IMG/VR virus record: IMGVR_UViG_3300031853_000013
Coordinates: 1 to 64,000 of that record
Reading direction: 5' to 3' (one strand)
DNA: 64,000 bases
Source of the DNA: a virus
Taxonomy: Duplodnaviria; Caudoviricetes
Part shown: positions 1 to 64,000 of the stretch, piece by piece
Numbering within the stretch: the stretch's first letter is position 1
Layout of the letters: every line of letters starts with the position of its first letter
Program-made: the position numbers and the translations under genes
Notes under the pieces: generated by a model
Told to the model about the DNA's origin: nothing
What the model saw: the letters and a program-made list of their open reading frames with translations, nothing else
Databases searched by the model: none

Positions 1-53
1 TTTCTGAACTTGATTACTGCGTTCTCGATCTGAATATTGTTTACCTTAGCCAT
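1..53 (-). CDS. 5' fragment of probable single-stranded DNA-binding protein (runs off window)
   Basis: AGGAGG RBS then ATG at 53; MAKVNNIQIENAVIKFR resembles N-termini of phage SSBs found next to primase-polymerase fusions (recalled, not searched). Confidence 0.45.
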   Translation of the reverse strand, partial: MAKVNNIQIENAVIKFR

Positions 54-133
54 AATATAGGCCCTCCTTAAAATATAAAAATTTATTTATAACTGCTCAA
101 TTAGAACAGTTATTGATAGAAAAAAAAGAAAGA

Positions 134-206
134 ATAGTATAGACGGAATTGAACCGCCAATCTTCCGCGGGTAAGCGGACGTGTTCACCATTAACACCTT
201 ATACTA
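134..206 (-). ncRNA. tRNA-like RNA 1 (cloverleaf with aberrant anticodon loop, no CCA)
   Basis: 7-bp acceptor TAGTATA/TATACTA, D arm GTGT-TAATGGTGA-ACAC, arm TCCGC-TTACCC-GCGGA (6-nt loop), T arm GGCGG-TTCAATT-CCGTC; lies between motif 214-238 and a U-tract. Confidence 0.8.
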
Positions 207-213
207 CCCTATC

Positions 214-238
214 ATTATAGGAACTGTTTAGTTTGCGA
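214..238 (-). promoter_or_regulatory. TCGCA-N7-CA-N5-YWTWAT element 1
   Basis: TCGCA AACTAAA CA GTTCC TATAAT; heads tRNA-like RNA 1. Confidence 0.8.
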
Positions 239-249
239 GATTATGTATA

Positions 250-777
250 TCAGACATACCTAAACTTATATCCCATCGTATGGCGTCTGGCGCCGATTAA
301 ACATTTATGGATATTAGATTGTTGACAACCAAGTACCCTAGCAGCTTCCGTACCACTTCGAAACCAGTGCTCTGATCCGTCAGGATAAGTGGCTATAATA
401 ACTTTAGCAAAGGATTCGCCCATTTTTAGAGACCGGCTACCGTACGTGTTATTATAACGAGCATCGCACCATTCTAGATTATCGCTTCTATTATTATATG
501 GATCTTCATCCTTATGGTTAATGCATTTATAGCAGTTCGGATTTGGAACGAACGCAACTGCTACAAGACGATGGACGTACTCGGTTTTCGAAAAGGATCC
601 TAGACGAATATGAACTTGAAGATATCCGCTTGTAGATTTTGTATTTCTTAAAACATGATACGAATCGTATTTTCCAAAGTTATATCTACAACTTCTTACT
701 CGACCGTAATTACTAACCTGATACCCATCATATTTAGTATTTACCCATACTTCACATTCTTTCTCGCGAAATATCAA
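250..777 (-). CDS. NUMOD4-HNH homing endonuclease
   Basis: YQVSNYGRVRS (NUMOD4), YVHRLVAVAF...INHKDEDPYNNRSDNLEW (HNH), C-terminal SGTEAARVLG HTH. Confidence 0.9.
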   Translation of the reverse strand: MIFREKECEVWVNTKYDGYQVSNYGRVRSCRYNFGKYDSYHVLRNTKSTSGYLQVHIRLGSFSKTEYVHRLVAVAFVPNPNCYKCINHKDEDPYNNRSDNLEWCDARYNNTYGSRSLKMGESFAKVIIATYPDGSEHWFRSGTEAARVLGCQQSNIHKCLIGARRHTMGYKFRYV

Positions 778-3700
778 AAAGAGTCAGACTCTCCAATAAA
801 CTCATTAACATCGCCAAACTTATTGATTTCAGCGATTGCATCGTCGACCAGCGCTCGATAATATCGTTTATCAACAAGGCGGTCATAATCATCGTTTTTG
901 ATCAACTCGGACTCAAGCCATCGATAGCCTTTTGTTCCGGTGACAGAATCGTATTTAATAATCGAAACTGATTCACCATCGACGTCCTTAATAGCTGAAG
1001 CGGTACGATAAAGCCAGCCTCCTCCAGCCCCTTGAACTACTGGAACAAACTCTCCAACACGCCCTACATACCGATAAGCATGCTCATCCTCGGATAACTG
1101 TTCATTGCAGTCTAACACTAGATCGGTTTTTGCCGACTTAGTAACGCATAGATCCTTGAATGTAATAGGCTCGTGAGAGAACAGGGTTTTGAAAATGTAT
1201 GGGTCTTGGAAGCGTGCGCCAGTAGCAGTCCATTGACCGCCATGGTCAGCATTATCACCTGGTATAGTACCATAAATAGATTGGCACCGATCTGGCGTCA
1301 TGTATTTTGCTATATAGATAGCATCGTTAGTAAGACACATGCGATCGTATACCGCTTCAAGCTCAAAATGATAACCATACTTTTCCGCAAAGTTCATAAC
1401 AAACTCTACTATAATAGGATCAGCATCTGCTATTTTGATAGAGTCAGTCTTTATATGCACGACCTTATAGCCTTTAGATTCAACGGCCTCTTTGAGGTCG
1501 ACGAAGAACAAAGCTCCTCGCTTAGCTACAATATTATCGATATTCCTTGGATCTCGAAAACGATTATCATAACTAGCCGATGTAAGACCATACACACTAT
1601 TAATAGCTGTCTTTAAAGCATTAGATAAGTCCTTAGGATTAACACGGCCCGACTGTATAAGGTCTACATATCGTGAGAGCTTGCCGTCTAGTATAGAAGA
1701 CATCTTATCCCAGTCTTTATGCTTAATATAAACACGGGCCAAAACAAGCTGATAATAAATCTCAGTATATTTTGGGCCAAACAAGCATTCTGCAACGGCC
1801 GAATGAGGATGACAAGAGGTTAGGTCGATAAGTGCCACATTATAGTGAATGCCAGGGACAGATCTTACAAGGCCACCGTTCTTAGTATCCTCACCTTTAT
1901 ACATGCTTTTTCCATGATCAAAAGTATATCCCTCAAAGTAAGGGAGTATAGATCTTGCCGAACCGAACGAATTTTTAACCATGTTTGGACAATACTTGTG
2001 GTAAAAATCCATAATCTCTGGTTCAACAGTCATTACTGGTTTCGAAAGATCTCGATATCTAAATTGACCTTGCGGATGCATATCATTCCCGAATATAAGC
2101 TTGGCAGTAAGTTGATTAGTTGTGTTATTGGCAGTGCCTCCAGAAATATCAGCAAGGATAACGCGTGCCATATAATCTCCACGAAGATGATCGAACAGCG
2201 CTTCGGTACTAATGACATCATTAACACAATAATCGGCGACCTCTTGCCATTTATCTTCATCGATGGGACTATTCCAATCGTAACTTAACTCTAAGTGATG
2301 AATATCAAGTTTGATTTCCCACTTTTTAAGACTCATCTTATTACCTGCAGACGCAAAGTCATATATGTCTGTATACGACATGTTATAAGCTTCTCTAAAC
2401 GAAGCATTCTTAGACTCGTTATTAACTATGCGTTTGCTAAGGTTATACAGCTCGGCGTTTGTATATCCAAGCATACGAGCATAAAGGATGTGATTGTCAT
2501 AGCTACGATTATTGAAACCGATGAGACTATATTGGCATAATGATTTAATCTGTGACGGAGTGGGATTTATCCACACAACGGGCTTATTTTCGACACCCTT
2601 TAATTTCCATACTACAACAAATAGATTAGGAAAAACCTCAACGTCAAAAAATACAAATCTAGACTCATCAGGATCGACGCTATTGCTGCTAAGATGCTCA
2701 GAATCTCCGCCAACAGTAGCCGCTTCGAGTTTCTCATTAACACCCGCATCATCGCCTTCGTCTTTATCCTCAGACTTAAACTTCATCTGGTTAACAACCT
2801 TTAAACACCGAAGACTCTGATTACTGGCCTGCGCTGCAAACGACATGACCGCTGGACGCATGTCACTAACGTCATACTCGGAACCACTATCATAAGCATC
2901 CTTTAACGCCTTGGCAATGAAATCGATACTCGAGCTAGTGTCAGCATGATACTCCTTCTTGAGATTTCGAAGTATCACTGTTCTAAGTCCCTTTTCGGTT
3001 AATACCACTTGCTGATTTATCACTTTGTCAGCATCCTCCTTTAACGGTAACCCGCTATTAATATTTGAAATATCAAGATTATTGCACAGTGTAAGCTTTC
3101 GTCTAAGACTGCTGCCACCAGTAAACACTTTAATCTCAATATTATCATCATAGATACTACTAAGTCGTTCGGGATCACCGCCCGTATAAATATAATGCAG
3201 ATGAACGCCATTACCAGACTTGCTAACTTCAGCATATGTCGGCGGAAACTTAGCGGCCGCTGCAAGATTGAGTTCCAGTGATTTCTTTTTATCTTTATCC
3301 TTGAGATCGAAGTCGATGACTATATGATTAACTGGAACCTTAACAAAATGAACTTCAGTCTGATCTATCTTATCAAGGGTAGATTTTGTATTCTCCCACT
3401 TATAGCACGGCACCTCGTTACCATAAGCTATACGACTTCGCTGTGCTGGACAACCTTTACACTGAATATAAAACTTGTTATCTACGTCAGCTCCAAAATC
3501 AGTATATGGTTTCAAATCCAGCCAGTCTGGAAGGTTCGGCGTCAAAACTGGTGTCGCACATGCTGACCCATTAAATTGATCAGCTTTGGCCAAAGGCATG
3601 ATATCGTCGCTATCAGAGAAAAATTTGTCATCTCTAAATTTTACATATACGTTGGAGCATACGACATCATCAATTCGCATCTTTTCGTAAAATTCTTCAA

Positions 3701-4910
3701 AGTATTCTTTAGCTTCTACCTTGAACTTCTTTTTAGTAAGAGGATATGGTATGTTAGCATCAACACAGTATTTCTTATACTCTTCCCATAAATAGGAAAG
3801 ACTAATACGATCAGTGTCCTTTAAATCATGCCATTTCTCTTCAAAAAAGTTAAAAGTATCGTTCGTTTCGCCCATCATTAATGTCGGTACATAATTATCA
3901 TACAAGTGTCTATTATTTTTATAAAACTCTAAACATTTATAAGCAATTGCACCGTATTCGAACTTGACATTATTAACCACCTCGCGATATCTATCTATAC
4001 TAAGTTTCTCGCCAGTTGGATGAATATCAATAAGACGTCTAATTAAACCGGACTTTGCGTCAGTAATCTTGATCGGATTATTAGTACCTATAATTGGAAT
4101 AGCATTGAATCGTGCATAATATGTGGTTCTAAATTTTTCATTAACGGCAAGATACTCATGTGAAATCAAACTATTAAGTGTGGTATTCTTTTCGATCCTA
4201 CTGAGATCAGCATCGTGTTCAATAGCAAGTACCGGGAAATTACGAAAAACTTCCAGGCAGTGAATCTGATTACTAGAACCGAGTGCCTCAGCGCTGAATA
4301 TGGTATAATACCCATTGAACATATTAGCGATAATATCAAGCACTGTTGATTTACCGGATCCCGGAGCACCATATAAAGCGAAGAACTTCTGTATGCTTCC
4401 GGTCTCTCCAGAAGCCACCGCGCCAATCAACCATTCCAGTTTGAGTCGCTCGTCAGAATATAAAACGTCCATGAGCTCGTCCCAATAAGGTGTGGGATTC
4501 TTCTCCAATGAATAAGGAAGTCTAAACGACGCATAATCTGTCTTCTTGATTTCAGAATCGGCAAACATTACCTTGTTGTTTAGCGGAACAAAATTATCAG
4601 CACACTGCTTGGTGCAATACTTAACAAATCGATCAAGAGCACCGTTGGATGTAGTCACTAAATATTGCACGTTAAAAGGGGCAGAATCTTTAACATGCTC
4701 GTAGTATTCTCGCAACTCTTTATCGATCAGCCTGACTGCAGAATATATATCAGTTTTCCAAAGACCTGCCTCTTCGTCCCATATAGCATAAAAGCCGCTA
4801 CCTTTAATCATTAGGTCTTTTGACGGTTTAGAATCAAACTCGGCCTCAATTGTACTCGGTTTGTTCTTACCATTATTTTTAGTAACAATGTGCATGAAAT
4901 CTAATGACAT
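774..4910 (-). CDS. Fused SF3 helicase / primase / 3'-5' exonuclease / family B DNA polymerase
   Basis: Walker A GAPGSGKS; prim-pol-like VIDFD and SKSGNGVHLHY; Exo motifs FFDVEVF, GFNNRSYD, YCVNDV; PolB motifs DLTSCHP, KTAINSVYG, KTDS. Confidence 0.88.
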   Translation of the reverse strand: MSLDFMHIVTKNNGKNKPSTIEAEFDSKPSKDLMIKGSGFYAIWDEEAGLWKTDIYSAVRLIDKELREYYEHVKDSAPFNVQYLVTTSNGALDRFVKYCTKQCADNFVPLNNKVMFADSEIKKTDYASFRLPYSLEKNPTPYWDELMDVLYSDERLKLEWLIGAVASGETGSIQKFFALYGAPGSGKSTVLDIIANMFNGYYTIFSAEALGSSNQIHCLEVFRNFPVLAIEHDADLSRIEKNTTLNSLISHEYLAVNEKFRTTYYARFNAIPIIGTNNPIKITDAKSGLIRRLIDIHPTGEKLSIDRYREVVNNVKFEYGAIAYKCLEFYKNNRHLYDNYVPTLMMGETNDTFNFFEEKWHDLKDTDRISLSYLWEEYKKYCVDANIPYPLTKKKFKVEAKEYFEEFYEKMRIDDVVCSNVYVKFRDDKFFSDSDDIMPLAKADQFNGSACATPVLTPNLPDWLDLKPYTDFGADVDNKFYIQCKGCPAQRSRIAYGNEVPCYKWENTKSTLDKIDQTEVHFVKVPVNHIVIDFDLKDKDKKKSLELNLAAAAKFPPTYAEVSKSGNGVHLHYIYTGGDPERLSSIYDDNIEIKVFTGGSSLRRKLTLCNNLDISNINSGLPLKEDADKVINQQVVLTEKGLRTVILRNLKKEYHADTSSSIDFIAKALKDAYDSGSEYDVSDMRPAVMSFAAQASNQSLRCLKVVNQMKFKSEDKDEGDDAGVNEKLEAATVGGDSEHLSSNSVDPDESRFVFFDVEVFPNLFVVVWKLKGVENKPVVWINPTPSQIKSLCQYSLIGFNNRSYDNHILYARMLGYTNAELYNLSKRIVNNESKNASFREAYNMSYTDIYDFASAGNKMSLKKWEIKLDIHHLELSYDWNSPIDEDKWQEVADYCVNDVISTEALFDHLRGDYMARVILADISGGTANNTTNQLTAKLIFGNDMHPQGQFRYRDLSKPVMTVEPEIMDFYHKYCPNMVKNSFGSARSILPYFEGYTFDHGKSMYKGEDTKNGGLVRSVPGIHYNVALIDLTSCHPHSAVAECLFGPKYTEIYYQLVLARVYIKHKDWDKMSSILDGKLSRYVDLIQSGRVNPKDLSNALKTAINSVYGLTSASYDNRFRDPRNIDNIVAKRGALFFVDLKEAVESKGYKVVHIKTDSIKIADADPIIVEFVMNFAEKYGYHFELEAVYDRMCLTNDAIYIAKYMTPDRCQSIYGTIPGDNADHGGQWTATGARFQDPYIFKTLFSHEPITFKDLCVTKSAKTDLVLDCNEQLSEDEHAYRYVGRVGEFVPVVQGAGGGWLYRTASAIKDVDGESVSIIKYDSVTGTKGYRWLESELIKNDDYDRLVDKRYYRALVDDAIAEINKFGDVNEFIGESDSF

Positions 4911-4959
4911 GTTATTGTCCTCCTTAAAATATAAAAGATCTCAGAATAAATAGGAGTTA

Positions 4960-5345
4960 AATCGTGTTGAAAAAAATCGTTGAAAAAAAGATTTTCAACT
5001 TTATATTATAATTAACATTTTTATATATTAGCCTATTAATATTATTTTTTTTTTCATTTTTTCAACATTTAAAGAAAAATAATAAAGAAATGGCTATATA
5101 TAGCCATTTTTCGATGTTGAACTTTTGTTGAACTTTTGAAAAATGTTGAACTTTTTTTTCAACATTAGCCTATAACCCCTAAGTCACCACATTTTCTTGT
5201 TTAAAATAACCCCTAAGTCACGAGAAAATTCGTTCAAACCCCTAAGTCATTTTCACTAAAATCACCAATAACCCCTAAGTCATTTGTCATATTTTCGCCA
5301 AAATTTACCATATTTTCATCAAAATTTCTCATAACCCCTAAGTCA
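4960..5345. other. Candidate replication origin
   Basis: Very AT-rich; multiple GTTGAA/TTCAAC boxes; 22-bp palindrome at 5088-5109; five iteron-like 14-mers; directly upstream of the replicase. Confidence 0.6.
5173..5345 (+). repeat. Five direct repeats (T/A)AACCCCTAAGTCA
   Basis: Copies at 5173, 5207, 5236, 5269, 5332. Confidence 0.95.
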
Positions 5346-5563
5346 TTTACCTCATTTTTAGCCTTTAATTTGCTGCATCGGCCACATGAAACCACCTTTC
5401 CAGACAACAAATTGTCGCTCCTAACGATTTTTGCAGTATGACAAATAGTACATTCAACCACCCAATAGGCGTTATGACAATTCCCATCATCCCTATGTCC
5501 CTGACACATAACCTTTAAAGTGCCAAACTCACGTCCTGTCAAGTCAATCATCTTTCTACTCAT
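5234..5563 (-). CDS. Cys-rich domain typical of HNH/AP2 endonuclease N-termini, with NDLGV repeat tail
   Basis: DLTGREFGTLKV...WVVECTIC...LLSGKVVSCG; no catalytic domain follows. Confidence 0.6.
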   Translation of the reverse strand: MSRKMIDLTGREFGTLKVMCQGHRDDGNCHNAYWVVECTICHTAKIVRSDNLLSGKVVSCGRCSKLKAKNEVNDLGVMRNFDENMVNFGENMTNDLGVIGDFSENDLGV

Positions 5564-5964
5564 TTCTTTTCTCCTTCACTCTTATCCAAACTATTAACCC
5601 CACACCCAACATTACCAAAAATATCAGACCGAATCGAACGATACATCTGCTCTATCTCACCGATAAAATTGTCATAATTATAGATGAACCGATTAGCCTT
5701 TAAAAACCTGATCACGTCAACAACGTCAATCCACTTGCGACTACCTTCCTTCCACGATTTAACCCTACCATTATATAACCACGAACGTACAGTACCTGGT
5801 TTAACACACGATAATTTCACTAAGGTATTCACATCGATTCCTTTAATCAACACGTCATATGATGGTACTAATAATCCAGTCAATCCCTTTGATTCATACC
5901 ATCGCTCGTGATACTCCACTATAAATCCACCAGCATATCGAGTGTAGTGTCCTTGTGTATTCAT
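5560..5964 (-). CDS. HTH (excisionase/MerR-like) DNA-binding protein
   Basis: VNTLVKLSCVKPGTVRSWLYNGRVKS. Confidence 0.55.
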   Translation of the reverse strand: MNTQGHYTRYAGGFIVEYHERWYESKGLTGLLVPSYDVLIKGIDVNTLVKLSCVKPGTVRSWLYNGRVKSWKEGSRKWIDVVDVIRFLKANRFIYNYDNFIGEIEQMYRSIRSDIFGNVGCGVNSLDKSEGEKK

Positions 5965-6128
5965 TCTAATTCCTCCAGACTTTATTAAAAGATTATGATA
6001 AACATACCATCATATCTCAGTTCATAACAATACACTTATCACAATCCTTTAATACAAATATAAAAGAAAAAAGAGAAGGGAACGTGTCCCTATCTCTCTG
6101 CACATACTTAGTCTTCTGTACCATAGCC

Positions 6129-6174
6129 AAAAACCAAAGGGGCCTGTATTAGACCCCTAATAGGTTTAAATGTT
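6129..6174 (-). terminator. Hairpin terminator, copy 1 of a 46-bp exact duplication
   Basis: AGGGGTC-TAATACA-GGCCCCT-TTGGTTTTT; identical to 6483-6528. Confidence 0.75.
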
Positions 6175-6417
6175 CACTCGTCCTGTTTCATAATATTCAG
6201 TTAGTTTTTCAGGATAATGCAGCATAAGTAAACCCATAGCAGTCATAATTGGCAGAAGACGCTCATAGTCAGATTCGCTAACCTCAGATTTTATGCGATT
6301 AATCCATTTGATAGTTAACTTCCAAACAGAAATCTCATAATCATCCGGACTTTTGGTCTGTTTCTCAGTCATCAACCACTCCTGCAATGAGTATACTCCA
6401 CGTTTTGTTTCATCCAT
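6166..6417 (-). CDS. Hypothetical cassette protein
   Basis: Own motif, 5' hairpin, GGAGG RBS and terminator. Confidence 0.75.
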   Translation of the reverse strand: MDETKRGVYSLQEWLMTEKQTKSPDDYEISVWKLTIKWINRIKSEVSESDYERLLPIMTAMGLLMLHYPEKLTEYYETGRVNI

Positions 6418-6458
6418 AATAATTACCTCCTAAATATAAAATTCAGAGTTTCCACTCT

Positions 6459-6483
6459 ATAATGGAGGTTGTCCCGATTGCGA
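6459..6483 (-). promoter_or_regulatory. TCGCA element 2
   Basis: TCGCA ATCGGGA CA ACCTC CATTAT then hairpin AGAGT-GGAA-ACTCT. Confidence 0.8.
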
Positions 6484-6528
6484 AAAACCAAAGGGGCCTG
6501 TATTAGACCCCTAATAGGTTTAAATGTT
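6483..6528 (-). terminator. Hairpin terminator, copy 2 of the 46-bp duplication
   Basis: Identical to 6129-6174; T-tract abuts the TCGCA of element 2. Confidence 0.75.
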
Positions 6529-6530
6529 TC

Positions 6531-6770
6531 TCAAATACCGTTGTCGCCCTTGATGTCCAGATGTCTTGCCAATTTGCCGAGGTATGCCATCAGCTGTAGA
6601 CCAGCACATACAGTTCCCAGCAGCCAGCAATCAGCATACCACCAATCGCAAGACTCATAAAGAATCTCACTAATGGCACAGCCGACTACAAACGCCAGGC
6701 CGATAATGCTCAGCCTAGTAATAATCATACCTACATAATACATTGCCATCTTAAACTTCTTAGTTTTCAT
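6531..6770 (-). CDS. Small two-TM membrane protein
   Basis: Two hydrophobic segments; AAGGAG RBS; cassette context. Confidence 0.7.
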   Translation of the reverse strand: MKTKKFKMAMYYVGMIITRLSIIGLAFVVGCAISEILYESCDWWYADCWLLGTVCAGLQLMAYLGKLARHLDIKGDNGI

Positions 6771-6814
6771 ACTAACAACTCCTTCGATTAGTAATTTAAT
6801 AGGATTTCTCCCTC

Positions 6815-6839
6815 ATAATAGGAGTTGAAAAAGATGCGA
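6815..6839 (-). promoter_or_regulatory. TCGCA element 3 (TCGCAT subclass)
   Basis: TCGCA TCTTTTT CA ACTCC TATTAT. Confidence 0.8.
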
Positions 6840-6907
6840 TAGAAGATTTTTGCGTTAAGCTAGCAGTATGCGACAGCGGAGTTTTTGGTGTAACCATTAA
6901 TATGCAA
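6834..6907. repeat. 34-bp phased repeats upstream of element 3
   Basis: ATGCGA at 6834 and 6868, ATGCAA at 6902. Confidence 0.75.
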
Positions 6908-6978
6908 AAAAAAAACACCCATATATAGCGAAAAAAAGAAAGGAGCAGACCCATAATTGAGCCCACTCCTCGCTTCCT

Positions 6979-7329
6979 TTAAAACTTATTCACTTCCAAA
7001 TCACCAGACACGATAGACTCGAGAGTCTCAGACTTACCGGTCATCTTACCAAGCTCAAAGTAAGCCTCATTCGACTTCTGACCCAATGTTGATCCGTCCT
7101 GCAGACCCTGAATATAGCCGATCGTACGTCCCACGGACAGTGCAAATGCTCCTGCACACATGCCCATGCCGACATAAGCGATCTCCTCATCATGATCGTA
7201 GACGAAATCGACGACCGCGTCCTTAGCCTTCTTAAGACCACCCTTGACCTTGTTCCATACACTGGACTTCTTAGTCTCAGTAACCTCGTCAACCTCTACA
7301 GTCATTTCTTTCAGTTCGTTCTCATTCAT
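6979..7329 (-). CDS. Membrane-anchored cassette protein
   Basis: Basic amphipathic N-terminus, DH motif, TM helix; hairpin plus U-tract at about 6931-6970. Confidence 0.75.
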   Translation of the reverse strand: MNENELKEMTVEVDEVTETKKSSVWNKVKGGLKKAKDAVVDFVYDHDEEIAYVGMGMCAGAFALSVGRTIGYIQGLQDGSTLGQKSNEAYFELGKMTGKSETLESIVSGDLEVNKF

Positions 7330-7376
7330 AGTGAATTCCTCCTTGAATATAAATAAATGTTGAGTGTTTCCACCCT

Positions 7377-7401
7377 ATAATAGGACCTGTCCAGTTTGCG
7401 A
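7377..7401 (-). promoter_or_regulatory. TCGCA element 4
   Basis: TCGCA AACTGGA CA GGTCC TATTAT. Confidence 0.8.
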
Positions 7402-7421
7402 CCCTATCATTATCCTATCTC

Positions 7422-7748
7422 TCACACGATCTTATTTACCTTTACAGTGATATGCTCATTCCCCGCCACACGATAAAGCCATCCAAGCAGCTCCTTACGG
7501 CTCATCTCATCCTTACTTCTGCTGACAAAACCATAATCTACATATCCGTCAACCGGCAATAATGGCTTGTTCCATTCGAGATATGAGTCTTCTACCGCGC
7601 CATAGATCTTGTCTCCTCGTGCATATCCTTGAACAGACCTAATGTGAATATCACCAAAATATACCTTAATAATGAACATGCCATTAAAGTTTTGCAGATC
7701 TTCATCACAAGCTCCAGTCCCATTGAAAAATATTCTAGACCATGTCAT
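7422..7748 (-). CDS. Hypothetical protein
   Basis: GGGAG RBS; co-oriented. Confidence 0.65.
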   Translation of the reverse strand: MTWSRIFFNGTGACDEDLQNFNGMFIIKVYFGDIHIRSVQGYARGDKIYGAVEDSYLEWNKPLLPVDGYVDYGFVSRSKDEMSRKELLGWLYRVAGNEHITVKVNKIV

Positions 7749-7777
7749 TATAGCACTCCCTTTACTTAAATATAAAA

Positions 7778-7886
7778 CCCTCTAGGAGCCTCCAGAATGC
7801 ACTGTATGACACCCAGTACCTACCTGATAAAACTCTCGCAAATCCTCACAGAACGCAATACAACGCAATCTGAGAGCTCCTAGGGG
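7778..7886 (-). other. Long imperfect intergenic hairpin (about 110 nt)
   Basis: CCTAGGAGC..TCAGATTGCGTTGTAT pairs with ATACAGTGCATTCTGG..GCTCCTAG; G-U pairs favour the minus strand. Confidence 0.65.
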
Positions 7887-7990
7887 CATCCTAGACATCG
7901 AAAATTATTTCATTCCAGGAATATAATCGACAGTCTCGCCGTTATCATCATAATAGAAGCAGTCTCTCTTATACAGTTTCATGTGTTTCG

Positions 7991-8431
7991 TCACCCTCCC
8001 AACGTAGGACACGGACAATCCCACTCGTAATCGTCATACTCGATATCTTCGTTTCGTTGGATCTCACCGTTAATGATTTCGACAAGTTGTCCGAATTCCA
8101 TACCTTTCTCGTATGCCTGTACTTTCATATCGACACCGTATTCTTGACACACTGTCCGAAGCTCCTCAGCGTTTATATACCAAGCCGCCTTTAAATGTAA
8201 GAATAGCGTGTGTCCTTCATAAAAGTACATATACTCGTCACACATAATAAAATGACGATTAGTCCCTATAATCCATCGTTCTCCTGTGCCGGAAGTACTA
8301 AAACATAACTCGTCGCCATCATCTTCCACCACAAGTTTGCTTGGTGTCCAGTCAATTCCATCCTCCATGAATCGACGTACATTCTCAAGCGTTCCTCTTA
8401 CCTTCAAAGTTCCTTCGCACCAGTTTGGCAT
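7991..8431 (-). CDS. YubB/DUF1281-like ferredoxin-fold protein
   Basis: MPNWCEGTL N-terminus and KAAW...YEKGMEF. Confidence 0.55.
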   Translation of the reverse strand: MPNWCEGTLKVRGTLENVRRFMEDGIDWTPSKLVVEDDGDELCFSTSGTGERWIIGTNRHFIMCDEYMYFYEGHTLFLHLKAAWYINAEELRTVCQEYGVDMKVQAYEKGMEFGQLVEIINGEIQRNEDIEYDDYEWDCPCPTLGG

Positions 8432-8463
8432 AATTATTTACCTCCAATCAAAATATAAAAGAG

Positions 8464-8487
8464 AAAGGAGCCTGTTTAAGACTCCTT
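8464..8487 (-). terminator. Hairpin containing the stop codon of 8476-8772
   Basis: AAGGAGTC-TTAAACA-GGCTCCTT-TCTCTTTT; 8451-8486 matches 24761-24796 at 35/36. Confidence 0.7.
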
Positions 8488-8772
8488 ATCCTTCTGCATA
8501 TGATCAATTTCTTGGACCATTTTCTCGATCTCAACCAACGCAAACGGATCATCGTGGATTTGACTAAGAATTGTCTCTATAGCACTTTTGTACAACATAG
8601 CTGCGATCTTATCAAGCCCTTTTAGGTCCGATTCTAATGAGCGCATAGCATCATTACTCAACTCACGCATCATCGCCTCGTACATTTCCGGCTCGTCTTG
8701 CTTCAGCTTTGCTACATCATGTGCCATTATAGCCATCTCAGTCATTTCCTCGTTCACTTTGATCTCATCCAT
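8476..8772 (-). CDS. Hypothetical helical cassette protein
   Basis: AAGGAGG RBS; cassette context. Confidence 0.75.
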   Translation of the reverse strand: MDEIKVNEEMTEMAIMAHDVAKLKQDEPEMYEAMMRELSNDAMRSLESDLKGLDKIAAMLYKSAIETILSQIHDDPFALVEIEKMVQEIDHMQKDKES

Positions 8773-8809
8773 AACACATTACCTCCTTGAAATTTGAACA
8801 TAACGTTCT

Positions 8810-8834
8810 ATAAAGAGGGTTGCTTTATTTGCGA
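8810..8834 (-). promoter_or_regulatory. TCGCA element 5
   Basis: TCGCA AATAAAG CA ACCCT CTTTAT. Confidence 0.8.
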
Positions 8835-8840
8835 CAAATA

Positions 8841-10000
8841 TCATATATGATTATAGTAGTAATATTCTCTTAGTAGAAGCTTGGTATCCATACTCTCGGC
8901 TAGCTTTGATAGTCTTTTATACTCATCCCACAATTGACGATATTCGATGAAGCTATTATCATGGTAAGGATCACAATGATAGCCTACTCCTGGAATATAC
9001 TTATAATCCGGACGCTCTTTCTCAAGTTCTTTTATACGAACCCATATACCTAACATAGTCAATATGATATCGTCAAGCGTCATATTTTTCTCACTCATTC
9101 TTCCAGCTCCTTTAAATATAAATAGGCAGTTTTTTTCGGCATGCCCTTAATATTATCGTTCGGGTACTCATATTGGACACTAAAGTCTTTTACTGCCTTG
9201 ACCATAAACAAGCGATGGACTAACTCCGCGATTATTTCTGGCGAGAATTCTGATATAGGTGTGTTAGGTCTAATTCTATTATACTTCTTTGTTTCCAATT
9301 GCCAGATAAAAACATCAATCTTAGGAAAATTTTCTTTTCCATAATCCAATATGATTGTATTAGCCGTAGCAATCTCGATCTCATTCGCCGTCATCATCTA
9401 CCACCACTATCTCGGCCAGCATCCACGATACAAAGTTTATCTGCCGTTCTATCTTATCGATAGCCTGGCGATAACGATTCATAACCGTATCGTAGTTTTC
9501 GGGTACTTTAGTTGACTCCAGACCTATTGATTCTAGTTTCTTAAGCGTTTCGACGGCCTCTTTGTAGTCATCGATAGCTTGGCGGAAAACGTCAAGAAGC
9601 GCTATGTATTCTTTTCTAGGATACTTAATTCCGATTTGCATTCCTTTAGGAAATACAGATTGACAACATGCTGGTTGTTGGTGTGGCGATAAATTAGGCT
9701 TATCAGACCGTCCACCAATAGGCTCCCAAGCGTCGCCTTCATCATTTAAGAGATGTCCTTCAGTCAGTCCCATTAGTTTTCCTCCTTTAATCTAAGTACA
9801 CAAGATAGAACTTTTTGATAGCATTTATTACACAGACCCATGTCGACATCCTTCCGAACCATTGTCTGATCTTCTGTCAGCGAATATTCACAATTATTCA
9901 GCACGACGCCGTGAAATATAAAAGCGTCGAGACCTATCATCTTGCCTCCACAGCCGTCGCAGATATTAACCGGTATATTATTCTCGAATGTTATTTGCAT
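8841..10000 (-). CDS. Four translationally coupled hypothetical genes (8841-9098, 9095-9397, 9381-9773, 9773-10000)
   Basis: Overlapping start/stop codons with internal RBSs; 9773-10000 has two CxxC pairs. Confidence 0.65.
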
Positions 10001-10524
10001 TCCTCTTCCTCCTTATTAGTAAGCTCGTCTTGACTTTCACTGTCGTCTACTTCACCGCACTTATGCTTACCAAGATCGAATCTCACAGCCTTAATCCTGT
10101 CGATCGGAATATCCTCATCGATCCACCATGCCTCTCCGAATTTGTTATGATGATCCGGGAGTTTGTAAGCCGGTCCTCCTTCGATCTCGTAAATAACCGT
10201 TCGACCCGTATGAATGCACCAGGCCATTGCCGCTTGCAGGGTTGTGAATCCTCGCACTGGCTTTAGGATGGCACCGGTCTCATGATACTTCTTAGCTTTC
10301 TTAGGCGTAGTACAGTGCCAAAGAACAGCTTTGTGAAGATGATCATTTACGCCGAAATATATCTTTAAGTAAGACGAGATCACGTCCAAATCATACGACG
10401 AATATCCCATGTTATGTTCTCCGTCCTCGTCTCCATATATAATCGAGTAATACGGTTTAATTTTACCGCTCGCGTGGTCAAACGACTCCTTGACCTCTAG
10501 TCGAATGAACTTCTCTTTACTCAT
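9991..10524 (-). CDS. Two-domain protein; C-terminal domain possibly ADP-ribosyltransferase-like fold
   Basis: LWHCTT...GAIL...FTT...AMAW...VIYEI pattern; N-terminal domain paralogous to 10517-10741. Confidence 0.4.
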   Translation of the reverse strand: MSKEKFIRLEVKESFDHASGKIKPYYSIIYGDEDGEHNMGYSSYDLDVISSYLKIYFGVNDHLHKAVLWHCTTPKKAKKYHETGAILKPVRGFTTLQAAMAWCIHTGRTVIYEIEGGPAYKLPDHHNKFGEAWWIDEDIPIDRIKAVRFDLGKHKCGEVDDSESQDELTNKEEEECK

Positions 10525-10741
10525 TTTCCTCTTCCTCCTTTACACTTCTAATGCCGAAATGGTCGATTAGCGCTTTGGAAATATAACCAAGATCAGACGA
10601 ATAAAATCCGCTCTGGCGCTCGCCGTTCTCATCCTCATATTCGATGCGGTATTGTGGGGTTCTTATAGCATACGTACCATCCCTTGACGTTGTGTACTCA
10701 TATCCCACACCGATCTTTATGAATTTAAGTTCTTTGTTCAT
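10517..10741 (-). CDS. Hypothetical; paralog of the N-terminal domain of 9991-10524
   Basis: YRIEYEDENGERQSGFYSSDLGYIS vs YSIIYGDEDGEHNMGYSSYDLDVIS. Confidence 0.7.
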   Translation of the reverse strand: MNKELKFIKIGVGYEYTTSRDGTYAIRTPQYRIEYEDENGERQSGFYSSDLGYISKALIDHFGIRSVKEEEENE

Positions 10742-11291
10742 TACTAACAGCCTCCTTTAATTTATTAAATGCTTCCATCGTTTCCTTGAAGTTCTGATCA
10801 CGATACTCAGGTACCCACCGTTCTGAATCTGCCCAGAAAGACAGACGTATTACAAGTCTCTGTCTTATCTCATATGAACCATATTGACTCATAATAAGCC
10901 GGGCCATATCCATTTGATCTTTACTAGGATTTACCAAATGCATATTGCCAAAATGATAATGCTGATCCCTGATTCGAAAATCGTGCTCTACGATAAACTC
11001 GGGAATGTCATTTATGATTTCTATCAACTTATCATAATCAAACCATCCGAACATAATGTATCCTTTAGTAAAGAAATCCTGTTCATGTCCAGAGCAAGAA
11101 TATAAAGTATTATACCCAGCATCGTTAAGCGCCTGGATACAATCTGAGATCATATTGTCGACCTCTACTTCATCGTTACCTATCTTTACTACAGATTGCT
11201 TTCTTGTCGGATCAGCCGCCCGCTTCTCTAAGAGCTTTTTGTAGCCCATATCGAGTTCCTCCATTTTCTTCCTACGCTCCTCAATAGTCAT
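10725..11291 (-). CDS. Hypothetical with TYW3-like LNxxGxxTxxSCSGH motif
   Basis: IQALNDAGYNTLYSCSGH; start moved to the ATG after GGAGG. Confidence 0.45.
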   Translation of the reverse strand: MTIEERRKKMEELDMGYKKLLEKRAADPTRKQSVVKIGNDEVEVDNMISDCIQALNDAGYNTLYSCSGHEQDFFTKGYIMFGWFDYDKLIEIINDIPEFIVEHDFRIRDQHYHFGNMHLVNPSKDQMDMARLIMSQYGSYEIRQRLVIRLSFWADSERWVPEYRDQNFKETMEAFNKLKEAVSNEQRT

Positions 11292-11340
11292 ACTAATTAC
11301 CTCCAAATTCTAAAATATAAAAGACCAAACAAGAAAAAAA

Positions 11341-11517
11341 AGAAATGATTGGTAGGATTCAACTCACCTACAATTTATTGTTTTAGGTCGTGTCCTTTTA
11401 TGTCTTAGATCCATTTCTAGATCACGGTGAACGCCTTTGCATTAGTCTCCTAGAGCGCCGCTACAGCGACTAACCATATCATTTCTGACTTAGGTTTCTA
11501 GGTCTTCAATCATTTCT
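11341..11517 (-). ncRNA. 177-nt structured ncRNA with tRNA-like 3' end
   Basis: 11-bp terminal stem AGAAATGATTG/CAATCATTTCT starting directly after element 6; GTAGG-TGAGTTGAAT-CCTAC arm stacked on it; GNRA hairpin GATCTA-GAAA-TGGATC; followed by U-tract; no RBS-led ORF. Confidence 0.65.
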
Positions 11518-11542
11518 ATTAAGGGGGTTGCAAAAGTTGCGA
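11518..11542 (-). promoter_or_regulatory. TCGCA element 6
   Basis: TCGCA ACTTTTG CA ACCCC CTTAAT. Confidence 0.8.
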
Positions 11543-11601
11543 CAAATTCTAAAACATAAAAGACTAAAGAGCCATGTATAAAACACGACTCTTTAAAGTC
11601 C

Positions 11602-11853
11602 TCATTCAATGGTGATCATATATGTTTCGTAATTCTCACATAAACGGTTACAGTTATCGAGTACCTCGTCTATTGTATATTGTCCCTCCAACTTAGTTCT
11701 CTCAAGTACGTTTCCACGACCGTCCCGATATTCAAATCCTTCTTTATACGTACCATCGGGATTACGTTTAAACATAGCTTGACAGTTGTGTCCATTAGAG
11801 TAATACAATATACGAACGACTCTGGACTCATAAAACCGTTTCATCATTCCCAT
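11602..11853 (-). CDS. Hypothetical cassette protein
   Basis: AAGGAGG directly after element 7; hairpin at about 11566-11594. Confidence 0.75.
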   Translation of the reverse strand: MGMMKRFYESRVVRILYYSNGHNCQAMFKRNPDGTYKEGFEYRDGRGNVLERTKLEGQYTIDEVLDNCNRLCENYETYMITIE

Positions 11854-11869
11854 AATATCACCTCCTTCT

Positions 11870-11894
11870 ATTATGGTCCCTGCCCAGTTTGCGA
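11870..11894 (-). promoter_or_regulatory. TCGCA element 7
   Basis: TCGCA AACTGGG CA GGGAC CATAAT. Confidence 0.8.
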
Positions 11895-11934
11895 AAGACC
11901 AAAGGGGGCTGTAAATAGTCCCCTAAGGTTCAGT

Positions 11935-12108
11935 TTAACCCTCCTTACTCTCATTCGTTACCTTGATCTTTCCTTCAACTGTGTGAAGTCTTACATTACG
12001 TACACCAACGATACTTACGAGTTCGCTGTATTTCGCTTTCACGATAGCGTAACCCTCATTGTCGTTTACATACATGCCGCTTGCCTTCATAACATCGTTC
12101 TTAGTCAT
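11935..12108 (-). CDS. Small hypothetical cassette protein
   Basis: AAGGAG RBS; hairpin at 11901-11924. Confidence 0.65.
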   Translation of the reverse strand: MTKNDVMKASGMYVNDNEGYAIVKAKYSELVSIVGVRNVRLHTVEGKIKVTNESKEG

Positions 12109-12148
12109 AAATAACAACTCCTTTTAAATTTATTTGGGTTTCCCCTTC

Positions 12149-12173
12149 ATTATAGGAGTTGAAAATCATGCGA
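12149..12173 (-). promoter_or_regulatory. TCGCA element 8 (TCGCAT subclass, upstream repeats to about 12239)
   Basis: TCGCA TGATTTT CA ACTCC TATAAT. Confidence 0.8.
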
Positions 12174-12231
12174 AAGAGTTTTTTGGTGTAACCAATATTG
12201 TGAGAGAGCAGAGTTTTAGGTTTAGCTAATA

Positions 12232-12722
12232 TCATACGAACAGCTGTTTAAAAGAACACTCCGGGCACTTAGTATATGCACAATGAGTCGTAGCTACAAA
12301 ATCATTATCAGCATAAATAGTATCCTCTTCATCCTCGTCCGTAAATATAAAATCTTCTGGTCCACTTACATCATACTCACATCTGCAAGCACCACAAGTG
12401 ACCGGGAAGATACCGAAATACTTTCCATTCTTTGTTACTTTCATCTCTTATCCTCCTCAACGCAGTCATATTGCGCAACACCACGACACCAATATAAAAT
12501 TTCAGTACCGGCTTTTGCCCTTTCAACATCGTCAATGCAGCAATCGTATTTGTTTATTTGGCGTTGCAAGCTAGCTACAAATCCGGTCAAATTGCGAACT
12601 GATATCGGTTTACGTACTTCCGGTTCTGCTGACAGGTATTCTTCGCAGCTACGGTATCGTCTCATTGCCGCAAGTGCGTTCTCGTAAAGCTGAGTAATAC
12701 GTTCATCCCTTGTATCTTTCAT
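12232..12722 (-). CDS. Two coupled hypothetical genes (12232-12444 Zn-ribbon; 12441-12722)
   Basis: CxxC...CxxC in the first; overlapping start/stop. Confidence 0.6.
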
Positions 12723-13063
12723 TATTCACCCTCCAATATAGAAGTATACCCAGGACGATTGATTTTAAGCCAGGGTATAATTTCGTCCCATAAATATCTA
12801 TTTGCACCTTTCCATTTCGGCAGTCTATGGGTTGGCATGCCATTTTTTGTCCATTTGTATACCGCACTTCGTGAAACGTATAAACGATCGGCTATTTCTT
12901 CGGCTGTTATGTAATCACCAGTGGCGCGGTATTCTGCTAAAAAGTTTTTAAATGCCGTATGAAAATCTCGCATGGTGTCATCATTTTCTATATCTTTTAA
13001 TGTATATCTAGTCCTGTAATCTGACGTAGTATCACTTTTGTATTTAAAAGTAATCTCCAGCAT
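12722..13063 (-). CDS. HTH (AlpA/excisionase-like) protein
   Basis: YITAEEIADRLYVSRSAVYKWTKNGMP. Confidence 0.7.
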   Translation of the reverse strand: MLEITFKYKSDTTSDYRTRYTLKDIENDDTMRDFHTAFKNFLAEYRATGDYITAEEIADRLYVSRSAVYKWTKNGMPTHRLPKWKGANRYLWDEIIPWLKINRPGYTSILEGE

Positions 13064-13071
13064 TACTTTTA

Positions 13072-13612
13072 TTATCCCTCCTTTAAATCAGTTACAATAG
13101 TAGTATCGAGATCTTGCTTTTTCTTATCGCCGTCTTCGTCAACATAAATAATATATTACCCCTTTTCATCGATTACATAAGTCCAATCAGTATGTTGATC
13201 TCCGTCGCCGTCAGTGTATTCGATTCGATAATTGTACTTGTTGTCAAAATACTTATACGCCAAGGTCACTGCACCCCCAAAGCAATGAAAATGCTAATAC
13301 CACAACCAGCACGATCACTATAATATCATTAAGCTCTTCATGATATATTGCAAAGTCTTCTATCTTATCTTTTATTGGCTCTATAATTCTAACGAGAGGA
13401 TCGTCATATTCCTCGTGATGTATTCCTGTTTCGCAATACGGACAAGTCCAATAAAATTTAGTAACGTGGTGATTATCAGAATCTATATCATTTTTATAGT
13501 TTTGTATGTCGTCTTTGTCTAAAATGACTTTACATCCACATTTAGAGCATTTACATGTCCATCTCTTGGCGGACTCGAGCTTTTTTGCATTGCCATACTT
13601 TAAGATGATCAT
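13072..13612 (-). pseudogene. Zn-ribbon/TM gene apparently broken by a G-run frameshift and an in-frame TAA
   Basis: Removing one G at 13274-13278 extends the TM helix (LLWGAVTLAYKYFDNKY...DEKG*YIIYVDEDGDK...EG stop 13072). Confidence 0.5.
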
Positions 13613-14170
13613 TTACGCCACTCCTTTACAAAATCCTTATACTCAGGGAAATTGACCTGTAATCCCTCAATATCAATACCGTAATCTTTTTCCATTCCCT
13701 CCATGAGATCTTTACATCTACACTCCTTACCAAGAATATCACGCCTTTTCAACACTCGACGAAATTCCTCATGCACTTTGATAATATCGTCATGACTTAT
13801 GCCACATAATTCCATGGCATACAAGGTCATGCACTCTCCTTGTGCAACATACACAGGAGCACATTCCTTTAATGCGTCGTATATTACTGATTCGTCATGA
13901 TCTCTTACTCGTTTAGCGATCGTTCGCATATGTCTTGTCCGCCTCCTTTTCGAGCTCCTTAACTCGGTTCTCTAATGCATAAATATGTTTCCAGATATTC
14001 GTTACATCCATCTTGGATCGTTCAAAGCGTACAGTTGCGGCTACAATGTCATCAATGATATGATAAACTCTATACTTCATGTCTGGGTCTAAACTATTAA
14101 GTCTAGCTTTCTCACGTACGTCCATGTTGTCAAACCAGTTGTATTCTCCAGGAATTGCTATACTACTCAT
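13609..14170 (-). CDS. Two coupled hypothetical genes (13609-13929, 13913-14170)
   Basis: GGAGG RBSs; overlapping ends. Confidence 0.65.
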
Positions 14171-14228
14171 AATTTACCTCCATCAAAATATAAAAAGAAA
14201 AAGAGAGGCGAAGTGCCCCTCACGAACA

Positions 14229-14621
14229 TTACATCCACAGATCCGGTTGCTTCCAATCAGGTACAACGATCCCACTGACAATATATGCCGCAGTAAGCTC
14301 ATACTCGTCAGCGTAGTCCCTTCCGCCAATAGCCACCATCGTAGTATTCGTGCTGTAATCAGTCACATAATACACGATCTGCTTGACGAAAGGACCACAC
14401 TTCGGATGAGCAAACTTGGCATAAGCCTTGCCATCATTTCTCGTGATACCTTTCACAATTTGATCTGAGACGAAGTTCTTGGTCTCTTCGCTCTCTACAT
14501 CTAATACACATACTTCTTTAGTTTCCTTGATTTCTTCCGCTTCTACCTCACATGGCTGTACCATAGCTACAAATGCCATAATACCAACCAGCATACCTGT
14601 AAAAGTCTTTTTCATATTCAA
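14229..14621 (-). CDS. Secreted/signal-peptide cassette protein
   Basis: MKK plus hydrophobic core and VEA cleavage-like site. Confidence 0.7.
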   Translation of the reverse strand: MNMKKTFTGMLVGIMAFVAMVQPCEVEAEEIKETKEVCVLDVESEETKNFVSDQIVKGITRNDGKAYAKFAHPKCGPFVKQIVYYVTDYSTNTTMVAIGGRDYADEYELTAAYIVSGIVVPDWKQPDLWM

Positions 14622-14664
14622 TTCCTCCTTTTAATATGCGCGGACAGTTCTCTACTGCCCTTCT

Positions 14665-14689
14665 ATTAAGAGGATTGAAAAAGATGCGA
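14665..14689 (-). promoter_or_regulatory. TCGCA element 9 (TCGCAT subclass; second ATGCGA at 14718)
   Basis: TCGCA TCTTTTT CA ATCCT CTTAAT. Confidence 0.8.
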
Positions 14690-14746
14690 AAGCAGGGTTT
14701 TAGGTTTAGCTAACAGTATGCGAAAGCAGATTTTTAGGTCAAACCG

Positions 14747-15376
14747 TTAATCGAGCAGCTCTACAGAATCAGCTCTACCAGATGTGAACTTACCATAAGT
14801 CACCTTTACGCAATCGCTAGGTTTAAGCAGATTCCATGCTGTCTGATTTACCGAGAATGTCTTAAGCTCACCAGTGCCATGAACCTTGATAGTGATCTCA
14901 TAATTTTCGGTCTTTCTACCAACACGCTCAGAACCTTCTTGTAGATCGTTGACTTCAGGCCAATGCGGTGCCTCCCCTGCACGATTAATAGTCTCGGTGT
15001 TATTAGCAACCTTGACCCTATTATCCTTCCATTCGTCGATCTCATAGTAATACTTTGTAGCGTATCTTGACTCTTCGCGATAGCATGTCTTACCATTCTG
15101 ATCAACACCACTAGGAACTCGCTCGGTGCTCTTGTATTCCCATCTAGTGTCATATACTCTTCCACCTTTAGGAACTGTCCAACCAGACTTCTTGACAGTC
15201 TCGAGCTTCTGAATATAAATGTGACGATCCCAAGACTTAAGCATGATTTCGCCATCGATTTCAACAGGTTTAATACCGTCAACAAAGAAGCTACCGGCAC
15301 CGATGAGCCCCACTGCTCCTACGATAATAGCAAGACCCTTCTTCCAGTTATTAGCGATGAATTCCTTTACGTCCAT
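14747..15376 (-). CDS. Membrane-anchored hypothetical protein
   Basis: N-terminal TM helix; AGGAGG RBS. Confidence 0.75.
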   Translation of the reverse strand: MDVKEFIANNWKKGLAIIVGAVGLIGAGSFFVDGIKPVEIDGEIMLKSWDRHIYIQKLETVKKSGWTVPKGGRVYDTRWEYKSTERVPSGVDQNGKTCYREESRYATKYYYEIDEWKDNRVKVANNTETINRAGEAPHWPEVNDLQEGSERVGRKTENYEITIKVHGTGELKTFSVNQTAWNLLKPSDCVKVTYGKFTSGRADSVELLD

Positions 15377-15399
15377 AATAGTTACCTCCTAAATATAAA

Positions 15400-15808
15400 T
15401 TACTTATCGTCAGGTGTATCCAAACCGTTCTCTTTTCTTACAAGCATAATGAAGTCACAAAGCTCAGCAGCTTTCATACTGCTATGAGCATCACTCCTAG
15501 TGGGCATAAGATAGCCGCCCATCTTAAATCCTTCCACCAGGCCCTTGAAATACTCTTTTCTCTCAGTCTCACTAAGCTTTTCAGCATGCTCAATAATCTT
15601 ATCAGTCCACAGCATTATTATTTTCCTCCTTTAATTCCATGAGAAGATCATTTAACTTATTGATAAGACTCTCAGCTTTTGCATTAGTCTTAACTTTCTT
15701 AAGTTCTAACCGATCAATCTCCTCATCTATCTTTCTTAACTGCTTTTGTGTCCGCTCAAGCTCCTCGGAGTGCGATATAATGATGTCGATGAGGTCTTGG
15801 CTTTCCAT
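15400..15808 (-). CDS. Two small genes (15400-15615; 15602-15808 coiled coil)
   Basis: RBSs and coupling. Confidence 0.6.
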
Positions 15809-15829
15809 AATTTGTCTCCTTTCAAAATA

Positions 15830-16378
15830 TCAATCAACAAAACCGATACGCAGATTCTCGTCTAGCCACCAGTTCAGCTGAGTCCATAGTGGGATCATAC
15901 GAATATCGTCGTTAGGATGGTTTCGAATAGTGAACAACCCACCAACGCCGTTCTTCTTATAGTCACGATTAATAATAGCACTGCATTTGTCGTCAACAAA
16001 CCGATCCCAATGATGATTCCAATTACTATCAGTAGCATGGCTAAGGCCCATATTATCGATAAAACACCAGAACCAATCGATACTACGATCTCCATACCTC
16101 TCCTCGTACATAATCTCGTCATCAAATCTAGCAGCCATCGCGATTAGCACTTCTAGAAAAGAACATTTCCTTGACTTGCTGACTTTGTATTTTGGATGCT
16201 GAGCGTTAAACTCCGCCCGTAGTTTCAAACCGTCTACTACCCGGGAATAATCACGATCCGATTTATCAATATAAAAAGGCCTATTATATAACTTTTTTAA
16301 AAGTTCATCATAATATACCCCCTTGACTCGGTCATACAACCATTCAAAATACACATCTCTAGTTTCTTCCATTTCCAT
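15830..16378 (-). CDS. Phage hypothetical protein
   Basis: YFEWL...DGLKLR...LEVLIAMA...GGLF pattern, recalled from phages with this replicase. Confidence 0.7.
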   Translation of the reverse strand: MEMEETRDVYFEWLYDRVKGVYYDELLKKLYNRPFYIDKSDRDYSRVVDGLKLRAEFNAQHPKYKVSKSRKCSFLEVLIAMAARFDDEIMYEERYGDRSIDWFWCFIDNMGLSHATDSNWNHHWDRFVDDKCSAIINRDYKKNGVGGLFTIRNHPNDDIRMIPLWTQLNWWLDENLRIGFVD

Positions 16379-16465
16379 GCATTTAATTCCTTTCTGTTAA
16401 AATATAAAAGACGAAAGAGCCATGCATAACACACGACTCTTTTGTCCTAGTTGATCATGCCATAT

Positions 16466-16777
16466 TCAAATCGATTTTGTTCCATCAGATCGCAGTATGA
16501 TTACCGGATTATAGATTTCGATCTCTGTGATTCGATCCTCAATCTTCTCCGTGTACTCATCTATCAGTCTACCGAGCCTCCTGATTTTCCTATCGTATCT
16601 TTTCCTAAAAATATTCCTAAAGATACTTTCATAGGCTTTACCCAGTTCCTCACGATACTGATCTCTGAGCGACACGTACAAAGACAGCGTTGGATCTACA
16701 TACCACATCACTCTCTTCCGGTCCTCATAAGGCACCTGTTGTTTCATTTTCATGTAATCGATCTCGTCCATTGGCAT
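16466..16777 (-). CDS. Hypothetical cassette protein
   Basis: AAAGGAG 2 nt after element 10; hairpin at about 16414-16443. Confidence 0.7.
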   Translation of the reverse strand: MPMDEIDYMKMKQQVPYEDRKRVMWYVDPTLSLYVSLRDQYREELGKAYESIFRNIFRKRYDRKIRRLGRLIDEYTEKIEDRITEIEIYNPVIILRSDGTKSI

Positions 16778-16794
16778 AAGATCATCTCCTTTCT

Positions 16795-16819
16795 ATTAAG
16801 GAGACTGCTTCGTTTGCGA
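16795..16819 (-). promoter_or_regulatory. TCGCA element 10
   Basis: TCGCA AACGAAG CA GTCTC CTTAAT. Confidence 0.8.
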
Positions 16820-16908
16820 ATCTATTAACATATTCTATACTATTACAAATTCATAAATATAAAAGAGGACCTGCCACTAATAAAGCGACAAGCCCTCTTA
16901 TATCATGC

Positions 16909-17523
16909 TTAGCTCAAGCCGGGAGGAGTACAGTCAATGTGATACAGCTCCTTATAATAGTCGTTGCGAATATAAATCTCGTCGACTTCTCCAGTGTCCA
17001 GCGGTTCGATGTTAGCAAGTCCCATCTGGTGATCTACATTCTCTACGATTTCACCATCAATGTCACGAAGGTCTCCTTCCGGATCATAGCAGAATTCGAG
17101 CTGGTTATAGTCATCGGGATTTTCGTAGAACTCATCTTCGGTGATACGATATGGTCTAAACTGGTCAGCCATGTTTACCAATCCTCCTGTGTTAGTGTTG
17201 TTTGGTTTAGACAAAGACGAATAGTTTGTTTTAGTGTTCGGATTATCGTTTCTTGTAATGTTGTGGTTGCTGCTCTTTCGGATACCTTCCTGCATCTCCT
17301 TGACCTTCTCTACGACTTCAGAAGGAATCTCCTTATCAGGTTCATCATTTTTCACCTCCTTTGCTGATTCCTGCTTCTTTTCCTCCTCGATCTGTGCCTT
17401 GTACTCTTCAAGCTCCTCTTCAAAAGCCTCACCATATCTCTTATCGAGAATAAAGTAAGTCACTCCACCGCCTACGAGGGCTCCGAATACGAAGCCGAGA
17501 ATTGCCTTTACTGTGCTATTCAT
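16909..17523 (-). CDS. N-terminally anchored acidic phage protein
   Basis: TM GFVFGALVGGGVTYF; acidic C-terminal domain. Confidence 0.75.
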   Translation of the reverse strand: MNSTVKAILGFVFGALVGGGVTYFILDKRYGEAFEEELEEYKAQIEEEKKQESAKEVKNDEPDKEIPSEVVEKVKEMQEGIRKSSNHNITRNDNPNTKTNYSSLSKPNNTNTGGLVNMADQFRPYRITEDEFYENPDDYNQLEFCYDPEGDLRDIDGEIVENVDHQMGLANIEPLDTGEVDEIYIRNDYYKELYHIDCTPPGLS

Positions 17524-17750
17524 TATAAATTACCTCCCATAGATTTAATCGATTTAGCCTTTAATTCACGAAGCAAGTCCTCCAATGCCTCGCGACCTTT
17601 ACGTTCAGTATAGCCATATTGTTCGTTGGTAGCGTTAGTCTTGCCGCTACGCATACATCGATAACAAATAATACTATCCGATGGCACAATATTACCGCAG
17701 AAATGACAGAAACTATACCGTAAAGTTGTAATAAACTTTTCCTCAGTCAT
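17523..17750 (-). CDS. Small Zn-ribbon protein
   Basis: CHFC...CYRC. Confidence 0.55.
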   Translation of the reverse strand: MTEEKFITTLRYSFCHFCGNIVPSDSIICYRCMRSGKTNATNEQYGYTERKGREALEDLLRELKAKSIKSMGGNL

Positions 17751-17794
17751 ACTGCATATGCTCCTTTCAAAATACAAAAGACGAAAGGGACCTG

Positions 17795-18043
17795 TTAAAG
17801 TCCCTCATCGTCATGAGTCTCTTCTCCGAACATATCGAGGAAGAGATACCTAGTGATAGCTTGGATCACCGACAGTGCGAACAACAGCGCTCCAAAGTAC
17901 AGTGCGATAGTCCCAATATGGTTGTCAATCTTTATTGCTAATGGTGATAATGCCATCAGAAAGATTCCACCGATTCTATTTGGTCCTTCGCTAGCTAACA
18001 CGTAGCGCATGATGTTCCACGCCTTCTGTTCACCTTTACTCAT
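17795..18043 (-). CDS. Small two-TM membrane cassette protein
   Basis: Two hydrophobic helices; stop lies inside hairpin 17784-17805. Confidence 0.7.
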   Translation of the reverse strand: MSKGEQKAWNIMRYVLASEGPNRIGGIFLMALSPLAIKIDNHIGTIALYFGALLFALSVIQAITRYLFLDMFGEETHDDEGL

Positions 18044-18084
18044 ACTAATCTCTCCTTTAAAAATATATTCGGGTTTATCACCCT

Positions 18085-18109
18085 ATAAAGAGAGGTGAAA
18101 AACATGCGA
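18085..18109 (-). promoter_or_regulatory. TCGCA element 11
   Basis: TCGCA TGTTTTT CA CCTCT CTTTAT. Confidence 0.8.
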
Positions 18110-18112
18110 GAC

Positions 18113-18535
18113 TTACTCAGCACTAAGAATATCAAGCTCCTTCTGGAGTTCCTCGAGAGACTTAGACATCAGTGTGTCGTCTTCCTTCTGAGCCATAATA
18201 TCCATGATTTTCTGCATCTTCTGCCGCTTCTCAAGCTGCTTCTGGGCCTTATCGCAAGCATCCTTCTTATCATTGAAGATCTCCTTGACAATATCCATAG
18301 AAACTTTAAGACGCTGAGCCTCTTCCGAGTTTATCTTATCTGTCTCAATGAGAGACTCGCAGTCATCGCCCACAATTCTGTAGTAAGCGCAGCCGAGATT
18401 CTTGTAGATAATATCAAGATCCTCCAGTCTCAACTTGAACAGATCCTCAACCGTGATGTTACCGCGGAAAGGAAACCGCAGTGCATTCTGTGCAGCATAC
18501 TTGAAAATATCCATCTTTTCAGTCTTCTTAGTCAT
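18113..18535 (-). CDS. Coiled-coil phage protein
   Basis: LRFPFRGNITVEDLF motif; helical C-terminus. Confidence 0.7.
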   Translation of the reverse strand: MTKKTEKMDIFKYAAQNALRFPFRGNITVEDLFKLRLEDLDIIYKNLGCAYYRIVGDDCESLIETDKINSEEAQRLKVSMDIVKEIFNDKKDACDKAQKQLEKRQKMQKIMDIMAQKEDDTLMSKSLEELQKELDILSAE

Positions 18536-18557
18536 TTTTCATTACCTCCATTAATAT

Positions 18558-19199
18558 TTACTTCACAAAATCGCATGCCTTAATTTTAACAACAAGTCGA
18601 TTACCGAGACGATCGAACAAATCGTTTTCCGGTTTAGCTACAACACCTTCCATAGGAGCATTTCCAATTGTACTCATGGGTCTAGCTTTGACGTATTCCA
18701 CTGCTTCTGGTAAAGTCATCCTTCCAAGAATAGGAACTACTTCCACACCAAAGCATGTGCCGATATCTTCTATGGACTCGCGCTTAAGCCATACATCGCC
18801 GGCCATGACATCGAACATAATAAAAGCGACATCATCTGGCCGATATAGAGAACCATTCTTCTGGATCTTTTTTCCATATCCCTCGCCGTATAATGTAACA
18901 GAACAGCTTCCAAATTTCTGCTCGAATAATTCTTCGGCCTCCAAGGTACAAAATGTCGAGTTCAAATAGTTAACCAAGTCAGACGGAATCTGAGCGCGAT
19001 CAGTTCTGCCGGCAAGTTCTACTCTATGTCCGTCCCAGCAAACACGAATATTGGTTCCATCGATTTTTTCAGTAATGACCCATGGGATATTCCGCAACAT
19101 TTCTACCGTCTCGTTACGATAATATCCCTCAATAAGCTTTTTAGTTCCCTTAACGTCTCGATTAAAGATCGCTTCAATTTTATGATATTCTCTGATCAT
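18558..19199 (-). CDS. Rnl2-family RNA ligase (nucleotidyltransferase domain)
   Basis: Motif I EKIDGTN, LYGEGYG, FIMFDV, EGVVAKP, KIK. Confidence 0.85.
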   Translation of the reverse strand: MIREYHKIEAIFNRDVKGTKKLIEGYYRNETVEMLRNIPWVITEKIDGTNIRVCWDGHRVELAGRTDRAQIPSDLVNYLNSTFCTLEAEELFEQKFGSCSVTLYGEGYGKKIQKNGSLYRPDDVAFIMFDVMAGDVWLKRESIEDIGTCFGVEVVPILGRMTLPEAVEYVKARPMSTIGNAPMEGVVAKPENDLFDRLGNRLVVKIKACDFVK

Positions 19200-19218
19200 A
19201 ATTCATTACCTCCATTGA

Positions 19219-21315
19219 TTAAAATTCGATTCTGTATACCTTAGTATCGGTATCACTTACTACCTTGACAACGAGTTCAGCCCTTCTGTCGAGAGCAAAA
19301 CCCAGTCCAGAAAGCTGATCGTCAGCGCTTTCGACTCTCATCTGACCGCCAAGAGCCTCCATTACCTTACGATGGTTGTAAAGATCCGATACGAGATACT
19401 CATTGAACATCCCGCTAGGAGTCTCGTCGCTAAGGCAATCCTTTAACATAAACATCAGATGCTTATGCCCACAAGGATTTTCGCAAGCAGCCCAGTAGTT
19501 GGGAGAATAGCAAACAGCCGATACCGGAACGAACTTATTAGTGGGTACATTCCAGATGGTACGAGTGGATTCTCCTTCCTCAGGGATAACATGCCCAATA
19601 GTGAATGCCCCGTTACGATCGAGATATACCCTTGCTACCACAATCATGTCATCGGTCTTCATGGGCTTGTTATAGTCGTACTTGAAAATCCGACCATCAT
19701 ATTCGATCTCAGCTCGGAAACCTTTAAGAGCCGATCCAGAATACTGATGAACGGCAAAGATGTAATATCCCGGCTTCATATGCTTGCGATCCTCAAACGT
19801 AATGTTCTCAACCGCGATCTTGCCATCAGGACGAATGATATCGACGTCAAGCTGGCCGCCATTCCTGGAAACTCTAGGCGCCCTGTAGGTTCCATAGTAA
19901 ATCTCCTCCCCATTAGCCTCAACACAGTGAGCATCAAGATCACAATTGTCATGTCCATCCTCGTTCCACTGAATAGAGAATCTCAAATCGCCAGTTACAT
20001 TACCACCAGCTGCCTTGACTCTCACCTTCATATCGCTATCAGCAAGATTACCAGAGTAAGCCCAGCTGAAACTATTGCCCCACTTGAACATGGACTTGGA
20101 GTCGCCGTTTACCGGAGCGATAAGGGACATGAAGTTGCTATGATGTTTATTCTCAACGTACGCTTCGATGTTACGAGCGGTAGGAAGAATATCATTAACG
20201 AACTCCTCAGCCGATACTTCAGGAGCGCTGTCAAAGTTCTTTGCTCTACCAACGGGCTTTACTGATGTCATACCGGAGAGAATATCAAATACATCGCCAC
20301 TATCCTTCATACGCTCTACAGAATCTCTGTCAGCAAAGAGCACATCGTTCACTGAAATATCGTCCAGCTTAGCGAAACGTCTTGGAAGTGAATCTAAATA
20401 TCCAAGCTCTGAAATGGTCTTCTTTGCGTCTTCGAGCATTTTCTTCGTGAAAATAGGCTTCGGACGACGGTAGTTCGTAGGTGCTGTAACGACTTCATAT
20501 CTTCCTACAGCTTCCTCGACATCCATACCATTAGACAGGTCAACGAGAAGAGTGCCGATGGCCGTATTGCGAATTCTGCAAACGTTAAACCCTGCCTTTA
20601 CAGAGTTCTCCCAAGCGAAACGAGGATATGTTGTGAAAGATCCATGATATGCGATCTTATAATCTCTGAATGCCTTTACCGTCTTGTAATAAGTATCACC
20701 CTGATACAAATTATTGGATTCACACAGCTCAATGACGGTATCGAGAGCGCCAATATCAATTTCTTTCAGTGCCCTCTCAAACGTCTCCATGCCTGTCTTA
20801 TACTCATTGAGCTTGGCATTTCTCGATAACGAATCCTTGACTACATAACACTCGGGAAGTTCGAGATAGAAGTGATTGAACTCGCGTCGTTCCCCTCCAG
20901 GATACAGCGAAAAATTGTGATGTACTCCGATCTTAGCCTCCCTGGAAAGGAAGACATTTTCAATGCCGTCTGCGATACCGTCGGTAACAGCTTGCTGTCT
21001 TATATATACACCCATATTATCAAGCATATAACCATAATCAGGATCGGTATACAATTCAGGAATATCCCAGATGGTTCCAAGTACACCATCATTAATTGTC
21101 ACAACATTACCGATCTGCTTGATAAAGTGTCGGCAGCAAGAGCAGTCATACTCTCGTCTTACTTTGAAGATCGGGTTCTGTTCATCAGTGAACGAATTTA
21201 GATATGTCTCCCAAAGTTCATCTTTATCGAGTTTGACCGTAAACAGCGGCGTATTATCGGCTGTCATCTCGGTGAAATGTGCGATAATAGCGTCTCTCAT
21301 TTCTGCAAAAGTCAT
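19219..21315 (-). CDS. 698-aa phage protein with YfaP/DUF2135-like C-terminal domain
   Basis: LRFSIQWN...DLDAHC...GGQLDVD...AVENI. Confidence 0.65.
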   Translation of the reverse strand: MTFAEMRDAIIAHFTEMTADNTPLFTVKLDKDELWETYLNSFTDEQNPIFKVRREYDCSCCRHFIKQIGNVVTINDGVLGTIWDIPELYTDPDYGYMLDNMGVYIRQQAVTDGIADGIENVFLSREAKIGVHHNFSLYPGGERREFNHFYLELPECYVVKDSLSRNAKLNEYKTGMETFERALKEIDIGALDTVIELCESNNLYQGDTYYKTVKAFRDYKIAYHGSFTTYPRFAWENSVKAGFNVCRIRNTAIGTLLVDLSNGMDVEEAVGRYEVVTAPTNYRRPKPIFTKKMLEDAKKTISELGYLDSLPRRFAKLDDISVNDVLFADRDSVERMKDSGDVFDILSGMTSVKPVGRAKNFDSAPEVSAEEFVNDILPTARNIEAYVENKHHSNFMSLIAPVNGDSKSMFKWGNSFSWAYSGNLADSDMKVRVKAAGGNVTGDLRFSIQWNEDGHDNCDLDAHCVEANGEEIYYGTYRAPRVSRNGGQLDVDIIRPDGKIAVENITFEDRKHMKPGYYIFAVHQYSGSALKGFRAEIEYDGRIFKYDYNKPMKTDDMIVVARVYLDRNGAFTIGHVIPEEGESTRTIWNVPTNKFVPVSAVCYSPNYWAACENPCGHKHLMFMLKDCLSDETPSGMFNEYLVSDLYNHRKVMEALGGQMRVESADDQLSGLGFALDRRAELVVKVVSDTDTKVYRIEF

Positions 21316-21384
21316 AACTAATTACCTCCATCAAAATATAAAAGACTAAAGAGAGCTGTAAATAGCCCTCTTTAGCCAAGAATA

Positions 21385-21618
21385 TCAGTCCTTTTCTTCA
21401 CGGGTTCTCGTCCATAACTCGTGAAGTGCAACCGCTGTCAAGATACCGGACACTATTGCTGTGCCTGCGGTAATGGGTAGCATGCTTAGTATAAACCATC
21501 CGTCGGTTTCCCAATGGAAACCTAAGATGTATATAAATCCAAACATGCCAAATCCAATACCATAGCCCAATAGTACCAGTACGATGTACAACGATTTTGT
21601 GCTCCACTCTTTCATCAT
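21385..21618 (-). CDS. Small two-TM membrane cassette protein
   Basis: Two hydrophobic helices; hairpin at 21346-21375. Confidence 0.7.
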   Translation of the reverse strand: MMKEWSTKSLYIVLVLLGYGIGFGMFGFIYILGFHWETDGWFILSMLPITAGTAIVSGILTAVALHELWTRTREEKD

Positions 21619-21657
21619 AGTCAAAACCTCCTTTAATTTAGTTAGGATTTTATTCCT

Positions 21658-21682
21658 ATAAAAGGAGTTGAAAATGATGCGA
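21658..21682 (-). promoter_or_regulatory. TCGCA element 12
   Basis: TCGCA TCATTTT CA ACTCC TTTTAT. Confidence 0.78.
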
Positions 21683-21689
21683 AGATCCT

Positions 21690-22814
21690 TTACTTATTCT
21701 GTCTTGCCCAGGAGTCATTATCGAGTGCTACATATTCAGGATCGCCGGCGTTAGCAATCGCCTCTTCACACTGATCATAAACCTCGTCCAGCTCCTCAGG
21801 ACTCAGATCGTTCTTACCTTTAATGCCCCACTTGATCTTGTCCACAATCACGCCGTCAACGTTGAAATCAAGCACGAGTTTTCTACGAAGATAACCATTG
21901 TTTCGTTCGATAATGTTTCTGAATCTCGGATCGGTGTAGCAGAGATCAATGCCGAAATCGATATACCCGTCGCCATCCGGATTATCCTTGATCCAGCCGA
22001 CAATCTGACCCTCGGGAGTAGGCGTAAGACCGAGCATTGTATAAACGTCATTCAGGAATACGTAGCCGATTCTATTGAGCTTTTCATTAGCGGCTTCCTG
22101 CTGTGCCTGCAGATAAGAAGTGTTCCAGTAGTTGTTGCTGTCATTATTCTGATAGCAAGCAGCATGCTCCTTATCATAGATTCTCGCATACGGGGAGCCC
22201 AATGGGTAGTCAATTTCCTCGGTAGTCTCGAGCACAGTTTCTTCGAGTCCGGTTTCGGGATTAACCTTCTTAACTTCCTTGGTTACTTCCTTAGTGCCAT
22301 ACAGATACTTAGCGTCAAGTTCCTTACCGCCATCCTTGATTACTCTCTGGCGATATACCTTGAACGCACTATCGATAGCCGTATAAGCAGTCAGAAGAGC
22401 TGCATTACGATCTCTCAGGATCTTGTGGCTGAACAGAATAAGCGCGATACCAGTTACGATAAATCCCACGGCCGGTGCGTATTCCTTAGCAACCTTGAGT
22501 CCAGTTCTGATAGCAGTACCAGCAGTCTGACCGTATACAGTCATCTTGTCCTGCTGTGCATCCTGTGCATCATAACCCTTGAGAGTCTCATTATCTACAG
22601 CCTCATCGATTTCTTCGAACTTATCCTTTGCATACTCAACTGCCTCATCTACTTCCTTCTTAAGATCGGCCTTCATAGCATCAACCTTGAGGGTAGCTTT
22701 GCAGGCAAAGAAGATGCCAGCGCCTACAGACAGAATACCAGCACCAATAAGAATCTCCGGTGCAGCTTCCTTGACATTGTCCTTGACTTTAGTCATAAAC
22801 GCATTAAAATTCAT
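21690..22814 (-). CDS. DUF6353-like phage protein
   Basis: APEILIGAGI...YAPA...RNAALLTAY...GYVFLNDVY...VGW; paralog at 36034-36897. Confidence 0.7.
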   Translation of the reverse strand: MNFNAFMTKVKDNVKEAAPEILIGAGILSVGAGIFFACKATLKVDAMKADLKKEVDEAVEYAKDKFEEIDEAVDNETLKGYDAQDAQQDKMTVYGQTAGTAIRTGLKVAKEYAPAVGFIVTGIALILFSHKILRDRNAALLTAYTAIDSAFKVYRQRVIKDGGKELDAKYLYGTKEVTKEVKKVNPETGLEETVLETTEEIDYPLGSPYARIYDKEHAACYQNNDSNNYWNTSYLQAQQEAANEKLNRIGYVFLNDVYTMLGLTPTPEGQIVGWIKDNPDGDGYIDFGIDLCYTDPRFRNIIERNNGYLRRKLVLDFNVDGVIVDKIKWGIKGKNDLSPEELDEVYDQCEEAIANAGDPEYVALDNDSWARQNK

Positions 22815-23007
22815 AATTGTTCCTCCTTGTAAGAACTTTTAAATTAAAATTAGATCATACGAAAATATCAAGTCAGCTGTTTGATCATTACAGCCGACTC
22901 ATGCTTCAGAGTATACATATTTCTACATCATACTCACCTCCTTGACACAAAGGCTAAAGAGACCTGTTAAGATCCCTTTAAGTCTATAGATTATTTCCTA
23001 TACTTTG

Positions 23008-23235
23008 TTAGAACATACAATCGCATGGGATGTAGGCTGGATACAGCTTTTCTTCCATGATCGCATTCAGTGTAGATTTCAGAGTGTCAATCTGTCTAGG
23101 CAGATCCTCGTCCTTTCTTTCTCCTTCCTTGAGAATTACCGGAACGAATTCCGCCAGCTCATACGCCTCCGTAACCTTGTCACATGCGCTCAGAAGAGTC
23201 CTCGCATCATGTACATCCATAATCTTCCATGTCAT
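23008..23235 (-). CDS. Hypothetical cassette protein
   Basis: AAGGAGG RBS; hairpin at about 22954-22980. Confidence 0.7.
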   Translation of the reverse strand: MTWKIMDVHDARTLLSACDKVTEAYELAEFVPVILKEGERKDEDLPRQIDTLKSTLNAIMEEKLYPAYIPCDCMF

Positions 23236-23277
23236 AATTGTTTCCTCCTTTAATATAGTAAGACATCTCTGCCTCCT

Positions 23278-23302
23278 ATAAAGAGAGGTGCTTAGTTTGC
23301 GA
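23278..23302 (-). promoter_or_regulatory. TCGCA element 13
   Basis: TCGCA AACTAAG CA CCTCT CTTTAT; overlaps the stop of the upstream gene. Confidence 0.8.
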
Positions 23303-24747
23303 GGCCGGCGTCATATTTAAGATAATACTTATCGATGTTGGTTTGTGCTTTCTCGTAGATGAAGACTTTGGCAACAATACTAATTACAAACACGGCAGCT
23401 CCGATAGTACCAACAGTTTTAGCGGCCTTCTCTAGGCCAAGCTGAGTATCAACAAATTCATCGCGGACTTCTTTCTTTAATCCATCACGAATATCAGCAA
23501 GTTCTTCCTTATCGATTCCGTGGCCAAACACCATCTTACCAACCGACTTTACGTGCTCGACGGTTTTCTCAAATTTATCCTTGACCATTTCTGTTCCTCC
23601 CTCCAGAATATCAATAATTTTCTCACACGCTTTTTCGACTACAGTGTCAGCACGTTCAGCAGTATCGTCATATACATCGTCCCGTTTACGAGTGATCGAT
23701 CCAATAACGCAACCTACAAGACCAGCTGCAGCTGCGATTAATAACTTTTTAATCATGTTGTTCCTCCTTTAAATTTTCTGGCAAATCCGGTAATGGCATG
23801 ACTGCTAGGAACTTCTCAGGCCAATCCCAGAAATATATACAAGATTCGTCGTTGGCGTTTCTATAGCCTAATGATATGACCTCGATGGAGCTACAAGGAT
23901 CAATGTGCATCTTGATTTTCATTGGCGTCTTGTATCCTTTAATCCACGCCAGATAAAAGTAATGATCCTTGAAGCCATACGTCTCTAAGAATTCATCGGT
24001 ATCAAAGTTGTCATGACCAGACTCAAATCCTTTATCTTTGTTAAACTTGAAACAGTCATAATCAAAGACTGTCCAAGCAGGCTTATCAGTGTAGACCAAT
24101 GTACCTCCATTCAAGATTTGTTCGCGAAGTTGGTTATAATACTCGTATGACTTTGCTATGTTTTCTTTCGCCGCAGCACGAAAATACGGAAAATTGCCGG
24201 TGGACATGCTGTTGAGATTTGATACTAAGATTGCCTTTAACTGCTCCTCGGCTACTTCAACCCAAATATCTTCAAACGTTTTCATCAGTAATGCCTCCTA
24301 GCATATTGATATATGCGGTTCCTTCGCACAATTTCTGACATTGCTTAGCCAAAATATCATCTACGATTTCGTCTTCTGTACGATATCGCATCACGAATAT
24401 CTGACCAGTTCGACGTTTCCATAACCGTCCATTCTCGTCTCGTTCATGAACATACGCTCGGTCGCAGACTTTATGAAACTCGTCTACAGGTTCGGTATGT
24501 TTAGGAAATATTTTTCTCATTTTCATTAGAACATCCCCTCTGTGTAGTCCTCTCGCACATCATACCCGAAGAACCAGTTCTCATGTTCGATTTCATCTAC
24601 TGGGAAATCAGCCGGTACTTTAGTCACAAGAGTTGCAAAATCCGTATAACCAGCGTCCTCGTGGTTCATATTATAATGTCCACAAAGCTCTTCAATACGG
24701 TCAGTTGCCACATGATTATTCAAAGTTTCGATAAACATATATTCCAT
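23292..24747 (-). CDS. Four coupled hypothetical genes (23292-23756 membrane, 23749-24285, 24272-24526, 24526-24747)
   Basis: GGAGG RBSs; overlapping start/stop codons. Confidence 0.65.
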
Positions 24748-24821
24748 TGTTATTACCTCCAAATATAAAAGAGAAAGGAGCCTGGTTAAGACTCCTCCAG
24801 TATTTTCTTAGCCCATAGATC

Positions 24822-25205
24822 TCACTCAAGTCCGTAGGAAGGTTTAAGTTGCTCTATATCATACCAAAAGCAAGCCACTGACAGCATATCGTCATGACAC
24901 GCGGCATACTTATGTAAATTACGGCGATACTTTTGCCACGTTCTGTATGATATTTTCGACATGTATGTAATCCATACATAAACGTGCGCTAAATTAAAAT
25001 ATAAACCATGCTTTACCTTTGTAATCTCCCGTCTCCGATACTTATATGGCACGTACTTAACAGTCGGAAGTGGACGCGAATATCCAGAATCATTCGAACT
25101 TGCCCAGTGTCTTACAGTACGGGGCTCCACATCAAGAAGCTCAGCAAGTTCTCTAGTCGTCACATAGGTTTTGAATTGCTCCATCTCGAGTGTAACTCCT
25201 CTCAA
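24822..25205 (-). CDS. HTH DNA-binding protein, possibly prematurely stopped
   Basis: YVTTRELAELLDVEPRTVRHWAS; frame continues past TGA as DLWAKKILEES to a TAA inside the hairpin. Confidence 0.6.
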   Translation of the reverse strand: MRGVTLEMEQFKTYVTTRELAELLDVEPRTVRHWASSNDSGYSRPLPTVKYVPYKYRRREITKVKHGLYFNLAHVYVWITYMSKISYRTWQKYRRNLHKYAACHDDMLSVACFWYDIEQLKPSYGLE

Positions 25206-25420
25206 TTGTTGTATATATTAATGATTACCGGCTTGCTGTTTCTCTGAATCATCGAGAATATCAATGCCGCACCCGACAGTAAGCACGCCGTAATAAGAAG
25301 TTTCTGCCCATTCTCGCCAGTAGTAGCCTCATCGATCTTCTTCTTGACTTCTTTTTTAACAGTCTTAGCAGACTTCTTCATGGTCTTTCTAGTAAACTTG
25401 TCGATCATTTCTTCAAACAT
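25202..25420 (-). CDS. Small C-terminal TM protein
   Basis: Lys-rich N-terminus, one TM helix. Confidence 0.65.
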   Translation of the reverse strand: MFEEMIDKFTRKTMKKSAKTVKKEVKKKIDEATTGENGQKLLITACLLSGAALIFSMIQRNSKPVIINIYNN

Positions 25421-25481
25421 AACTAATTACCTCCAAATTAAATATAAAAGAAAAAGGAAAGGGGACGAATCCCCAATCCAA

Positions 25482-25958
25482 TTAGATCAGCCAAGGATCT
25501 GAATTTACTATAGCGTTAGTTACTCTTTCATCCGTGATATCAAATTCATCTTTAGCATTAAGCACAGCCACTACATCATCGTCGAATCTCTCAACGTATA
25601 TAGACTGACCATTCTTCAGCCGCATTTCTCCGATACCATAGACGTAGTTTCCGTATCCCTCATCTACAATTTCCTTCAAACTCTTGTCCGAAAACTGAAT
25701 TCCTTCTTCGTCCCTCGTTCCAGGCTGTACCAACGTAAAACTTTCTCCTAATCCAGCTTCTTGTCGTTCAAGGTTGTGAGCAATTACTCGTTTCGCACCA
25801 TTATAGCAACCAGATCTGTAGGATACTACACCAGTAATTGCACTACCAACAATTGTTGTGCCGATAGCTGTGATCACCGGATGATCCTTGACCCAGTTGT
25901 AGCCGCGAACGATACCGTCCTCGATCTTGTCCCTTACCTTTTTAAGCTTCTCGTTCAT
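25482..25958 (-). CDS. Membrane-anchored cassette protein
   Basis: WVKDHP plus TM; same architecture as 6979, 38964, 39989. Confidence 0.75.
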   Translation of the reverse strand: MNEKLKKVRDKIEDGIVRGYNWVKDHPVITAIGTTIVGSAITGVVSYRSGCYNGAKRVIAHNLERQEAGLGESFTLVQPGTRDEEGIQFSDKSLKEIVDEGYGNYVYGIGEMRLKNGQSIYVERFDDDVVAVLNAKDEFDITDERVTNAIVNSDPWLI

Positions 25959-26001
25959 GATAGAACCTCCTTGAAAATTATTCGAAGTCGTACAGACCTC
26001 T

Positions 26002-26026
26002 ATTAAGAACCTTGTCTCTTTTGCGA
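26002..26026 (-). promoter_or_regulatory. TCGCA element 14
   Basis: TCGCA AAAGAGA CA AGGTT CTTAAT. Confidence 0.8.
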
Positions 26027-26206
26027 GACCTCTTCATTGAGCAGCTTTTCCATACATTTATGACAATCGAGATCACACTCGGTGCATACTGTATCGGTCA
26101 TAATATCATAAAAACAAGTACCGCCATATCTTTTATTAGCATTATTGCAGCACATATACAGTATGTCAATCATTGCCATCTTGTTCAGTTTCTCTCTCCA
26201 GGTCAT
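26003..26206 (-). CDS. Small Cys-rich protein
   Basis: MTWREKLNKM...CTECDLDCHKC; GGAGA RBS. Confidence 0.55.
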   Translation of the reverse strand: MTWREKLNKMAMIDILYMCCNNANKRYGGTCFYDIMTDTVCTECDLDCHKCMEKLLNEEVSQKRQGS

Positions 26207-26316
26207 TGTCGTTAATCTCCCTTCCTGATATATCAAGCCAATGTGAGCCATTCCAGCAATCCCAACACTCAAAAGGATCACCGGGACCGGCATGATAACA
26301 AGTCTTACACGTTCGG

Positions 26317-26832
26317 TTATTCAAACCATGCGTTGATCTCTGCGATTTCGTCTTTGGTGAATCCGAAGGTTTGGTCGTGTTGTCTGGTTTTCCATTCAGT
26401 ATAAACATTTGTGATTCCTTTACCAAATATTACTTCATAATGATCATTATCTATATCAAATCCCATATAGTGTCTGCCGGTGAAATCTTTCGAATCAAGC
26501 ATCGAAATATAAATGTCACTGATGTTGCGAATTGGATTCTTGATTACTGCGTCCCGTCCGTCGCGTCTTGTATAGAACGCTTTAGTAACATTATACTTGC
26601 GCTTAACGTTAAGACTGTGAATCATCCATAGCTCGTTCTTATATACAGTAATCCAACTGCCATAGAGATGACCGTCTCCAGCATAAATATAAAAATTACC
26701 GTATACTGATAATGGAGCTCCTCGATGATACACATAATCAGGTACATGCATATCATACACATCCATGAATTGTCCTGCGTCCTTATTAACAAATGCTCCA
26801 TTCTTTTTCATCATAGCGCCATAGTCTTCCAT
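26317..26832 (-). CDS. Hypothetical protein
   Basis: AAGGAGG RBS before MEDYG. Confidence 0.7.
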   Translation of the reverse strand: MEDYGAMMKKNGAFVNKDAGQFMDVYDMHVPDYVYHRGAPLSVYGNFYIYAGDGHLYGSWITVYKNELWMIHSLNVKRKYNVTKAFYTRRDGRDAVIKNPIRNISDIYISMLDSKDFTGRHYMGFDIDNDHYEVIFGKGITNVYTEWKTRQHDQTFGFTKDEIAEINAWFE

Positions 26833-26873
26833 CGCTATCCCTCCTTGAAAAAAGAAAAGAGGCAAGGCAGCTG

Positions 26874-27080
26874 TTACGCCGCCTCGTCCTCATAAGTTAC
26901 CAACCAATAATAGTCTCTGTCAAAATACATGTCTCTATTGTCGCCGTGTCTGTCAATAGTCCACGTCAGAATAACACCATCTTTGCTGTGCTCTACGGTA
27001 TAATTCCAACCATTTTCAGCACATTCTGCCTTGATGTATTCCTCAGCAGAAATTCTGTTCAAAGTTTCAATAATCAACAT
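26874..27080 (-). CDS. Small cassette protein
   Basis: AAGGAG RBS; stop inside hairpin; weak similarity to 24526-24747 (IETLN). Confidence 0.7.
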   Translation of the reverse strand: MLIIETLNRISAEEYIKAECAENGWNYTVEHSKDGVILTWTIDRHGDNRDMYFDRDYYWLVTYEDEAA

Positions 27081-27122
27081 AATGATCTCTCCTTTTATTA
27101 TTAGTAAGGTATATTACCTTCT

Positions 27123-27147
27123 ATTATAGGAGTTGAAAAAGATGCGA
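27123..27147 (-). promoter_or_regulatory. TCGCA element 15
   Basis: TCGCA TCTTTTT CA ACTCC TATAAT. Confidence 0.8.
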
Positions 27148-27153
27148 GTATAG

Positions 27154-27492
27154 TTATTTCCACGGTAGATCTTTATCATCAGGTGGTCCAAGATAAGTCT
27201 TGACAATCGCCTTCTTAACACTCTTGAGATACGCTACTGTATCACACGTATTCTCAGTAACTTTCATATTGGTAAGAAAGAAATCAAGACTTTCAATACG
27301 ATCAGTTACCTCGTCGATCATATCGAGGATTCGGTTTACCACCTCAGGATCGTCGAGCCAAAATCCTTGCTGGTAAGTTTCCTCATCAATCGGTATAAAT
27401 TCTGAAAAATTATTACAGCAATTACAAGGAAAATCTTTCCCTAGCATTTGATTATACTTGCAAATACATTCGTTACACGTAACTTTAGCCAT
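27154..27492 (-). CDS. Cys-rich hypothetical; paralog of 28308-28511
   Basis: KVxCxxC...CxxCxNxSxFxP...WxxDP shared. Confidence 0.65.
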   Translation of the reverse strand: MAKVTCNECICKYNQMLGKDFPCNCCNNFSEFIPIDEETYQQGFWLDDPEVVNRILDMIDEVTDRIESLDFFLTNMKVTENTCDTVAYLKSVKKAIVKTYLGPPDDKDLPWK

Positions 27493-27503
27493 AGTTATAC
27501 CTC

Positions 27504-28202
27504 TCATGCATAAGCAATATTCTTTGCTTTGTGCTTCCAGTTGTAAGCGCACTGAGTCGTTACTCCAAACATCTCTACCATCTTAGCATTGCCGAGCTTA
27601 TCATACATGTTCAGAAACGTAATAGCCTCCTGCTTGTTTCTAAACAGCGATTCACGTGTCTTAGCTTTACGATTCTGCAGTCTATATATGAGCTTAGCTT
27701 CGGCATCTTCAGGAATCACTTTAGGCTCGACTTTACATGAGCTGGCACTCTTCTCGACGATCTCATTGTCGTTGTTGGTGATTTCTTTCTTTTCCATAGT
27801 CTCTCCTTTAACTTCTTCCGCCGTGTCATTACTGACGAAGCCAAAATATCTTTTTGTTTCCTGCATAATAACCTCGATAGATTCAGGCGAGAACGTATAA
27901 TAATACTTCGCAAAGAACTTAACATCCTTGGTCTGAATCTGACTGAGAATGATACGGGAAGTAATATCTCCTTTAACAAACACGATATCATGATCAGTGT
28001 ACTCAGACTTATTAGCATTTGTTGTAAGCGGTGCACAAGTGATATGTCCACCGTAATGCTTAATAATTACGTACGGTCTGGTTCCATTGATTACCGTGGA
28101 GCCTTGATTTCTCAGTGCACTAGTAATTTCCTGCGGCTCCTCAACCAGCCATACCTGACCAGTAGCGAATGTAGATGTCCCAAGCTTCTTTTCAATACTC
28201 AT
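27504..28202 (-). CDS. PemK/MazF-like domain protein with C-terminal HTH-like segment
   Basis: GQVWLV...GTRPYVII...CAPLTT...IILSQIQT. Confidence 0.6.
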   Translation of the reverse strand: MSIEKKLGTSTFATGQVWLVEEPQEITSALRNQGSTVINGTRPYVIIKHYGGHITCAPLTTNANKSEYTDHDIVFVKGDITSRIILSQIQTKDVKFFAKYYYTFSPESIEVIMQETKRYFGFVSNDTAEEVKGETMEKKEITNNDNEIVEKSASSCKVEPKVIPEDAEAKLIYRLQNRKAKTRESLFRNKQEAITFLNMYDKLGNAKMVEMFGVTTQCAYNWKHKAKNIAYA

Positions 28203-28307
28203 AATAATTTACCTCCAAATATAAAATTATTGACAATAGTTAACAATGGTTTCCAATAAAGTAAACAAATTTGAATACTGCTCTTCAATAGGCAACTCGG
28301 TAATCGC

Positions 28308-28511
28308 CTAAATATTGAGCAATAGTTCCGTTGCGTCTTCACACAAAAGTCTTAATTGGCGTCTAATTTTAGGATCCTCGTGCCAGCTAGATCTTAATAT
28401 CAATTCTGTCCCGATAACTGAGGGTGTGAATTTACTGCCGTTAAGGCATTTTTCACATAACACTCCGCCAGTATAAGATTGATATAGACAATCATCGCAT
28501 AATACCTTCAC
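28308..28511 (-). CDS. Cys-rich hypothetical, possibly prematurely stopped
   Basis: GTG start with AAGGAGG; frame stays open 26 codons past TAG. Confidence 0.55.
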   Translation of the reverse strand: MKVLCDDCLYQSYTGGVLCEKCLNGSKFTPSVIGTELILRSSWHEDPKIRRQLRLLCEDATELLLNI

Positions 28512-28550
28512 GGCTTTGTCCCTCCTTTAAAAAGAAAAGAGGAAGGGGCA

Positions 28551-28823
28551 TTACGCCCCCATCTCCTCTATTTCGACTTCTACAGCCGGTTCTTCAACAA
28601 TAGTCTCTGTCGGAGTGTCCTCCATGAACTCCGGGTTTGCTGCTGTCATGTCCGTCGGGATCTCCGGTGCAGCGTCAGGTGTCGGATCACCATCGGTCTT
28701 CCGGTTCATCAAGGCCTTAATGCCAGCCTTTGCACCTTCGGATCCGAGAATGGAACCTACTCCTGCAGCCATCGCGGTGATAGCACCAACGGCGACCTTC
28801 ATAGCAACTTCGTTCATCTTCAT
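28551..28823 (-). CDS. Membrane-anchored acidic cassette protein
   Basis: Gly/Ala-rich TM; ends GA-stop inside hairpin GGGGCG-TAA-TGCCCC. Confidence 0.7.
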   Translation of the reverse strand: MKMNEVAMKVAVGAITAMAAGVGSILGSEGAKAGIKALMNRKTDGDPTPDAAPEIPTDMTAANPEFMEDTPTETIVEEPAVEVEIEEMGA

Positions 28824-28877
28824 AACATATTCCTCCTTGAAATATTAAAATATTGCTGAGAACTTCCATAGTCCTCT

Positions 28878-28902
28878 ATTATGTAGGCTGTCTATTTTGC
28901 GA
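28878..28902 (-). promoter_or_regulatory. TCGCA element 16
   Basis: TCGCA AAATAGA CA GCCTA CATAAT. Confidence 0.8.
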
Positions 28903-28904
28903 GG

Positions 28905-29135
28905 TTATTCAGCCAAATCAACGCCACCCTCATAGCACTCGATTTTGTCGCCAAGAACGCTCGTAATGTGCTGCCATGCGCTTTTACCAGGCTGAGAATT
29001 GATATCCTCGATGACATAGGTGCGGCTATTGAGCATGCCGTTATTGTAGTAGTCTGCCTCAACACCAATATTTCGAAGTCTCGTTGCTACCTCGACTCCT
29101 TGTTCAAAGTTTACTGTTTTAATAAATCCTTTCAT
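28905..29135 (-). CDS. Hypothetical protein
   Basis: GGAGG RBS. Confidence 0.65.
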   Translation of the reverse strand: MKGFIKTVNFEQGVEVATRLRNIGVEADYYNNGMLNSRTYVIEDINSQPGKSAWQHITSVLGDKIECYEGGVDLAE

Positions 29136-29141
29136 TATGTA

Positions 29142-29858
29142 TTACCTCCAATTATAAAAGCAGTTAGGCACGTTCATGTATTTTTGTGCCTGCTTATCGT
29201 TTGTCATGGTTTCATAAATATCGTCAAATACCACGGGAATGAGCTCATGCATCTTGACCAACAACGGGCATGTCACTCTATTCATATCAGGATGAGCAGG
29301 ACCCGTAGTATTAGCCGCTCTAAGTTTGAAGAAGTGTCGCCACTCTCTGTAATTACCGGTAACGACAATTTCTGTTTTCACACAGTTTGGAAGTACCGCT
29401 CTGCATTCTTGTGGCGTATGACCGCTATCTCTAAGATAATAGTATGCTGACGCCGCGCTCGTGAGATATTCATCAAACACCTTTTGGTCGTTAAAAGAGG
29501 CGTCGTTGTACCAGAAAGGTCTAATGAATATCAATCCTCCAGCTTTTCCGCCATCATTGTAATCCACGTATCTGGTGCTCTCCTGTGCATACGAGAAATG
29601 TCTATGTCGAACAATCTCATGTGATACTCCTCTATCAGTTTCAAAGCGAACCGATAACATCGAGTGTTCGAGCATAGCTTCATGTCCACGTTTGATAAGA
29701 CCTCTAACGAATCTCTTTGAAATCTCAGGATCGTTATTCGGATTTGCAGCCTCAGACTTGTAGCAGGTTCTCGCAGCTTCCTCAATAAGTGAGTATTCGT
29801 TGCCCTTGATCGGGGTAAGAATGTCTGTATGTGGATCAATAATCATGTGTGCTCCCAT
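29142..29858 (-). CDS. thyX: FAD-dependent thymidylate synthase
   Basis: GHEAMLEH, SHEIVRHRHFSYAQESTRY, NYREWRHFFKLR. Confidence 0.95.
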   Translation of the reverse strand: MGAHMIIDPHTDILTPIKGNEYSLIEEAARTCYKSEAANPNNDPEISKRFVRGLIKRGHEAMLEHSMLSVRFETDRGVSHEIVRHRHFSYAQESTRYVDYNDGGKAGGLIFIRPFWYNDASFNDQKVFDEYLTSAASAYYYLRDSGHTPQECRAVLPNCVKTEIVVTGNYREWRHFFKLRAANTTGPAHPDMNRVTCPLLVKMHELIPVVFDDIYETMTNDKQAQKYMNVPNCFYNWR

Positions 29859-29859
29859 T

Positions 29860-30207
29860 TTAGTTTTCCTCCTTGAATTCAATATTAAGTCTACCACAAT
29901 GAGGGCAGTATTTTGTAAATTCCTTTAAATCAGCACCACAAGCACAGCACTCGAACATGCCTGGTTCGTCAACATGATCTATAATGTGTGTAATTGCTAC
30001 AGACTTGACACCAGTCTCAAACTCTTGAAATACAGCATCGCCGAGATTACGAAGATTAATATATCTATGAAACAGATTCCGAAGTGCCTCTACATGATCA
30101 GTAGTTAGACTCTCATTCGTAAGCTCATTTTCATAGAGTATTTTGTGAAGCTCTCCGGAAAATGTAGCCTCGATAGCCTGTTCATACAGTTCCTTGAAGT
30201 CTTTCAT
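29860..30207 (-). CDS. Hypothetical with C-terminal Zn-ribbon
   Basis: CCACG...YCPHCG. Confidence 0.65.
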   Translation of the reverse strand: MKDFKELYEQAIEATFSGELHKILYENELTNESLTTDHVEALRNLFHRYINLRNLGDAVFQEFETGVKSVAITHIIDHVDEPGMFECCACGADLKEFTKYCPHCGRLNIEFKEEN

Positions 30208-30223
30208 TTTAGGTTAACCTCCT

Positions 30224-30601
30224 TTAACCGTGCTGAACACATGAGCCTTTTGCAGCTTCCTTAGATATCTCGACCAACGCCTTCCGATCAGCGTTAATCT
30301 CATCTGCGGCTGCTCCAATCCATTCGTTAACCGCCTCTTCATTTTCGTTTATCACAAGATCAACCATCGAAATATCTCGGTTCTGACACTCGTCCCATTT
30401 CTCAATCATTCGGTCAAGATACCAACGAGCTTTCTCGAGATCCTCCTTTCCATTTTTGCGAGGCGCTCGGGAGACGTATTTAATTACGTTCCCAAAGTTA
30501 AATATCAATGCTTCGGGATAGTTTTTAGAGTATTCCTCGATATAGTCGATAACCTCGATCTTACCCTGATAGTGATTCGGATGGTTCACTTTCTCAGCCA
30601 T
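30224..30601 (-). CDS. DUF3310 family protein
   Basis: VNHPNHY...IEVIDYI...GNVIKYVSRA..KNG.EDLEKARWYL. Confidence 0.85.
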   Translation of the reverse strand: MAEKVNHPNHYQGKIEVIDYIEEYSKNYPEALIFNFGNVIKYVSRAPRKNGKEDLEKARWYLDRMIEKWDECQNRDISMVDLVINENEEAVNEWIGAAADEINADRKALVEISKEAAKGSCVQHG

Positions 30602-31029
30602 TGTTTTCTTCCTCCTTTAAGTGTTTTATGTAGCATTCAGGATGATAGAACATTTGATCGGTCGTACACACATAGTCATCATCCTTGAAATGAATAATTC
30701 CTCCGCATTCATGACATGCAGCTTCATGGTTGCATTTAGCATCAAGTGTCCCAAGAATACCTATTAATATACTAAATATCAATAGGAATATGGCCGGTCC
30801 GATTACTTCGTTATGTTTCATTTGCTTCCTCCAGCCATTTGTTAAACTCTCTACAGCAGTCAATGCAGAGATCATATGTTTTCTTATAATAGTAGCCATC
30901 CTTCGAGTTATAACTCCCTTGAACTACTGTATGAAAGCCGAGAACGTTGGTAAGTTCGCTGTTCCACGCCTTCACGTCATAATACTCAAACAACCGACCA
31001 CATCGATCACATTTTACAGCTTTAGCCAT
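30594..31029 (-). CDS. Two small Cys-rich genes (30594-30821 with TM; 30811-31029)
   Basis: CxxC pairs; coupled. Confidence 0.6.
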
Positions 31030-31315
31030 TAGTTGTTGTCCTCCTTTCTATCCTTGACATCTGACGATTCTGTTTGAGGTTAATCCAGGCCTGAATCTTA
31101 GTATCGTCAAGATCATAAATATAATGAAGATTAGAGACCGCGATGAGTACATCAGCGATCTCTTCCTCCATATGTGAACGATTCTCGGTGCCCCGAAGTT
31201 GCTTCGACACACATTGAATTAACTCAGCACATTCCTCAGTAGCATTAGTTGCTGTATCTACCTCCCCGAAATAATCACAGGAGGTTTTGATGAGTTCTTT
31301 ATTAACATTTATCAT
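31022..31315 (-). CDS. MazG-like nucleotide pyrophosphohydrolase
   Basis: EECAEL...EEEIADV. Confidence 0.8.
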   Translation of the reverse strand: MINVNKELIKTSCDYFGEVDTATNATEECAELIQCVSKQLRGTENRSHMEEEIADVLIAVSNLHYIYDLDDTKIQAWINLKQNRQMSRIERRTTTNG

Positions 31316-31320
31316 ACAGT

Positions 31321-32112
31321 TTACTCCTTGACCAAATCGTGAGGTGGCACGTTTGTGATGAACCAAGTATCTCCAAGCTTGTCGTTATCATAAGCCATAT
31401 TGTAAGGTGCAATATCGTCAACACTATCCCATCCGTAGTTGTCAGAAACCTTAAAATACTTGCTTCCGTTACCATGGATCATATGGTATACATCGTTCAC
31501 GGTCAAACATCTTTTAGTTTCAAACGTCTTAATAGCTTCTCCGGCAATATGATAGGCGAGTGAACGCGATGGAATCTCAAGATACTGGCTGAAAGCTGTC
31601 GGTAAGATTCGATCATTATCGCTTCGGAACTGTCTGAGATCTCTGGCTAACGGCAGACCCTCGATGTAATACTTATCTTCATCTGTTCGCACAACCAAAT
31701 TACAAATATCCATGTAATTATACCCGTAGTCAATCATACGATACGGAATGTTCGACATGATTGTTCCATCTTGATCATACTCGATAGCGTCGGACAGAAT
31801 GTCATAAATATCAAGCTCGGTTACTACTCCAGAATCTTCAGCGACTTCAGTGATACGCTGCTGTACATACTTGGCCATCAGATACGAATTGAAATGAACG
31901 TCTGACAGGATAGATACCACCTTGATTTTACTGGTGTCGACCTCGGCAACGTTGCTAACATACTCTACGTCAGACGGTTTTGGTTCAGACTTAAACACGT
32001 TCTTAACCGATTCCTTGACATCGGTGATCTTCGATTTATCAACGTATTTGTCATATACGTGATAAGCGGCTACACCAAGGCCCAGTACTGCCAGTCCAAT
32101 AAGTTTACTCAT
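31321..32112 (-). CDS. Membrane-anchored protein with two copies of a repeated phage domain
   Basis: GVVTELDIYD...YGY and CLTVNDVYH...NYGW. Confidence 0.65.
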   Translation of the reverse strand: MSKLIGLAVLGLGVAAYHVYDKYVDKSKITDVKESVKNVFKSEPKPSDVEYVSNVAEVDTSKIKVVSILSDVHFNSYLMAKYVQQRITEVAEDSGVVTELDIYDILSDAIEYDQDGTIMSNIPYRMIDYGYNYMDICNLVVRTDEDKYYIEGLPLARDLRQFRSDNDRILPTAFSQYLEIPSRSLAYHIAGEAIKTFETKRCLTVNDVYHMIHGNGSKYFKVSDNYGWDSVDDIAPYNMAYDNDKLGDTWFITNVPPHDLVKE

Positions 32113-32737
32113 AATTATTCTCCTTTAAATCAATATATTTCTGAACATCGAGGTTATAAAGTTTCAGAGCCTCGATTAATTCATCTAAGCATTTCGGTCC
32201 GAAACACCTAATTTCCATGAGATGTTTGGGATCAGTCTCGTAAAGCTGCTTTAAATCCTCAATACCATCGCGAGTTAAGCAATGATACAGTCGAACAGAT
32301 AGATTCATTTCTTTGACCGAAGGATTCTCAAATGCACTTTGCTTATGCTCAATGCAATCGTGGTAGCCGTTCAAGTAGCCCTCCCGATAAGCTACATTCG
32401 CACGTTCTCCGGACCTTACTTCAAAGAACATCATAGGCCCTTTAAATACAATAGCACTATTACTAGGTCGTCTAAAAAATCTAGCCACATGTGATAAAAT
32501 CTGCTGTACTCTAGCACTGCTGCGGTCGATTGCATCACCAACTTCTTTCTGGGTTTTGTTATCGCGGTAGTAAAGATTAATTACATCTTGACTACGGTCG
32601 TCCATCGTTGACATGACGTAATAAAACCCTGCCAAAGTGTTGACGCTCGTGTGTTCTTCAGCCTCCTTTTCAGTCCAAGCATACACAACCGACAAGAAAT
32701 TATACGGATAAGGATAATCCGGTTTCTTAGTTCTCAT
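32105..32737 (-). CDS. Sigma-70 region 4 HTH fused to RNA polymerase alpha C-terminal domain
   Basis: MDDRSQDVINLYYRDNKTQKEVGDAIDRSSARVQQILSHVARFFR (sigma4); SVKEMNLSVRLYHCLTRDGI...LMEIRCFGPKCLDELIEAL (alphaCTD). Confidence 0.85.
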   Translation of the reverse strand: MRTKKPDYPYPYNFLSVVYAWTEKEAEEHTSVNTLAGFYYVMSTMDDRSQDVINLYYRDNKTQKEVGDAIDRSSARVQQILSHVARFFRRPSNSAIVFKGPMMFFEVRSGERANVAYREGYLNGYHDCIEHKQSAFENPSVKEMNLSVRLYHCLTRDGIEDLKQLYETDPKHLMEIRCFGPKCLDELIEALKLYNLDVQKYIDLKENNYE

Positions 32738-32759
32738 AGTCTTCGTCCTCCTTTAATTT

Positions 32760-32870
32760 TTACCATAAAAAGTGTCCCATTAAAATACCTATTACAAACG
32801 GCGCTCCAAAAAGAATAGCATAAGCAATAGCCGCGACTACGCAGCCTGGCCTGTCTTGATTGTTATTCAT
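32760..32870 (-). CDS. 36-aa TM peptide (not in ORF track)
   Basis: MNNNQDRPGCVVAAIAYAILFGAPFVIGILMGHFLW; ATGA-coupled. Confidence 0.55.
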   Translation of the reverse strand: MNNNQDRPGCVVAAIAYAILFGAPFVIGILMGHFLW

Positions 32871-33166
32871 ATCTTGAGCACCTCGTAATCAACACCTTCC
32901 TTTAATTCAGATAGCATCTTCTTAAATACAGGGTCAGAATAAGATGTGTGTTCTGACCAGTTGTACCATCGATGATCGAGAGTTCTTTCATACACATCAG
33001 AATGAAAAGTGTCGATCCTGATACGTACATTGAGAGCTCCCTTTAACAACTTATCTAGTTTACTAGAAGACTTATCATCCAGCGAATAGTCCTCACGCTC
33101 GATAATAGACTCGATTGTTCTTGTTACATTATCATCGTTGTAATCAGCGTATGTTCTAAAGCTCAT
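32867..33166 (-). CDS. Hypothetical protein
   Basis: GGGGAG RBS. Confidence 0.65.
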   Translation of the reverse strand: MSFRTYADYNDDNVTRTIESIIEREDYSLDDKSSSKLDKLLKGALNVRIRIDTFHSDVYERTLDHRWYNWSEHTSYSDPVFKKMLSELKEGVDYEVLKI

Positions 33167-33193
33167 TGGTTTCTCCCCTTGAAATTGCTGTTT

Positions 33194-33328
33194 TTATTTG
33201 CGAATTATAAGAGACGCGATCTGTACGCAGCCATTTACCACACAGCTAACCATAAGCAGGGCAATGATCGGATGGTCATCAACGAATCTGTACAGCTTAT
33301 CATCGGTCTTTTCCGGAATAGTGGTCAT
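33194..33328 (-). CDS. 44-aa TM peptide (not in ORF track)
   Basis: AAGGAGG RBS; MTTIPEKTDDKLYRFVDDHPIIALLMVSCVVNGCVQIASLIIRK. Confidence 0.6.
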   Translation of the reverse strand: MTTIPEKTDDKLYRFVDDHPIIALLMVSCVVNGCVQIASLIIRK

Positions 33329-33363
33329 AGTTATTTCCTCCTTTGAAAATATAAAAAGAAAAA

Positions 33364-33479
33364 ATGGAAACACAGCTTTGCGGTCTTCGAACCCGCGTCT
33401 CCTTCACAACATAGTCGTAAAGGCGCATTACCTTTATGCTATTTTGTTACCCGTAATCTCGGGTCGCTGTGTCTCCATC
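33364..33479 (-). ncRNA. tRNA-like RNA 2 (D arm, extended anticodon-less arm, T arm, extra hairpin)
   Basis: 13-bp terminal stem ATGGAGACACAGC/GCTGTGTTTCCAT; TA-GCAT-AAAGGTA-ATGC; CCTTTACGAC-TAT-GTTGTGAAGG; GCGGGTTCGAAGACCGC; U-tract follows. Confidence 0.75.
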
Positions 33480-33951
33480 ATTATAGGACTTGCATAGTTT
33501 GCGAATCACTATTTGTACGGACAGCTCTTCAAGCTCAGCTACTCTACGTGCTTGTTCGATATTATAGTGCCCCACGATATCATAGACAGTCGTTTCGTTG
33601 ACCGCCTTTAACATAGAGTCGTTAAGATTCTCCGCGACATCTCGAATATCATTCGAATTCAGTATCTTCATCGTCGCTATCATGCTCCTCTCGGGTTAGA
33701 TCCCATCTATCAGAGTAGTCAGTAACTCGGTCCAGATAATAGTCAACGGGAATGTAGTCATCACCATACTCATTAGCATCTTCAGCATTCCATCGCAAGC
33801 ACAACGACACATCATCGGGGTCGATGTCCTCTTCGTGACAGAATGTGTCAAATAATGCTACGGCTTCGTCAACGGTTTTAGCACAGAATTCGGTCTCATC
33901 TTGTTTATCATCATCTATCCATTCGAAGTGATAGGTTTTAATGAATGCCAT
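33447..33951 (-). CDS. Two hypothetical genes (33447-33683; 33649-33951 acidic)
   Basis: RBSs; the first runs into element 17 and the ncRNA 5' end. Confidence 0.55.
33480..33504 (-). promoter_or_regulatory. TCGCA element 17
   Basis: TCGCA AACTATG CA AGTCC TATAAT. Confidence 0.8.
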
Positions 33952-33956
33952 TTTGA

Positions 33957-34487
33957 TTACGCCTCCGTTAAGTATTCTGGTGCTGGTAGTGTTAGCGTAC
34001 AGAAATGGTTCGGTATGAATGTTTCCATTATAGAGCTATCATACGAGCCGTCTTCATCGATTAGGCATGACAAGTCAGTCCACCCGATTAAATGAGTGTC
34101 ATCAGTGTCGTCAAACCTTATGGGTTTTCCAACTATAGTAGAACAAACATGGAATGCTTGATTTACGGTCACATGATTGGCACATCTAATGATCGTTCTA
34201 AGTTTGTCAATAAATTCTATTGTCTGATCTCGATTTCCAAAATAAAAAATCATTTTGTTTAACTCAGATTTATTTTCGCTCGGCTCATTTTTGTAAGCAT
34301 CTGAAACGTCACATTCATATATGATAATAAACCCTTGCTTATTGTGTACGTTGTCGACTGTTGTCTCAATGACATTCTTTATAGAATATCCACAATCATT
34401 GATGGAATCTATACGGTCTCGTAATTCACTTCCAACCTCACGAGATGATACAATTTGCTGAACCAATTCAGTTCTCATAGTTTTCAT
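33957..34487 (-). CDS. Hypothetical with repeated phage domain
   Basis: HVTVNQAF...IGWTDL...LTLPAP. Confidence 0.65.
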   Translation of the reverse strand: MKTMRTELVQQIVSSREVGSELRDRIDSINDCGYSIKNVIETTVDNVHNKQGFIIIYECDVSDAYKNEPSENKSELNKMIFYFGNRDQTIEFIDKLRTIIRCANHVTVNQAFHVCSTIVGKPIRFDDTDDTHLIGWTDLSCLIDEDGSYDSSIMETFIPNHFCTLTLPAPEYLTEA

Positions 34488-34511
34488 AATTAATTGCCTC
34501 CAAATATAAAA

Positions 34512-34712
34512 TTATTGTCTTATTCTTATGCCGTAATACTTATCATACATCGCGTCTAAGAATCCGTCATCAGGTTCCTTCCCGTCAATAATATCGAGAA
34601 CTGTGTGGAGTTCTATAGGCATTGCTCCATTAAGTCTCATACTATATAGTAAGGTATTAACGGGGGAACCAGATAAATAAGATCTAATTACACCATCCGT
34701 CATTTCTTGCAT
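34512..34712 (-). CDS. Small hypothetical protein
   Basis: AAGGAGG RBS. Confidence 0.55.
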   Translation of the reverse strand: MQEMTDGVIRSYLSGSPVNTLLYSMRLNGAMPIELHTVLDIIDGKEPDDGFLDAMYDKYYGIRIRQ

Positions 34713-34733
34713 TTTAATAACAATTTACCTCCT

Positions 34734-35270
34734 TTACTGAAGCACGGCGGGTTTTGGGAGAACTACCCTCCACGAACCGCTGTCTCTGACAATTACATCA
34801 GAAGGATTGTTAGGAAGACTCAACCATCCTAATTTGTAATCGTAGAAGGTGGGTGTATAGTCGATAGTATCATATGTCTTCTCATATTCGTCGACGACAT
34901 CTCCTACAGCTATTTCTCCGTATTCCGAAACACGATAAATAAGCGTATTACAAAAATTCGCGGCCTCTTCATATGTGTCAAATACCAAACTATGTAATAC
35001 AGAAGCCGCCTTATTGAGAGTCTTATAATCAACATATGGTGCTCTCTTTACATTCTCAGTAAATATCATGTCATAAACACGATCATACACTGCTCTATAT
35101 CCGTCAGCTACTTCAGGCGCCAACTCACAATCATCCTTGATATACATCGATAAATTATGAAGAGCGGCTATGTCAGTCTTTTCAACATCAGGAGCCAGAT
35201 TCACCAGCTCGATAAAAGCATCCATATACTTAACCATAGCTTCTTTCTGTACATTACTAAACATACTCAT
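34734..35270 (-). CDS. Hypothetical with repeated phage domain
   Basis: EYGEIAVGDV...LGWLSL...WRVVLPKP. Confidence 0.7.
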   Translation of the reverse strand: MSMFSNVQKEAMVKYMDAFIELVNLAPDVEKTDIAALHNLSMYIKDDCELAPEVADGYRAVYDRVYDMIFTENVKRAPYVDYKTLNKAASVLHSLVFDTYEEAANFCNTLIYRVSEYGEIAVGDVVDEYEKTYDTIDYTPTFYDYKLGWLSLPNNPSDVIVRDSGSWRVVLPKPAVLQ

Positions 35271-35350
35271 AACTAATTACCTCCAAATTTTATTTAAATA
35301 TAAAAATTCTGGGAAGTCCTATGCTTAGAACTCCCCAGACTCAGACTTAC

Positions 35351-36019
35351 TTAATCGACTCTCTGTACATCAGGGAAATTGATCTGCCATCCGCCTGCTA
35401 CGTGGATGATACCGACATTGGTGAGGTCTCTCCAACCCCAATTGTTGTCAGTAAACCTTGACTGTGGCGCACCCTCATCGAACAGATCATAGAAGTCAGC
35501 CACACTTACGTATCCGTACTCCTCGACGTAATCGATAAGATATTGAAGAATGTTCTCGGCGTCTCTACGATTTGAGATTCTTACATTCTCGAATCTCCGT
35601 CCTACCTTGGAATAATCCGTGCGAGAGCCATTACTGCCTCTTACGACGATACCGCCGCTACTGCTTCCGGGTCTTGATAAGCTTCCATAGTCTCGCTTGT
35701 TGTTGCCGTAGCTCGATGCTTTACCAGGCCTTGACTCGCCATACAGAAATCCATCAATAGCCGCCTTGGATGCATTGGCAATACCATCGATGATCGTAGG
35801 CATTACGATATCTACGAATACATAATGCGTTACATCGCCAAAGTTTCTGCCCTGAAAGAACGTGTCCTTGACTTTTGTGAAGATGCTAGGCTTTGATACC
35901 TTCGTTCCTTCACTAAGTGTTGGCTTTGGAATAATCTTATGATCAGAGGAAACAGCCGTAGCCGCTTCCTCCTTTTTAGTCTGAGAGTTAGATCTTACAT
36001 CAAGTCCGTCGAGTTTCAT
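35351..36019 (-). CDS. Phage protein with repeated domain
   Basis: EYGYVSVADFYDL...DNNWGWRDL...WQINFP. Confidence 0.75.
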   Translation of the reverse strand: MKLDGLDVRSNSQTKKEEAATAVSSDHKIIPKPTLSEGTKVSKPSIFTKVKDTFFQGRNFGDVTHYVFVDIVMPTIIDGIANASKAAIDGFLYGESRPGKASSYGNNKRDYGSLSRPGSSSGGIVVRGSNGSRTDYSKVGRRFENVRISNRRDAENILQYLIDYVEEYGYVSVADFYDLFDEGAPQSRFTDNNWGWRDLTNVGIIHVAGGWQINFPDVQRVD

Positions 36020-36033
36020 ATTTAGTTCCTCCT

Positions 36034-36897
36034 TTAATTAATAGTATAGTTGTTACTTTCATAGCAGCATCTCGGCTTTGTATCAAGTATGATCTCAAGA
36101 CACGGGATCTCAGTATCAGGAATCTTCGCAGCCGAGAAGTGATACTTAATAAGTTCGCCATTTGCTTCCCAGTAGAAGATGTTACCAACGTCTGTTTCAC
36201 TAACACCTCTACCATGATTTGCGATATTAACTGCCACGGTATTAAAGTCGTACAGCAAATCGTTGAGCATTACCTCTTGGCAGTTATTAATAGCGTGATT
36301 AGCTCGGATGAAGCACTCCTTGACATCTTCAATTCTAGCACTAAAGATCTGTCCTGTCATTGGCGCCATAAATATCGTGTAACTGGTATTGTCTGAAGCA
36401 AAGCGCTTAACTTCATCATCTACCGGAGTGTTCTCAAGCTTCTTTCTTGTTACGGCAGCTTCGATCTCACCAGCCTTCTTCTCTCCGAACTTCTCAATAG
36501 TTTTCTTCTGATACTCCTTTAATGACATATCGGCAATCGTGTACGCTGCTGAAAGAGCTGTCTGACGCTTGTCGCTGATGTAGTCCGAGCCGATAACTGC
36601 TGCACTTGAGAGAATAAAAGATACAGCTGTCGGCCAGTATGCGGGCGTCACTGCCTTGAATGTCTCGAATGGTGTAAGCTTAATGCTACTACGTTCTTCC
36701 TGTGGAATACCTTCTTCGTCGGCCTTTAGTGCCTTAGCCTCATCGATCAGAAGATCAGCCTTAGGCTTAGCATTTACTGCAAATATCACAGTAGTGAAGA
36801 ATCCTGCAATACCTGCTGCCGTAAGAAGTTTTGGGGAGTGCTTAACCAGCGTCTTCACTCCACCATGTGTGATCTCAGTGATCTTCGTTGTGTCCAT
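36034..36897 (-). CDS. DUF6353-like phage protein
   Basis: HSPKLLTAAGIAG...AYWPT...RQTALSAAY. Confidence 0.7.
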   Translation of the reverse strand: MDTTKITEITHGGVKTLVKHSPKLLTAAGIAGFFTTVIFAVNAKPKADLLIDEAKALKADEEGIPQEERSSIKLTPFETFKAVTPAYWPTAVSFILSSAAVIGSDYISDKRQTALSAAYTIADMSLKEYQKKTIEKFGEKKAGEIEAAVTRKKLENTPVDDEVKRFASDNTSYTIFMAPMTGQIFSARIEDVKECFIRANHAINNCQEVMLNDLLYDFNTVAVNIANHGRGVSETDVGNIFYWEANGELIKYHFSAAKIPDTEIPCLEIILDTKPRCCYESNNYTIN

Positions 36898-36932
36898 AAT
36901 AATGGCCCTCCTTAAAATATAAAAAATTAAAA

Positions 36933-37018
36933 GAGATGATAATGCCCCTGGGAATCGAACCCAGTCTATATAGCCATCTACTATATCGCGTCCCGTCCGC
37001 GAATCATTATCATCACTC
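36933..37018 (-). ncRNA. tRNA-like RNA 3 (10-bp acceptor-like stem, non-canonical anticodon loop)
   Basis: GATGATAATG/CATTATCATC; CGCG-GACGGGA-CGCG; TATAG-TAGATGG-CTATA; CTGGG-TTCGATT-CCCAG; no CCA. Confidence 0.8.
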
Positions 37019-37019
37019 C

Positions 37020-37044
37020 ATTATGGAAGTTGCTTAGTTTGCGA
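37020..37044 (-). promoter_or_regulatory. TCGCA element 18
   Basis: TCGCA AACTAAG CA ACTTC CATAAT. Confidence 0.8.
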
Positions 37045-37425
37045 GGTCTCCCAGAATTTACGATCCTTTTCGAACTCCTTGCATACTCGGTCATAAATAT
37101 CAACCAGAGTTTCCTCGCTGTTATGAGCATCTCGACCAGCATTATATTGGGCAAGAGCGTCAGTGTACCCAAACTCGAATCCTTTAGACCATGGCACTTT
37201 ACGAAACTTTGTTCTCGGAGATTTTACAAACTGCTGGCCTAGCACAACGTCCGAAAACTTATAAGGAAGATATCTACCGTCGAGCGCATGAAATCTCTTG
37301 CACGCATGCTGATACCCTTTATAGTACCCGTTAATATACGCCTTAAAACGGATCTTATTCATAATGCGTTTGAAAATATCAATCATTAGAGTCCTCCGAT
37401 GTTGGCATACGTTCAAGAGCATCAA
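37021..37425 (-). CDS. Hypothetical protein (start probably near 37386)
   Basis: GYYKGY...GFEFGY; stop lies in the hexamer of element 18. Confidence 0.6.
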   Translation of the reverse strand: MMLLNVCQHRRTLMIDIFKRIMNKIRFKAYINGYYKGYQHACKRFHALDGRYLPYKFSDVVLGQQFVKSPRTKFRKVPWSKGFEFGYTDALAQYNAGRDAHNSEETLVDIYDRVCKEFEKDRKFWETSQTKQLP

Positions 37426-37795
37426 GATCGCGTGTAACAGACTCTATTCGATTGCGATGCACGTATGATGGGTAATCATATACCATGGATTTGTTGTATT
37501 TAAGAGCCGTGACATATTCAGTCCAGCATCCTTTAGCCTTGAACCAATCACCTGCAAAATATACTATATCTGCGTCAGCCATCTTTTGGATTGACGATCC
37601 GAGATACCACAAGCGATCTGGATTTGCAGGCATATTATCGTGATGAATGGTATCAATAAGAGTGGCAGTTTCGTCTTCCTTTAACTCGCCATTTTCGATG
37701 AGATCTTTCTTAATATCAGCGAAATACTTATCCATATCAGCTTTGATCTCATCATCTGATCGCCCATTCATGCTCATTGAAATAAAGATTTTCAT
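37379..37795 (-). CDS. DUF4406 / nucleoside 2-deoxyribosyltransferase-like protein
   Basis: KIFISMSMNG...WYLGSSIQKMADADIVYF..DW.KAKGCWTE. Confidence 0.7.
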   Translation of the reverse strand: MKIFISMSMNGRSDDEIKADMDKYFADIKKDLIENGELKEDETATLIDTIHHDNMPANPDRLWYLGSSIQKMADADIVYFAGDWFKAKGCWTEYVTALKYNKSMVYDYPSYVHRNRIESVTRDLDALERMPTSEDSND

Positions 37796-37835
37796 ATCCT
37801 AATTCCTCCTTAGAAAAATAAAAGAGAAAGGGGCA

Positions 37836-38117
37836 TTACGCCCCAGTCTCCTCTTCGGTTGTTTCGTCCTTCTCGTCGGATTTGTCATCCTCATACGTAC
37901 TATCCGGCAGTAATGCCTCAGTAACATCATGGGCGGTCTGCCCCGCAATGCCCGCCGCACCGACCATAAGTGCAATATAACCAATCGCCTCAATCGGGTT
38001 CTTGATTTTGTTGTCACCTACGATCTTGCAGCCAACTCTGTTTGCAAACATGCCTCCGCCAATCGCACTTACCCCGCTCACCACTGCAAGGATAGTTTCC
38101 TTCGTCTTCTTGTTCAT
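37836..38117 (-). CDS. Two-TM cassette protein with acidic tail
   Basis: Ends GA-stop in the same hairpin as 28551-28823. Confidence 0.7.
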   Translation of the reverse strand: MNKKTKETILAVVSGVSAIGGGMFANRVGCKIVGDNKIKNPIEAIGYIALMVGAAGIAGQTAHDVTEALLPDSTYEDDKSDEKDETTEEETGA

Positions 38118-38158
38118 AACAAAATTCCTCCTAAATATAAATTTGGACATTACATCCT

Positions 38159-38183
38159 ATTATAGACCCTGCGCCGTTTGCGA
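38159..38183 (-). promoter_or_regulatory. TCGCA element 19
   Basis: TCGCA AACGGCG CA GGGTC TATAAT. Confidence 0.8.
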
Positions 38184-38564
38184 GCTATTGAGTCTTTTAA
38201 TCTTGCCGTGTTTATCTAAACGCATGATGAGGCGCAATATTGCGAGAACGTCTTCATCAGTGAGATTATACACAACGTCATTTGTTATCTCAGTATCGTA
38301 TGTAAGATGACCCGATGAATCCATAACACCAAGCTCGAATAGATCTCGTCCTTGAACACTTAGATGCCATTTTGACTTAACCACGCTGGCTCCCCATAAA
38401 TATCCAGGAAATGTAATCTTGTATCGAAAGCCACCTTCGTCATGATTGGTTTTAATCACTCCGCCCATATCCTTGATTGTCTGCTTAGTAGATTCAGAAA
38501 ACGGACTCAGCCATACTTTCTCTCGTCTGGTCCACGATTCTACCAAGATAGGTTTCTCTTCCAT
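38160..38564 (-). CDS. Hypothetical protein
   Basis: AAGGAG RBS; YxITFPGYxWGASVV...FELGV. Confidence 0.65.
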   Translation of the reverse strand: MEEKPILVESWTRREKVWLSPFSESTKQTIKDMGGVIKTNHDEGGFRYKITFPGYLWGASVVKSKWHLSVQGRDLFELGVMDSSGHLTYDTEITNDVVYNLTDEDVLAILRLIMRLDKHGKIKRLNSSQTAQGL

Positions 38565-38633
38565 ATCATATACTCCTTTAATTTCGAAAGGCAAAAGGGA
38601 CCTGTTAAAGTCCCCTCGCCTCTGACCATAAAT

Positions 38634-38858
38634 TCAATCGTTCTTCCACGGCTGATACTCGTCATACATCTTCTGATACTTGGCTTCCAGCGTTGTCAAA
38701 TACTTAGTCATTTTCTCAAGCGCGGACATCTCCTTAGCCGTAAGTGTGCTTTCGACATACTTGCTGTCGAGCATCTTACGAGCTCCATTAGCCGCGTCAT
38801 GTGAATAATACTTAGCATCCACAAGTGCTTTCTTCTCCAGTTCATTTAACTTTTTCAT
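38634..38858 (-). CDS. Small helical cassette protein
   Basis: AGGAGG RBS; hairpin at about 38594-38615. Confidence 0.7.
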   Translation of the reverse strand: MKKLNELEKKALVDAKYYSHDAANGARKMLDSKYVESTLTAKEMSALEKMTKYLTTLEAKYQKMYDEYQPWKND

Positions 38859-38902
38859 AACAAATTCCTCCTATAGAATATAAAGTTTGAACTTATCGTT
38901 CT

Positions 38903-38927
38903 ATTATGAGGGCTGTCTATTTTGCGA
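38903..38927 (-). promoter_or_regulatory. TCGCA element 20
   Basis: TCGCA AAATAGA CA GCCCT CATAAT. Confidence 0.8.
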
Positions 38928-38963
38928 GAAAAAGAGAGCGACATTGAGCCGCCCTCGAACTGC

Positions 38964-39413
38964 TTACCAGGTATCCCTGAGGCAGACACTGTCCTTGTAA
39001 ATTTCCGTTCCAATATAGGCCTTATCAAACGGTTCTTCACCGTTGATACCTGCCATAATATTGACAACGATATCTTTATCAGCACAAATGTCTCTGATTT
39101 CCTCAAGCTTACCCATAATGGCAGCCTCGGTCTGATCAATATCGATCTCCTTTCTCAGCATTTCTGCAATTTCCTGATCGTCTACATTCAGCGTGTTCGG
39201 TCCAGCTACCTTTTCGCCGCCTGTGATAACTCCGCCAAGATTACCGAACTCATCGTCGACCGAAGAGCACGCCTTCTTAAAGAATACAAATCCGCCAACA
39301 GCTACTGCTGCGCCGATTGCTCCTTTAACAATCGTACCCTTGTGGTCGTGCCAGAATGATTCGGTTTTAACCTTAACCTCATTCACACGCTCCTTAAAAG
39401 TCTTCTTTTCCAT
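38964..39413 (-). CDS. Membrane-anchored cassette protein; paralog of 39989-40441
   Basis: EKKxFKER...W.D...TM...KKA...C.DK shared. Confidence 0.75.
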   Translation of the reverse strand: MEKKTFKERVNEVKVKTESFWHDHKGTIVKGAIGAAVAVGGFVFFKKACSSVDDEFGNLGGVITGGEKVAGPNTLNVDDQEIAEMLRKEIDIDQTEAAIMGKLEEIRDICADKDIVVNIMAGINGEEPFDKAYIGTEIYKDSVCLRDTW

Positions 39414-39463
39414 AATAATTACCTCCTATAAATATGAATTTCAGGATAGCTTTAATGCTACCT

Positions 39464-39488
39464 ATAAAGAGACCTGTCTAGATTGCGA
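39464..39488 (-). promoter_or_regulatory. TCGCA element 21
   Basis: TCGCA ATCTAGA CA GGTCT CTTTAT. Confidence 0.8.
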
Positions 39489-39535
39489 AAGACTAAAGAG
39501 GCCTGTATAGACCCCTTTAAGTCGTCTGCGGTTTA

Positions 39536-39913
39536 TTACTTCAGGATCCGCATATCCCGCAAGATGTCCTCTGTGTATTCGCCAGCACGCTTACGCTGAA
39601 CAAGTTCGGTTCTCTCAGCATTCGTCATGTTCCGCTTGAGCTCCCAATGAAGCCCGGTGGCTGGATCATAGTAGCATTTATCCATGCGATCTTCGTGTCT
39701 GTCTTGTGCACTACCGCGTACGAGTTTAATTAATTTTACCGTACCAGTAGCCGCTCCAATAACGACAGGAAGAGCTCGAACAATCTCGCCACTATGATCA
39801 GCCGTCCATCTGAGAGCCTCATTAGCTCTATTGCTTACCGCGGTTTTGATCTCTGAGATTTTGTCTCGAATCTTATCCTTTGTACTGCGTGTGTCGTTTA
39901 CAATAATTTCCAT
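39536..39913 (-). CDS. Cassette protein with hydrophobic segment
   Basis: WTADH, YYDPATGLHWELKR; RBS 2 nt after element 22. Confidence 0.75.
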   Translation of the reverse strand: MEIIVNDTRSTKDKIRDKISEIKTAVSNRANEALRWTADHSGEIVRALPVVIGAATGTVKLIKLVRGSAQDRHEDRMDKCYYDPATGLHWELKRNMTNAERTELVQRKRAGEYTEDILRDMRILK

Positions 39914-39931
39914 TTACGACACCTCCTTTCT

Positions 39932-39956
39932 ATTATAGAACCTGTCTAATTTACGA
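39932..39956 (-). promoter_or_regulatory. TCGCA element 22 (TCGTA variant)
   Basis: TCGTA AATTAGA CA GGTTC TATAAT. Confidence 0.72.
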
Positions 39957-39988
39957 GAAAAAGAAAGGGGACTTGTGCCCCTCTCTGA

Positions 39989-40441
39989 TCAAATATCACG
40001 ATCAATACAATATCCACTGTGCGTGTAATGTTCCAGATCGAAATACTCGGGATAATCACTGGATCCTCCCAGCATTGCTCCCAGAGAAATTTCGACTCCT
40101 TTATCCTTACACGTTTCGTGAAGTGTCTGCATCTGATCGATAATCCGATCGTCCAGTTCTACAAGTCCTTTCTCTTCCCAAACCTTATCAGTCAGGAGTT
40201 CAATCTTGTCAGCCTTAGTGCCGCTCAAAGTATCAGGGTCGATCTTCGTGAGTTCCTTTAAATCACTCAGTCCTCGCTCCTGGATACTAGCTACCATGCC
40301 GTCTCCCGCCTTCTTCAAAGCAAAGATACCAGCAATACCAGCTCCAACGATAAGAGCTCCAGTGATAACCTGCTCATCATAATCGTCCCACCATTCCTTA
40401 AGTCTTTCCTTGAACGGCTTCTTTTCCTTAGCATTTTTCAT
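39989..40441 (-). CDS. Membrane-anchored cassette protein
   Basis: Start reassigned to MKNAKE downstream of element 23. Confidence 0.75.
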   Translation of the reverse strand: MKNAKEKKPFKERLKEWWDDYDEQVITGALIVGAGIAGIFALKKAGDGMVASIQERGLSDLKELTKIDPDTLSGTKADKIELLTDKVWEEKGLVELDDRIIDQMQTLHETCKDKGVEISLGAMLGGSSDYPEYFDLEHYTHSGYCIDRDI

Positions 40442-40474
40442 AAATATCATTCCTTTCCGAACCGTTTTTGGTTC

Positions 40475-40499
40475 ATTAAGTGAGTTGTCTAAATTGCGA
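40475..40499 (-). promoter_or_regulatory. TCGCA element 23
   Basis: TCGCA ATTTAGA CA ACTCA CTTAAT. Confidence 0.8.
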
Positions 40500-40523
40500 A
40501 AAAAAAAAACAAGGAGGAAGCTG

Positions 40524-40748
40524 TTACACTTCCTCGTTCTCGTAAAACCGCTGTTGTCTGGCAGCCTCTTCAAGTGCCTGTGATAAGTGGTCATACTCTT
40601 TGTAATCATGTCTCTCTGTGCACGGTCCTTCTTCTCGAATCGTGAAGAGATGATACTCAACAAAGTAGCCTTCCTGCCTATCAATCTTAACCTTGAAGAA
40701 TCTACCATCGATCTTAACCTCGTATTTTACAATATTCGTAATAGTCAT
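40524..40748 (-). CDS. Cassette protein in triplicated frame (ends EEV)
   Basis: Shares leader and 3' hairpin with 41949 and 42801 but has an unrelated core. Confidence 0.75.
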   Translation of the reverse strand: MTITNIVKYEVKIDGRFFKVKIDRQEGYFVEYHLFTIREEGPCTERHDYKEYDHLSQALEEAARQQRFYENEEV

Positions 40749-40795
40749 AATTTTCCTCCTTTAATTTCGGGGATCAGCCCTTTGCTTCTCCCTCT

Positions 40796-40820
40796 ATTAA
40801 GAGGATTGAAAATCATGCGA
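40796..40820 (-). promoter_or_regulatory. TCGCA element 24 (TCGCAT subclass)
   Basis: TCGCA TGATTTT CA ATCCT CTTAAT; ATGCAA 33 bp upstream. Confidence 0.8.
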
Positions 40821-40905
40821 GAGCAGAGTTTTGGAGTAACAAGTAGCATGCAAGAACGGCAAAAAACTAAAGAGACCTGTATAGATCCCTTTAGCTCATC
40901 AATAC

Positions 40906-41129
40906 TTACTTGCTATCCTTATTTCTCATGATGATTGAAACCAGGATAAGACATACTGCCACTATCAGGAGCATTTCACTCATTTATTACCATCCTCCTT
41001 TCTGCGCTTCTCAGGCTTAGCTATAACTGCAATGATCAGTGAGATTACATCACGTATAATCGACACTGAGCCTACAATTATCAATGCTAGAAGCACTGCA
41101 AGCACAATCAGTATTGTTTGAATAATCAT
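40906..41129 (-). CDS. Two coupled hydrophobic peptides (40980-41129, 49 aa; 40906-40983, 25 aa), not in ORF track
   Basis: AAAGGAG RBS; MIIQTILIVLAVLLALIIV... and MSEMLLIVAVCLILVSIIMRNKDSK; ATGA overlap. Confidence 0.65.
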
Positions 41130-41166
41130 AAGCTTACTCTCCTTTCTAGTAGTCAATAAGACTCCT

Positions 41167-41191
41167 ATAAAGAGAGCTGTCTAGATTGCGA
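41167..41191 (-). promoter_or_regulatory. TCGCA element 25
   Basis: TCGCA ATCTAGA CA GCTCT CTTTAT. Confidence 0.8.
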
Positions 41192-41225
41192 AAAAAAGAG
41201 AGGCGAGTTGCCACTCCTGCAAATA

Positions 41226-41531
41226 TCAATCGACATACGTAAATCTAGTTGTCAGAATAAAGCCGGTCTTCAAGTCGTAATCATACTCAGTCTGCGTACA
41301 ATTGCTCGGAGATACGACAATAAACGTCTGAACTTCTTCAACGCTGTCGGGATCTTCCCAGTGGCCCTCGCCATACTTATTCGATATTTCCTCCTTCATG
41401 TCTATAATGCCTTGCTCATACCATTTAAGTTCTCTTGTCTCGGTGATTTGTTCTGCGTGACTAGTTGTGTTTCCACATCCTGTACATATAATAGCACATA
41501 TCACCATAATCATAACAAAAGTCTTTTTCAT
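41226..41531 (-). CDS. Putative lipoprotein
   Basis: MKK plus hydrophobic core and lipobox-like CTGC. Confidence 0.7.
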   Translation of the reverse strand: MKKTFVMIMVICAIICTGCGNTTSHAEQITETRELKWYEQGIIDMKEEISNKYGEGHWEDPDSVEEVQTFIVVSPSNCTQTEYDYDLKTGFILTTRFTYVD

Positions 41532-41572
41532 AATGATCGCTCCTTTAATTATAGTAAGGCGTAATACCTTCT

Positions 41573-41597
41573 ATTAAGAGGATTGAACCATTTGCGA
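41573..41597 (-). promoter_or_regulatory. TCGCA element 26
   Basis: TCGCA AATGGTT CA ATCCT CTTAAT. Confidence 0.8.
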
Positions 41598-41639
41598 AAA
41601 AAGAAAGGGGCGTGTTTAGTTTACGCCCCTTTAATAACA

Positions 41640-41861
41640 TCAGTCCTCCTTTTTCGGCTCACCTGCCGGATGCATGATACCGATCTCCCTCTCTTCCTTA
41701 GCGTAGAAAAGCTCAAATTCGTTGATGTACTCCCTCACGTCTCTATCACTGAGCCACACACTTGTGTCAGTGCTGAAACGCTTTTTGTACGCCTCCTTTA
41801 CAGCCTCTTCAAACGCCTTGTCGAGAGCGTTCAGTCTCATTTCTTTTACATGCATATCCAT
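41640..41861 (-). CDS. Small cassette protein
   Basis: GGAGG RBS; terminator AGGGGCGT...ACGCCCCT-TTCTTTTTTT. Confidence 0.7.
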   Translation of the reverse strand: MDMHVKEMRLNALDKAFEEAVKEAYKKRFSTDTSVWLSDRDVREYINEFELFYAKEEREIGIMHPAGEPKKED

Positions 41862-41903
41862 TTAGCATACCTCCAATAAAATATAATTTGGACTTGGTGT
41901 CCT

Positions 41904-41928
41904 ATAATAGGAATTGACCAGTTTGCGA
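41904..41928 (-). promoter_or_regulatory. TCGCA element 27
   Basis: TCGCA AACTGGT CA ATTCC TATTAT. Confidence 0.8.
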
Positions 41929-41948
41929 GAAAAACAAGGAGGAAGCTG

Positions 41949-42167
41949 TTACACTTCCTCGATTTGTACTTGGCAGAGATCAATAAGCCTCTTATCCAAG
42001 GTTCGGGTTTTTGCATCAAATTCTTCTCTGGTTAACTCACCACTCAAATACTGGATCCTCCAGTCGTTGAGTAGATCAGCTATCCGATCTATTAATTGAT
42101 TATTAGCCTTCACCTGCATCGGTCTTACAATCGTCTCTACATATTCCTTCTTAGTCATTATAATCAT
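41949..42167 (-). CDS. Cassette protein (ends EEV); paralog of 42801-43010
   Basis: VKANNQLIDRIADLLNDWRIQYLSG vs VKANDQIVNRIADLLNDIRIEYISG. Confidence 0.8.
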   Translation of the reverse strand: MIIMTKKEYVETIVRPMQVKANNQLIDRIADLLNDWRIQYLSGELTREEFDAKTRTLDKRLIDLCQVQIEEV

Positions 42168-42211
42168 TTCCTCCTTTAGTTTGGGGAGTATAGCCCTTTG
42201 CTTCTCCCTCT

Positions 42212-42236
42212 ATTAAGAGGATTGAAAATCATGCGA
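42212..42236 (-). promoter_or_regulatory. TCGCA element 28 (TCGCAT subclass)
   Basis: Identical to elements 24 and 30. Confidence 0.8.
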
Positions 42237-42304
42237 GGAGCGGAGTTTTGGTGTAGCCAGTAGCATGCGAGAGAAGAGTTTTTGGTACGACCAGTGTTAT
42301 GCGA
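42231..42304. repeat. 34-bp phased repeats upstream of element 28
   Basis: ATGCGA at 42231, 42265, 42299. Confidence 0.8.
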
Positions 42305-42365
42305 TAGGGCAAAAAAGAAAGAGACCTGAAGCCTTTACGACCCCAGGTTCTTCCTTTAGCGTGTC

Positions 42366-42740
42366 TTACTTGTCCGTCTTAAAGAAGTCGCGAACATCAG
42401 TGACCCTGTTCTTGAACCACTTCGGTACGACCTGATCTTGGTCATATACCATCATCAGGAACGTCGACCCGAGTCCAGCTAAAATAGTGGATCCGCCAGC
42501 AATTACAGCATTAGGATCAACTTTCTTCCGCTGGGGTACAGTCTGTGCTACATTTGCACGCTGTTCCGCCAAAACAGTAAGATTGTCAATCGCCCTGCTA
42601 TATTCGCAAGACTGACTCCCTTTCTCAGCCAGAATCTTCGCAGCGTCCTGCTGGGCAACCGCGATCTGTTCGTCCAGTACTTCAAGTACCGTCTTGGGTT
42701 TCTGTGTTTTAGTCTTCTTTTTGAACATTTTCTTGTTCAT
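42366..42740 (-). CDS. Cassette protein with C-terminal hydrophobic segment
   Basis: AGGAGG 1 nt after element 29. Confidence 0.7.
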   Translation of the reverse strand: MNKKMFKKKTKTQKPKTVLEVLDEQIAVAQQDAAKILAEKGSQSCEYSRAIDNLTVLAEQRANVAQTVPQRKKVDPNAVIAGGSTILAGLGSTFLMMVYDQDQVVPKWFKNRVTDVRDFFKTDK

Positions 42741-42755
42741 ATAAAACACCTCCTC

Positions 42756-42780
42756 ATTATAGTCCCTGTCCCGTTTGCGA
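42756..42780 (-). promoter_or_regulatory. TCGCA element 29
   Basis: TCGCA AACGGGA CA GGGAC TATAAT. Confidence 0.8.
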
Positions 42781-42800
42781 GAAAAACAAGGAGGAAGCTG

Positions 42801-43010
42801 TTACACTTCCTCAGTTTCTACGTTCCACAATTCAGCGATCCGATCTTTAGTCATCTGCCACTTCTCTTCGAATTCCTTTCGTGATATCTTTCCGCTTATA
42901 TATTCAATGCGAATATCGTTAAGCAGGTCAGCTATACGATTAACTATCTGATCGTTAGCCTTGACAATCATCTGTCTACCGAATCTGTCGTCAAACTCTT
43001 TCATAGTCAT
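42801..43010 (-). CDS. Cassette protein (ends EEV)
   Basis: Paralog of 41949-42167. Confidence 0.8.
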   Translation of the reverse strand: MTMKEFDDRFGRQMIVKANDQIVNRIADLLNDIRIEYISGKISRKEFEEKWQMTKDRIAELWNVETEEV

Positions 43011-43059
43011 AATAATTCCTCCTTTGTTTTGTGGGGATCAGCCCTTTGCTTCTCCCTCT

Positions 43060-43084
43060 ATTAAGAGGATTGAAAATCATGCGA
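43060..43084 (-). promoter_or_regulatory. TCGCA element 30 (first after the structural module)
   Basis: TCGCA TGATTTT CA ATCCT CTTAAT; ATGCAA 34 bp upstream. Confidence 0.8.
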
Positions 43085-43128
43085 GGGAAGAGTTTTTGGT
43101 GTGACTATTATTATGCAAGAGTATCAGG

Positions 43129-45630
43129 TTATGCGGTACCAGTCCAGTTGATCGTAAAGTTTGTAGCGCCCCATCCAGTAGCATATCCAGGAATAGCGTT
43201 GGCTTTGCGATTGATGTTGAATGTTACACCATCACATCCAGCGAACGCAGAAGAGTTGATTGTTGTCATTGTATTCGGAAGATTAACAGTGGTTAGACTT
43301 GTGCAATTGAGAAATGCATTGGTATTAATAGTTTTAAGCACCGGATTAGACGCTGATGATGGTGTAAAGGTTACCATATTACTACACCCTTCAAAAGCGT
43401 TCGCATTAATTGTCGTTACCTTCGGCGGTAATATAAAATCGACAAACCCAACACATCCTCTAAAGCAACCAGTACCAATAGACGTCCACAATGGCGCCGT
43501 TATAGAAGCGAGACTTGTACAACCATCAAACATGTAAGACGAACTTCCAGTTTGCTTAGAGATCGTTGCTGATTGCAAAGCCGTACAATTCTCAAACGTA
43601 CTAGCGCCTATCGAAGTTGGCATAGAAAGGATTATTGATGTAAGACTAGTACAACCGCTAAAGCACTTCTCTCCAACAGTGTAAGTCTTAGCATTTTCGG
43701 TAAACGTTGTCAAACCGGTACATCCAGCAAATGCTTGAATGCCTACGGATGTTACTGCTGTTGGAAGAGCGAAAGACGTTAATGAGGAGCAACCGTAAAA
43801 TGCCGTCTTAGCGATAGTCTTTATTGTCGACTGGAGTTCGATCGATGTTAACGATCTACAACCAGAGAAGCAGCCTTCACCAATAGTCGTATACTTTTCA
43901 CCGATAACCGTGGTCGACGGATTCTCAGTGTTGACGGTAACCGTTCGTAGATTATAGCAGTCTTGGAATCCGTATGCGGGCATGGTGGTAGTATTACGCG
44001 GAAGGGTAATCGTGACAAGACTTTCACATCCCCGACACATGCCACTACCCATGGACGTAACCGTTTTAGCAATTGGCAAATTCGCTAGATTAGTGCAATT
44101 AGAAAACGCATAGTTACCTATGGATGTTAATTTTACAGTTTGACCGTCTGGAATTACGTATTCAAATTTCTCCATCGCACTGCATTCAGTAAAAGCAAAT
44201 TGACCAATAGAGGTAACAGTATAAGGAATGCGTACGGCAGTTCCTTCTGAAACGGTGGCCGTTATACTCGGATATCGAATGTCAATAAGACTTTTACAAT
44301 TTTCAAATGCGTATGCGTCGATAGAAGTAATTAACGAAGACGAATCATCGTAATCTATTATTACAACCGATATGAGCGATTCGCACCCGGAAAACGATGA
44401 CGCCGGTATTTTTTTAGGCGTGTCGAACGTTAGCTTGATCGTTTCTAGACTTGTACAATTTTCAAAAGAACCAACATCAGGATTTATTACATCTTCTGAT
44501 TGAAATGACTTTAATGATGTGCAATTAGCAAAACCGCTTTCATATACGCGAGTCGGTCTATCGGTCAAGAATACATTGGCGAGTTTTGTACAACCAAAAA
44601 ACATTTGCGTGCCAACTGGATAGTACCAATCACTAGAGGCCGGCATTTTTACAGTTTCCAGATTCTCGCATCCCATGAACATAGAACTAATGCTATTTAC
44701 GCCATTGCCGGTCAATGGCATGTTGTCATCGGAATAGTCTAAGTGCGTGAGATCAGCATATGTCAATTGCTTACAGTCTTTAAACGCGCTGTCATATATG
44801 TCTATAACGCAATGTGACCCATATACCATCTCGTCTTTTTCTGGTAAAACCAACTGTGTAATAGCGCTACCTTCAAAAGCGCTTTCCCCGATGGTGTATA
44901 TCGTTGGCGTTATAATATTACTAACATTAGTTAAACCAGTACCTTTAAACATGCTGTCGGAAATAAACCACAAATTTTCGGGCATATCGACGGTCGTCAA
45001 TGATTCACAGCCGTCGAACATAGATACGTACGTATCGCGAGCGTAATCGTCTGGCCATAACGAACCACCAGACATACGCTCTTGAACTATTTCTGAAGCC
45101 GTTCTAATATTCACGTTAGTCGGCAGATCAATCTCGGTAATCGATTCACAACCCTTGAAGCAGTGTTTTCCGAATGTAACGTTATTATCTGGAATCTCGA
45201 TCTCAAGAAGACTGGAGCAATTTAAGAAAGCATCGTCCTGTATTTCAATTGTCCCTTCCGGAATAACGATCGACTCGATTGAAGTAATACCCTTGAACGC
45301 TTCGCTGCCGATTACTGTACACTCGGTGGGAATAATCGCACTGATCGTGTTGGTGCTAAGTCTAAAAGTAGTCGGATCACTAATAAATATTGCACCGCTA
45401 CTACTTCCGCCTTCTTGTTGAGAAAGCTTGTAAAGAGCGTCGTGAATAGCCATTCGAATATCTTTTCCGTACGTCCCTTCACGAATGACCGCTAACTCGC
45501 CTTTAATTGCTGACCCAGGATACATGAGTTTTACCAGCTTCTCTAAAGCTGAGTCGACATTGCTTAGTACTTCTTCCCCGCCAGGTTTAGACTTTATAGC
45601 ATCAAGTTGGGAACTAATATCAACTGCCAT
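43129..45630 (-). CDS. BspA-type leucine-rich repeat protein, probable tail fibre/adhesin
   Basis: Many IGxxAFxGCxSLxSIxLP repeats; N-terminal GKDIRMAIHDAL motif. Confidence 0.85.
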   Translation of the reverse strand: MAVDISSQLDAIKSKPGGEEVLSNVDSALEKLVKLMYPGSAIKGELAVIREGTYGKDIRMAIHDALYKLSQQEGGSSSGAIFISDPTTFRLSTNTISAIIPTECTVIGSEAFKGITSIESIVIPEGTIEIQDDAFLNCSSLLEIEIPDNNVTFGKHCFKGCESITEIDLPTNVNIRTASEIVQERMSGGSLWPDDYARDTYVSMFDGCESLTTVDMPENLWFISDSMFKGTGLTNVSNIITPTIYTIGESAFEGSAITQLVLPEKDEMVYGSHCVIDIYDSAFKDCKQLTYADLTHLDYSDDNMPLTGNGVNSISSMFMGCENLETVKMPASSDWYYPVGTQMFFGCTKLANVFLTDRPTRVYESGFANCTSLKSFQSEDVINPDVGSFENCTSLETIKLTFDTPKKIPASSFSGCESLISVVIIDYDDSSSLITSIDAYAFENCKSLIDIRYPSITATVSEGTAVRIPYTVTSIGQFAFTECSAMEKFEYVIPDGQTVKLTSIGNYAFSNCTNLANLPIAKTVTSMGSGMCRGCESLVTITLPRNTTTMPAYGFQDCYNLRTVTVNTENPSTTVIGEKYTTIGEGCFSGCRSLTSIELQSTIKTIAKTAFYGCSSLTSFALPTAVTSVGIQAFAGCTGLTTFTENAKTYTVGEKCFSGCTSLTSIILSMPTSIGASTFENCTALQSATISKQTGSSSYMFDGCTSLASITAPLWTSIGTGCFRGCVGFVDFILPPKVTTINANAFEGCSNMVTFTPSSASNPVLKTINTNAFLNCTSLTTVNLPNTMTTINSSAFAGCDGVTFNINRKANAIPGYATGWGATNFTINWTGTA

Positions 45631-45650
45631 TTTGATTCATCTCCTTCTTA

Positions 45651-46424
45651 TTACGGATCCCACTCAACGGTGGCATTTGTAGCACCCCATGGAGCATAGG
45701 AAGAACCTGTTACCTGATCGGCAGATTTACGAATAACAAGCCGACTGATTCCTGTACAGCCAAAGAAAGCCTGCTGCTGTATTTCCAATACTGATGACGG
45801 AATCTCTACAGTTCCACTTATAAGATCACAATTGGCGAAACATCCATTTAGAAACCGCTCGGCACCGTTTTCAAAAGCGAGTTCAGTTATTCTTGCGTTT
45901 TGCAAACACCCGCCTTCGAATGTTTTAATGTTACCGGGAATGGGTCCTCCTATATCCACCAAGCTAGATCCATCGATACTAGCATATACACCTGCTGCCA
46001 TAGTCGCAATACTTCTTGAGAAATTTGCTTTAGTTAGCATAGGACACAAAGACATAAAACCACTAGCCATGTCGGTTATTGCATCGCTAACATGACACAC
46101 ATAAACATTGCCAAACGATATATATTGAGCCGGTGTTATGCCAGTCGAAGTAATCTGAGACCCAAAATGTAACTCCAGTCTAGGATATGCTACTGGATTA
46201 TTGAATTGTGATCTTAAAGCCGTTGAAACTTCTGAATGATCGGTAGACGCTAATAAAATATCGATCGGCTCTAATTCCTCATTAAGAAGTAGAATGCTAA
46301 CCTTTGTCTCGTCAATTGTTATTCCCGGACTTACAGGACTAAAACGCTGCCATAAAAGCTCGTTATCTTTGTAGATCTTCTTTAGGGGTATCTGACCGTA
46401 ATAAATGTGTGGATTATATATCAT
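45651..46424 (-). CDS. BspA-type LRR protein
   Basis: Degenerate LRRs, C-terminal PWGA motif; start reassigned to MIYNPH. Confidence 0.75.
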   Translation of the reverse strand: MIYNPHIYYGQIPLKKIYKDNELLWQRFSPVSPGITIDETKVSILLLNEELEPIDILLASTDHSEVSTALRSQFNNPVAYPRLELHFGSQITSTGITPAQYISFGNVYVCHVSDAITDMASGFMSLCPMLTKANFSRSIATMAAGVYASIDGSSLVDIGGPIPGNIKTFEGGCLQNARITELAFENGAERFLNGCFANCDLISGTVEIPSSVLEIQQQAFFGCTGISRLVIRKSADQVTGSSYAPWGATNATVEWDP

Positions 46425-48213
46425 CTGGTAATGGTGCCCCCTTCCATATGATTTGGCAATCTTCCGGCAAGTAATCAGTAATGGTTGGCGCGTGACCTTC
46501 TTTATATAATTTAGGCGTCCATACATCGCCGTTGGCGTCCATAATACTGTCTTCTTCCCTATAAATAATAATCGTCTTCAATTTAGTACAGGCATGAAAA
46601 ACGCCAAGCTCTGTAGAGAAACTTTGCATTTTAGCGGGATCATCCATAATCTGTGCTACATCTTTTCCTATTATAACGGTTTCTAACTCGTAACACCACC
46701 TGAATGCACCCTTTTGTATAACAGTTGGTCCATTGGGGATGATAATCGATGGTAGACTATAGCATCCCGAAAATGCTTCCTCACCAATTTCAGCGACTGT
46801 TGACGGTATACTAACATGTGCAAGCGAGGTACAGTGCTCGCATACCCCGTTTGATATAGTGCGTAGCCCCTTAGGGAAATCAAGGCTCTTTATAGAACGA
46901 CAATTATAAAAAGCTCTTACACCAATGTTGGTAACGAATGGGGGTATTACAACATTATCCAACAAATAACATAGTGCAAACGCATTATCGCCTATAGTGC
47001 CTAAGTCTGAAGGTAAATCAATGGTCGTTAGAGATTCACAACCAGCGAAGGCCTCTTGCTTAATAATCAGTACGGCGTTTGGTATCTGAATCTCCGGCAA
47101 TTCCCTACAATAATAAAAAGCCCGTTCACCGATACTTTTGCAGTTAACTTCGTCCTGTAGCACAACGATTTTTAGTTTATAACAATATGCAAACGTGTAA
47201 TCATTAATCGTATATTGTGAGCCCGGGTGTGCTACGACCGTTTCAAGATTACCGCACGCCTCAAACGAATGTGCGCCTAGTGATGATGATAATGCGTCGA
47301 ATTCTACACGCTCCAATTCTTCACAATAGCCAAAAGCGTACGGGCCGATATAATGAACCTGACTCAAATCAATATTCTTCAGCTTCGAGCACGTCATAAA
47401 CGCCCGTTCGCCAATACTATTAACCTTATTGATATCAATCGTAATTAATCCGCTTCCATAAAATCCTTGATACTCGATTGTCGTTACGTTATCCGGAAGA
47501 TGTACGTCATCTAATATAGTACAACCGTAAAACATGCTATAAGATATGACGCTCAATGAATTACCGATAGTAATGGATTCTAACCGATAATTAGATTTGA
47601 ATTCCGATCCGCGTGACGACGAAATAACGCATCTATTGGGTATAGCCACCGAACGTAACTGAGTAGATTCGAACGCTCCGTTATAGATTTGCAGCTGTAT
47701 ATCTGATTCTGAAAACGTAAGATATTGCAAGGCACTACCGTTAAAAGCGGCGGATGAAATAACACGTACTGTGCCAGGAACATGAAAAGCTACCATATTA
47801 GGACATGATTGGAACGTTCTTTCTGACACGGCCACTACTCCACATTCCTCGCCAATCCAGATACGGTACATAGCGTCAGGATCGTTCTCGTAATACTCAT
47901 CGAGCTTTGCACGGGCTTCGGAGAGTGTCTTACAATAGAAAATATCATCGGTATCTGCGTCACCATCTAGCATAATTACGGAAATCCAATAGTCTTTCCA
48001 TACCGGTTCTGTTGGATCATATATACAATATGCAACATTCTGATCCTTTACTTCTAAAGCATCATACTCCTCTTGTGTCATAAGCATTTTTGTGGTAGCT
48101 TGGAGACCGTGGTTGTAAAGTATCCAAAGAGCATCTGAAATAGGCCCCCGAATATCTTTACCATATGTACCCTTATGGATTTCTCGTCCTTGTCCCTCTA
48201 TATGTACTGCCAT
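46414..48213 (-). CDS. BspA-type LRR protein with tail-fibre-like motif
   Basis: TQEEYDALEVKDQNVAYCI followed by many LRRs. Confidence 0.85.
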   Translation of the reverse strand: MAVHIEGQGREIHKGTYGKDIRGPISDALWILYNHGLQATTKMLMTQEEYDALEVKDQNVAYCIYDPTEPVWKDYWISVIMLDGDADTDDIFYCKTLSEARAKLDEYYENDPDAMYRIWIGEECGVVAVSERTFQSCPNMVAFHVPGTVRVISSAAFNGSALQYLTFSESDIQLQIYNGAFESTQLRSVAIPNRCVISSSRGSEFKSNYRLESITIGNSLSVISYSMFYGCTILDDVHLPDNVTTIEYQGFYGSGLITIDINKVNSIGERAFMTCSKLKNIDLSQVHYIGPYAFGYCEELERVEFDALSSSLGAHSFEACGNLETVVAHPGSQYTINDYTFAYCYKLKIVVLQDEVNCKSIGERAFYYCRELPEIQIPNAVLIIKQEAFAGCESLTTIDLPSDLGTIGDNAFALCYLLDNVVIPPFVTNIGVRAFYNCRSIKSLDFPKGLRTISNGVCEHCTSLAHVSIPSTVAEIGEEAFSGCYSLPSIIIPNGPTVIQKGAFRWCYELETVIIGKDVAQIMDDPAKMQSFSTELGVFHACTKLKTIIIYREEDSIMDANGDVWTPKLYKEGHAPTITDYLPEDCQIIWKGAPLPDDI

Positions 48214-48232
48214 TTTGAATTTTCACCTCCAA

Positions 48233-49051
48233 TTATCTAAGCCACACAATCTCAGCGTCTGGTGCTCCCCATGGCGCTCCTTCTATGGAGTCTGCTTCCT
48301 TATCGATAACGATTGTTTTCAATGAGTCACATCTTTGAAAAGCATTTTGCCCGATGGCTGTCACAGAATTTGGGATCTCAATTCGTTCGAGATTTTCGCA
48401 ATGAACAAACGCTCCGCCTCCAATGTAAAGTAAACCATCATTTAACTGTATCGACTCTAGTGTGGCTAGTCCCTGAAAAGCACTGTTATCGATATATCGG
48501 AGTAGGGGGTGGCATATGAATTCTTTTATCGCTACATCGTCATTGAATAACCCGAAGGAAATCGTGTCCTCAGTAATGTCATCAAATGCTCGAACATAAT
48601 ATTGAATATTCGTCGACACCCCTTCATCTTCGCTATAATTCTCTTTAAGATATCTACTAAGTGCAGTAAGATTCTGGAATTTATACGCATTACCAGTCCG
48701 TACTCCGGTATTATTATCGTATTCTATCGCTACGATGGAATACGGTTCCACAATGCCGTACAAAGTATCTGGATCTGGAGCAGGAAGCCCGTCATAGGCC
48801 TCCTGTGTCTCCTCAACAATCTCCAGATTTGGATCCATAACAGACTCTGCCATCTTCAGGAGCGCGTCATGAATCGCCATTCGAAGCTTTCGACCCTCCG
48901 GAGAGGTGGCGATTATAGACAACTCCTCATGAATATCTGCTTTGACGTACATTGTGGTGTTAAGAATCCTCATCGCCTCGATGATTGCGGCCGCTACAGG
49001 TTCTCCCAACGCCTGATTGTCCACGATATCGAGTTCATCTATAAATGCCAT
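48233..49051 (-). CDS. BspA-type LRR protein with tail-fibre-like motif
   Basis: TQEAYDGLPAPDPDTLYGI, about 3 LRRs, PWGA. Confidence 0.8.
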   Translation of the reverse strand: MAFIDELDIVDNQALGEPVAAAIIEAMRILNTTMYVKADIHEELSIIATSPEGRKLRMAIHDALLKMAESVMDPNLEIVEETQEAYDGLPAPDPDTLYGIVEPYSIVAIEYDNNTGVRTGNAYKFQNLTALSRYLKENYSEDEGVSTNIQYYVRAFDDITEDTISFGLFNDDVAIKEFICHPLLRYIDNSAFQGLATLESIQLNDGLLYIGGGAFVHCENLERIEIPNSVTAIGQNAFQRCDSLKTIVIDKEADSIEGAPWGAPDAEIVWLR

Positions 49052-49071
49052 TTATACCCCTCCCTCATAAA

Positions 49072-49335
49072 TTAAACGGTATGCTTAACTCTATCGGCTT
49101 CTTCGGCTCGCTTACCGTCGTTCCAGCGGCCCATATCGCCTACGAGATATCCGGTGATGCGACGAATGCGCTCGAACGGAATATCCTTGAGTGTCCATTC
49201 CAGATCAACGTACTCGCCGTCAACCTTGATAGTAACACTCTCGAGTTCTCTCTTGCCGACCTTCTCCTTGACATAGTCGACGTAAATCTTCTTTTCATCA
49301 GGGTGAATAGCTTCACCAATAACTTTTACTTCCAT
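49072..49335 (-). CDS. Stand-alone NrdD-type glycyl-radical domain protein
   Basis: RIRRITGYLVG...WNDGKRAEEADRVKH matches the class III RNR C-terminus; only 87 aa. Confidence 0.8.
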   Translation of the reverse strand: MEVKVIGEAIHPDEKKIYVDYVKEKVGKRELESVTIKVDGEYVDLEWTLKDIPFERIRRITGYLVGDMGRWNDGKRAEEADRVKHTV

Positions 49336-49359
49336 TTTGATGACCTCCTTTGGGATACT

Positions 49360-49831
49360 TTAAGCGAATACGCCTATTATTGAGACCTTAGCTGCAGCCC
49401 CTTTTGTACTGATAGTCATTGATCCAGTGCTCGGCGTAAAGCTATAATATTGACCGTTGACGTTGGGACTACTAGCTCTAAAGCTTACTATTAGATAGCC
49501 ACTGATATTGCTAGTAACACCCATGTCTGATAACGGACACGGAAAAGCAATGTAATGCTCAGAATAAACACTGTTATATGCCATTTGACCAAAAATATAA
49601 AGTGTGTGAATCTGATTGTAATATACAGCATGCAAATCGGCACTTGAAACATTGTAGCTAGACGTTAGGTCATAAATTTCTATACCACTCGGAATCCCAA
49701 GAATATCATTTGGAAACTCCTCAAAGCCATCGTTCTCGCCAACGACCCCCCATTGTGGTGATGGCATTAGCGATATCAGTTTTGGCTGTAATGAGCCTGG
49801 AAAGGTTTTCTGCTATTGTGTGTTCAGGCAT
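49360..49831 (-). pseudogene. Tail-associated gene split by a frameshift in a G6 run
   Basis: AAGGAGG-led ORF MPEHTIAENLSRLITAKTDIANAITTMG joins VVGENDGFEEFPNDIL... if the run at 49746-49751 is G5 or G8. Confidence 0.6.
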
Positions 49832-49846
49832 TTTTAAGACCTCCTT

Positions 49847-52800
49847 TTAAGATATACTGATGAATAATCCGTTATTAAAATGTAGTGTACTTGTGGTACC
49901 GTCAGGGTTAGCAACGGGTATATCACCTGTAGCGCCATATGCACCACCCCATCCAGCAGGATAAACAAGACCGTTTAACACTATAGGACCATCGAGTATT
50001 ATAGGACCGTTACCAGTCGCAACTATTCGAATACCGGTGGCTCCTCCTTGATATACGTCACCCATGTAAATTCTTCCGGCTACTGTCCACGGACGCTGAG
50101 TGTCTGGTGGATCATTATATACGCTTCCTTCTATGATACCATCATTGATCATAATTTGACGCGTCTGGCCACCATAGTCTGCCGCTATACCCTGCTGCAA
50201 TATACCTTTATCCTTGTTTATTTCGACCATGTTTCCATGATCTTCATCTGATCCCCAAGGCAGTTTTGTTGGACTCTTGATGATTATCTGACCATCTGGA
50301 TGGTCCTGGTCACCACCAACGCCAAGAGTCAGCGTGCCACCCAGAATTTTATCGGCGTACATGGTGCCAAACAATGCAGAGTTTGCAAGAATCTGGCCGG
50401 TACCGTTAGCGAGTGTAATTGTTGACGGATTTCCGACACCGTTGCCATAGAATACTTGACCATTTGCGTTAATGAGCAAGCATGCAACGTCTTTCATTGG
50501 TCCGTTCGGATCGCTAATATCACTCCAACGAGCACTTGGATAGTCGCCAGTATAATCAACATAGTATCCTTCGGGTTCTGGATGGAGTTCATCCGGGGCA
50601 TGCCATACCTTGAAAAATCCTATACCAGTCGGTTGATCAGCGTCGTTTGTTACTGTGACAACTGCACCAGTCGCAAAGCCATCAATAATAGCGGCTTCAG
50701 CATTCTTCCTGGCCTCGCTTAAAATATAACTCTGACTAGATCCAGCATTAATCTTTGCTAGAAGTTCACTATTGGTGTTATTGTTAATTGAGGTAAGCGT
50801 CTGTACCGTTTCAGAACCGAGATCAAACTGCATATTCTCGGGCTTGTTGAGCGGAATATCAAGAGAGCTAATCTCGAAGAATCGTGCTAGACCATGCGGA
50901 CGAGAAGATACATAGATATACGAGTTAACGTCCAGAGCATCTGTGTCAACGCCAAGGATACTCAGATCAAGCGCCTTTACGGACAGGGTCATCTTATCAA
51001 ACTGACCGGATGCAAGATACGTCTTTGCCTTGTAGTAAAGCTCGTCGGGATTCTCGCACTCATTGAACGTAACGACCTTCTCAATCCAACCGTATTCCTG
51101 AAGAGAGGAGTTAGCGGGTTCGTACATCGACGGAATGCTCGCACCTTGCTCAAACATAAGCTCTGATACTGCACTGATGGCTGTTACTTCATCCGCCACA
51201 TCGTCGTGAGACGAATAGAACATGAACTTAACCTTGGATCTGATTTTCTTGCCAGCATCGTCGCCTTCTTCATATTCGCCTCTATCGGGGATTGTGATTT
51301 TAGCTCCTGAATTATCTGTCATTTTAATCCAATCGGTACTATCAGCATAAGTTCCGTCCTCGTTATAGAAGAACGCCTTAACGTTAATCACACGAGTATC
51401 GTCAGCGGAGGTTTTTGTAGTTCTACCATGAATGAGATAATCACCGGGCTCGAAACCAATTACCTTACTATCGCGATTAAGCGTGTACACGAAGTCTGCC
51501 GTGCGAATTTTACTCATATCGGTAACTTGATTCGGTTTACCAATGAGATCACCAGACTCGAACAATCCACCCTGCTCCATTGACGAATTGAACAGGTTCT
51601 TAGACTCAGCTGTTACGTACAAGCTGCCGTGTTTTTCACCCTTGGTAACCACGAGCTTCGTGACATACTTAAGACCGGTCTCTGGATCGACAACTGTGGG
51701 GTCTGGGAATTCTGCAGTAGACGTAGCGTATTTGAGCATTACCTTTATCTTATACGTAGTGTTACCATCCTCGGGAAGTGTAAATCGAGCAGGTAACGTA
51801 AGCCACTCAGTATTTCCCTTAAATAGTCCTGCATAAGTATACCACAAAACTCTAGCCTGCAATATCTTATCCTCGGTAGTAGCGACATTTATAGAGTACT
51901 GCCCGTTTTCGAAAAATGGATATGTGCTACCATTTTGAATGAAATTGGCCGATCTAATAAAGTGCCTATCTACTTCGCCAGTTTCTCCAGGATTATCCTC
52001 ACCTTTCACGTTGAGCTTGCCGTATTCGAATCCTGGCAAATCTCCTTCTCCAGGCACACCGTCAGTCAAATTTATCGTAGAAACAAGTGCATCCTCAGCG
52101 GTATAGTATTCGTCAAGCTGATCGGTAACTTGTGCTGATACATTTACTCGAAGCTGAATATCGCCACCGAACGAGCCGACGGTCAGTACATAATATTGAT
52201 CAGTCGTGCTCACTGGCACCTCGACAGCTTCTTCGACCATATCGGAAAAACCGAGAGGAACCGACGAATATTTACCTGATGTATACTGAAGTGCAGGATC
52301 CATGGTCTGCCAAGTATACATACCCCATCCGGCGTGCATACGAGAACTGATGTAAATTGTGTTTCTTACTTCGTTTGTAGATGCTTTGATCTTCAGAACG
52401 GCGGTAGAATAGCCTTCCCACCCAGGTTCTCCCTCATGTTCTCTGTTGATGATGTCGCCGCCAGCCTTAATATCGGCTTCTGTATTAATATACGTGCCAA
52501 GGGTTTTTACCTGTACAATTCCCCAACCGCGATCGCTATCATACCTACCAGCGCCCTCCGGATCGAGAGTCAGATCAATCGCATCGCCAATTTGTGTAGT
52601 ATTTGCGCGTGTCTTTACTGCACCAAGGGGTACAATGACAGTAGCGAGTTCAGACATATCGAAATTCGAAGTATAATCGAGAAGGTTCTTGCCGAATTCG
52701 ACAGACTGGGTAGACGAGCTGATAACGCCAGTAAAGAACTTAATGTAATTACCGTATACTCCGTCTATTGTTTTCTTCTCGATCTTCATATGACAATTGT

Positions 52801-53290
52801 AATCCGTACATACCTGATTGAGAACCTCGAGTGTCTGTTCAAACTGTGTTGCTCTATATTCGATGACACCACCTTCAACCGCCTGGTATTCAAAGTAGAT
52901 TTTACGGTTGTCTGGTACTTTTGAGTTATGAATATCAATAACTGACTTGATGAACTGTTCCAAAGTCACGTTACGGTATTCTCTCTGGGGCTGACAGGTA
53001 TCATTGAAGTAAGCAAGAGCGCCCTCGCAATAGATGTGACGGTTCTTCAGAAAATCATAGCTATCCTCAATGATTCTGCCTTCCCAGATTTCTTTATCGT
53101 TTCGCTTAACAGTAAGCGTTGATTTCATTCGTTTAAGTGTGTCATATCCAACATTGACAGGAGGCAGGACCGCGTCTAACGATCCTGCTGCACTGTCTGC
53201 TATTTTGAGCACTGGGGAGTCCATCTTGTACTCAGGTGTTGGATATCGATCATTGTATATGCATACTCCATCAGCGTATATACTATACAT
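49847..53290 (-). CDS. Tail spike / Tal-like minor structural protein
   Basis: Follows Dit; CEGALAYFND, VEFGKNLLDY, YGWIEKVV motifs. Confidence 0.75.
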   Translation of the reverse strand: MYSIYADGVCIYNDRYPTPEYKMDSPVLKIADSAAGSLDAVLPPVNVGYDTLKRMKSTLTVKRNDKEIWEGRIIEDSYDFLKNRHIYCEGALAYFNDTCQPQREYRNVTLEQFIKSVIDIHNSKVPDNRKIYFEYQAVEGGVIEYRATQFEQTLEVLNQVCTDYNCHMKIEKKTIDGVYGNYIKFFTGVISSSTQSVEFGKNLLDYTSNFDMSELATVIVPLGAVKTRANTTQIGDAIDLTLDPEGAGRYDSDRGWGIVQVKTLGTYINTEADIKAGGDIINREHEGEPGWEGYSTAVLKIKASTNEVRNTIYISSRMHAGWGMYTWQTMDPALQYTSGKYSSVPLGFSDMVEEAVEVPVSTTDQYYVLTVGSFGGDIQLRVNVSAQVTDQLDEYYTAEDALVSTINLTDGVPGEGDLPGFEYGKLNVKGEDNPGETGEVDRHFIRSANFIQNGSTYPFFENGQYSINVATTEDKILQARVLWYTYAGLFKGNTEWLTLPARFTLPEDGNTTYKIKVMLKYATSTAEFPDPTVVDPETGLKYVTKLVVTKGEKHGSLYVTAESKNLFNSSMEQGGLFESGDLIGKPNQVTDMSKIRTADFVYTLNRDSKVIGFEPGDYLIHGRTTKTSADDTRVINVKAFFYNEDGTYADSTDWIKMTDNSGAKITIPDRGEYEEGDDAGKKIRSKVKFMFYSSHDDVADEVTAISAVSELMFEQGASIPSMYEPANSSLQEYGWIEKVVTFNECENPDELYYKAKTYLASGQFDKMTLSVKALDLSILGVDTDALDVNSYIYVSSRPHGLARFFEISSLDIPLNKPENMQFDLGSETVQTLTSINNNTNSELLAKINAGSSQSYILSEARKNAEAAIIDGFATGAVVTVTNDADQPTGIGFFKVWHAPDELHPEPEGYYVDYTGDYPSARWSDISDPNGPMKDVACLLINANGQVFYGNGVGNPSTITLANGTGQILANSALFGTMYADKILGGTLTLGVGGDQDHPDGQIIIKSPTKLPWGSDEDHGNMVEINKDKGILQQGIAADYGGQTRQIMINDGIIEGSVYNDPPDTQRPWTVAGRIYMGDVYQGGATGIRIVATGNGPIILDGPIVLNGLVYPAGWGGAYGATGDIPVANPDGTTSTLHFNNGLFISIS

Positions 53291-53292
53291 GA

Positions 53293-54279
53293 TTAAATCC
53301 TCCCAGGTTTAAAGTTTATCGAAATAAATCCCTTGCCTCGAACTTGTAACTCGAGCTCGTTCGTTCCGGTAAAATTACTAACGATGTACCTCGGAATCGG
53401 TTTGCCATTAACATTTCCAGTATACGAGTCATAGTCACCGCTTCCACCGATGTCAATTCCTAGCTCTTTGTTGTAGAACCTAATCTGCATTTCTTCATAA
53501 CTTCCATCTTGTTTTTTGTCAGGATGCAGACTTAGAATGATCGTAACCGGCATATTACCAATCACGTTGGTCAGTATATCACGTCGATCTTTATAGCCAT
53601 GATAGGTTCCGTCGTCTTCAGTCTCATCACCGTCAAACCGCTGGTAGTTCGTTCGAATTATCCATTCCCAATCATTTACCGTTAGATCGTCCGCGGTTAC
53701 CCGATGATAGTATGGGTTCCAGCATTCAGTCGGCATTCGCTGAGCGATTGTTCCGGATCGGAAATTGAACGGATCCCAAAGCCAATCGCCAAGGATGTCA
53801 TACAGCCGATACTTGTATGGTTCAAGATTGTAGTTAAGTGTTATCGTGGATCTCGTTTTCCCAGTAGACCATGACCCTACACTCCATCTACCGGCATAAT
53901 ACCACTCGGGATCTTCTTCGTAAACGCAAAACAATCGCTTTCCGTGAACCGATCCGAGAATATCTGAGTATGCCTCTTGCCAATTTCGAAAATCGTTAAC
54001 GACCGCAAAATCGAACGAGCCAGTTCTATTACCAAACGTAGGATATCCAGTAATCGCCTGAGACAGGTCAATTACGCCATTCATTCCATCAATTTTGACT
54101 TCGGTTTTATGCAATTCGGGAGGAGCGAAGGCGGGCCGCTCGGTTGGAACGATCCGCCAATGATCCCACGTGTTTCTAGTGATTTCCAAGTCGTAAGATT
54201 TACGTACATCGCTACCAGGATCGGGCTGGTAAACGCCTTTAACGTAATTAGGATCTATAAATGTTAACGAATAATACAT
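53293..54279 (-). CDS. Distal tail protein (Dit-like)
   Basis: Directly after TMP; IDGMNGVIDLS, DPEWYYAGR, LEPYKY. Confidence 0.75.
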   Translation of the reverse strand: MYYSLTFIDPNYVKGVYQPDPGSDVRKSYDLEITRNTWDHWRIVPTERPAFAPPELHKTEVKIDGMNGVIDLSQAITGYPTFGNRTGSFDFAVVNDFRNWQEAYSDILGSVHGKRLFCVYEEDPEWYYAGRWSVGSWSTGKTRSTITLNYNLEPYKYRLYDILGDWLWDPFNFRSGTIAQRMPTECWNPYYHRVTADDLTVNDWEWIIRTNYQRFDGDETEDDGTYHGYKDRRDILTNVIGNMPVTIILSLHPDKKQDGSYEEMQIRFYNKELGIDIGGSGDYDSYTGNVNGKPIPRYIVSNFTGTNELELQVRGKGFISINFKPGRI

Positions 54280-54284
54280 TACCT

Positions 54285-57200
54285 TTAACCCCCTCTCCTT
54301 GTTCTAGTAGCTCTCTGTCCAAGCGCCTGATCCATTGGACCGACAAGTTCGCCGACAAGTACACCGGTGTCAAGTCGTACGTCAGTGTCTGCGAATCCTT
54401 GTGCCATCTCGTTCAATCGCTCGTTAAGTTGTGTGATAGCGTTAATTACGTTAGTGTCGTCATACGGTTCAGGCTGGTTTTCAGCCATCATAGATTCGAA
54501 GTCATACGCATCCATGTTAGCAAGAGAATTAGTAGTATCCAGTGAGAACGCCGATGCGCCATCACCGAACATACTGCCAAAGTCGAAACCACCCGCATAA
54601 TCCTCGTACTGGAGATTATCCATATCGAGAACCGGGGTGATAGTCATAGTCGGGTTTTCTTCCGCCTCATACTGTGAAAGTACGTCGGCAAAGTTGTACA
54701 TATTAGAGGTGTCGATCTCGGGCTGCGGGATCTGCGCCATAGACTCGGTGAAAGCACTAGTGTCTATTTCGGGCATCTTAAATTTCTGATCGAACAAAGA
54801 TTGAGTGTTATTACGCATATCCTCAACCTGTGCCTTCATGTTGTCCTTTACATTAGACACGCTTGCTTCAGCTTCCGGTCCGGATTCCTCAACGCCGTTC
54901 TTGAATCCTTCCATAACCAGCTGACCTTGCTCTTCAGCCCAGTGAGACGGAGAACCCATGATGAATCCAAGAGGACCAACGATGATGTTCTTTATGCCAT
55001 CGACAAAACCAGTAACCGCGTCTGTCATTTTGCTAGCTTCATCTTCATCGGTAAAACCAAGGAAGAATCCATGGATAAGATCCTTGCCGGCTTTCTTGAA
55101 GTCTTCGATCTTTCCTTTAATGTCAGTAACCAGATTATCAATCTTTTCGATGATGTAATCGCGTATTTCTTGCTGACCCAGTTTAATACTATCCCATAGA
55201 TCAAGGATCCACGCCCATACAGACATCAAGATACCCCAGAGCCATTTACCGAGATCAGTTACTAAACAAGTAAAGAATTCAGCAATAAGGTTTCCGAGTT
55301 CCTCAGGCCAATGGAACAGCCAATAAAGTCCCGTTTCAATCCATCCGTCAAATGTCTCAAGTGCCTTCTGTAACCAGGTGCCAGCGGATTCAAAAGCATC
55401 GTATAACCACGCCCCGAAGTTCTCGAGGGCCTTATAAGCATCGCTCTCTTCCCACTTCATCCAGAGTTTGCCGAGCGTCGCTATAAGTAATCCCCATAAA
55501 GCTTCCAAGAGATGAACTATACCTTCAGCCAGTGATTCCTGATTATTTTCTATTGCTACGGCCAACGCCTCGATGATCGCGGCAATAAGTTTAACGAGCT
55601 CTTCAACTACGGGACCTATATTAGCTGCTGTTACTCTAAGAATATCTGCTAAACTCTGAAGTAAAAATGCTATAAACGGTCCCAGCATAGTTAATGTTGA
55701 AGCAGCGATGACCCCTAAGAAAGCGCCTATCTTTGCTGTAATAAATGGTACATTGATGATCATCCAGTCCATGAAATTCAGGAATGCATTCATAGCAGAA
55801 TTCAAAACCTGTGGATCAAATATACTATCAAAGAAATTAGCAAGCACATCACCACCATTACTACCTATCTGCTGTATAAGACTATAAAGTCTCTTAGCCG
55901 CGTCTACAAACACCCATACAGCAGCTGCAGTGGCTAACAGAGCTCCAGCAAATATCAAGAAGTTTAGTGCGAAGGAGGAAATATTGAACTTTGCAACTAC
56001 GTTAAGTCCCTTTGGCGCAGCTATCGCTGACATGAAACCAAATACCACAATCAAAGCAGCCACGATGCTACCGATCGTCTTAATCGCTGATAGACCTCTC
56101 TCTAGAGAAGTATCATCAAGTTGGCCTAACGTCGCTACTAGTCCAGCGAACGCATACATAGTAGTAGTTATGATAGCCATCGCACCACCGAGAACGATCA
56201 GACCGCCAATACGTCCACCAAGACTAGTACACAATGTAGCCAGCAGCATAAACGCGCCAACGATTCCTGACAATTGAATAATATCAAGTATTGCCTCGTC
56301 CATAGCATCTTCGCCATATCGATTATGCAATATTACTAAGCCAGCTAGAGCACCGACCATAGCGTCAATAGTAGCGCCGATAGCCATCATAATAAGTCCA
56401 ATAGATCCTATTTTGGTAGTTTTAGCGAGTGCAGTAATACCTATCATTGTAGCCAGCATAAGTATTACACCAGACATAATTGTGATCATGGCGCCTATAG
56501 CTGCTTTCATAGAGCCTTCTTTTGCCATATCAGCAGCCGCTACAAGACCTACGAATCCACCAATCATAATATCAATAGCTACAGCAATAAGCATCATGGT
56601 AGCTCCGACACCTTGCAACTGTACAATAGGGAATTTAGACAGCACAACGACAAGTCCAGCTATCAACGATACCATAGCGGTAACAACTGCCATAGCTGGG
56701 AAGAAATCGCTGAGGCTTTTTCCGTCTTTAGACAGCATACCTATAGCAAGAATGAGGCCACCTATAGCTAGCGATATTTTGAAAATGTTATTACCAACGT
56801 TCTCCATGTTCTGAAGCGGCATACTAGCCATACCTTTGAACAAAAGTTTAAACGCACCGATAATAACATACATTGCCGCCAATCCTGGTCCAAGCTCATC
56901 AGTTTTCATAGAGCCCAGAAGTGCTATAGCTCCAGCGATCATGAGCACCGACGCCGCAATAGCAAACATAGTGCCGGCAACAGTCTTACCAGCAACGGCC
57001 GCCATAGCTTTAGTCATACCAGACATAACCGAATTAAGAGTAACCATAAGCATAATGACTGAACCGAGAGCACGACCGAGCTGATCTTCTGGTACATAAG
57101 CAAGCGCTGTAAGTGCAAGGGCCAAAATGCCAATAGCTAGAGCCACGTTGATAATCATCTGAGACTTCATAAACTTTCTGAAGTCACCAAAAGCCGCACC

Positions 57201-59954
57201 AACTGTCTCTAGTGTGTCTACGATTCCATCTTTAATTTCGAAAATTACATCGGTAACTTTCTTAACGTTTTGGATGGCCTTGAAACCCTCAATAACGCTT
57301 AATGTCAAGCCAAGTGCTGAAACAATGCCAGTTACATCTCCAAGGCTGAGATTACTGAATATCTTACTGATACCATCTCCGACCTTCTGTAAAACACCTT
57401 CAGCGTCAGAGGGAATATTTTTGATCGTGGTTGACAGTTCTCCTACTGCATCGGACGTGTCTTTGACATTGGTTGCTGCCGTTTTAAGATTACTAAATAC
57501 GGTAGTTATGTTTTCGAATATTGACTTAGATTTGTCAGTTCCTTTAAACAAATTTGTTACATTACTGATGTCTGTATTACTAAGATCGGTAATCGCTGTT
57601 TTGACGGTATTTATGGTGTTAACTAATTGATCCCACATCGTATACAGATCAATGCCGGTGGTATCCTTTAGCCAATCCGCAAACGTATTCATCGCTTTTC
57701 TAAAATTCTCACCGAAATTATCAATGAAGTTATTGATCGAATCTGCGGCGCCATCGATCCAGCCGATAATAGTCTCGACGTCCATGGTATTCTTGACGAA
57801 GTCCATAGCACCTTCAGCAGCATCGCCAAACGCACTGCCGGCAGGAAGGATCTTCTCAATAAGATGACCGAAGACTTTACCTACAGCCTCAAAAATGGCG
57901 AGACCTATTCTGAAACCACCGACGAGGCCATCCCACAAACCTTTAACAATATTGATTACGGTTTCAGATGCTTCAAATTTATCAGCAAGATTCTCAACAA
58001 ACCCGGCTACCTTATCAAATATACCTCCAATGGTATCCATAACCACACTGAGCTGATCGGTCTCATCTTCTGTGCCGACCATAGCGTCAGTCACGGTGAA
58101 TAATTTGTCGGCGATTGTGATAACAGCTTTAATAACCGATCCAGCCACTTTAGCAAAGCCTTTAAACACGGTAAGACCGATTTTTACTACCTTAAATATA
58201 GCAGTGAACGCGGCTTTAATGGTGGGGAGATGTTTGTCGGAAATATAAAGCTGAGTCGTCATGTCTTTGACTTTCAACGTAAAGTCTAAAAGCGACTTAC
58301 GGAGATTCATAGGAAATACCTCGTTGAAAGCCTCCTTGATAGGTTCCACGATTTCAGCCAGACTATCCCATATATCTACAAGTATACCAGAATACTCGGT
58401 AACCTTCTCGGTTTCATACACGATGTTACCATAGGTATCCTTTAATACCTCACCGTCTTCGTTAACCTTAGCAATCTTTTCGCCGTTCTCATCAAGAACG
58501 AAGTTAGTTTTCTCGATAGCATCAAACCAGGTACTTCTACCACCGATCTTCGCGCTATAGCTATACCAGAACTTCAAAGCCTCGTTTCTTGCATTATTGA
58601 ACGGCTCGATGATACCAGTAATCGCATTATTGACCGCCGTCCAGAGTTTGGGAGCATCAGTAAAACCGCCTACAATATACTGCCATGTTTCAGTCCATCC
58701 AGACTGTGCGGCTTCCTTGAGAGCATCCCACATCTGTGTGAACGTACGAACCTTCGTAGCAGCATCAGTAGCTACCGTACCGAGATCCATAATCTCTTTA
58801 ACCGCTTCGTCAGAATATCCAAGATCTTTCCAGTAAGCCTCATCGAAGTCACCGGCAAACTTAGCCAAGGTTTCGCTAAGTACATCGGTTGTTAACCAGT
58901 TTTGTGCGAGAGATTCACGGAAGCTTCCTTCACCCGTTATAAGTTCATCGATACTTCCGTATCCAGTATCTTCAATCACTGCTCGATAACTATCATCGAC
59001 TTCCATGAGGTGTTCAGCAGTAGCCTTTAACGCATCCTGGAATGTCTTACCACCCATACCAGCAGTATGCTCTAAGCTCATCCAGTCCTGAAGTCTAACA
59101 CGTCCAGTAGCAAGAGCCTGAGACAACTGGAACATCGATCGAGAAGCATCCGAAGCCGGAGCGCCTACGTATGCGGCAAGGTTAGCGATACCCTTTACAG
59201 AACGAGCAGAAGTATCAACATCAATACCGGCCGTGGTAAACTGACCAATAGCCTGAGTCATCTGAGTAAAGTTGTAGATAGTCTTATCTGCGTACAGATT
59301 CAAATTATCAAGAACTTCCTCGATATGTTCAACGGTTGTACCACTGGATTTAGCTATCTCATCGTTAAAATCGTCCATGGATTTCGCAGTGCCATTAGCA
59401 AGTTTATTAACCATGGACTGAACGGTGCCATAATCAAGTCCTGCGGCAGCAAGAGCATCCACTCGAGCCTTACCATTACCGTAAATGTTCGGACCGAACC
59501 AAATCTTGTTAACAGCCTCAAGCGACTCGGCCATGGACTTAGCAGAGTCAGCAGCGTCCTGGTTTAAGGCACCTGTATTAGCTGCAATAACCTGGATCGA
59601 GTTCATCTTGGTCTCATACTCTTGGAAGCCGGTTGTAATCGGATCTACAGCGAGAGCCTTTACAATATTTTTGCCGAGATTGATAGCACTATCGGCGATT
59701 CGGTCAAAGATTTTCAGAACGGTCACATCGAGTAACGAGAAATTAGCATGAACTTGAGAGATGCCGTCGTTAAGTCCCTTGAAACTTATATGATTAGCCG
59801 CTTTTTCAATAGAATCGAAACCCTCTGCAGCCTTTTCAAGTTTTAGAGCCTTCTTAAGTTTGTCGATAGTAGAGAGTGACTCTTTAACGTTTTTCTCAAA
59901 CCTTGAGTTGTCGAATTGCATTCGAACAATTCTTTCATCAACGTTGTTTGACAT
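54285..59954 (-). CDS. Tape measure protein
   Basis: 1889 aa; LNLYADKTIYNF...QLSQALATG tape-measure domain; long Ala/Gly hydrophobic helical region. Confidence 0.92.
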   Translation of the reverse strand: MSNNVDERIVRMQFDNSRFEKNVKESLSTIDKLKKALKLEKAAEGFDSIEKAANHISFKGLNDGISQVHANFSLLDVTVLKIFDRIADSAINLGKNIVKALAVDPITTGFQEYETKMNSIQVIAANTGALNQDAADSAKSMAESLEAVNKIWFGPNIYGNGKARVDALAAAGLDYGTVQSMVNKLANGTAKSMDDFNDEIAKSSGTTVEHIEEVLDNLNLYADKTIYNFTQMTQAIGQFTTAGIDVDTSARSVKGIANLAAYVGAPASDASRSMFQLSQALATGRVRLQDWMSLEHTAGMGGKTFQDALKATAEHLMEVDDSYRAVIEDTGYGSIDELITGEGSFRESLAQNWLTTDVLSETLAKFAGDFDEAYWKDLGYSDEAVKEIMDLGTVATDAATKVRTFTQMWDALKEAAQSGWTETWQYIVGGFTDAPKLWTAVNNAITGIIEPFNNARNEALKFWYSYSAKIGGRSTWFDAIEKTNFVLDENGEKIAKVNEDGEVLKDTYGNIVYETEKVTEYSGILVDIWDSLAEIVEPIKEAFNEVFPMNLRKSLLDFTLKVKDMTTQLYISDKHLPTIKAAFTAIFKVVKIGLTVFKGFAKVAGSVIKAVITIADKLFTVTDAMVGTEDETDQLSVVMDTIGGIFDKVAGFVENLADKFEASETVINIVKGLWDGLVGGFRIGLAIFEAVGKVFGHLIEKILPAGSAFGDAAEGAMDFVKNTMDVETIIGWIDGAADSINNFIDNFGENFRKAMNTFADWLKDTTGIDLYTMWDQLVNTINTVKTAITDLSNTDISNVTNLFKGTDKSKSIFENITTVFSNLKTAATNVKDTSDAVGELSTTIKNIPSDAEGVLQKVGDGISKIFSNLSLGDVTGIVSALGLTLSVIEGFKAIQNVKKVTDVIFEIKDGIVDTLETVGAAFGDFRKFMKSQMIINVALAIGILALALTALAYVPEDQLGRALGSVIMLMVTLNSVMSGMTKAMAAVAGKTVAGTMFAIAASVLMIAGAIALLGSMKTDELGPGLAAMYVIIGAFKLLFKGMASMPLQNMENVGNNIFKISLAIGGLILAIGMLSKDGKSLSDFFPAMAVVTAMVSLIAGLVVVLSKFPIVQLQGVGATMMLIAVAIDIMIGGFVGLVAAADMAKEGSMKAAIGAMITIMSGVILMLATMIGITALAKTTKIGSIGLIMMAIGATIDAMVGALAGLVILHNRYGEDAMDEAILDIIQLSGIVGAFMLLATLCTSLGGRIGGLIVLGGAMAIITTTMYAFAGLVATLGQLDDTSLERGLSAIKTIGSIVAALIVVFGFMSAIAAPKGLNVVAKFNISSFALNFLIFAGALLATAAAVWVFVDAAKRLYSLIQQIGSNGGDVLANFFDSIFDPQVLNSAMNAFLNFMDWMIINVPFITAKIGAFLGVIAASTLTMLGPFIAFLLQSLADILRVTAANIGPVVEELVKLIAAIIEALAVAIENNQESLAEGIVHLLEALWGLLIATLGKLWMKWEESDAYKALENFGAWLYDAFESAGTWLQKALETFDGWIETGLYWLFHWPEELGNLIAEFFTCLVTDLGKWLWGILMSVWAWILDLWDSIKLGQQEIRDYIIEKIDNLVTDIKGKIEDFKKAGKDLIHGFFLGFTDEDEASKMTDAVTGFVDGIKNIIVGPLGFIMGSPSHWAEEQGQLVMEGFKNGVEESGPEAEASVSNVKDNMKAQVEDMRNNTQSLFDQKFKMPEIDTSAFTESMAQIPQPEIDTSNMYNFADVLSQYEAEENPTMTITPVLDMDNLQYEDYAGGFDFGSMFGDGASAFSLDTTNSLANMDAYDFESMMAENQPEPYDDTNVINAITQLNERLNEMAQGFADTDVRLDTGVLVGELVGPMDQALGQRATRTRRGG

Positions 59955-59955
59955 G

Positions 59956-60336
59956 TTACGACGTTACCTCCTTCCAAGCGTCTTTGGCAATTTTATCGAA
60001 CACCGGTTTAAGCGCCGGATTAATGTAATCGATGCCTTGAATGTAATATCCATTACCAGTAGCATGACCGTACTGAATAAGTAAGGCTATCGATATGCGT
60101 TCGCGAGCCATATTTGAGTTTTTCCAGTAAATGTTATACTTACCGCCAGATTTCTCAATCTCATAGCTCCACGAGGCGGCGGTTTTACCAGTTCGTTTTG
60201 GGGTGGCTTCTTCTAGTGCTTTTACACCCATTTCGCCATATTTAGCAAGCTTCTTCAAAAATTTGCCTTGTCTCATATTTGTAAGATAAGACGTAGTTTT
60301 CTGGAAGTCGCCTTTATGCATAAAACTTACTCCCAT
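59956..60336 (-). CDS. HK97 gp10-like neck/tail completion protein
   Basis: ATPKRTGKTAASW...IQYGH. Confidence 0.6.
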   Translation of the reverse strand: MGVSFMHKGDFQKTTSYLTNMRQGKFLKKLAKYGEMGVKALEEATPKRTGKTAASWSYEIEKSGGKYNIYWKNSNMARERISIALLIQYGHATGNGYYIQGIDYINPALKPVFDKIAKDAWKEVTS

Positions 60337-60391
60337 TTTGAATTATTTGCACCTCCGCCCTAAAGAGCTAAAAAAATAAGACTTGTAAATT

Positions 60392-60931
60392 TTAATGTTT
60401 ACGTCGTGCAGCATTAGCCGCAGCGTTTTGTTTTAGAATATCACTCTTGGACATCTTCTTACTGCCCTGACTCTTAATATTGCATATACGTATAAGAGTA
60501 AGTAGCCGATTCAAATGCCATTTCTGACATTCAAATGGTATTCCATGCTCTACCATCCAGTAGTATATCAGCTCTGAGGTTATAGCCGAAGATCGACCGG
60601 TAGCGTGAACATTAACACCATTAGGACGTTTGCTGAACCACGTAGCCGTCATTTCGTCGTTAATGTAATCATTGATCGATTTTAATAACGCTGGCGGCAT
60701 ATTATCGTATATGATTTTATCAGCTTCTTGTCCTAATGTCATACAGCGTATATAGTCTGCCATCTCGGCCTTCGTATGAGACTTTGCTATAAATGGTTTC
60801 TTCCATTTAGCTTCCCATTTAGACACAGATAGCAGACTATGCTCCAGCGACAGAGATACAGGTTTCGTATAGACAAACTCGTTCGTCTTCGAAATGTATA
60901 ACTCCATCGCTGGTACATATATCTTAAGCAT
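60392..60931 (-). CDS. Probable tail assembly chaperone (second)
   Basis: Position upstream of TMP; SELIYYWM...WHLNRLLTLI. Confidence 0.5.
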   Translation of the reverse strand: MLKIYVPAMELYISKTNEFVYTKPVSLSLEHSLLSVSKWEAKWKKPFIAKSHTKAEMADYIRCMTLGQEADKIIYDNMPPALLKSINDYINDEMTATWFSKRPNGVNVHATGRSSAITSELIYYWMVEHGIPFECQKWHLNRLLTLIRICNIKSQGSKKMSKSDILKQNAAANAARRKH

Positions 60932-60943
60932 ACCCGTCTCGCA

Positions 60944-61387
60944 TTAGTGATTCTGAGTGATAGCGGGATGGTTCTGCTTGTCTTCGATAGCCTTCTGCTC
61001 AGCCATAGCAGCCTTGAGACTCTCCGGCATAATACCGTTCATGAACTCCGCGGCCTTATCGGGGTCAGTGATAAGCTCCATATAAAGCTTGGAGAACGCC
61101 TCAGTCTGTATAAAGTCATTAACCAAATTATAGCCGTCCTTATCAGTCTTTCTGAAGAACTTGCCGTCGGTAGACTTCTCGCCGTAGCTGAGCGTGATGA
61201 TATCCTTGAAGATTTTTGCCAGTGTCTTGTTATCACGAGCATTAGCGATGGACTTTACCCACTCGGTATAGCCGCCGTTCTCGGACAGCTGGAGCTGAGT
61301 GATTTCAGCCTCTGTAAGATTGAAGAAAAAGTCCTCCGTACAGGACACTCCATTGAAATCATCGTAAGTGATTGTCTTCTTAAGCAT
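60944..61387 (-). CDS. Probable tail assembly chaperone
   Basis: Position; TITYDDFNG...FFFNLTEAE...FIQTEAFSKL. Confidence 0.55.
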   Translation of the reverse strand: MLKKTITYDDFNGVSCTEDFFFNLTEAEITQLQLSENGGYTEWVKSIANARDNKTLAKIFKDIITLSYGEKSTDGKFFRKTDKDGYNLVNDFIQTEAFSKLYMELITDPDKAAEFMNGIMPESLKAAMAEQKAIEDKQNHPAITQNH

Positions 61388-61424
61388 AACTAATTACCTC
61401 CATTTTGATTTGTTTTAAGATTTA

Positions 61425-61751
61425 TCAGACTCTGGTAACGTGTTTATCAGAGATCTTGATCCACTGATTAGGTCCAATGCATCCGAAACCATTCTCTTCT
61501 GCGATGATAGTGAGCGGCGGATCTTTCGGCCACCCGAAAGTAGAGTTAACTATCTTAGAATCGGGTCTCGGCTCAGTGTAGATACAAAGAACTACCCCTT
61601 CGTTGATAACTACGTGAAAATCAGAAAACGGTTTCTCTACCGGAGTATCAATGATCTCCTCGATAGATTCAGCCGCCTCTTCAACGTCGGTACTTTCATT
61701 AACCAGGTCTGCATCTGGTTTGTTAGAAAGATCATCAATGATCAATGCCAT
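61425..61751 (-). CDS. Small protein with SH3-like C-terminus
   Basis: TIIAEENGFG...QWI resembles the endolysin SH3 tail. Confidence 0.5.
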   Translation of the reverse strand: MALIIDDLSNKPDADLVNESTDVEEAAESIEEIIDTPVEKPFSDFHVVINEGVVLCIYTEPRPDSKIVNSTFGWPKDPPLTIIAEENGFGCIGPNQWIKISDKHVTRV

Positions 61752-61775
61752 TATTAGTCCCTCCTTATAATTAAA

Positions 61776-62666
61776 TTAGATACGCTTAACGTATGCAGAG
61801 CTAAGAGAAATCCATCCGGCGCCAGAGATAAGTCTTCCCCAGCCGTTTTTCTCCTCAACGATCGAATAGATCTGGTTCTTATATACAACCGTCGTAGCCT
61901 TATACTTAACACCAGGTCCCGAACGAACATTCAATGCATGACAAATAACCTTTACGTTATACAGCTTTGTATTAGTCGGAGTTGTGGATTTTGCAGCGGG
62001 TGCCGGGGTGGGAGTAGGAGTCGGCTGTGTTGTAGGAGCGTTGGTCTTCGCAAAGCCATTCTTACCAGACGCCTTGATGATCGTCGGGAAGTCCTGATAA
62101 CACTCATCGAGGTCTACATGACCGTTAATGCCACTGATGGAACCTTTATCGGACTTCTGCCAGATAGCATATGGATCGGGATAATTGGTCTTGTTGACAC
62201 CATAATGGGCAATCCACATGGTGTATTTCTGTCTCGTAACAGTAGAAATGTTATCTACCAGCGGATAACGAGAACCGTAGATACCCACAAAATATCCAGC
62301 GGCCTCGAGTTCCGAGCAGAACACCTCAACAATCTCGGTAACGGCAGTCTTACTGAGAGCAAGCTGCTTATTATCCTCGACATCCATATAGATCGGATAC
62401 TCAAACTGTTTACCGGAGAGGGCCTTGATGCAAGCCTTTGCCTCAGACCGTGCCGCAGCAGGAGTGAGAGCTTTGGAATACCAGTAAGCACCACAGGGGA
62501 TGTCGTGTGCCTTACACTCTCGGTAGTTTCTCTCATACTTGACATCTGTCGCAGTACCGATACCAGCTCGCATGATAATAAACTGTGCCTTGGGATCAGT
62601 CTTTACCTTGCTGAAATCCGGTTCGCCCTGCCATTTTGAAATGTCAATGCCATAAACAGTAGCCAT
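61776..62666 (-). CDS. Endolysin, GH25 muramidase plus SH3b
   Basis: GIDISKWQG, YMDVE, WIAHY, WQKS, VDLD; PT linker; LNVRSGPG. Confidence 0.92.
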   Translation of the reverse strand: MATVYGIDISKWQGEPDFSKVKTDPKAQFIIMRAGIGTATDVKYERNYRECKAHDIPCGAYWYSKALTPAAARSEAKACIKALSGKQFEYPIYMDVEDNKQLALSKTAVTEIVEVFCSELEAAGYFVGIYGSRYPLVDNISTVTRQKYTMWIAHYGVNKTNYPDPYAIWQKSDKGSISGINGHVDLDECYQDFPTIIKASGKNGFAKTNAPTTQPTPTPTPAPAAKSTTPTNTKLYNVKVICHALNVRSGPGVKYKATTVVYKNQIYSIVEEKNGWGRLISGAGWISLSSAYVKRI

Positions 62667-63016
62667 TAGTCGTTACCTCCTCCCATGAGATACAGAAGAA
62701 TAAAAAGTAAAAGCATGTCCCGCGAATCAGACTTAAAAGCGTCCGGGATACGAGTCTCCTCGATTCGGTTCTCGAAGCTGGGGAGATTGTACTTGATGTC
62801 GAACGTTGTTGCTCGTGCGATAAGGACGGACAGGTACTTACCCATGGCATCGTATTGTTCCTGAAGCAAAGAATACTCGGGAGAATCCTCGCCGATCTTC
62901 TTCAGATGCTTCTCGAGACCATACATACGCAGGTCGCACTGTTCGATCTCTGCGACGAGCCGCTCCTTCCAGTCGTCTGACATCATTCCGTCAATGGTGT
63001 CCCTTAAAGTCTTCAT
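62666..63016 (-). CDS. crAss001_48-like coiled-coil phage protein
   Basis: MMSDDWKERLVAE...LLQEQYDAMGKYLSVLIARA. Confidence 0.6.
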   Translation of the reverse strand: MKTLRDTIDGMMSDDWKERLVAEIEQCDLRMYGLEKHLKKIGEDSPEYSLLQEQYDAMGKYLSVLIARATTFDIKYNLPSFENRIEETRIPDAFKSDSRDMLLLFILLYLMGGGND

Positions 63017-63169
63017 TTTTATTTACCTCCTTAGAATTTTGTTTACGATTTCGCGTTCCAGTTGCTCTCATAATATTTATTTCTAATTACGAGAGCAACG
63101 GTGTGTCCTTCTGGCTGATTGTCTAGCCATACCATGCACAGATGACATCAAACTCCACGTCGGACGCCT

Positions 63170-64000
63170 TTAATATTCTTCATAAATATATTCTGATGGG
63201 TCGGGGTAGTTTGATGCTGATAATCTTCCTTGTGGCACTTTGATTATACAAGATGTTTCTATTCCTAATTCACCACTTAAGGGAAGCATATGGTAGGTAT
63301 TGTTATTGATGGTAACGCAGAACAATCGTAGAAAGCTGCAGATCCAATGCTTGTTACACTACTTGGAATTGTTATTGAAGATAATGCAGAACAGCTACAG
63401 AAAGCATTACTTTCAATTGAAGTAACACTACTTGGAATACTTATTGATGATAATGCAGAACTCCACGAGAAAGCATCATCTTCAATTGTAGTAACACCAT
63501 TAGGAAGCGTTACTGAAGATAATGCATTGCAATAGGATAAAGCATTCGTTCCCATTTCAGTAACACCATTAGGAATTGTTATTGACGTCAGTTCGACAAA
63601 GTAATACATAGAACCTATGTTTGTAATACCCGTACCCAGTTCAATTTTTCGAGGAAAGTATGTTTCACTGTCATGACCAGGTGAAAATTCAAAACTACCA
63701 CTAACAACAGTAATAGAAATAGTATAACTACCAGCGTCAGAATAATCATGTGATTCACTATCAGCACCGTCTCCACTTGTCCATGTAGTATGGTCTGAAT
63801 TATCTCCCCAATCAATATCTAATTCTGTATCATCATTAAGATTAAGATATAAGATAGGGGAAAGGTCATCCTCTGTAATTACGCAATAGATTCGTGTCTT
63901 ACCGTCAGAAGTAATATACATCTGACCGATATTGAGCTTACCGTAGCTTGCAACATAAGCCTTAGCATCACTCAAAGACCAGTTCCAGCCTTGTGCTGTA
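63170..64000 (-). CDS. 3' part of a BspA-type LRR protein with frameshifted C-terminus (starts outside window)
   Basis: ITIPSSVTSIG repeats; frame stops at 63277 but another frame gives SGELGIETSCIIKVPQG...NYPDPSEYIYEEY to 63170. Confidence 0.7.

Follow-up and report, generated by a model that had tools for sequence, protein, structure and literature searches.

The 64,000-nt stretch of phage DNA that we analysed (the window) carries 30 copies of a 25-base element, TCG[C/T]A-N7-CA-N5-YWTWAT, all on the minus (coding) strand and spanning positions 214–238 to 43060–43084 (Table 1). The exact TCGCA form accounts for 29 matches, whereas 0.01 would be expected by chance (100 dinucleotide shuffles, with at most one match in any of them), and relaxing the first box to TCGTA yields the 30th copy, at 39932–39956. 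The plus strand of the window contains no copies of the TCG[C/T]A pattern. CA at positions 13–14, T22, A24 and T25 are the same in every copy, and no copy departs from the spacing. Our pattern scan thus confirms that the repeated elements are real, with the count, single strand, fixed spacing and conserved CA reported in a first-pass annotation of the window. The whole 91,112-bp genome, which that annotation had proposed to search, has 31 copies; the additional one, at genome positions 90,451–90,475, adjoins the window start if the contig is a circular permutation. A 31-position weight matrix scores the true sites at 25.8–38.7 bits, as compared with 10.0 bits for the best other coding-strand site and 11.4 bits for the best opposite-strand site. 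Scanning the genome, we found zero copies in the structural arm (43.1 to 88.3 kb), which bears out the absence noted earlier for the part between 43 and 64 kb.

Table 1. The 30 copies of the element in the window, with adjoining and downstream features.
Position	Strand	Class	Adjoining features	Downstream feature
214..238	-	I		tRNA at 134-206, predicted to be driven by this copy
6459..6483	-	I	terminator hairpin directly upstream	ORF 6166-6417
6815..6839	-	II	second TCGCAT box ~37 nt upstream	ORF 6531-6770
7377..7401	-	I		ORF 6979-7329
8810..8834	-	I		ORF 8476-8772
11518..11542	-	I	followed by ~226 nt without ORF or Rfam match	ORF 10725-11291
11870..11894	-	I	terminator upstream; SD 3-4 nt past hexamer	ORF 11602-11853
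12149..12173	-	II		ORF 11935-12108
14665..14689	-	II		ORF 14229-14615
16795..16819	-	I	SD 3 nt past hexamer	ORF 16466-16777
18085..18109	-	II		ORF 17795-18043
21658..21682	-	II		ORF 21385-21618
23278..23302	-	I		ORF 23008-23235
26002..26026	-	I		ORF 25482-25958
27123..27147	-	II		ORF 26874-27080
28878..28902	-	I		ORF 28551-28823
33480..33504	-	I		tRNA-like 33380-33441 (16 bits, sub-threshold)
37020..37044	-	I		tRNA-like 36936-37013 (15.7 bits, sub-threshold)
38159..38183	-	I		ORF 37836-38150
38903..38927	-	I	terminator upstream	ORF 38634-38858
39464..39488	-	I	terminator upstream	ORF 38964-39413
39932..39956	-		sole TCGTA variant; terminator upstream; SD 4 nt past hexamer	ORF 39536-39913
40475..40499	-	I	terminator upstream	ORF, start near 40441
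40796..40820	-	II	in repeated 64-77-nt promoter and leader module	ORF 40524-40748
41167..41191	-	I	terminator upstream	small ORF, end at 40980
41573..41597	-	I	terminator upstream	ORF 41226-41531
41904..41928	-	I	terminator upstream	ORF 41640-41861
42212..42236	-	II	in repeated module	ORF 41949-42167, paralogue of 42801-43010
42756..42780	-	I	terminator upstream; SD GAGGAGG from first base past hexamer	ORF 42366-42740
43060..43084	-	II	first of arm, directly after last tail-fibre gene	ORF 42801-43010

About 27 copies have an SD box and an ORF no more than 120 nt downstream, one precedes a bona fide tRNA (Rfam, 45 bits) and two precede tRNA-like sequences below the Rfam threshold (15.7 and 16 bits). 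The earlier observation that each copy lies directly upstream of a gene or ncRNA therefore holds, although of the four RNAs then proposed only the tRNA is secure: two are the sub-threshold tRNA-like sequences, and the fourth, the ~226 nt after copy 11518–11542, has no Rfam match and remains unidentified. The proposed organisation into cassettes also stands, but its assignment to an accessory region was too narrow, as the elements occupy the whole non-structural arm, which encodes ThyX, an RNA ligase, a D5-like primase-helicase, SSB and a helicase. Ten of the 31 copies directly follow a terminator (hairpin plus T-run). All 18 coding-strand terminators lie in the element-bearing arm and none in the 45-kb structural arm, with one more on the opposite strand; a tool scan returned 31 terminator-like sites, as compared with 11.8 ± 3.4 in shuffles. 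Upstream of the structural arm, in front of a nuclease–polymerase operon, stand two putative variant promoters in tandem, which keep the proximal half of the element but have ACGTC as their distal box.

The hexamer consensus, TATAAT, is that of the universal sigma-70 −10 box, but no conserved −35 box is present 16–18 bp upstream of it in the aligned copies. From −4 to +2 of the motif start no position exceeds 0.5 bits, and 14 bp separate TCGCA from the hexamer. The second hexamer base, equivalent to −11, splits between A (15 copies) and T (16), with T6 retained; consensus hexamers elsewhere also have T at this base (CTTTAT in FP_oengus and TTAaAT in a Streptomyces phage), and the element has no TG extension. 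Neither the −35 box nor the near-invariant A of a sigma-70-type promoter is therefore met. Matches to sigma70-type promoters are not enriched over shuffles (61 versus 50 ± 7.4, and 24 versus 20 ± 4.7), and on this ground we rejected sigma-A promoters as drivers of either arm. Because the hexamer consensus coincides with the −10 box, some contribution of a host holoenzyme cannot be excluded.

The sequences just past the hexamer bear on the start site. SD boxes lie 0–5 nt past it in five solid cases in this genome and for 8 of the 12 copies of phage 1706, and 5′ stems begin 0–3 nt past it; the first 30 nt fold at −4.8 kcal/mol, as compared with −1.9 ± 0.26 for shuffles. Because SD boxes and 5′ stem-loops begin this close to the hexamer, transcription probably starts at the hexamer edge and not 6–8 nt downstream, as at a sigma-70 promoter; this is inferred indirectly, without transcript 5′ ends. 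For genes whose SD abuts the hexamer, read-through transcripts could equally serve as the template for translation.

The elements fall into two classes, of which class II has the form TCGCAT..TTTTCA. Similarity beyond the motif is confined to three copies, which derive from one local cassette duplication and form a repeated 47–77-nt module with paralogous downstream genes; the other 28 of 31 are alike within the motif alone. We considered whether the element is not a transcription start but an RNA processing or stability signal, or a boundary for recombination and module exchange. It is strand-specific and intergenic, as expected of an RNA signal, three copies belong to the repeated module with its paralogous genes, and phage mosaic junctions often coincide with promoters. 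We nevertheless regard this explanation as highly improbable: no conserved or covarying structure crosses the element (−4.40 kcal/mol for native sequences and −4.79 for chimeras), ten copies lie just after terminators, where read-through RNA would be scarce, and 28 copies share nothing outside the motif. The recombination boundary offered as an alternative in the first-pass annotation is unneeded, since only three copies are similar beyond the motif. The same folding comparison (chimeras, −4.79 ± 0.25 kcal/mol) led us to reject a hairpin or cruciform promoter, and it likewise gives no support to the conserved inverted repeat of an N4-type virion-RNAP promoter. Chimeras fold as well as native sequences, so the apparent pairing of the C-rich spacer with the purine-rich start merely reflects base composition.

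Outside the window, at genome positions 84,724–87,432 on the minus strand, lies a gene for a predicted single-chain two-barrel RNA polymerase of 902 aa. The first-pass annotation had named no phage polymerase as reader of the element. The protein matches PHROG 4291 over its entire length (E = 0) and has two HTH/winged-helix modules fused to its N terminus and one HTH to its C terminus. Its SGADFDGD loop (residues 509–516), a DxDGD metal-binding loop as expected of two-barrel single-chain RNAPs of the P23-45 gp64/gp96, YonO and crAss gp66 kind, is invariant in eight lineages and 34 homologues. The AlphaFold model (pLDDT 80.8) matches the fold of QDE-1 (Foldseek E 5e-11; VIA Z 17.0, 375 residues aligned), gp62 of Thermus phage P74 (Z 16.2), gp96 of Thermus phage P23-45 (Z 9.8) and the large subunits of cellular RNAPs (Z ~10–11). 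A phmmer search against PDB chains gave no match, and only fold comparison succeeded; judged from the model, the protein is related to QDE-1 and YonO. DNA-dependent activity of the family may be inferred only by analogy with the distant relatives YonO and P23-45 gp64/gp96. Among 40 proteins scanned, which include every one of 400 aa or more apart from the tape measure, we found no Pfam or PHROG match to a T7-like single-subunit RNAP. Koert et al. flagged PHROG 4291 orthologues as putative RNAP, and among the signature genes of the lineage only the polymerase gene was described with DNA-binding HTH domains (bioRxiv 10.1101/842583); the word ‘promoter’ does not occur in that text, and no account of promoters for these polymerases turned up in our full-text literature search.

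Full-length homologues with 37–50% identity and shared synteny include ORF75 of Lactococcus phage 1706, gp98 of Arthrobacter phages Mudcat and Circum, a protein of Rhodococcus phage ReqiPepy6 and gp55 of Faecalibacterium phage FP_oengus. The polymerase is carried by about 250 phage isolates, whose hosts include Arthrobacter, Gordonia, Streptomyces and Lactococcus, most of their records labelling it merely ‘HTH DNA-binding protein’, and the family extends to more than 8,000 metagenome protein clusters. Extending the motif search to relatives, as had also been proposed, we recovered the same fixed-spacing, strand-specific architecture in all eight polymerase-bearing relatives examined, which come from Streptomyces, Arthrobacter, Faecalibacterium, Lactococcus and oral, gut and metagenomic contigs and cover hosts of two phyla and 33–59% GC. 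Conversely, nine of ten near-complete IMG/VR contigs selected on nothing but the DNA pattern carry a gene for a full-length polymerase homologue, against a base rate of 250 in 50,697 reference phage records (~0.5%). This two-way association is left unexplained if the element is an RNA signal or an exchange boundary. The distal boxes have drifted among related phages (TCGCA, TCGCG, ACGCG, YCRCA and TTTWA). The recognition helix of the C-terminal HTH does not change even with a different distal box (P092), which leaves it unsettled which module reads which box, a matter of inference in any case.

From these observations we consider it likely that the elements are promoters of the phage’s own 902-aa two-barrel RNA polymerase and not of host sigma-A, a conclusion reached with no wet-lab evidence. 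The motif statistics, placement, strand bias, pairing with terminators, polymerase fold, two-way co-occurrence and departures from sigma-70 sequence are observed directly; that the polymerase is the reader is inferred, as no transcript 5′ ends, in vitro transcription or binding data exist for the family. The first-pass annotation had postulated a class of promoters specific to the phage and lacking a TTGACA box, and this is supported by comparative and geometric evidence in the absence of transcript data. The canonical hairpin-U terminators suggest that either the phage enzyme responds to them or host RNAP also transcribes the arm.

In one alternative, host sigma-A holoenzyme reads the hexamer as a −10 box and a lineage-conserved phage DNA-binding factor at TCGCA/CA replaces the −35 contact, in the style of T4 MotA/AsiA. 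The factor could even be the 902-aa protein, acting as an activator and not as a polymerase. Recognition of the −10 box by the primary sigma factor is universal across bacteria, which would make cross-phylum conservation of a TATAAT-like hexamer conceivable; the distal box lies roughly at the location of a MotA box, and host-type intrinsic terminators punctuate the arm. This arrangement is poorly compatible with T at the −11 equivalent in half of the copies and in the FP_oengus hexamer, with the lack of a TG extension, with wholly rigid spacing and with SD boxes and stem-loops that start 0–5 nt past the hexamer. An invariant, intact DFDGD two-barrel core would be pointless in a mere activator. 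For a MotA/AsiA-type scheme, the sole sigma-related accessory protein is absent from the relatives that share the motif, and the −10 requirements are unmet. We judge sigma appropriation unlikely.

That accessory protein (32105–32737, minus strand) fuses a sigma region 4 to an alpha-CTD, with Pfam matches to Sigma70_r4 (32.4 bits) and RNA_pol_A_CTD (55.2 bits) above their cut-offs, and might redirect host RNAP to TCGCA. In favour of this proposal, −35 elements are ordinarily read by a sigma4 HTH. No homologue is found in the motif-sharing relatives, however (best E-value against eight relatives, 2.4), a tblastn search of the phage collection returned only nine partial alpha-CTD matches in unrelated phages, and the protein shows no relation to 1706 orf47. 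It is in no position to start the programme, because its gene is itself downstream of motif promoters. Although its domains are confirmed, we therefore rejected it as the reader, given its absence from relatives with the same motif, and of the alternatives considered we find it the hardest to credit.

If the 902-aa polymerase is the reader, it would bind duplex DNA through the distal TCGCA and the CA a helical turn further on (10.5 bp between centres) and melt the AT-rich hexamer, and RNA would start at a purine at or next to the hexamer 3′ edge. The hexamer would thus occupy about −6 to −1 instead of −12 to −7. The 31 putative promoters and 18 intrinsic-terminator-like hairpins would divide the non-structural arm into ~30 short units, which carry genes for small proteins, replication and nucleotide metabolism together with one tRNA and the tRNA-like RNAs. 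The 45-kb structural arm, free of promoters and terminators, lies downstream of the tandem variant pair before the nuclease–polymerase operon. The first polymerase molecules may enter with the DNA. As a whole, a sigma-independent system in which a virion-delivered polymerase reads a tripartite promoter through its fused modules, starts at the initiator edge, co-evolves with its distal box and works unchanged in phages of Actinomycetota and Bacillota is advanced only tentatively, and we would give it slightly less than an even chance.

Virion-packaged RNAP systems include N4, crAss-like phages, phiKZ/AR9 and P23-45 gp96. In the present genome and in relatives, promoters of the same family front the polymerase operon, and the 1706 homologue ORF75 (39% identity, full length) is labelled ‘structural protein’ in a database annotation (GenBank EU081845.1). 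Dependence of the polymerase operon on the promoters that its own product would read, taken with the structural label on a homologue, leads us to propose that the earliest polymerase molecules arrive with the phage DNA; in the absence of proteomics for the phage, virion delivery remains an inference that we consider about evenly balanced. An N-terminal signature, ‘FL.H(Y/S)(G/W)’, was rejected as a virion-targeting or packaging signal, being missing from the other 1706 ‘structural’ proteins checked (orf62/orf71) and sporadic in relatives. The signature is enriched in the present phage.

The nearest characterised enzymes are gp64 (non-virion) and gp96 (virion, tape-measure-fused) of Thermus phage P23-45, which have their own GC-rich/AT-rich promoter motifs (PMC10770324). 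They are likewise single-chain two-barrel phage RNAPs, the gp64-type P74 gp62 matching our model, and there too promoter motifs lie upstream of early genes and co-occur with the enzyme in related phages, with one enzyme virion-borne. Their primary sequence is unrelated, however, and the present enzyme has fused N- and C-terminal HTH modules instead of a tape-measure fusion, a tripartite promoter with a TATAAT-like initiator and mesophilic hosts in Bacillota and Actinomycetota, and is untested experimentally. YonO of SPbeta, a phage of Firmicutes, is a single-chain two-barrel DNA-dependent RNAP that transcribes a long late operon from one start with high processivity; its promoter was stated to be undetermined, with no fused HTH modules or multi-copy promoter reported (PMC5467207). 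That long operon is paralleled here by the unpunctuated structural arm downstream of the polymerase operon. A tblastn search of phage records with the polymerase gave no Bacillus or SPbeta match, YonO being too distant. ORF75 of 1706 and its orthologues share family, synteny and promoter architecture and are annotated but uncharacterised; compared with these relatives, the present phage is larger (91 kb) and has many more promoter copies and the extra sigma4–alpha-CTD gene.

In its proposed working mode the element resembles T7-class promoters, which are likewise rigid, ~25 bp long and present in many copies per genome, with an AT-rich TATA-like box next to a purine +1, recognition of duplex DNA upstream, a purine-rich initial transcript and terminator pairing. 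The likeness ends there, as the enzyme fold is unrelated and the present element reaches further upstream (to about −26). With sigma-70/sigma-A promoters it has the TATAAT consensus in common, but it lacks a −35 box, a conserved second-position A and any variation in spacing, and its probable start is the hexamer edge and not ~7 nt downstream.

How single-chain two-barrel RNAPs find promoters is explicitly an open question in the YonO paper (PMC5467207). The genome offers 31 aligned natural promoters, natural variants and a candidate enzyme with fused DNA-binding modules; the drifted distal boxes suit specificity-swap work, and because related phages that infect very different bacteria carry the same signal, the system can be tested directly, as a model of host-independent early transcription across two bacterial phyla. 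Recognising these promoters also allows early transcription units to be re-annotated across polymerase-bearing phages. If the full sigma-independent reading is true, the way in which YonO/QDE-1-like polymerases recognise a promoter would be defined for the first time, and Gram-positive bacteria would gain a candidate expression module that does not depend on the host.

No close DNA relative emerged when the structural region was compared with the phage collection by megablast, and a search of ~185,000 bacterial and archaeal species genomes found no prophage relative. The polymerase has viral-contig relatives of at most 48% identity and protein-cluster relatives of 63–75%, one of which (L014) was taken into the comparison. 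Strong AGGAGG SD boxes together with 42% GC suggest that the host belongs to the Bacillota.

The element TCGCA-N7-CA-N5-YWTWAT has 29 exact matches in the window, all on the minus (coding) strand, where dinucleotide shuffles predict 0.01. Permitting TCGTA adds a 30th copy (39932–39956), and no copy lies on the plus strand of the window, which bears out the 30 coding-strand copies (29 TCGCA, 1 TCGTA) of the first-pass annotation. The window makes up the opening 64 kb of one 91,112-bp contig, which contains 31 in all, the extra one at 90,451–90,475. Position counts over these copies show T1, C2, G3, A5, C13, A14, T22, A24 and T25 to be invariant and C4 to be present in 30 of 31, with no spacing variation, so the CA at positions 13–14 and the rigid spacing noted earlier both hold. 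Purines are conserved at positions 26–31 (AGRRGG). A 31-column PWM separates true sites (25.8–38.7 bits) from the best non-motif site on the coding strand (10.0 bits) or the opposite strand (11.4 bits).

Extending the search to the whole genome and relatives, as had been proposed, recovered the same fixed-spacing architecture, on the coding strand and before small genes and tRNAs, in every relative examined that bears a homologue of the 902-residue predicted RNA polymerase encoded by this phage; opposite-strand matches number 0–3. The proximal half (CA and the AT-rich hexamer) is lineage-wide, and the distal box, TCGCA here, drifts with lineage. Two phyla are represented among the relatives' hosts, and the GC content of these phages runs from 33 to 59%, which argues that the protein recognising the element is phage-encoded.

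Form of the element in polymerase-bearing relatives
Phage	Element	Copies
Streptomyces RosaAsantewaa	TCGCA-N7-CA-N5-TTAAAT, then GAGACCCC	4
Oral D_HF4_2	nCGCA...TATAAT, then GAGAAC	5
Arthrobacter Circum	TCGCG-TAAATTA-CA-N5-TATAAT	8
Faecalibacterium FP_oengus	ACGCG-AAAAATN-CA-N5-CTTTAT, then GGAAGG	11–12
Lactococcus 1706	YCRCA-TGTTTTA-CA-N5-TATAGT, then AGAAAG	12
Lactococcus P092	TTTWA-GTTTTA-CA-N5-TATAAT, then GAAA	10
Metagenomic L014 (polymerase 66% identical)	TCGCA-N7-CA-N5-YATAAT, then AGA	7

For the reverse test, we scanned IMG/VR for TCGCA-N7-CA-N5-TATAATAGA, which matched more than 120 contigs. Nine of ten near-complete contigs selected by pattern only (five multi-copy, five single-copy) encode a full-length polymerase homologue (E at most 1e-161), and the tenth has a single motif copy and no such homologue; across the reference collection, the polymerase occurs at a base rate of about 0.5%. 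We consider it quite probable that the element is the cognate promoter class of the phage's own RNA polymerase (two-barrel family; untested). The earlier proposal of a phage-specific promoter class thus gains support from the architecture shared with polymerase-bearing relatives and from features foreign to sigma-A promoters, in the absence of transcript data.

The polymerase matches PHROG 4291 end to end and the Pfam RdRP family weakly, and its SGADFDGD loop is invariant in 34 homologues and eight lineages. An MSA-based AlphaFold model (pLDDT 80.8) resembles QDE-1 (Foldseek E of 5e-11; Z of 17.0 over 375 residues), Thermus-phage P74 gp62 (Z of 16.2), plant RDR2 (Z of 13.3) and the catalytic barrel of cellular RNA polymerase large subunits (Z of about 10–11). 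The model also matches DeoR-like HTH and extended winged-helix modules at the N terminus and a resolvase-like HTH at the C terminus, where the sequence likewise reads as a sigma4/resolvase-like HTH. About 250 phage records contain homologues, 37–50% identical along the entire protein, and the TerL of these phages is ~78% identical to the one encoded here. Koert et al. (bioRxiv 10.1101/842583) described the family as a putative RNA polymerase and a signature gene of an Actinobacteria–Firmicutes phage supergroup; their text does not mention promoters. We found no description of a promoter for this family in the full-text literature, and because subscription papers were not covered, its absence is unproven. 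The family, a two-barrel type with fused DNA-binding modules, was predicted earlier and is uncharacterized; the promoter class proposed here would be its cognate one.

Judged from its bases alone, the element fails the defining tests of sigma-70 promoters and would not be a sigma-A promoter. Nothing is conserved at the −35 position of the 31 copies by position counts, as expected from the lack of a TTGACA box noted previously; the TG extension is absent from the copies, hexamer base 2 is A in 15 and T in 16, and sigma70-type consensus matches are enriched in neither arm. The best such match in the motif-rich arm may be a lone host-type promoter, and one proximal-half match on the non-coding strand either marks an antisense start or arose by chance. 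A hairpin promoter of the N4 type and a MotA-type promoter each failed their defining tests. A fusion of a sigma-70 region-4 HTH with an alpha C-terminal domain was considered as a conserved reader of the element; it has no homologue in any motif-sharing relative checked, so it cannot fill that role. This fusion, which lacks sigma region 2, may instead modulate the host RNA polymerase as a decoy or adaptor.

In five well-supported cases here, and in 8 of 12 copies in Lactococcus phage 1706, the SD starts 0–5 nt past the hexamer; the copy at 42756–42780 reads TATAAT followed directly by GAGGAGG...ATG. The first 30 nt on the transcribed side fold at −4.8 kcal/mol versus −1.9 ± 0.26 kcal/mol for shuffles, and 5′ stems past the motif begin 0–3 nt from the hexamer. 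A start ~7 nt downstream would remove both the SD onset and the stems, so both fit transcription starting at the hexamer edge, for which there are no transcript data. In working mode, the element is like T7-class promoters, which are rigid, ~25 bp long and have a TATA-like box abutting a purine at +1.

All of the ~134 genes of the contig lie on the minus strand. In transcription order, SSB, a motif copy and the helicase are followed by a PD-(D/E)XK nuclease and the polymerase, a GC-rich gap with an inverted repeat, and then TerS-like, HNH, TerL, portal, protease–capsid fusion, tape measure and LRR tail-fibre genes; the final segment is a 43-kb arm with 30 motif copies and, at its end, a D5-like primase-helicase and a tRNA. 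Relatives have the same gene order, with the ~900-residue gene as their last large gene, which indicates that the contig is circularly permuted and places the 31st copy in the same non-structural arm. Roughly 27 copies precede an SD and ORF within 120 nt, one precedes a tRNA, two precede sub-threshold tRNA-like sequences and one precedes an unassigned stretch of ~226 nt. Of the four RNAs proposed initially, the tRNA therefore stands; the two tRNA-like sequences fall below the Rfam threshold and the last stretch remains unassigned. tRNAs also directly follow the promoter in FP_oengus (near 2910), P092 (near 20067 and 20455) and 1706 (near 13051).

A hairpin and T-run immediately precede 10 motif copies. 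Under stricter criteria, the motif-rich arm holds all 18 terminator-like sites of the coding strand; the 45-kb structural arm has none, and across the genome the opposite strand has a single one. A tool-based scan gives 31 versus 11.8 ± 3.4. This distribution of motifs and terminators makes the proposed cassette organization real. The further suggestion that the element doubles as a cassette recombination boundary is not needed: 28 copies are alike only within the motif, and the three that share 47–77 nt more (40796–40820, 42212–42236 and 43060–43084) have paralogous genes downstream.

Coordinates of features (window positions unless marked genome)
Feature	Position	Strand	Remarks
tRNA	134–206	-	Rfam 45 bits; ARAGORN gives 'tRNA-???', no anticodon assignable
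tRNA-like, directly after promoter copy	33380–33441	-	canonical T-arm; Rfam 16 bits, below threshold
tRNA-like, directly after promoter copy	36936–37013	-	canonical T-arm; Rfam 15.7 bits, below threshold
Upstream second boxes of class II	6839–6900, 12173–12235, 14689–14750, 40820–40880, 42236–42300, 43084–43145	-	
Identical terminator hairpin GAGGAAGTGTAACAGCTTCCTC, three uses	42791–42812, 41939–41960, 40514–40535	-	each right before a promoter copy
DUF6353 paralogues (two)	21690–22814, 36034–36897	-	
Best sigma-70-type match of arm	26141–26169	-	TTGACA-17-AATAAT with TG; 11/12; ~115 nt upstream of copy 26002–26026
Sigma-70 region-4 HTH and RNA polymerase alpha C-terminal domain fusion	32105–32737	-	210 aa; 32 and 55 bits, respectively
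Tail-fibre-like proteins, BspA-type leucine-rich repeats (LRR_5)	43129–45630, 46414–48213	-	E 1e-115, 7e-85
Proximal-half match, no distal box	46869–46893	+ (non-coding)	21 bits; inside tail-fibre gene
Four head/packaging-region proteins with N-terminal signature	genome 72,847–80,158		
GC-rich non-coding gap	genome 84,107–84,463		23-bp inverted repeat; between polymerase operon and TerS-like/HNH/TerL genes
902-aa polymerase	genome 84,724–87,432	-	carries the same N-terminal signature
Tandem variant promoters	genome 88,324–88,348, 88,458–88,482	-	distal box ACGTC with a standard proximal half; in front of the PD-(D/E)XK nuclease–polymerase operon

The two best sub-threshold PWM matches form a tandem pair, ACGTCTAGTTTACAGCTCCCTTAAT and then GATAG, in the gap before the nuclease–polymerase operon, and their proximal halves score 18–21 bits, inside the range of true sites. 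L014 has a tandem variant pair in the same place, Circum and RosaAsantewaa have one deviant-box copy each before the polymerase operon, and FP_oengus has a near-standard copy. No coding-strand terminators were found from the tandem pair to the end of the tail genes, and it is plausible that these promoters would head one long late transcript, an arrangement that echoes the single late operon of YonO and the processivity of that enzyme. In system logic, the phage is like P23-45, in which gp96 and gp64 each have their own promoter motif and co-occurrence pattern (PMC10770324).

The polymerase homologue of phage 1706 is labelled 'structural protein' in GenBank EU081845.1 (a database annotation). 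Together with the position of the polymerase gene behind its own promoter family, this label makes virion delivery plausible, and we regard the question of whether the enzyme is delivered with the virion as evenly balanced. The polymerase and four head/packaging-region proteins have in common an N-terminal (D/E)FL.H(Y/S)(G/W) signature, which occurs eight times in the first 60 residues versus 0.6 ± 0.8 in shuffles. This signature may act as a shared signal for virion targeting or cleavage; it is not in 1706 orf62 or orf71 and is not general across relatives.

In six of the nine class II promoters (copies of the TCGCAT..TTTTCA type), a further TCGCAT/TTGCAT box without a hexamer lies ~37 nt upstream, within a repeated ACCAAAAACTC context; this box may offer the reader, or a regulator, an additional binding site. 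The physical end of the genome (cos/pac region) probably lies in the GC-rich gap. FP_oengus has three copies of DUF6353, a protein of unknown function, which marks it as another lineage-associated gene. Two further proteins carry segments paralogous to the LRR_5 tail-fibre-like proteins, and the BspA-type repeats suggest that these fibres target a host surface of gut or oral type.

Follow-up and report, generated by a model that had tools for sequence, protein, structure and literature searches.

Probable promoters of a phage-encoded two-barrel RNA polymerase, with predicted RNA starts abutting a TATAAT-like hexamer

T7-type promoters (T7, T3, SP6) are compact, fixed-length units that end in an A+T-rich, TATA-like stretch; RNA starts at the next purine and continues with a purine-rich initial sequence. 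One strand carries many copies of them, and a 5' hairpin opens some of their transcripts. At sigma-A promoters, the start lies 6-8 nt after the hexamer.

YonO of the Bacillus prophage SPbeta is a genuine phage RNA polymerase, and the late operon is the part of SPbeta transcribed by it (PMC5467207). Two non-virion polymerases of Thermus phages, P23-45 gp64 and P74-26 gp62, use a promoter motif of their own, mapped by cappable-seq (PMC10770324). A preprint covering the protein family to which the polymerase described below belongs points out RdRP-like motifs, along with helix-turn-helix motifs at either end of the polymerase; the word "promoter" does not occur in it, and no start sites are mapped (10.1101/842583).

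The window analysed here, a 64,000-nt stretch, comes from a phage genome of 91 kb in which all genes are on the minus strand. The genome sequence holds 33 copies of a fixed 31-bp unit with the consensus TCGCA-N7-CA-N5-YWTWAT-RRRR, 30 of them within the window and three outside it (genome positions 90475, 88482 and 88348); two of those in the window, at 43084 and 238, lie past the range covered by the earlier note. All copies are on the gene strand, nearly all are intergenic, and they are often found directly 3' of a terminator. Scanning both strands with the unbiased seed TCGCA-N7-CA gave 32 matches on the minus strand versus 9 on the plus strand, with xWTWAT exactly 5 nt after CA in 30/32 and 0/9, respectively. 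The TCGCA box ends 14 nt before the hexamer, and additional TCGCAT boxes with 34-nt spacing precede six elements. Hexamer base 1 is C at 20/30 sites and base 2 is A at 14/30 or T at 16/30, while the four bases 3' of the hexamer are purines at 28-30 of 30 sites, purine conservation reaching 4-6 nt beyond it. The candidate promoters of the window and the RNA features are listed below, offset 0 being the base directly after the hexamer.

43054..43084, minus, candidate promoter: TCGCAT class; CTTAAT as hexamer, followed by AGAGGGAGAAG; intergenic, directly 3' of the last tail-fibre-like gene
42750..42780, minus, candidate promoter: TATAAT; Shine-Dalgarno (SD) GAGGAGGTG at offset 1, ATG at 15 nt; terminator T-run 10 nt upstream
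42206..42236, minus, candidate promoter: TCGCAT class, CTTAAT; additional TCGCAT boxes at 42270 and 42304 (34 and 68 nt upstream)
41898..41928, minus, candidate promoter: TATTAT; hairpin GGAC-ACCAA-GTCC, offset 1
41567..41597, minus, candidate promoter: CTTAAT; hairpin AAGGT-ATTAC-GCCTT, offset 2
41161..41191, minus, candidate promoter: CTTTAT; hairpin AGTC-TTATT-GACT, offset 3
40790..40820, minus, candidate promoter: TCGCAT class, CTTAAT; terminator 46 nt upstream
40469..40499, minus, candidate promoter: CTTAAT; hairpin GAACC-AAAAAC-GGTTC, offset 0
39926..39956, minus, candidate promoter: variant box TCGTA, TATAAT; SD AAAGGAGGTG at offset 2, ATG at 18 nt; terminator T-run 6 nt upstream
39458..39488, minus, candidate promoter: CTTTAT; hairpin GGTAGC-ATTAAA-GCTATC, offset 1
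38897..38927, minus, candidate promoter: CATAAT; hairpin GAAC-GATAA-GTTC, offset 1
38153..38183, minus, candidate promoter: TATAAT; hairpin GGATG-TAA-TGTCC, offset 1
37014..37044, minus, candidate promoter: CATAAT; ahead of structured RNA 36925..37019
36925..37019, minus, structured ncRNA: closing stem from offset 1, 3' end at a U-tract
33474..33504, minus, candidate promoter: TATAAT; ahead of structured RNA 33355..33479
33355..33479, minus, structured ncRNA: 14-bp closing stem from offset 0, 3' end at a U-tract
28872..28902, minus, candidate promoter: CATAAT; hairpin GAGGACT-ATGGA-AGTTCTC, offset 1
27117..27147, minus, candidate promoter: TCGCAT class, TATAAT; hairpin AAGGTA-ATA-TACCTT, offset 2
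25996..26026, minus, candidate promoter: CTTAAT; hairpin GAGGTC-TGTAC-GACTTC, offset 1
23272..23302, minus, candidate promoter: CTTTAT; hairpin GAGGCA-GAGA-TGTCTT, offset 2
21652..21682, minus, candidate promoter: TCGCAT class, TTTTAT; hairpin AGGA-ATAAAA-TCCT, offset 0
18079..18109, minus, candidate promoter: TCGCAT class, CTTTAT; hairpin GGGT-GATAA-ACCC, offset 1
16789..16819, minus, candidate promoter: CTTAAT; SD AAAGGAG at offset 2, ATG at 17 nt; terminator 45 nt upstream
14659..14689, minus, candidate promoter: TCGCAT class, CTTAAT; additional TCGCAT box at 14723 (34 nt upstream)
12143..12173, minus, candidate promoter: TCGCAT class, TATAAT
11864..11894, minus, candidate promoter: CATAAT; SD AAGGAGGTGAT at offset 2, ATG at 16 nt
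11512..11542, minus, candidate promoter: CTTAAT; ahead of structured RNA 11335..11517; terminator 21 nt upstream
11335..11517, minus, structured ncRNA: about 177 nt, 11-bp closing stem from offset 0, 3' end at a U-tract
8804..8834, minus, candidate promoter: CTTTAT; hairpin GAACG-TTA-TGTTC, offset 1
7371..7401, minus, candidate promoter: TATTAT; hairpin GGGTG-GAAA-CACTC, offset 1
6809..6839, minus, candidate promoter: TCGCAT class, TATTAT; additional TCGCAT box at 6873 (34 nt upstream)
6453..6483, minus, candidate promoter: CATTAT; hairpin AGAGT-GGAA-ACTCT, offset 0; terminator T-run 8 nt upstream
208..238, minus, candidate promoter: TATAAT; tRNA-like gene starts 7 nt after the hexamer
134..206, minus, tRNA-like gene: Rfam tRNA, 45 bits; 6-nt anticodon loop

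A hairpin 5' arm is present at offset 0-2 in 15/33 sites, compared with a mean of 1.06 and a maximum of 5 in 2000 trials with shuffled downstream sequence. The earlier note had hairpins starting 0-2 nt past the hexamer, and they indeed start at 0-1 nt at 6483, 8834, 21682, 26026, 40499 and 41928; SD sequences, which it placed 1-3 nt past the hexamer, begin at 1-2 nt at 11894, 16819, 39956 and 42780, and six in the phage start 0-2 nt after it. The terminal stem of the ncRNA at 11517 likewise starts, as claimed, with the base directly after the hexamer. This RNA has an MFE of -47.3 kcal/mol (z -3.3) and no family match in Rfam; the MFE is -50.7 kcal/mol (z -7.4) for 33355..33479 and -32.9 kcal/mol (z -3.6) for 36925..37019.

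The geometry can be followed in relatives, for which 80 metagenomic loci yielded 204-208 copies of the promoter. Purines make up 99-100% of the bases at offsets 0 and 1. Six distinct copies have AGGAGGTGAT directly after TATAAT and an ATG at 13 nt; a credible start codon nearer to the hexamer than 13 nt was not seen. The 5' hairpins are weakly enriched in the relatives (15/208 versus 6.6 expected), which counts against the interpretation preferred below. The closing stems, hairpin enrichment, adjoining SDs and relatives support the earlier proposal of a start directly 3' of the hexamer, and from these sequence patterns we infer that RNA would start with either of the two bases that follow it.

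A search of the rest of the genome for polymerase or sigma subunits, suggested in the earlier note, revealed a putative single-chain two-barrel RNA polymerase of 905 aa, encoded at genome positions 84,724-87,441 (minus strand), outside the window. It carries the catalytic-loop motif ADFDGD, two helix-turn-helix motifs at the N-terminus and one at the C-terminus and, in Pfam, a weak RdRP match and a C-terminal HTH_23 / Sigma70_r4-like match. In Foldseek, its AlphaFold model (pLDDT 82) matches QDE-1 (E 2e-9), P74-26 gp62 (8f5m, E 3e-6) and a phage gp64 RNA polymerase (PDB 8f72, E 6e-6), with beta' subunits next; the predicted fold is like those of QDE-1 and P23-45 gp64. Proteins of Arthrobacter, Streptomyces, Gordonia and Lactococcus phages are 40-50% identical to it. 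Public records mostly label the gene "helix-turn-helix DNA-binding protein" or "RNA-dependent RNA polymerase". Two variants of the same promoter core (TTGACGTC box) precede the polymerase's own operon, raising the question of who transcribes that operon first, which counts against the interpretation preferred below; it is possible that the polymerase is delivered in the virion. Genome searches for Sigma70_r2, a T7-type polymerase (PF00940), AsiA and MotA found none. A gene at 32105-32737 encodes a fusion of sigma region 4 and alpha-CTD (Sigma70_r4, E 6.5e-8; RNA_pol_A_CTD, E 5.7e-15), which could act on the host polymerase, a point against the preferred interpretation.

Motifs of the same architecture recur in distant phages that also encode the polymerase, namely in Arthrobacter phage Mudcat (TCGCG-N7-CA-N5-TATAAT, seven copies, gene strand only), Streptomyces phage Scap1 (TCGCA-N7-CA-N5-TATAGT) and Lactococcus phage P092 (CA-N5-TATAAT-GA, about 11 copies), and a 66%-identical relative has nine element copies in 13 kb. 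Selection by DNA pattern alone yielded 49 IMG/VR contigs with a length of at least 20 kb; 35 of them encode the polymerase, as do 20 of the 22 that are at least 90% complete, compared with 251 of 50,697 isolate phage records; phages with motif and polymerase are mutually related, so the co-occurrence may partly reflect common descent.

Minus-strand terminators are of the ordinary hairpin-plus-U type, and 24/25 lie inside the promoter region. A 40-kb structural module adjoins the polymerase gene directly downstream; no TCGCA element and just one weak terminator were found in it. Given the SPbeta late operon, a structural module that lacks TCGCA promoters speaks against the preferred interpretation.

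On balance, the 33 elements are probably promoters of the phage's own two-barrel RNA polymerase. The earlier note had proposed remodelled or phage-encoded initiation machinery: the polymerase gene, the co-occurrence with the motif and the lack of hits to sigma region 2, T7-type polymerase, AsiA and MotA fit a phage-encoded one, while a remodelled host polymerase is weakened. The helix-turn-helix motifs of the polymerase would bind TCGCA (about -25 to -21) as duplex DNA, with CA (-13/-12) possibly serving as a second contact; the polymerase would melt the A+T hexamer, -6 to -1, and begin RNA with a purine at the first or second base 3' of it, and transcripts would finish at hairpin-plus-U terminators. 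With a start abutting the hexamer, each transcript would open with an SD, with a short protective hairpin or, in the small structured RNAs, with the closing stem.

Alternatively, the host sigma-A holoenzyme might read YWTWAT as a -10 element and start about 7 nt downstream, assisted by a phage factor at TCGCA near -29; we consider this unlikely. The model follows sigma appropriation by T4 MotA/AsiA, and the fusion at 32105-32737, a protein with Sigma70_r4 and RNA_pol_A_CTD, is the candidate factor. The distance from TCGCA to the hexamer is similar to the MotA-box geometry of T4 middle promoters, the terminators are ordinary, and the TATAAT-like hexamer is nearly always a perfect TATAAT in relatives, i.e., the universal -10 box of the sigma-70 family, so the host holoenzyme could in principle use these promoters. 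However, a start 6-8 nt downstream would truncate 15 hairpins and three closing stems and leave the perfect SDs adjoining the hexamer, in the phage and in relatives, outside the transcript; the position equivalent to -11 A is T at half of the sites. The fusion was found in none of the 251 polymerase-bearing isolate phages, and in the 49 motif-bearing contigs it had three matches, all weak and partial, versus 35 for the polymerase; neither AsiA nor MotA was found in the searches. The TCGCR box is kept in phages whose hosts range from about 35% to >60% G+C, which suggests a phage-encoded reader.

It is also conceivable, if rather improbable, that the two-barrel polymerase serves the long structural module only, and that the TCGCA elements are read by the host core together with a sigma-like phage protein that escaped recognition and would, by its geometry, set the start beside the hexamer. 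In SPbeta, similarly, the late genes form one operon that YonO transcribes from a single promoter (PMC5467207). The 40-kb block past the polymerase gene, devoid of the element, fits this scheme, and divergent phage sigma factors may elude Pfam. Against it, sigma region 2 was searched for and not detected, and to our knowledge no sigma family initiates directly after its -10 element. The three helix-turn-helix motifs would be left without an evident role, and the polymerase is the sole DNA-binding protein seen to accompany the motif across phyla (also 10.1101/842583). That the element is instead an RNA processing site or repressor operator, with 5' ends cleaved from read-through transcripts, is very improbable: an operator would be compatible with the fixed spacing and strand specificity, and the extra TCGCAT boxes at six elements resemble added binding sites, but ten elements lie 6-46 nt 3' of a hairpin-plus-U terminator and so require fresh initiation, three stand-alone structured RNAs and the tRNA-like gene, each set between an element and a U-tract, have no other promoter, and initiation sites typically have an A+T-rich box with purines after it.

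Compared with known systems, the promoters attributed here to the phage polymerase share with sigma-A / sigma-70 promoters a TATAAT-like hexamer, an upstream box and hairpin-plus-U terminators. As the earlier note maintained, their geometry is not that of sigma-A: TCGCA stands 14 nt upstream, whereas TTGACA stands at 17 nt, the hexamer has no invariant equivalent of -11 A, purines are kept directly 3' of it, and the probable start is 0-1 nt past it rather than 6-8 nt. Compactness, an A+T-rich end, a purine start, copies on one strand and 5' hairpins are shared with T7-type promoters; however, the element spans about 31 bp in three spaced blocks instead of one continuous 23-bp block, and the T7-type enzyme is unrelated to the 905-aa protein, which has a predicted two-barrel fold and does not match PF00940.

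Of the solved phage structures, Foldseek places P23-45 gp64 and P74-26 gp62 nearest to the 905-aa protein; both are single-subunit two-barrel enzymes. They are shorter (about 590 aa) and have a less conserved, G+C-rich promoter motif, and in P23-45 a separate virion polymerase makes the first transcripts; no mention of a helix-turn-helix was found in the text of that paper (PMC10770324). YonO resembles the 905-aa protein as a phage-encoded single polypeptide of roughly 100 kDa with a DxDGD loop (PMC5467207). Sequence similarity to YonO is undetectable, SPbeta not being among the tblastn matches listed for the 905-aa protein, and no helix-turn-helix mention was found in the YonO paper text (PMC5467207). 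YonO has one mapped promoter, of the late operon and of unknown sequence, whereas this phage has 33 consensus sites in the non-structural region. The putative polymerases of an actinophage supercluster and of Lactococcus and Faecalibacterium phages belong to the same protein family as the 905-aa protein (10.1101/842583).

The TCGCA elements are probably promoters of the phage's own RNA polymerase. Each consists, along the minus strand, of TCGCA, 7 nt, CA, 5 nt, the hexamer YWTWAT, and then purines. The seed TCGCA-N7-CA, which is silent on the hexamer, has 32 minus-strand and 9 plus-strand sites; xWTWAT follows in exact register at 30 of the 32 minus-strand sites and at none of the nine others. 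With a core matrix, three variants come in as well: one has TCGTA (39956), and the other two, at genome positions 88482 and 88348, have a TTGACGTC box. This brings the total to 33 elements, 30 within the window. Information content remains high for 4-6 bases past the hexamer, with purines there in 28-30 of 30 sites. The sites are intergenic or overlap the last codons of the upstream gene. Hairpin-plus-U terminators of the minus strand share their region (24 of 25 lie at 5-43 kb), and ten end 6-46 nt upstream of a TCGCA box. In six promoters of a TCGCAT subclass, one or two extra 34-nt units containing TCGCAT lie directly upstream; these units may give the polymerase or a regulator further places to bind. 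A search of the literature, incomplete in its coverage, found no description of the promoter.

Window 42270, 42304, 14723 and 6873, and upstream of promoters 43084, 40820 and 12173; minus strand; extra TCGCAT boxes

A sigma-A promoter has a -35 hexamer, TTGACA, 16-18 nt upstream of a -10 hexamer with a near-invariant A at position 2 (-11, flipped out) and T at position 6 (-7), and directs a start 5-9 nt downstream of the latter. Here, TCGCA stands in place of TTGACA, and in 30/30 strict copies 14 nt separate its end from the hexamer (17 nt in a sigma-A promoter). Within the hexamer, A (14 of the 30) and T (16) share position 2, C occupies position 1 in 20, positions 3, 5 and 6 are invariant, and no register shift restores the -11 A and the -7 T together. 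Judged by the sequence of its -35 and -10 regions, the two features tested, the element is not a sigma-A promoter. The earlier note had held the geometry not to be that of sigma-A since transcripts appeared to start right past the hexamer; the TCGCA box at 14 nt and the lack of a conserved -11 A also speak against sigma-A geometry, and every example that the note quoted is present as described.

Four independent features point to an RNA start at the first or second base past the hexamer. Three stand-alone structured RNAs lie between an element and a U-tract: their closing stems (11, 14 and 10+3 pairs) have a 5' arm that begins at offset 0 or 1, where 0 is the first base past the hexamer, and a 3' arm that ends at the U-tract, and their folding energies give z scores of -3.3, -7.4 and -3.6 against shuffled controls. 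A start 6-8 nt further downstream would remove half of each closing stem. None of the three matches an Rfam family, the only Rfam match being a tRNA-like gene, which has a 6-nt anticodon loop and an anticodon that ARAGORN could not name; it starts 7 nt past the hexamer of promoter 238 and ends at a long T-run.

Window 134-206; minus strand; tRNA-like gene (Rfam tRNA, 45 bits)

Small hairpins whose 5' arm begins at offset 0-2 are present at 15/33 sites; shuffling of the 34 nt downstream, with the conserved purines left in place, gave a mean of 1.06 and a maximum of 5 over 2000 trials. Six sites have a Shine-Dalgarno sequence beginning 0-2 nt past the hexamer and a start codon at 12-19 nt. Together, these stems, hairpins and Shine-Dalgarno sequences would argue against a sigma-A start at 5-9 nt. 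In relatives, 204-208 distinct promoter copies, drawn from 80 metagenomic loci, have purines at offsets 0 and 1 in 99-100% of cases. TATAAT runs straight into AGGAGGTGAT in six different copies, where a long reading frame begins with an ATG at 13 nt; no start codon lies nearer than 13 nt except one GTG at 9 nt, discounted for its lack of clear ribosome-binding spacing. A perfect ribosome-binding site conserved next to the hexamer is hard to explain if it lies outside the transcript. Hairpin enrichment in the relatives is weak (15/208 copies, 6.6 expected); 5' hairpins are thus mainly a trait of the present phage and were set aside as a family-wide one. Published YonO primers, tried as an anchor for the start site, had no exact match in genome_contigs or viral_contigs.

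A phage-encoded or remodelled initiation machinery had been suggested in the earlier note, and a search of the rest of the genome for polymerase and sigma subunits turned up a predicted single-chain polymerase beyond the window; sigma region 2, AsiA, MotA and T7-type polymerase were not found in the genome.

Genome 84,724-87,441; minus strand; polymerase reading frame, 905 aa, containing SGADFDGD

SGADFDGD (residues 512-519) is the catalytic DxDGD metal-binding loop, invariant in 57 homologues. Pfam gives a sub-threshold RdRP match around it and, at the C-terminus, a helix-turn-helix (HTH_23, E 1e-10) and a Sigma70_r4-like match (E 2e-4). An AlphaFold model built from the 57 homologues (mean pLDDT 82) matches, by Foldseek, QDE-1 (E 2e-9), P74-26 gp62 (E 3e-6) and the phage gp64 RNA polymerase (PDB 8f72, E 6e-6), further plant RDR2 and P23-45 gp96, with beta' and Rpb1 subunits following at E >0.01; by these overall matches, the model has the two double-psi beta-barrel fold in one polypeptide. 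At the N-terminus, the alignment of homologues reveals, in addition, two helix-turn-helix motifs and a conserved, disordered motif. A motif noted beside the IMG/VR records G014, G016, G023 and G038 is carried in the present genome by the polymerase only. The T7-type family PF00940 has no match in the whole 91-kb genome, a weak negative given that control genomes are equally without a match; the two-barrel enzyme accounts for the polymerase role. The family is large, with at least 8000 protein clusters matched, and is encoded in 251 sequenced isolate phage records, mostly under the label 'helix-turn-helix DNA-binding protein'. A preprint in which the word 'promoter' is not used (10.1101/842583) put the family forward as a putative RNA polymerase and its gene as the signature of an Actinobacteria-Firmicutes phage group.

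The polymerase operon is itself preceded by two variant promoters, located in L002, a genome part outside the window.

L002:6318-6348 and L002:6452-6482 (genome 88318-88348 and 88452-88482); minus strand; tandem near-identical promoters with a TTGACGTC box replacing TCGCA, upstream of the polymerase operon

Variant boxes occupy the same place in relatives: ACGCT in Mudcat, ACGCA in Scap1 and TCGTT, twice, in the 66% relative. The first polymerase molecules could possibly come from host recognition of the variant promoters or from virion delivery. A scan of the polymerase region for sigma-A promoters gave 24 matches, with 20 expected, too small an excess to be informative.

The element architecture is found in every polymerase-carrying phage looked at.

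Elements in phages that carry the polymerase (identity to the present enzyme; element; copies)
Metagenomic relative L008; 66%; TCGCA-N7-CA-N5-TATAAT-AG; nine in 13 kb
Arthrobacter phage Mudcat (45% G+C, host 63%); about 50%; TCGCG-N7-CA-N5-TATAAT-R; seven, all on the gene strand
Streptomyces phage Scap1 (61% G+C); about 48%; TCGCA-N7-CA-N5-TATAGT-GAGACCCCTAC; four, plus a variant before the polymerase operon
Lactococcus phage P092 (33% G+C); about 38%; CA-N5-TATAAT-GA core with a different A+T-rich upstream box; about eleven

The Mudcat copies run from directly after the tail genes onward, one standing ahead of the polymerase operon. Searched by the bare DNA pattern, IMG/VR yielded at least 119 stretches. 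The polymerase is encoded in 35/49 of the motif-chosen contigs of at least 20 kb, and in 20/22 of those at least 90% complete, compared with about 0.5% of isolate phage records. The polymerases of the motif-chosen contigs are only 44-54% identical to the present one; motif and enzyme have thus stayed paired despite deep divergence and different host phyla. In the second N-terminal helix-turn-helix, the four TCGCR-type phages compared share the recognition helix NESxVRxLL; this helix is different in P092, which differs in its upstream box as well, a single contrast that hints weakly at co-variation of the two.

The strongest rival reader of the motif is a fusion protein that may act on the host polymerase and could redirect it to TCGCA, rather like MotA/AsiA in T4.

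Window 32105-32737; minus strand; 210-aa protein with sigma-70 region 4 (Pfam E 6.5e-8) and an RNA polymerase alpha C-terminal domain (E 5.7e-15), without sigma region 2

However, the fusion has no homologue in the 251 polymerase-carrying isolate phages, and among the 49 motif-bearing contigs its matches number just three, all weak and partial; not being conserved with the motif, it cannot be its general reader, and a host-polymerase model would leave the start-site evidence unexplained. Sigma appropriation of the T4 type through AsiA and MotA has no counterpart in the genome, where neither PF09010 nor PF09158 has a match. An N4-like cruciform or hairpin around the hexamer was rejected: complementarity within promoters is not above that between promoters (P 0.87), and the apparent pairing, suggested by pyrimidines 5' and purines 3' of the hexamer, is thus a composition effect.

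The promoters of the proposed polymerase system occupy one part of a full viral record of 91,112 bp, rated complete by CheckV, of which the window is bases 1-64000 and whose credible genes are all on the minus strand. These encode siphovirus-type tail proteins, a terminase, a fused protease-capsid protein, a D5-type primase-helicase and many small proteins. In a relative, the order is primase, SSB, helicase, polymerase, contig end, which indicates that the ends of the present record are arbitrary; biologically, the structural genes come first, followed by the small-gene region and the replication genes, with a polymerase gene last. Gene order in Mudcat and Scap1 matches that of the present phage; in isolate phages, 8 kb of the window had no megablast match. 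The 40-kb structural module (genome 43,129-84,106, i.e., window 43129-64000 continued in L001 and L002, the parts outside it) contains 0/33 promoters and only one weak terminator, and a weaker core matrix run on it gave no convincing further promoter. The module looks like a single very long transcription unit, which may be reached by read-through over the joined genome ends. The polymerase operon is separated from the first structural genes by a gap of 357 nt, in which a long inverted repeat with arms of ~28 nt (L002:2160-2290, minus strand) may mark a genome terminus or packaging site. Two large leucine-rich-repeat proteins are probably receptor-binding proteins, given the phage tail-tip domain in one of them. 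The cassette genes include one for a PemK/MazF-like domain protein, whose match is slightly under the Pfam cut-off.

Window 43129-45630 and 46414-48213; minus strand; two large BspA-type leucine-rich-repeat proteins, end of the tail module
Window 27504-28202, 18558-19199, 29142-29858, 21690-22814 and 36034-36897; minus strand; cassette genes, including those for a PemK/MazF-like domain protein, an RNA ligase, a ThyX thymidylate synthase and two DUF6353 proteins

The ancestor of all cellular RNA polymerases probably resembled the single-chain two-barrel enzymes of phages, and, to our knowledge, little has been established on how the latter find promoters. The present enzyme is of this known kind, distinguished by its fused helix-turn-helix motifs and by a sharply defined three-block promoter of which no description was found. 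A fuller model, for and against which the case seems to us evenly balanced, is that of a sigma-independent, self-sufficient two-barrel polymerase whose core-fused helix-turn-helix motifs would read a three-block duplex promoter, the second N-terminal one reading TCGCR, with RNA made from the first purine past a TATAAT-like melting box and the pair conserved from Actinobacteria to Firmicutes phages. If true, the model would provide the first defined promoter code for this enzyme class and a compact orthogonal expression system, which could yield a new orthogonal transcription tool, and would explain how far the G+C content of these phages can depart from that of their hosts. A sharp 31-bp consensus, kept across host phyla and paired with a helix-turn-helix-bearing polymerase, makes the question of promoter finding directly testable, and cultivable carriers exist among Arthrobacter, Streptomyces, Gordonia and Lactococcus phages.

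Among known systems, the promoters of phage phiSASD1 were considered as a parallel and are not relevant, being of the ordinary sigma-70 type (PMC13722658); for YonO, the promoter sequence was left undetermined (PMC5467207). In function, the element resembles T7-type promoters: one compact unit, a probable start at a purine after a TATA-like stretch, and a purine-rich initial sequence. By contrast with T7-type systems, the present enzyme is a two-barrel one, like YonO and P23-45 gp64.

Follow-up and report, generated by a model that had tools for sequence, protein, structure and literature searches.

Mimicry of tRNA is known from Y RNAs, from tmRNA, and from viral 3' ends. The tRNA-like domain of tmRNA, mascRNA, and the 3' structures of plant RNA viruses all put the elbow or the T arm of tRNA to use outside decoding, and all of them keep an acceptor end that is free, processed, or chargeable. 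RNase P, RNase Z, and the CCA-adding enzyme, for their part, measure the 12-bp stack of the acceptor and T stems. The tRNA genes of phages are currently taken either to supplement the codon repertoire or to replace tRNAs that are cut in the course of host defence. In the Y RNAs, which are non-decoding, the two ends of the RNA pair into a stem that carries a module resembling the D and T arms. YrlA, which is encoded beside rsr, has its arms in the order T, closed acceptor-like stem, D, and carries the Ro60-binding motif GNCGAAN0-1G on the 5' strand of the terminal stem; Yrn1 of Deinococcus has the order D, arm, T on its terminal stem, with a 6-nt 'anticodon' loop; the YrlA of M. smegmatis is cut by RNase P and gains CCA; and Y RNAs are also known in phages (Chen et al. 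2014, PMC4201824).

The locus analysed here, which encodes what we call RNA2, lies in the first 64 kb (the window, that is, the whole stretch of DNA examined) of a 91,112-bp IMG/VR virus record rated complete, from an uncultured phage whose habitat is the cattle gut and whose genes all reside on the minus strand. Judged from its sequence, RNA2 is a new architectural variant of tRNA mimicry, of a design not described before, in which, unlike in the tmRNA domain, mascRNA, and the plant-virus mimics, both functional ends are closed. The explanation that we prefer, with a rough probability of 0.45 that covers the identity of the molecule as well as its role, is that RNA2 is a selected small RNA of tRNA origin acting in trans, as a decoy or sponge that offers a tRNA body to a shape-recognising factor. 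In RNA2, selection has done away with the two working ends of a tRNA and spared only the body, and the transcription signals probably belong to an unusual phage polymerase. The parts of RNA2 and of the cassette in which it is embedded are as follows, the diverged metagenomic homolog L004 serving for comparison.

33480 to 33504, minus strand: phage-specific promoter TCGCAAACTATGCAAGTCCTATAAT, of the pattern TCGCA-N7-CA-N5-YWTWAT; the RNA2 stem begins at 33479 or 33478.
33479 to 33364, minus strand: RNA2 itself, 116 nt, with its putative 5' end at G33479 or A33478.
33466 to 33479, minus strand: 5' strand of the closing stem, GAUGGAGACACAGC, partner of 33363 or 33364 to 33376.
33449 to 33464, minus strand: extra hairpin ACCCG-AGAUUA-CGGGU; in L004 the stem is identical and the loop has one change.
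33440 to 33448, minus strand: A-rich junction AACAAAAUA, whose last two bases correspond to U8 and A9 of tRNA; one change in L004, which reads AACAAACUA.
33424 to 33439, minus strand: D arm GCAU-AAAGGUA-AUGC and G26, identical in L004.
33401 to 33423, minus strand: closed 10-bp arm CCUUUACGAC/GUUGUGAAGG with the loop UAU, in place of the anticodon arm; 9 bp and the loop UAA in L004.
33397 to 33400, minus strand: AGAC, equivalent of the variable region, identical in L004.
33380 to 33396, minus strand: T arm GCGG(G)-UUCGAAG-(A)CCGC; in L004 the loop is identical and one C-G pair of the stem is compensated to U-A.
33377 to 33379, minus strand: AAA linker from the T arm to the closing stem, identical in L004 and lacking in tRNA.
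33364 to 33376, minus strand: 3' strand of the closing stem, GCUGUGUUUCCAU, assigned from the fold and the L004 alignment.
33353 to 33363, minus strand: U-run UUUUUCUUUUU, a terminator-like tail as read from the sequence.
33326 to 33352, minus strand: standard AU-rich 5' UTR UAUAUUUU, Shine-Dalgarno (SD) sequence AAGGAGG, and ATG of the next gene.
33194 to 33328, minus strand: 44-aa open reading frame (ORF) from the ORF list, hydrophobic in its C-terminal half and without a promoter of its own.

The elements that had originally been predicted at 33364-33479, namely, the D arm, the T loop, the 10-bp arm with its 3-nt loop, the 13-bp stem, and the ACCCG/CGGGU hairpin, are all present, on the minus strand; the fifth pair of the T stem, which had been taken for G-C, is actually G-A in both RNA2 and L004 (G53-A61, in place of the G53-C61 of tRNA). 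RNA2 reaches a minimum free energy of -49.7 kcal/mol; 200 dinucleotide shuffles give -24.3 +/- 2.9 (z = -8.66), and not one of them folds as well. The plus strand of the region folds more weakly (-42.9) and with a different inner structure, and several G-U pairs of RNA2 and L004 become A-C mismatches if the other strand is read. Five helices make up the fold, namely, the closing stem, the extra hairpin, the D arm, the long arm with the 3-nt loop, and the T arm, the extra hairpin and the A-rich strands turning the four-way junction of tRNA into a five-way one. The closing stem has 13 bp, or 14 if G33479-U33363 is counted, the first base of RNA2 being able to pair with the first U of the U-run, and a single G separates its 5' strand from the extra hairpin. 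Together with the preceding UA, the D arm (UA-GCAU-AAAGGUA-AUGC-G) spans 33441-33424; GGTTCGAA of the T arm, at 33393-33386, occurs once in the whole window.

Derivation of RNA2 from a tRNA is supported. Its 17-nt D arm is identical to the D arm of two genuine phage tRNAs (L002 and L003). Like the canonical tRNA (RF00005), RNA2 keeps U8, A14, G18, G19, A21, G26, A44, U54, U55, C56, and A58, along with the order of helices, in which the D arm is followed by a central arm, a 4-nt variable region, and the T arm; the elbow bases G18, G19, U54, U55, C56, and A58 stand at the expected positions, as they do in L004, where they were fixed by the search pattern. Unlike the canonical tRNA, RNA2 lacks the 5-bp stem and 7-nt anticodon loop with U33, having instead 10 bp and a 3-nt loop (9 bp and 3 nt in L004); its ends are paired together, with no free acceptor end and no CCA, and a U-run comes next; 25 nt of hairpin and linker intervene between the closing stem and U8, and AAA between the T stem and the closing stem. 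The original prediction that this RNA cannot decode is borne out by the lack of an anticodon loop, the zipped ends, and the lack of CCA; every feature needed for entry into translation is gone. Searches with Rfam gave no match at the gathering threshold for RNA2 and none at E <= 10 for 33200-33650, tRNA included; the L004 copy has no match to the tRNA model at E <= 1. ARAGORN does not call RNA2 at its default settings and, at a relaxed threshold, finds it as a false 'tRNA-Ile'.

These departures from tRNA bear on the possibility that RNA2 is a precursor, to be trimmed by RNase P and RNase Z, furnished with CCA, and charged with an amino acid for non-ribosomal use. The closing stem of L004, with its 7 bp, is acceptor-like and is followed by U-rich sequence, and the YrlA of M. 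smegmatis offers a precedent for processing by RNase P and addition of CCA (PMC4201824). Nevertheless, we consider such a precursor highly improbable: because the closing stem is set apart from the T stem by AAA and from U8 by 25 nt, the 12-bp acceptor/T stack is absent in RNA2, where G53-A61 is found as well. The length of the closing stem is not fixed either (7-9 bp in one homolog, 13-14 bp in the other), so that processing by RNase P, RNase Z, or the CCA-adding enzyme is unlikely. The ORFs scanned include neither a synthetase nor a CCA-adding gene.

The same phage and one other encode further closed RNAs that can be set beside RNA2.

37019 to 36933, minus strand: RNA1, a sealed tRNA look-alike of the same phage, with a 10-bp closing stem.
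213 to 132, minus strand: tRNA0 of the same phage, with a 10-bp stem, a 6-nt 'anticodon' loop, and 45.2 bits to the tRNA model.
11517 to 11341, minus strand: a 177-nt closed non-coding RNA of the same phage, without tRNA features.
42701 to 42774 of NC_023694.1: 'tRNA-OTHER' of Rhodococcus phage ReqiPoco6, tRNA-shaped, with 37.4 bits to the tRNA model.

Like RNA2, the three tRNA look-alikes (RNA1, tRNA0, and the ReqiPoco6 RNA) have a promoter of the TCGCA type directly 5', closed ends (10-12 bp), and a U-run, and keep the D and T arms while the anticodon loop is disabled. The forms that this disabling takes among them are a 6-nt loop, a stem of 6-7 bp whose loop lacks U33 (7 bp and 5 nt in the minimum free energy structure), and a stem capped by GCAA. 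The ReqiPoco6 unit consists of a TCGCA promoter, an RNA with an 11-bp closing stem and the GCAA-capped 'anticodon' arm, a U-run, and then the next promoter. Unlike RNA2, all three are four-way cloverleaves, unrelated to it in sequence and missed by its covariance model, and tRNA0 and the ReqiPoco6 RNA, in further contrast, score above the Rfam tRNA threshold. The extra hairpin, the linkers, and the long closed rod are peculiar to RNA2, the most remodelled of the look-alikes. It combines a promoter at the 5' end, paired ends, a U-run, and D and T arms with the lack of an anticodon loop, the traits by which we delineate sealed-mimic cassettes as a working class.

Kinship with YrlA-type Y RNAs, raised in the original prediction, did not withstand comparison: the Rfam Y-RNA and YrlA models give no match to RNA2 at E <= 10, no TROVE/Ro gene (PF05731) is detected in the whole 91-kb phage, Deinococcus and Bacteroides controls being positive, the order of arms in YrlA is permuted (T, acceptor-like, D), and the closing stem is not conserved in sequence. 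Yrn1 does share the order D, arm, T with RNA2, by way of analogy only. One could still envisage a tether, with the closing stem bound to a host Ro60/Rsr ring and the tRNA-like module recruiting a partner, as in Yrn1. The topology, in which the ends form a stem under a tRNA-like module, the resemblance of the 6-nt 'anticodon' loop of Yrn1 to that of tRNA0 and to one reading of the ReqiPoco6 RNA, and the occurrence of Y RNAs in phages (PMC4201824) would all accord with this role. However, in addition to the missing model matches and Ro gene, GNCGAAN0-1G is absent from the 5' strands of the closing stem in both RNA2 (GAUGGAGACACAGC) and L004 (UAGAGGA), and this stem differs in sequence and in length (13-14 vs 7-9 bp) between the homologs; given that they share no closing-stem sequence, the stem cannot carry a conserved Ro-binding motif. 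A tether of this kind is disfavoured, and about as improbable as the chargeable precursor.

The evidence that RNA2 is maintained as a structured RNA comes from L004, a 1,613-nt metagenome contig that is the one diverged homolog found, retrieved by a scan of metagenome contigs whose pattern fixed part of the D arm and the T loop. The copy at L004:203-303, on the minus strand, scores 112.4 bits with the model built on the pair, and folds alone into the same five helices (z = -4.43); RNA2, with 139.5 bits, is the sole copy in the 91-kb genome. On the minus strand, the 5' part of the L004 unit reads TATAAT-GG, UAGAGGA, G, ACCCG-AGUUUA-CGGGU, AACAAACUA, D arm, G, and the 3' part continues with CCUUCGUGC-UAA-GCGCGAGGG, AGAC, GUGG-GUUCGAAGA-CCAC, AAA, UCCUCUA, UUUUUCUUUUUU, and then UUUAUAUUUU-AAAGGAGG-ATG. 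When the two sequences are aligned by structure, 97% of the cells are paired, against 36-53% when the partners are slid by 1-3 columns. Twelve pairs are changed on both sides between RNA2 and L004, eight in the closing stem, three in the long arm, and one in the T stem. Three sets of positions are discounted here: in the closing stem of L004 the six outermost 'pairs', which include bases of the promoter and of the U-run; in the long arm one pair that closes the loop; and whatever the pattern had fixed. At least nine double changes are then left (about six in the closing stem, two in the long arm, one in the T stem), plus four single changes involving G-U. The approximately six double changes of the closing stem belong to its inner 7 bp, the portion that is securely paired in L004. 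As for the long arm, all its cells are paired, with two or three double and four single compensatory changes. Being due to one diverged homolog, this covariation rests on two sequences aligned to a model.

Sequence conservation between RNA2 and L004 runs inverse to the conservation of pairing. The closing stem has no sequence in common (UAGAGGA/UCCUCUA in L004; 13-14 vs 7-9 bp), and the extra hairpin stem, the junction strands apart from the one change listed above, G26, AGAC, and AAA, all of them outside the search pattern, are identical; the identity of the D arm and the T loop ensues from the scan pattern, which fixed most of these bases. Such a pattern marks a folded RNA whose conserved surface lies in its loops and junctions, the helices serving as spacers. 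Since a diverged copy keeps the fold via matching base changes, RNA2 is a real RNA. The covariation that had been proposed as a check is therefore found, in at least nine pairs changed on both sides, and the lack of conserved homologs that would have spoken against a functional RNA is not observed, given the existence of L004; the view of an organised remodelling rather than random decay likewise stands, because L004 keeps the five helices by compensation, with the loop and core nucleotides unchanged.

Accordingly, the reading of RNA2 as a decaying tRNA pseudogene or an oversized terminator, with tRNA features devoid of function, strikes us as very far from probable. It would accommodate the loss of decoding, the location in a fast-evolving accessory region, and the U-run, which suggests termination; like an intrinsic terminator, RNA2 has a G+C-containing stem directly before the U-run UUUUUCUUUUU. 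However, the 'loop' of this would-be terminator is an 89-nt four-helix tRNA-like domain, and compensation in three helices, unchanged loops and junctions next to unrelated neighbour genes, the conservation of the extra hairpin and linkers, and a block far better conserved than its flanks all argue against decay. Several other interpretations of the locus were dropped: an attP or integration site, given the selection on pairing, G-U pairs included; an intron-containing or permuted tRNA; and a plus-strand 99-aa ORF spanning RNA2 (33198-33497), which runs against the coding strand of this genome and is kept neither in L004 nor across the insertions in relatives.

Those relatives come from three cattle-gut runs of different studies (X2, X5, and X10), for which assembled contigs were compared. 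The block from 33355 or 33359 to 33510 or 33520 has 0 (X2), 1 (X5), and 3 (X10) differences among those listed; the flanking genes differ by 4-12%, and the edges of the block are precisely where insertions are found, of 356 nt and of 46 to 130 nt or more. We read the near-identical cassette as a conserved or exchanged module, an interpretation that is short of proof for purifying selection and is preferred because the identical stretch in X2 extends to about 33588 and because the differences are those known among the ones listed. An RNA run (X24) yielded contigs at 33861-34011 and 35711-35963 only and is uninformative on RNA2 expression.

The signals that flank RNA2 belong to a system found throughout the genome. 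The motif TCG[CT]A-N7-CA-N5-YWTWAT is present in 31 copies, all on the minus strand and none on the plus strand; the copy of RNA2 itself is TCGCA-N7-CA-N5-TATAAT. All 31 promoters have two purines after the hexamer, and in several an SD sequence follows 1-3 nt past it, from which we infer that transcripts start right after the hexamer. The geometry of this promoter differs from that of sigma-70, and a scan for sigma-70 promoters found nothing on the minus strand near RNA2. About ten promoters are preceded by a hairpin with a U3-6-C-U5-6 tail like that of RNA2 (our own reading, 25 nt upstream of each promoter), which looks like an inter-cassette terminator; a simple terminator scan did not call the closing stem of RNA2. 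The module UUUAUAUUUU-AAGGAGG that follows RNA2 is found also downstream of RNA1, tRNA0, the 177-nt RNA, and both L004 cassettes, and an AU-rich UTR with AAGGAGG precedes most genes of the phage. The original prediction had missed the strand, as well as the cassette around RNA2 with its U-run terminator and the promoter directly 5' of the RNA.

Among the products of the phage is a PHROG-4291 protein of 902 aa (genome positions 84724-87432), a polymerase of the single-chain type that databases label 'RNA-dependent RNA polymerase' and that has 250 relatives among sequenced phages. The promoter pattern occurs also in ReqiPoco6 (11 forward, 0 reverse) and in two oral phage records with a PHROG-4291 polymerase; from this co-occurrence we infer that the polymerase reads the TCGCA promoters. 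The exact pattern is absent from FP_oengus, Mudcat, and P1046; the word TGATATT, frequent in FP_oengus, turned up inside genes too.

The layout of the cassette brings up the main rival to a trans-acting decoy, namely, that RNA2 is a leader acting in cis, an elaborate 5' hairpin that protects the mRNA, with its stem and U-run serving as an attenuator for the genes downstream, that is, the 44-aa ORF, the 99-aa ORF, the sigma4-alphaCTD gene, and others; in a variant of this scheme, a tRNA-binding factor might modulate the attenuation. We regard such a leader as possible, albeit on the unlikely side. Of the 27 ordinary cassettes, 17 have a hairpin at nt 1-3, compared with 13.6% of shuffles, and RNA2 occupies exactly this 5'-hairpin slot, followed by the same UUUAUAUUUU-AAGGAGG module. 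No TCGCA promoter was found between 33504 and 28902, and the downstream genes, including the sigma4-alphaCTD fusion gene (32105-32737), therefore need read-through, the next such promoter being only at 28902. All four closed non-coding RNAs of the phage are in the 5'-hairpin slot before a gene without its own promoter, an arrangement that would fit a role in cis as well, and the L004 copy likewise lies upstream of an SD sequence and a gene.

However, a stabiliser or attenuator has no need of invariant D-loop, T-loop, and core bases or of an extra conserved hairpin, and in the ordinary cassettes, which carry no extra U-run after their 5' hairpin, hairpins of 4-7 bp suffice. The ReqiPoco6 mimic stands alone, the next promoter following at once. 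Furthermore, the genes downstream in the window give way to wholly different ones in L004, as they do in X2, X5, and X10, so that the cassette is not tied to one regulated gene. Decoy and leader roles are not mutually exclusive.

If RNA2 is, as we prefer, a decoy, the scenario would be the following. Transcription would proceed from the promoter type associated with the PHROG-4291 polymerase, the first base of the transcript being already within the closing stem and the end falling in the U-run, as in the other cassettes; the product would be an early, discrete RNA about 120 nt long, and some transcripts would read through into the promoter-less genes downstream. The paired ends would shield the RNA from exonucleases, and a tRNA body resistant to nucleases would thus be on offer early in infection. 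This body would serve as decoy or sponge for a factor that recognises it, candidates being a tRNA-directed nuclease of host defence or of a toxin, or an enzyme that processes or modifies tRNA. RNA2 would be neither charged nor codon-reading, and the closing stem would be a clamp only. If the body is indeed the working part, RNA2 implicates a factor of the host to which the shape of tRNA is the signal. A consideration that weighs against a decoy is that three different mimics per genome are not obviously needed for a single target.

More broadly, PHROG-4291 phages might use their polymerase to make, at the start of infection, a set of closed, exonuclease-resistant tRNA bodies, RNA2 being the most remodelled, that act as decoys and neutralise an immune or toxin nuclease of the host, or a sensor, responding to tRNA shape rather than to the anticodon, a generalization that we hold to be about as doubtful as the leader role in cis. 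If true, it would make sealed tRNA bodies an undescribed class of RNA-based anti-defence. At about 116 nt, RNA2 also provides an RNA scaffold that is compact and stabilised by nature, and the cassette, being short, offers a natural template of defined sequence for the study of how the putative PHROG-4291 polymerases initiate and terminate.

The covariance model of RNA2 (R1) found no similar RNA in six other phages that carry the polymerase (FP_oengus, ReqiPoco6, D_HF4_2, contig89, Mudcat, and P1046). Searches of the region with megablast and blastn against 50,697 phage records turned up no relatives, and neither did searches of INPHARED and IMG/VR, protein-guided searches of IMG/VR (with the DUF6353 protein and with the sigma4-alphaCTD alignment) and of JGI metagenomes, or a search of IMG/VR with the promoter pattern. 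In IMG/VR, the RNA2-specific patterns GAGACGNGGGTTCGAAGACCNCAAA and ACCCGAGNTTACGGGTAACAAA had no match, and a pattern of D arm and T loop recovered only the two genuine tRNAs mentioned above; a loose pattern hit 27 loci, of which 0/27 match the covariance model, and the one Rhizobiales match from a pattern scan of genome contigs was dismissed as a chance hit without structure. The literature search returned general surveys and work on Y RNAs, with no description of an element of the RNA2 type, and phage tRNA mimics with a sealed anticodon were not found in the papers searched.

The phage also encodes an RNA ligase. An association between this enzyme and the mimics was considered and rejected, since the ligase is missing in five other phages with the polymerase, ReqiPoco6 included; its presence is compatible with a conflict over tRNA cleavage, and we draw no link to RNA2. 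The sigma4-alphaCTD protein has nine relatives (P0001-P0009), with 63-92% identity. Between L004 and the phage, the DNA in common consists of the cassette, from the promoter hexamer to the SD sequence (79% over 157 nt), and a second promoter only, the L004 proteins having no tblastn match in this phage; at its start, the L004 contig carries the 3' part of another T arm, followed by a U-run.

The genome of this phage (the whole record of about 91 kb) contains 31 copies of a promoter of the form TCG[CT]A-N7-CA-N5-YWTWAT, all of them on the minus strand (window 214-43084, together with genome 90451-90475). The transcript apparently starts directly 3' of the promoter hexamer. Among the ordinary cassettes, a hairpin opens at nucleotides 1-3 in 17 of 27, as compared with 13.6% in shuffled sequences. 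The same promoter pattern recurs in Rhodococcus phage ReqiPoco6 (11 copies), Siphovirus contig89 (two) and Caudovirus D_HF4_2 (one), and its exact form was not found in Mudcat, P1046 or FP_oengus. Apart from RNA2, the closed tRNA-like RNA at window 33479-33364 on the minus strand, three closed RNAs are headed by this promoter:

Window 132-213, minus strand: tRNA0, a near-canonical tRNA (45 bits against RF00005), promoter at 214-238.
Window 11341-11517, minus strand: a closed ncRNA 177 nt long, the fourth in this phage, promoter at 11518-11542.
Window 36933-37019, minus strand: RNA1, a second closed tRNA look-alike, promoter at 37020-37044.

RNA1 combines a D arm of CGCG-GACGGGA-CGCG with a canonical T arm, CUGGG-UUCGAUU-CCCAG, and also has a GGG linker and a 10-bp closing stem; a U-run comes after it. 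Its further arm, of 6-7 bp, is drawn in the minimum free energy fold as 7 bp closing a 5-nt loop, and the loop of this arm lacks U33. The fold as a whole has a z-score of -3.2. The ends of tRNA0 are likewise sealed by a 10-bp stem with a U-run immediately after it, and its anticodon loop consists of only 6 nt, UUACCC; ARAGORN calls it 'tRNA-???', and the opposite end of the contig repeats the greater part of it. In the 177-nt ncRNA, an 11-bp closing stem begins with the first base past the promoter hexamer and is followed on the 3' side by a U-run and then by a Shine-Dalgarno sequence and a gene; tRNA features are absent from this RNA, and Rfam gives no match to it at E <= 1.

Two further tRNA-related loci lie in other contigs:

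L002:6650-6725, plus strand: a genuine tRNA from a phage contig of IMG/VR; its D arm is exactly that of RNA2.
L027:1894-1977 (NC_023694.1 42693-42776), plus strand: the 'tRNA-OTHER' of ReqiPoco6, flanked by two identical TCGCAGAAAAAACACGCACTATAAT promoters.

The anticodon loop of the former, read by eye as CCCUAAA, gives the anticodon CUA, that of an amber suppressor. In the latter, pairing of 4+7 bp seals the ends, and the 'anticodon' arm is able to close as 6 bp with a GCAA tetraloop.

The surroundings of RNA2 vary among its relatives. The metagenome contig L004, the source of one diverged RNA2 homolog, opens (1493-1613, minus strand) with the 3' portion of another T arm (GGGGGUUCGAGUCCCUC) and a U-run, after which come a promoter variant with TCGGA in place of TCGCA, then a closed hairpin about 45 nt long with its own U-run, and a UUUAUAUUUUAAGGAGG leader that is the same as in the window's phage. 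Relatives in the cattle-gut sequencing runs X2, X5 and X10 show a replacement of 356 nt immediately 3' of the first U-run of RNA2 (window 33318-33359); close to the RNA2 promoter, on its upstream side (window 33520-33526), they have inserts, which measure at least 46 to 130 nt. In one X10 strain, RNA2 is missing and the same downstream gene is preceded by plain terminator-like sequence. These differences suggest gain, loss or movement of the cassette.

Two proteins of the phage are related to transcription:

Window 32105-32737, minus strand: a 210-aa fusion of sigma-70 region 4 (PF04545) and the RNA polymerase alpha C-terminal domain (PF03118).
Genome 84724-87432 (L006:725-3433), minus strand: a PHROG-4291 single-chain polymerase of 902 aa that carries an HTH at its C-terminal end.

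The nine relatives of the fusion (63-92% identity) all come from assembled sequencing runs; IMG/VR and JGI metagenomes yielded none. The polymerase is 38-50% identical to proteins from 250 sequenced phages, the hosts of which are Arthrobacter, Gordonia, Streptomyces, Rhodococcus, Lactococcus and Faecalibacterium; the ReqiPoco6 record mentions a resemblance to a structural protein of phage 1706.

Further genes in the window include:

18558-19199, minus strand: a 213-aa RNA ligase (PF09414, E = 1.7e-17; PHROG 548).
36034-36897 and 21690-22814, minus strand: two DUF6353 paralogs.

The ligase was not found in five other polymerase-carrying phages. A 232-aa protein (window 27504-28202, minus strand) shows a weak MazF/PemK-like match, just below the cut-off in Pfam (E = 1.4e-4); in PHROG, it matches family 1936 (E = 3.9e-7). 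One of the DUF6353 paralogs lies directly downstream of RNA1, and Faecalibacterium phage FP_oengus has three such paralogs.
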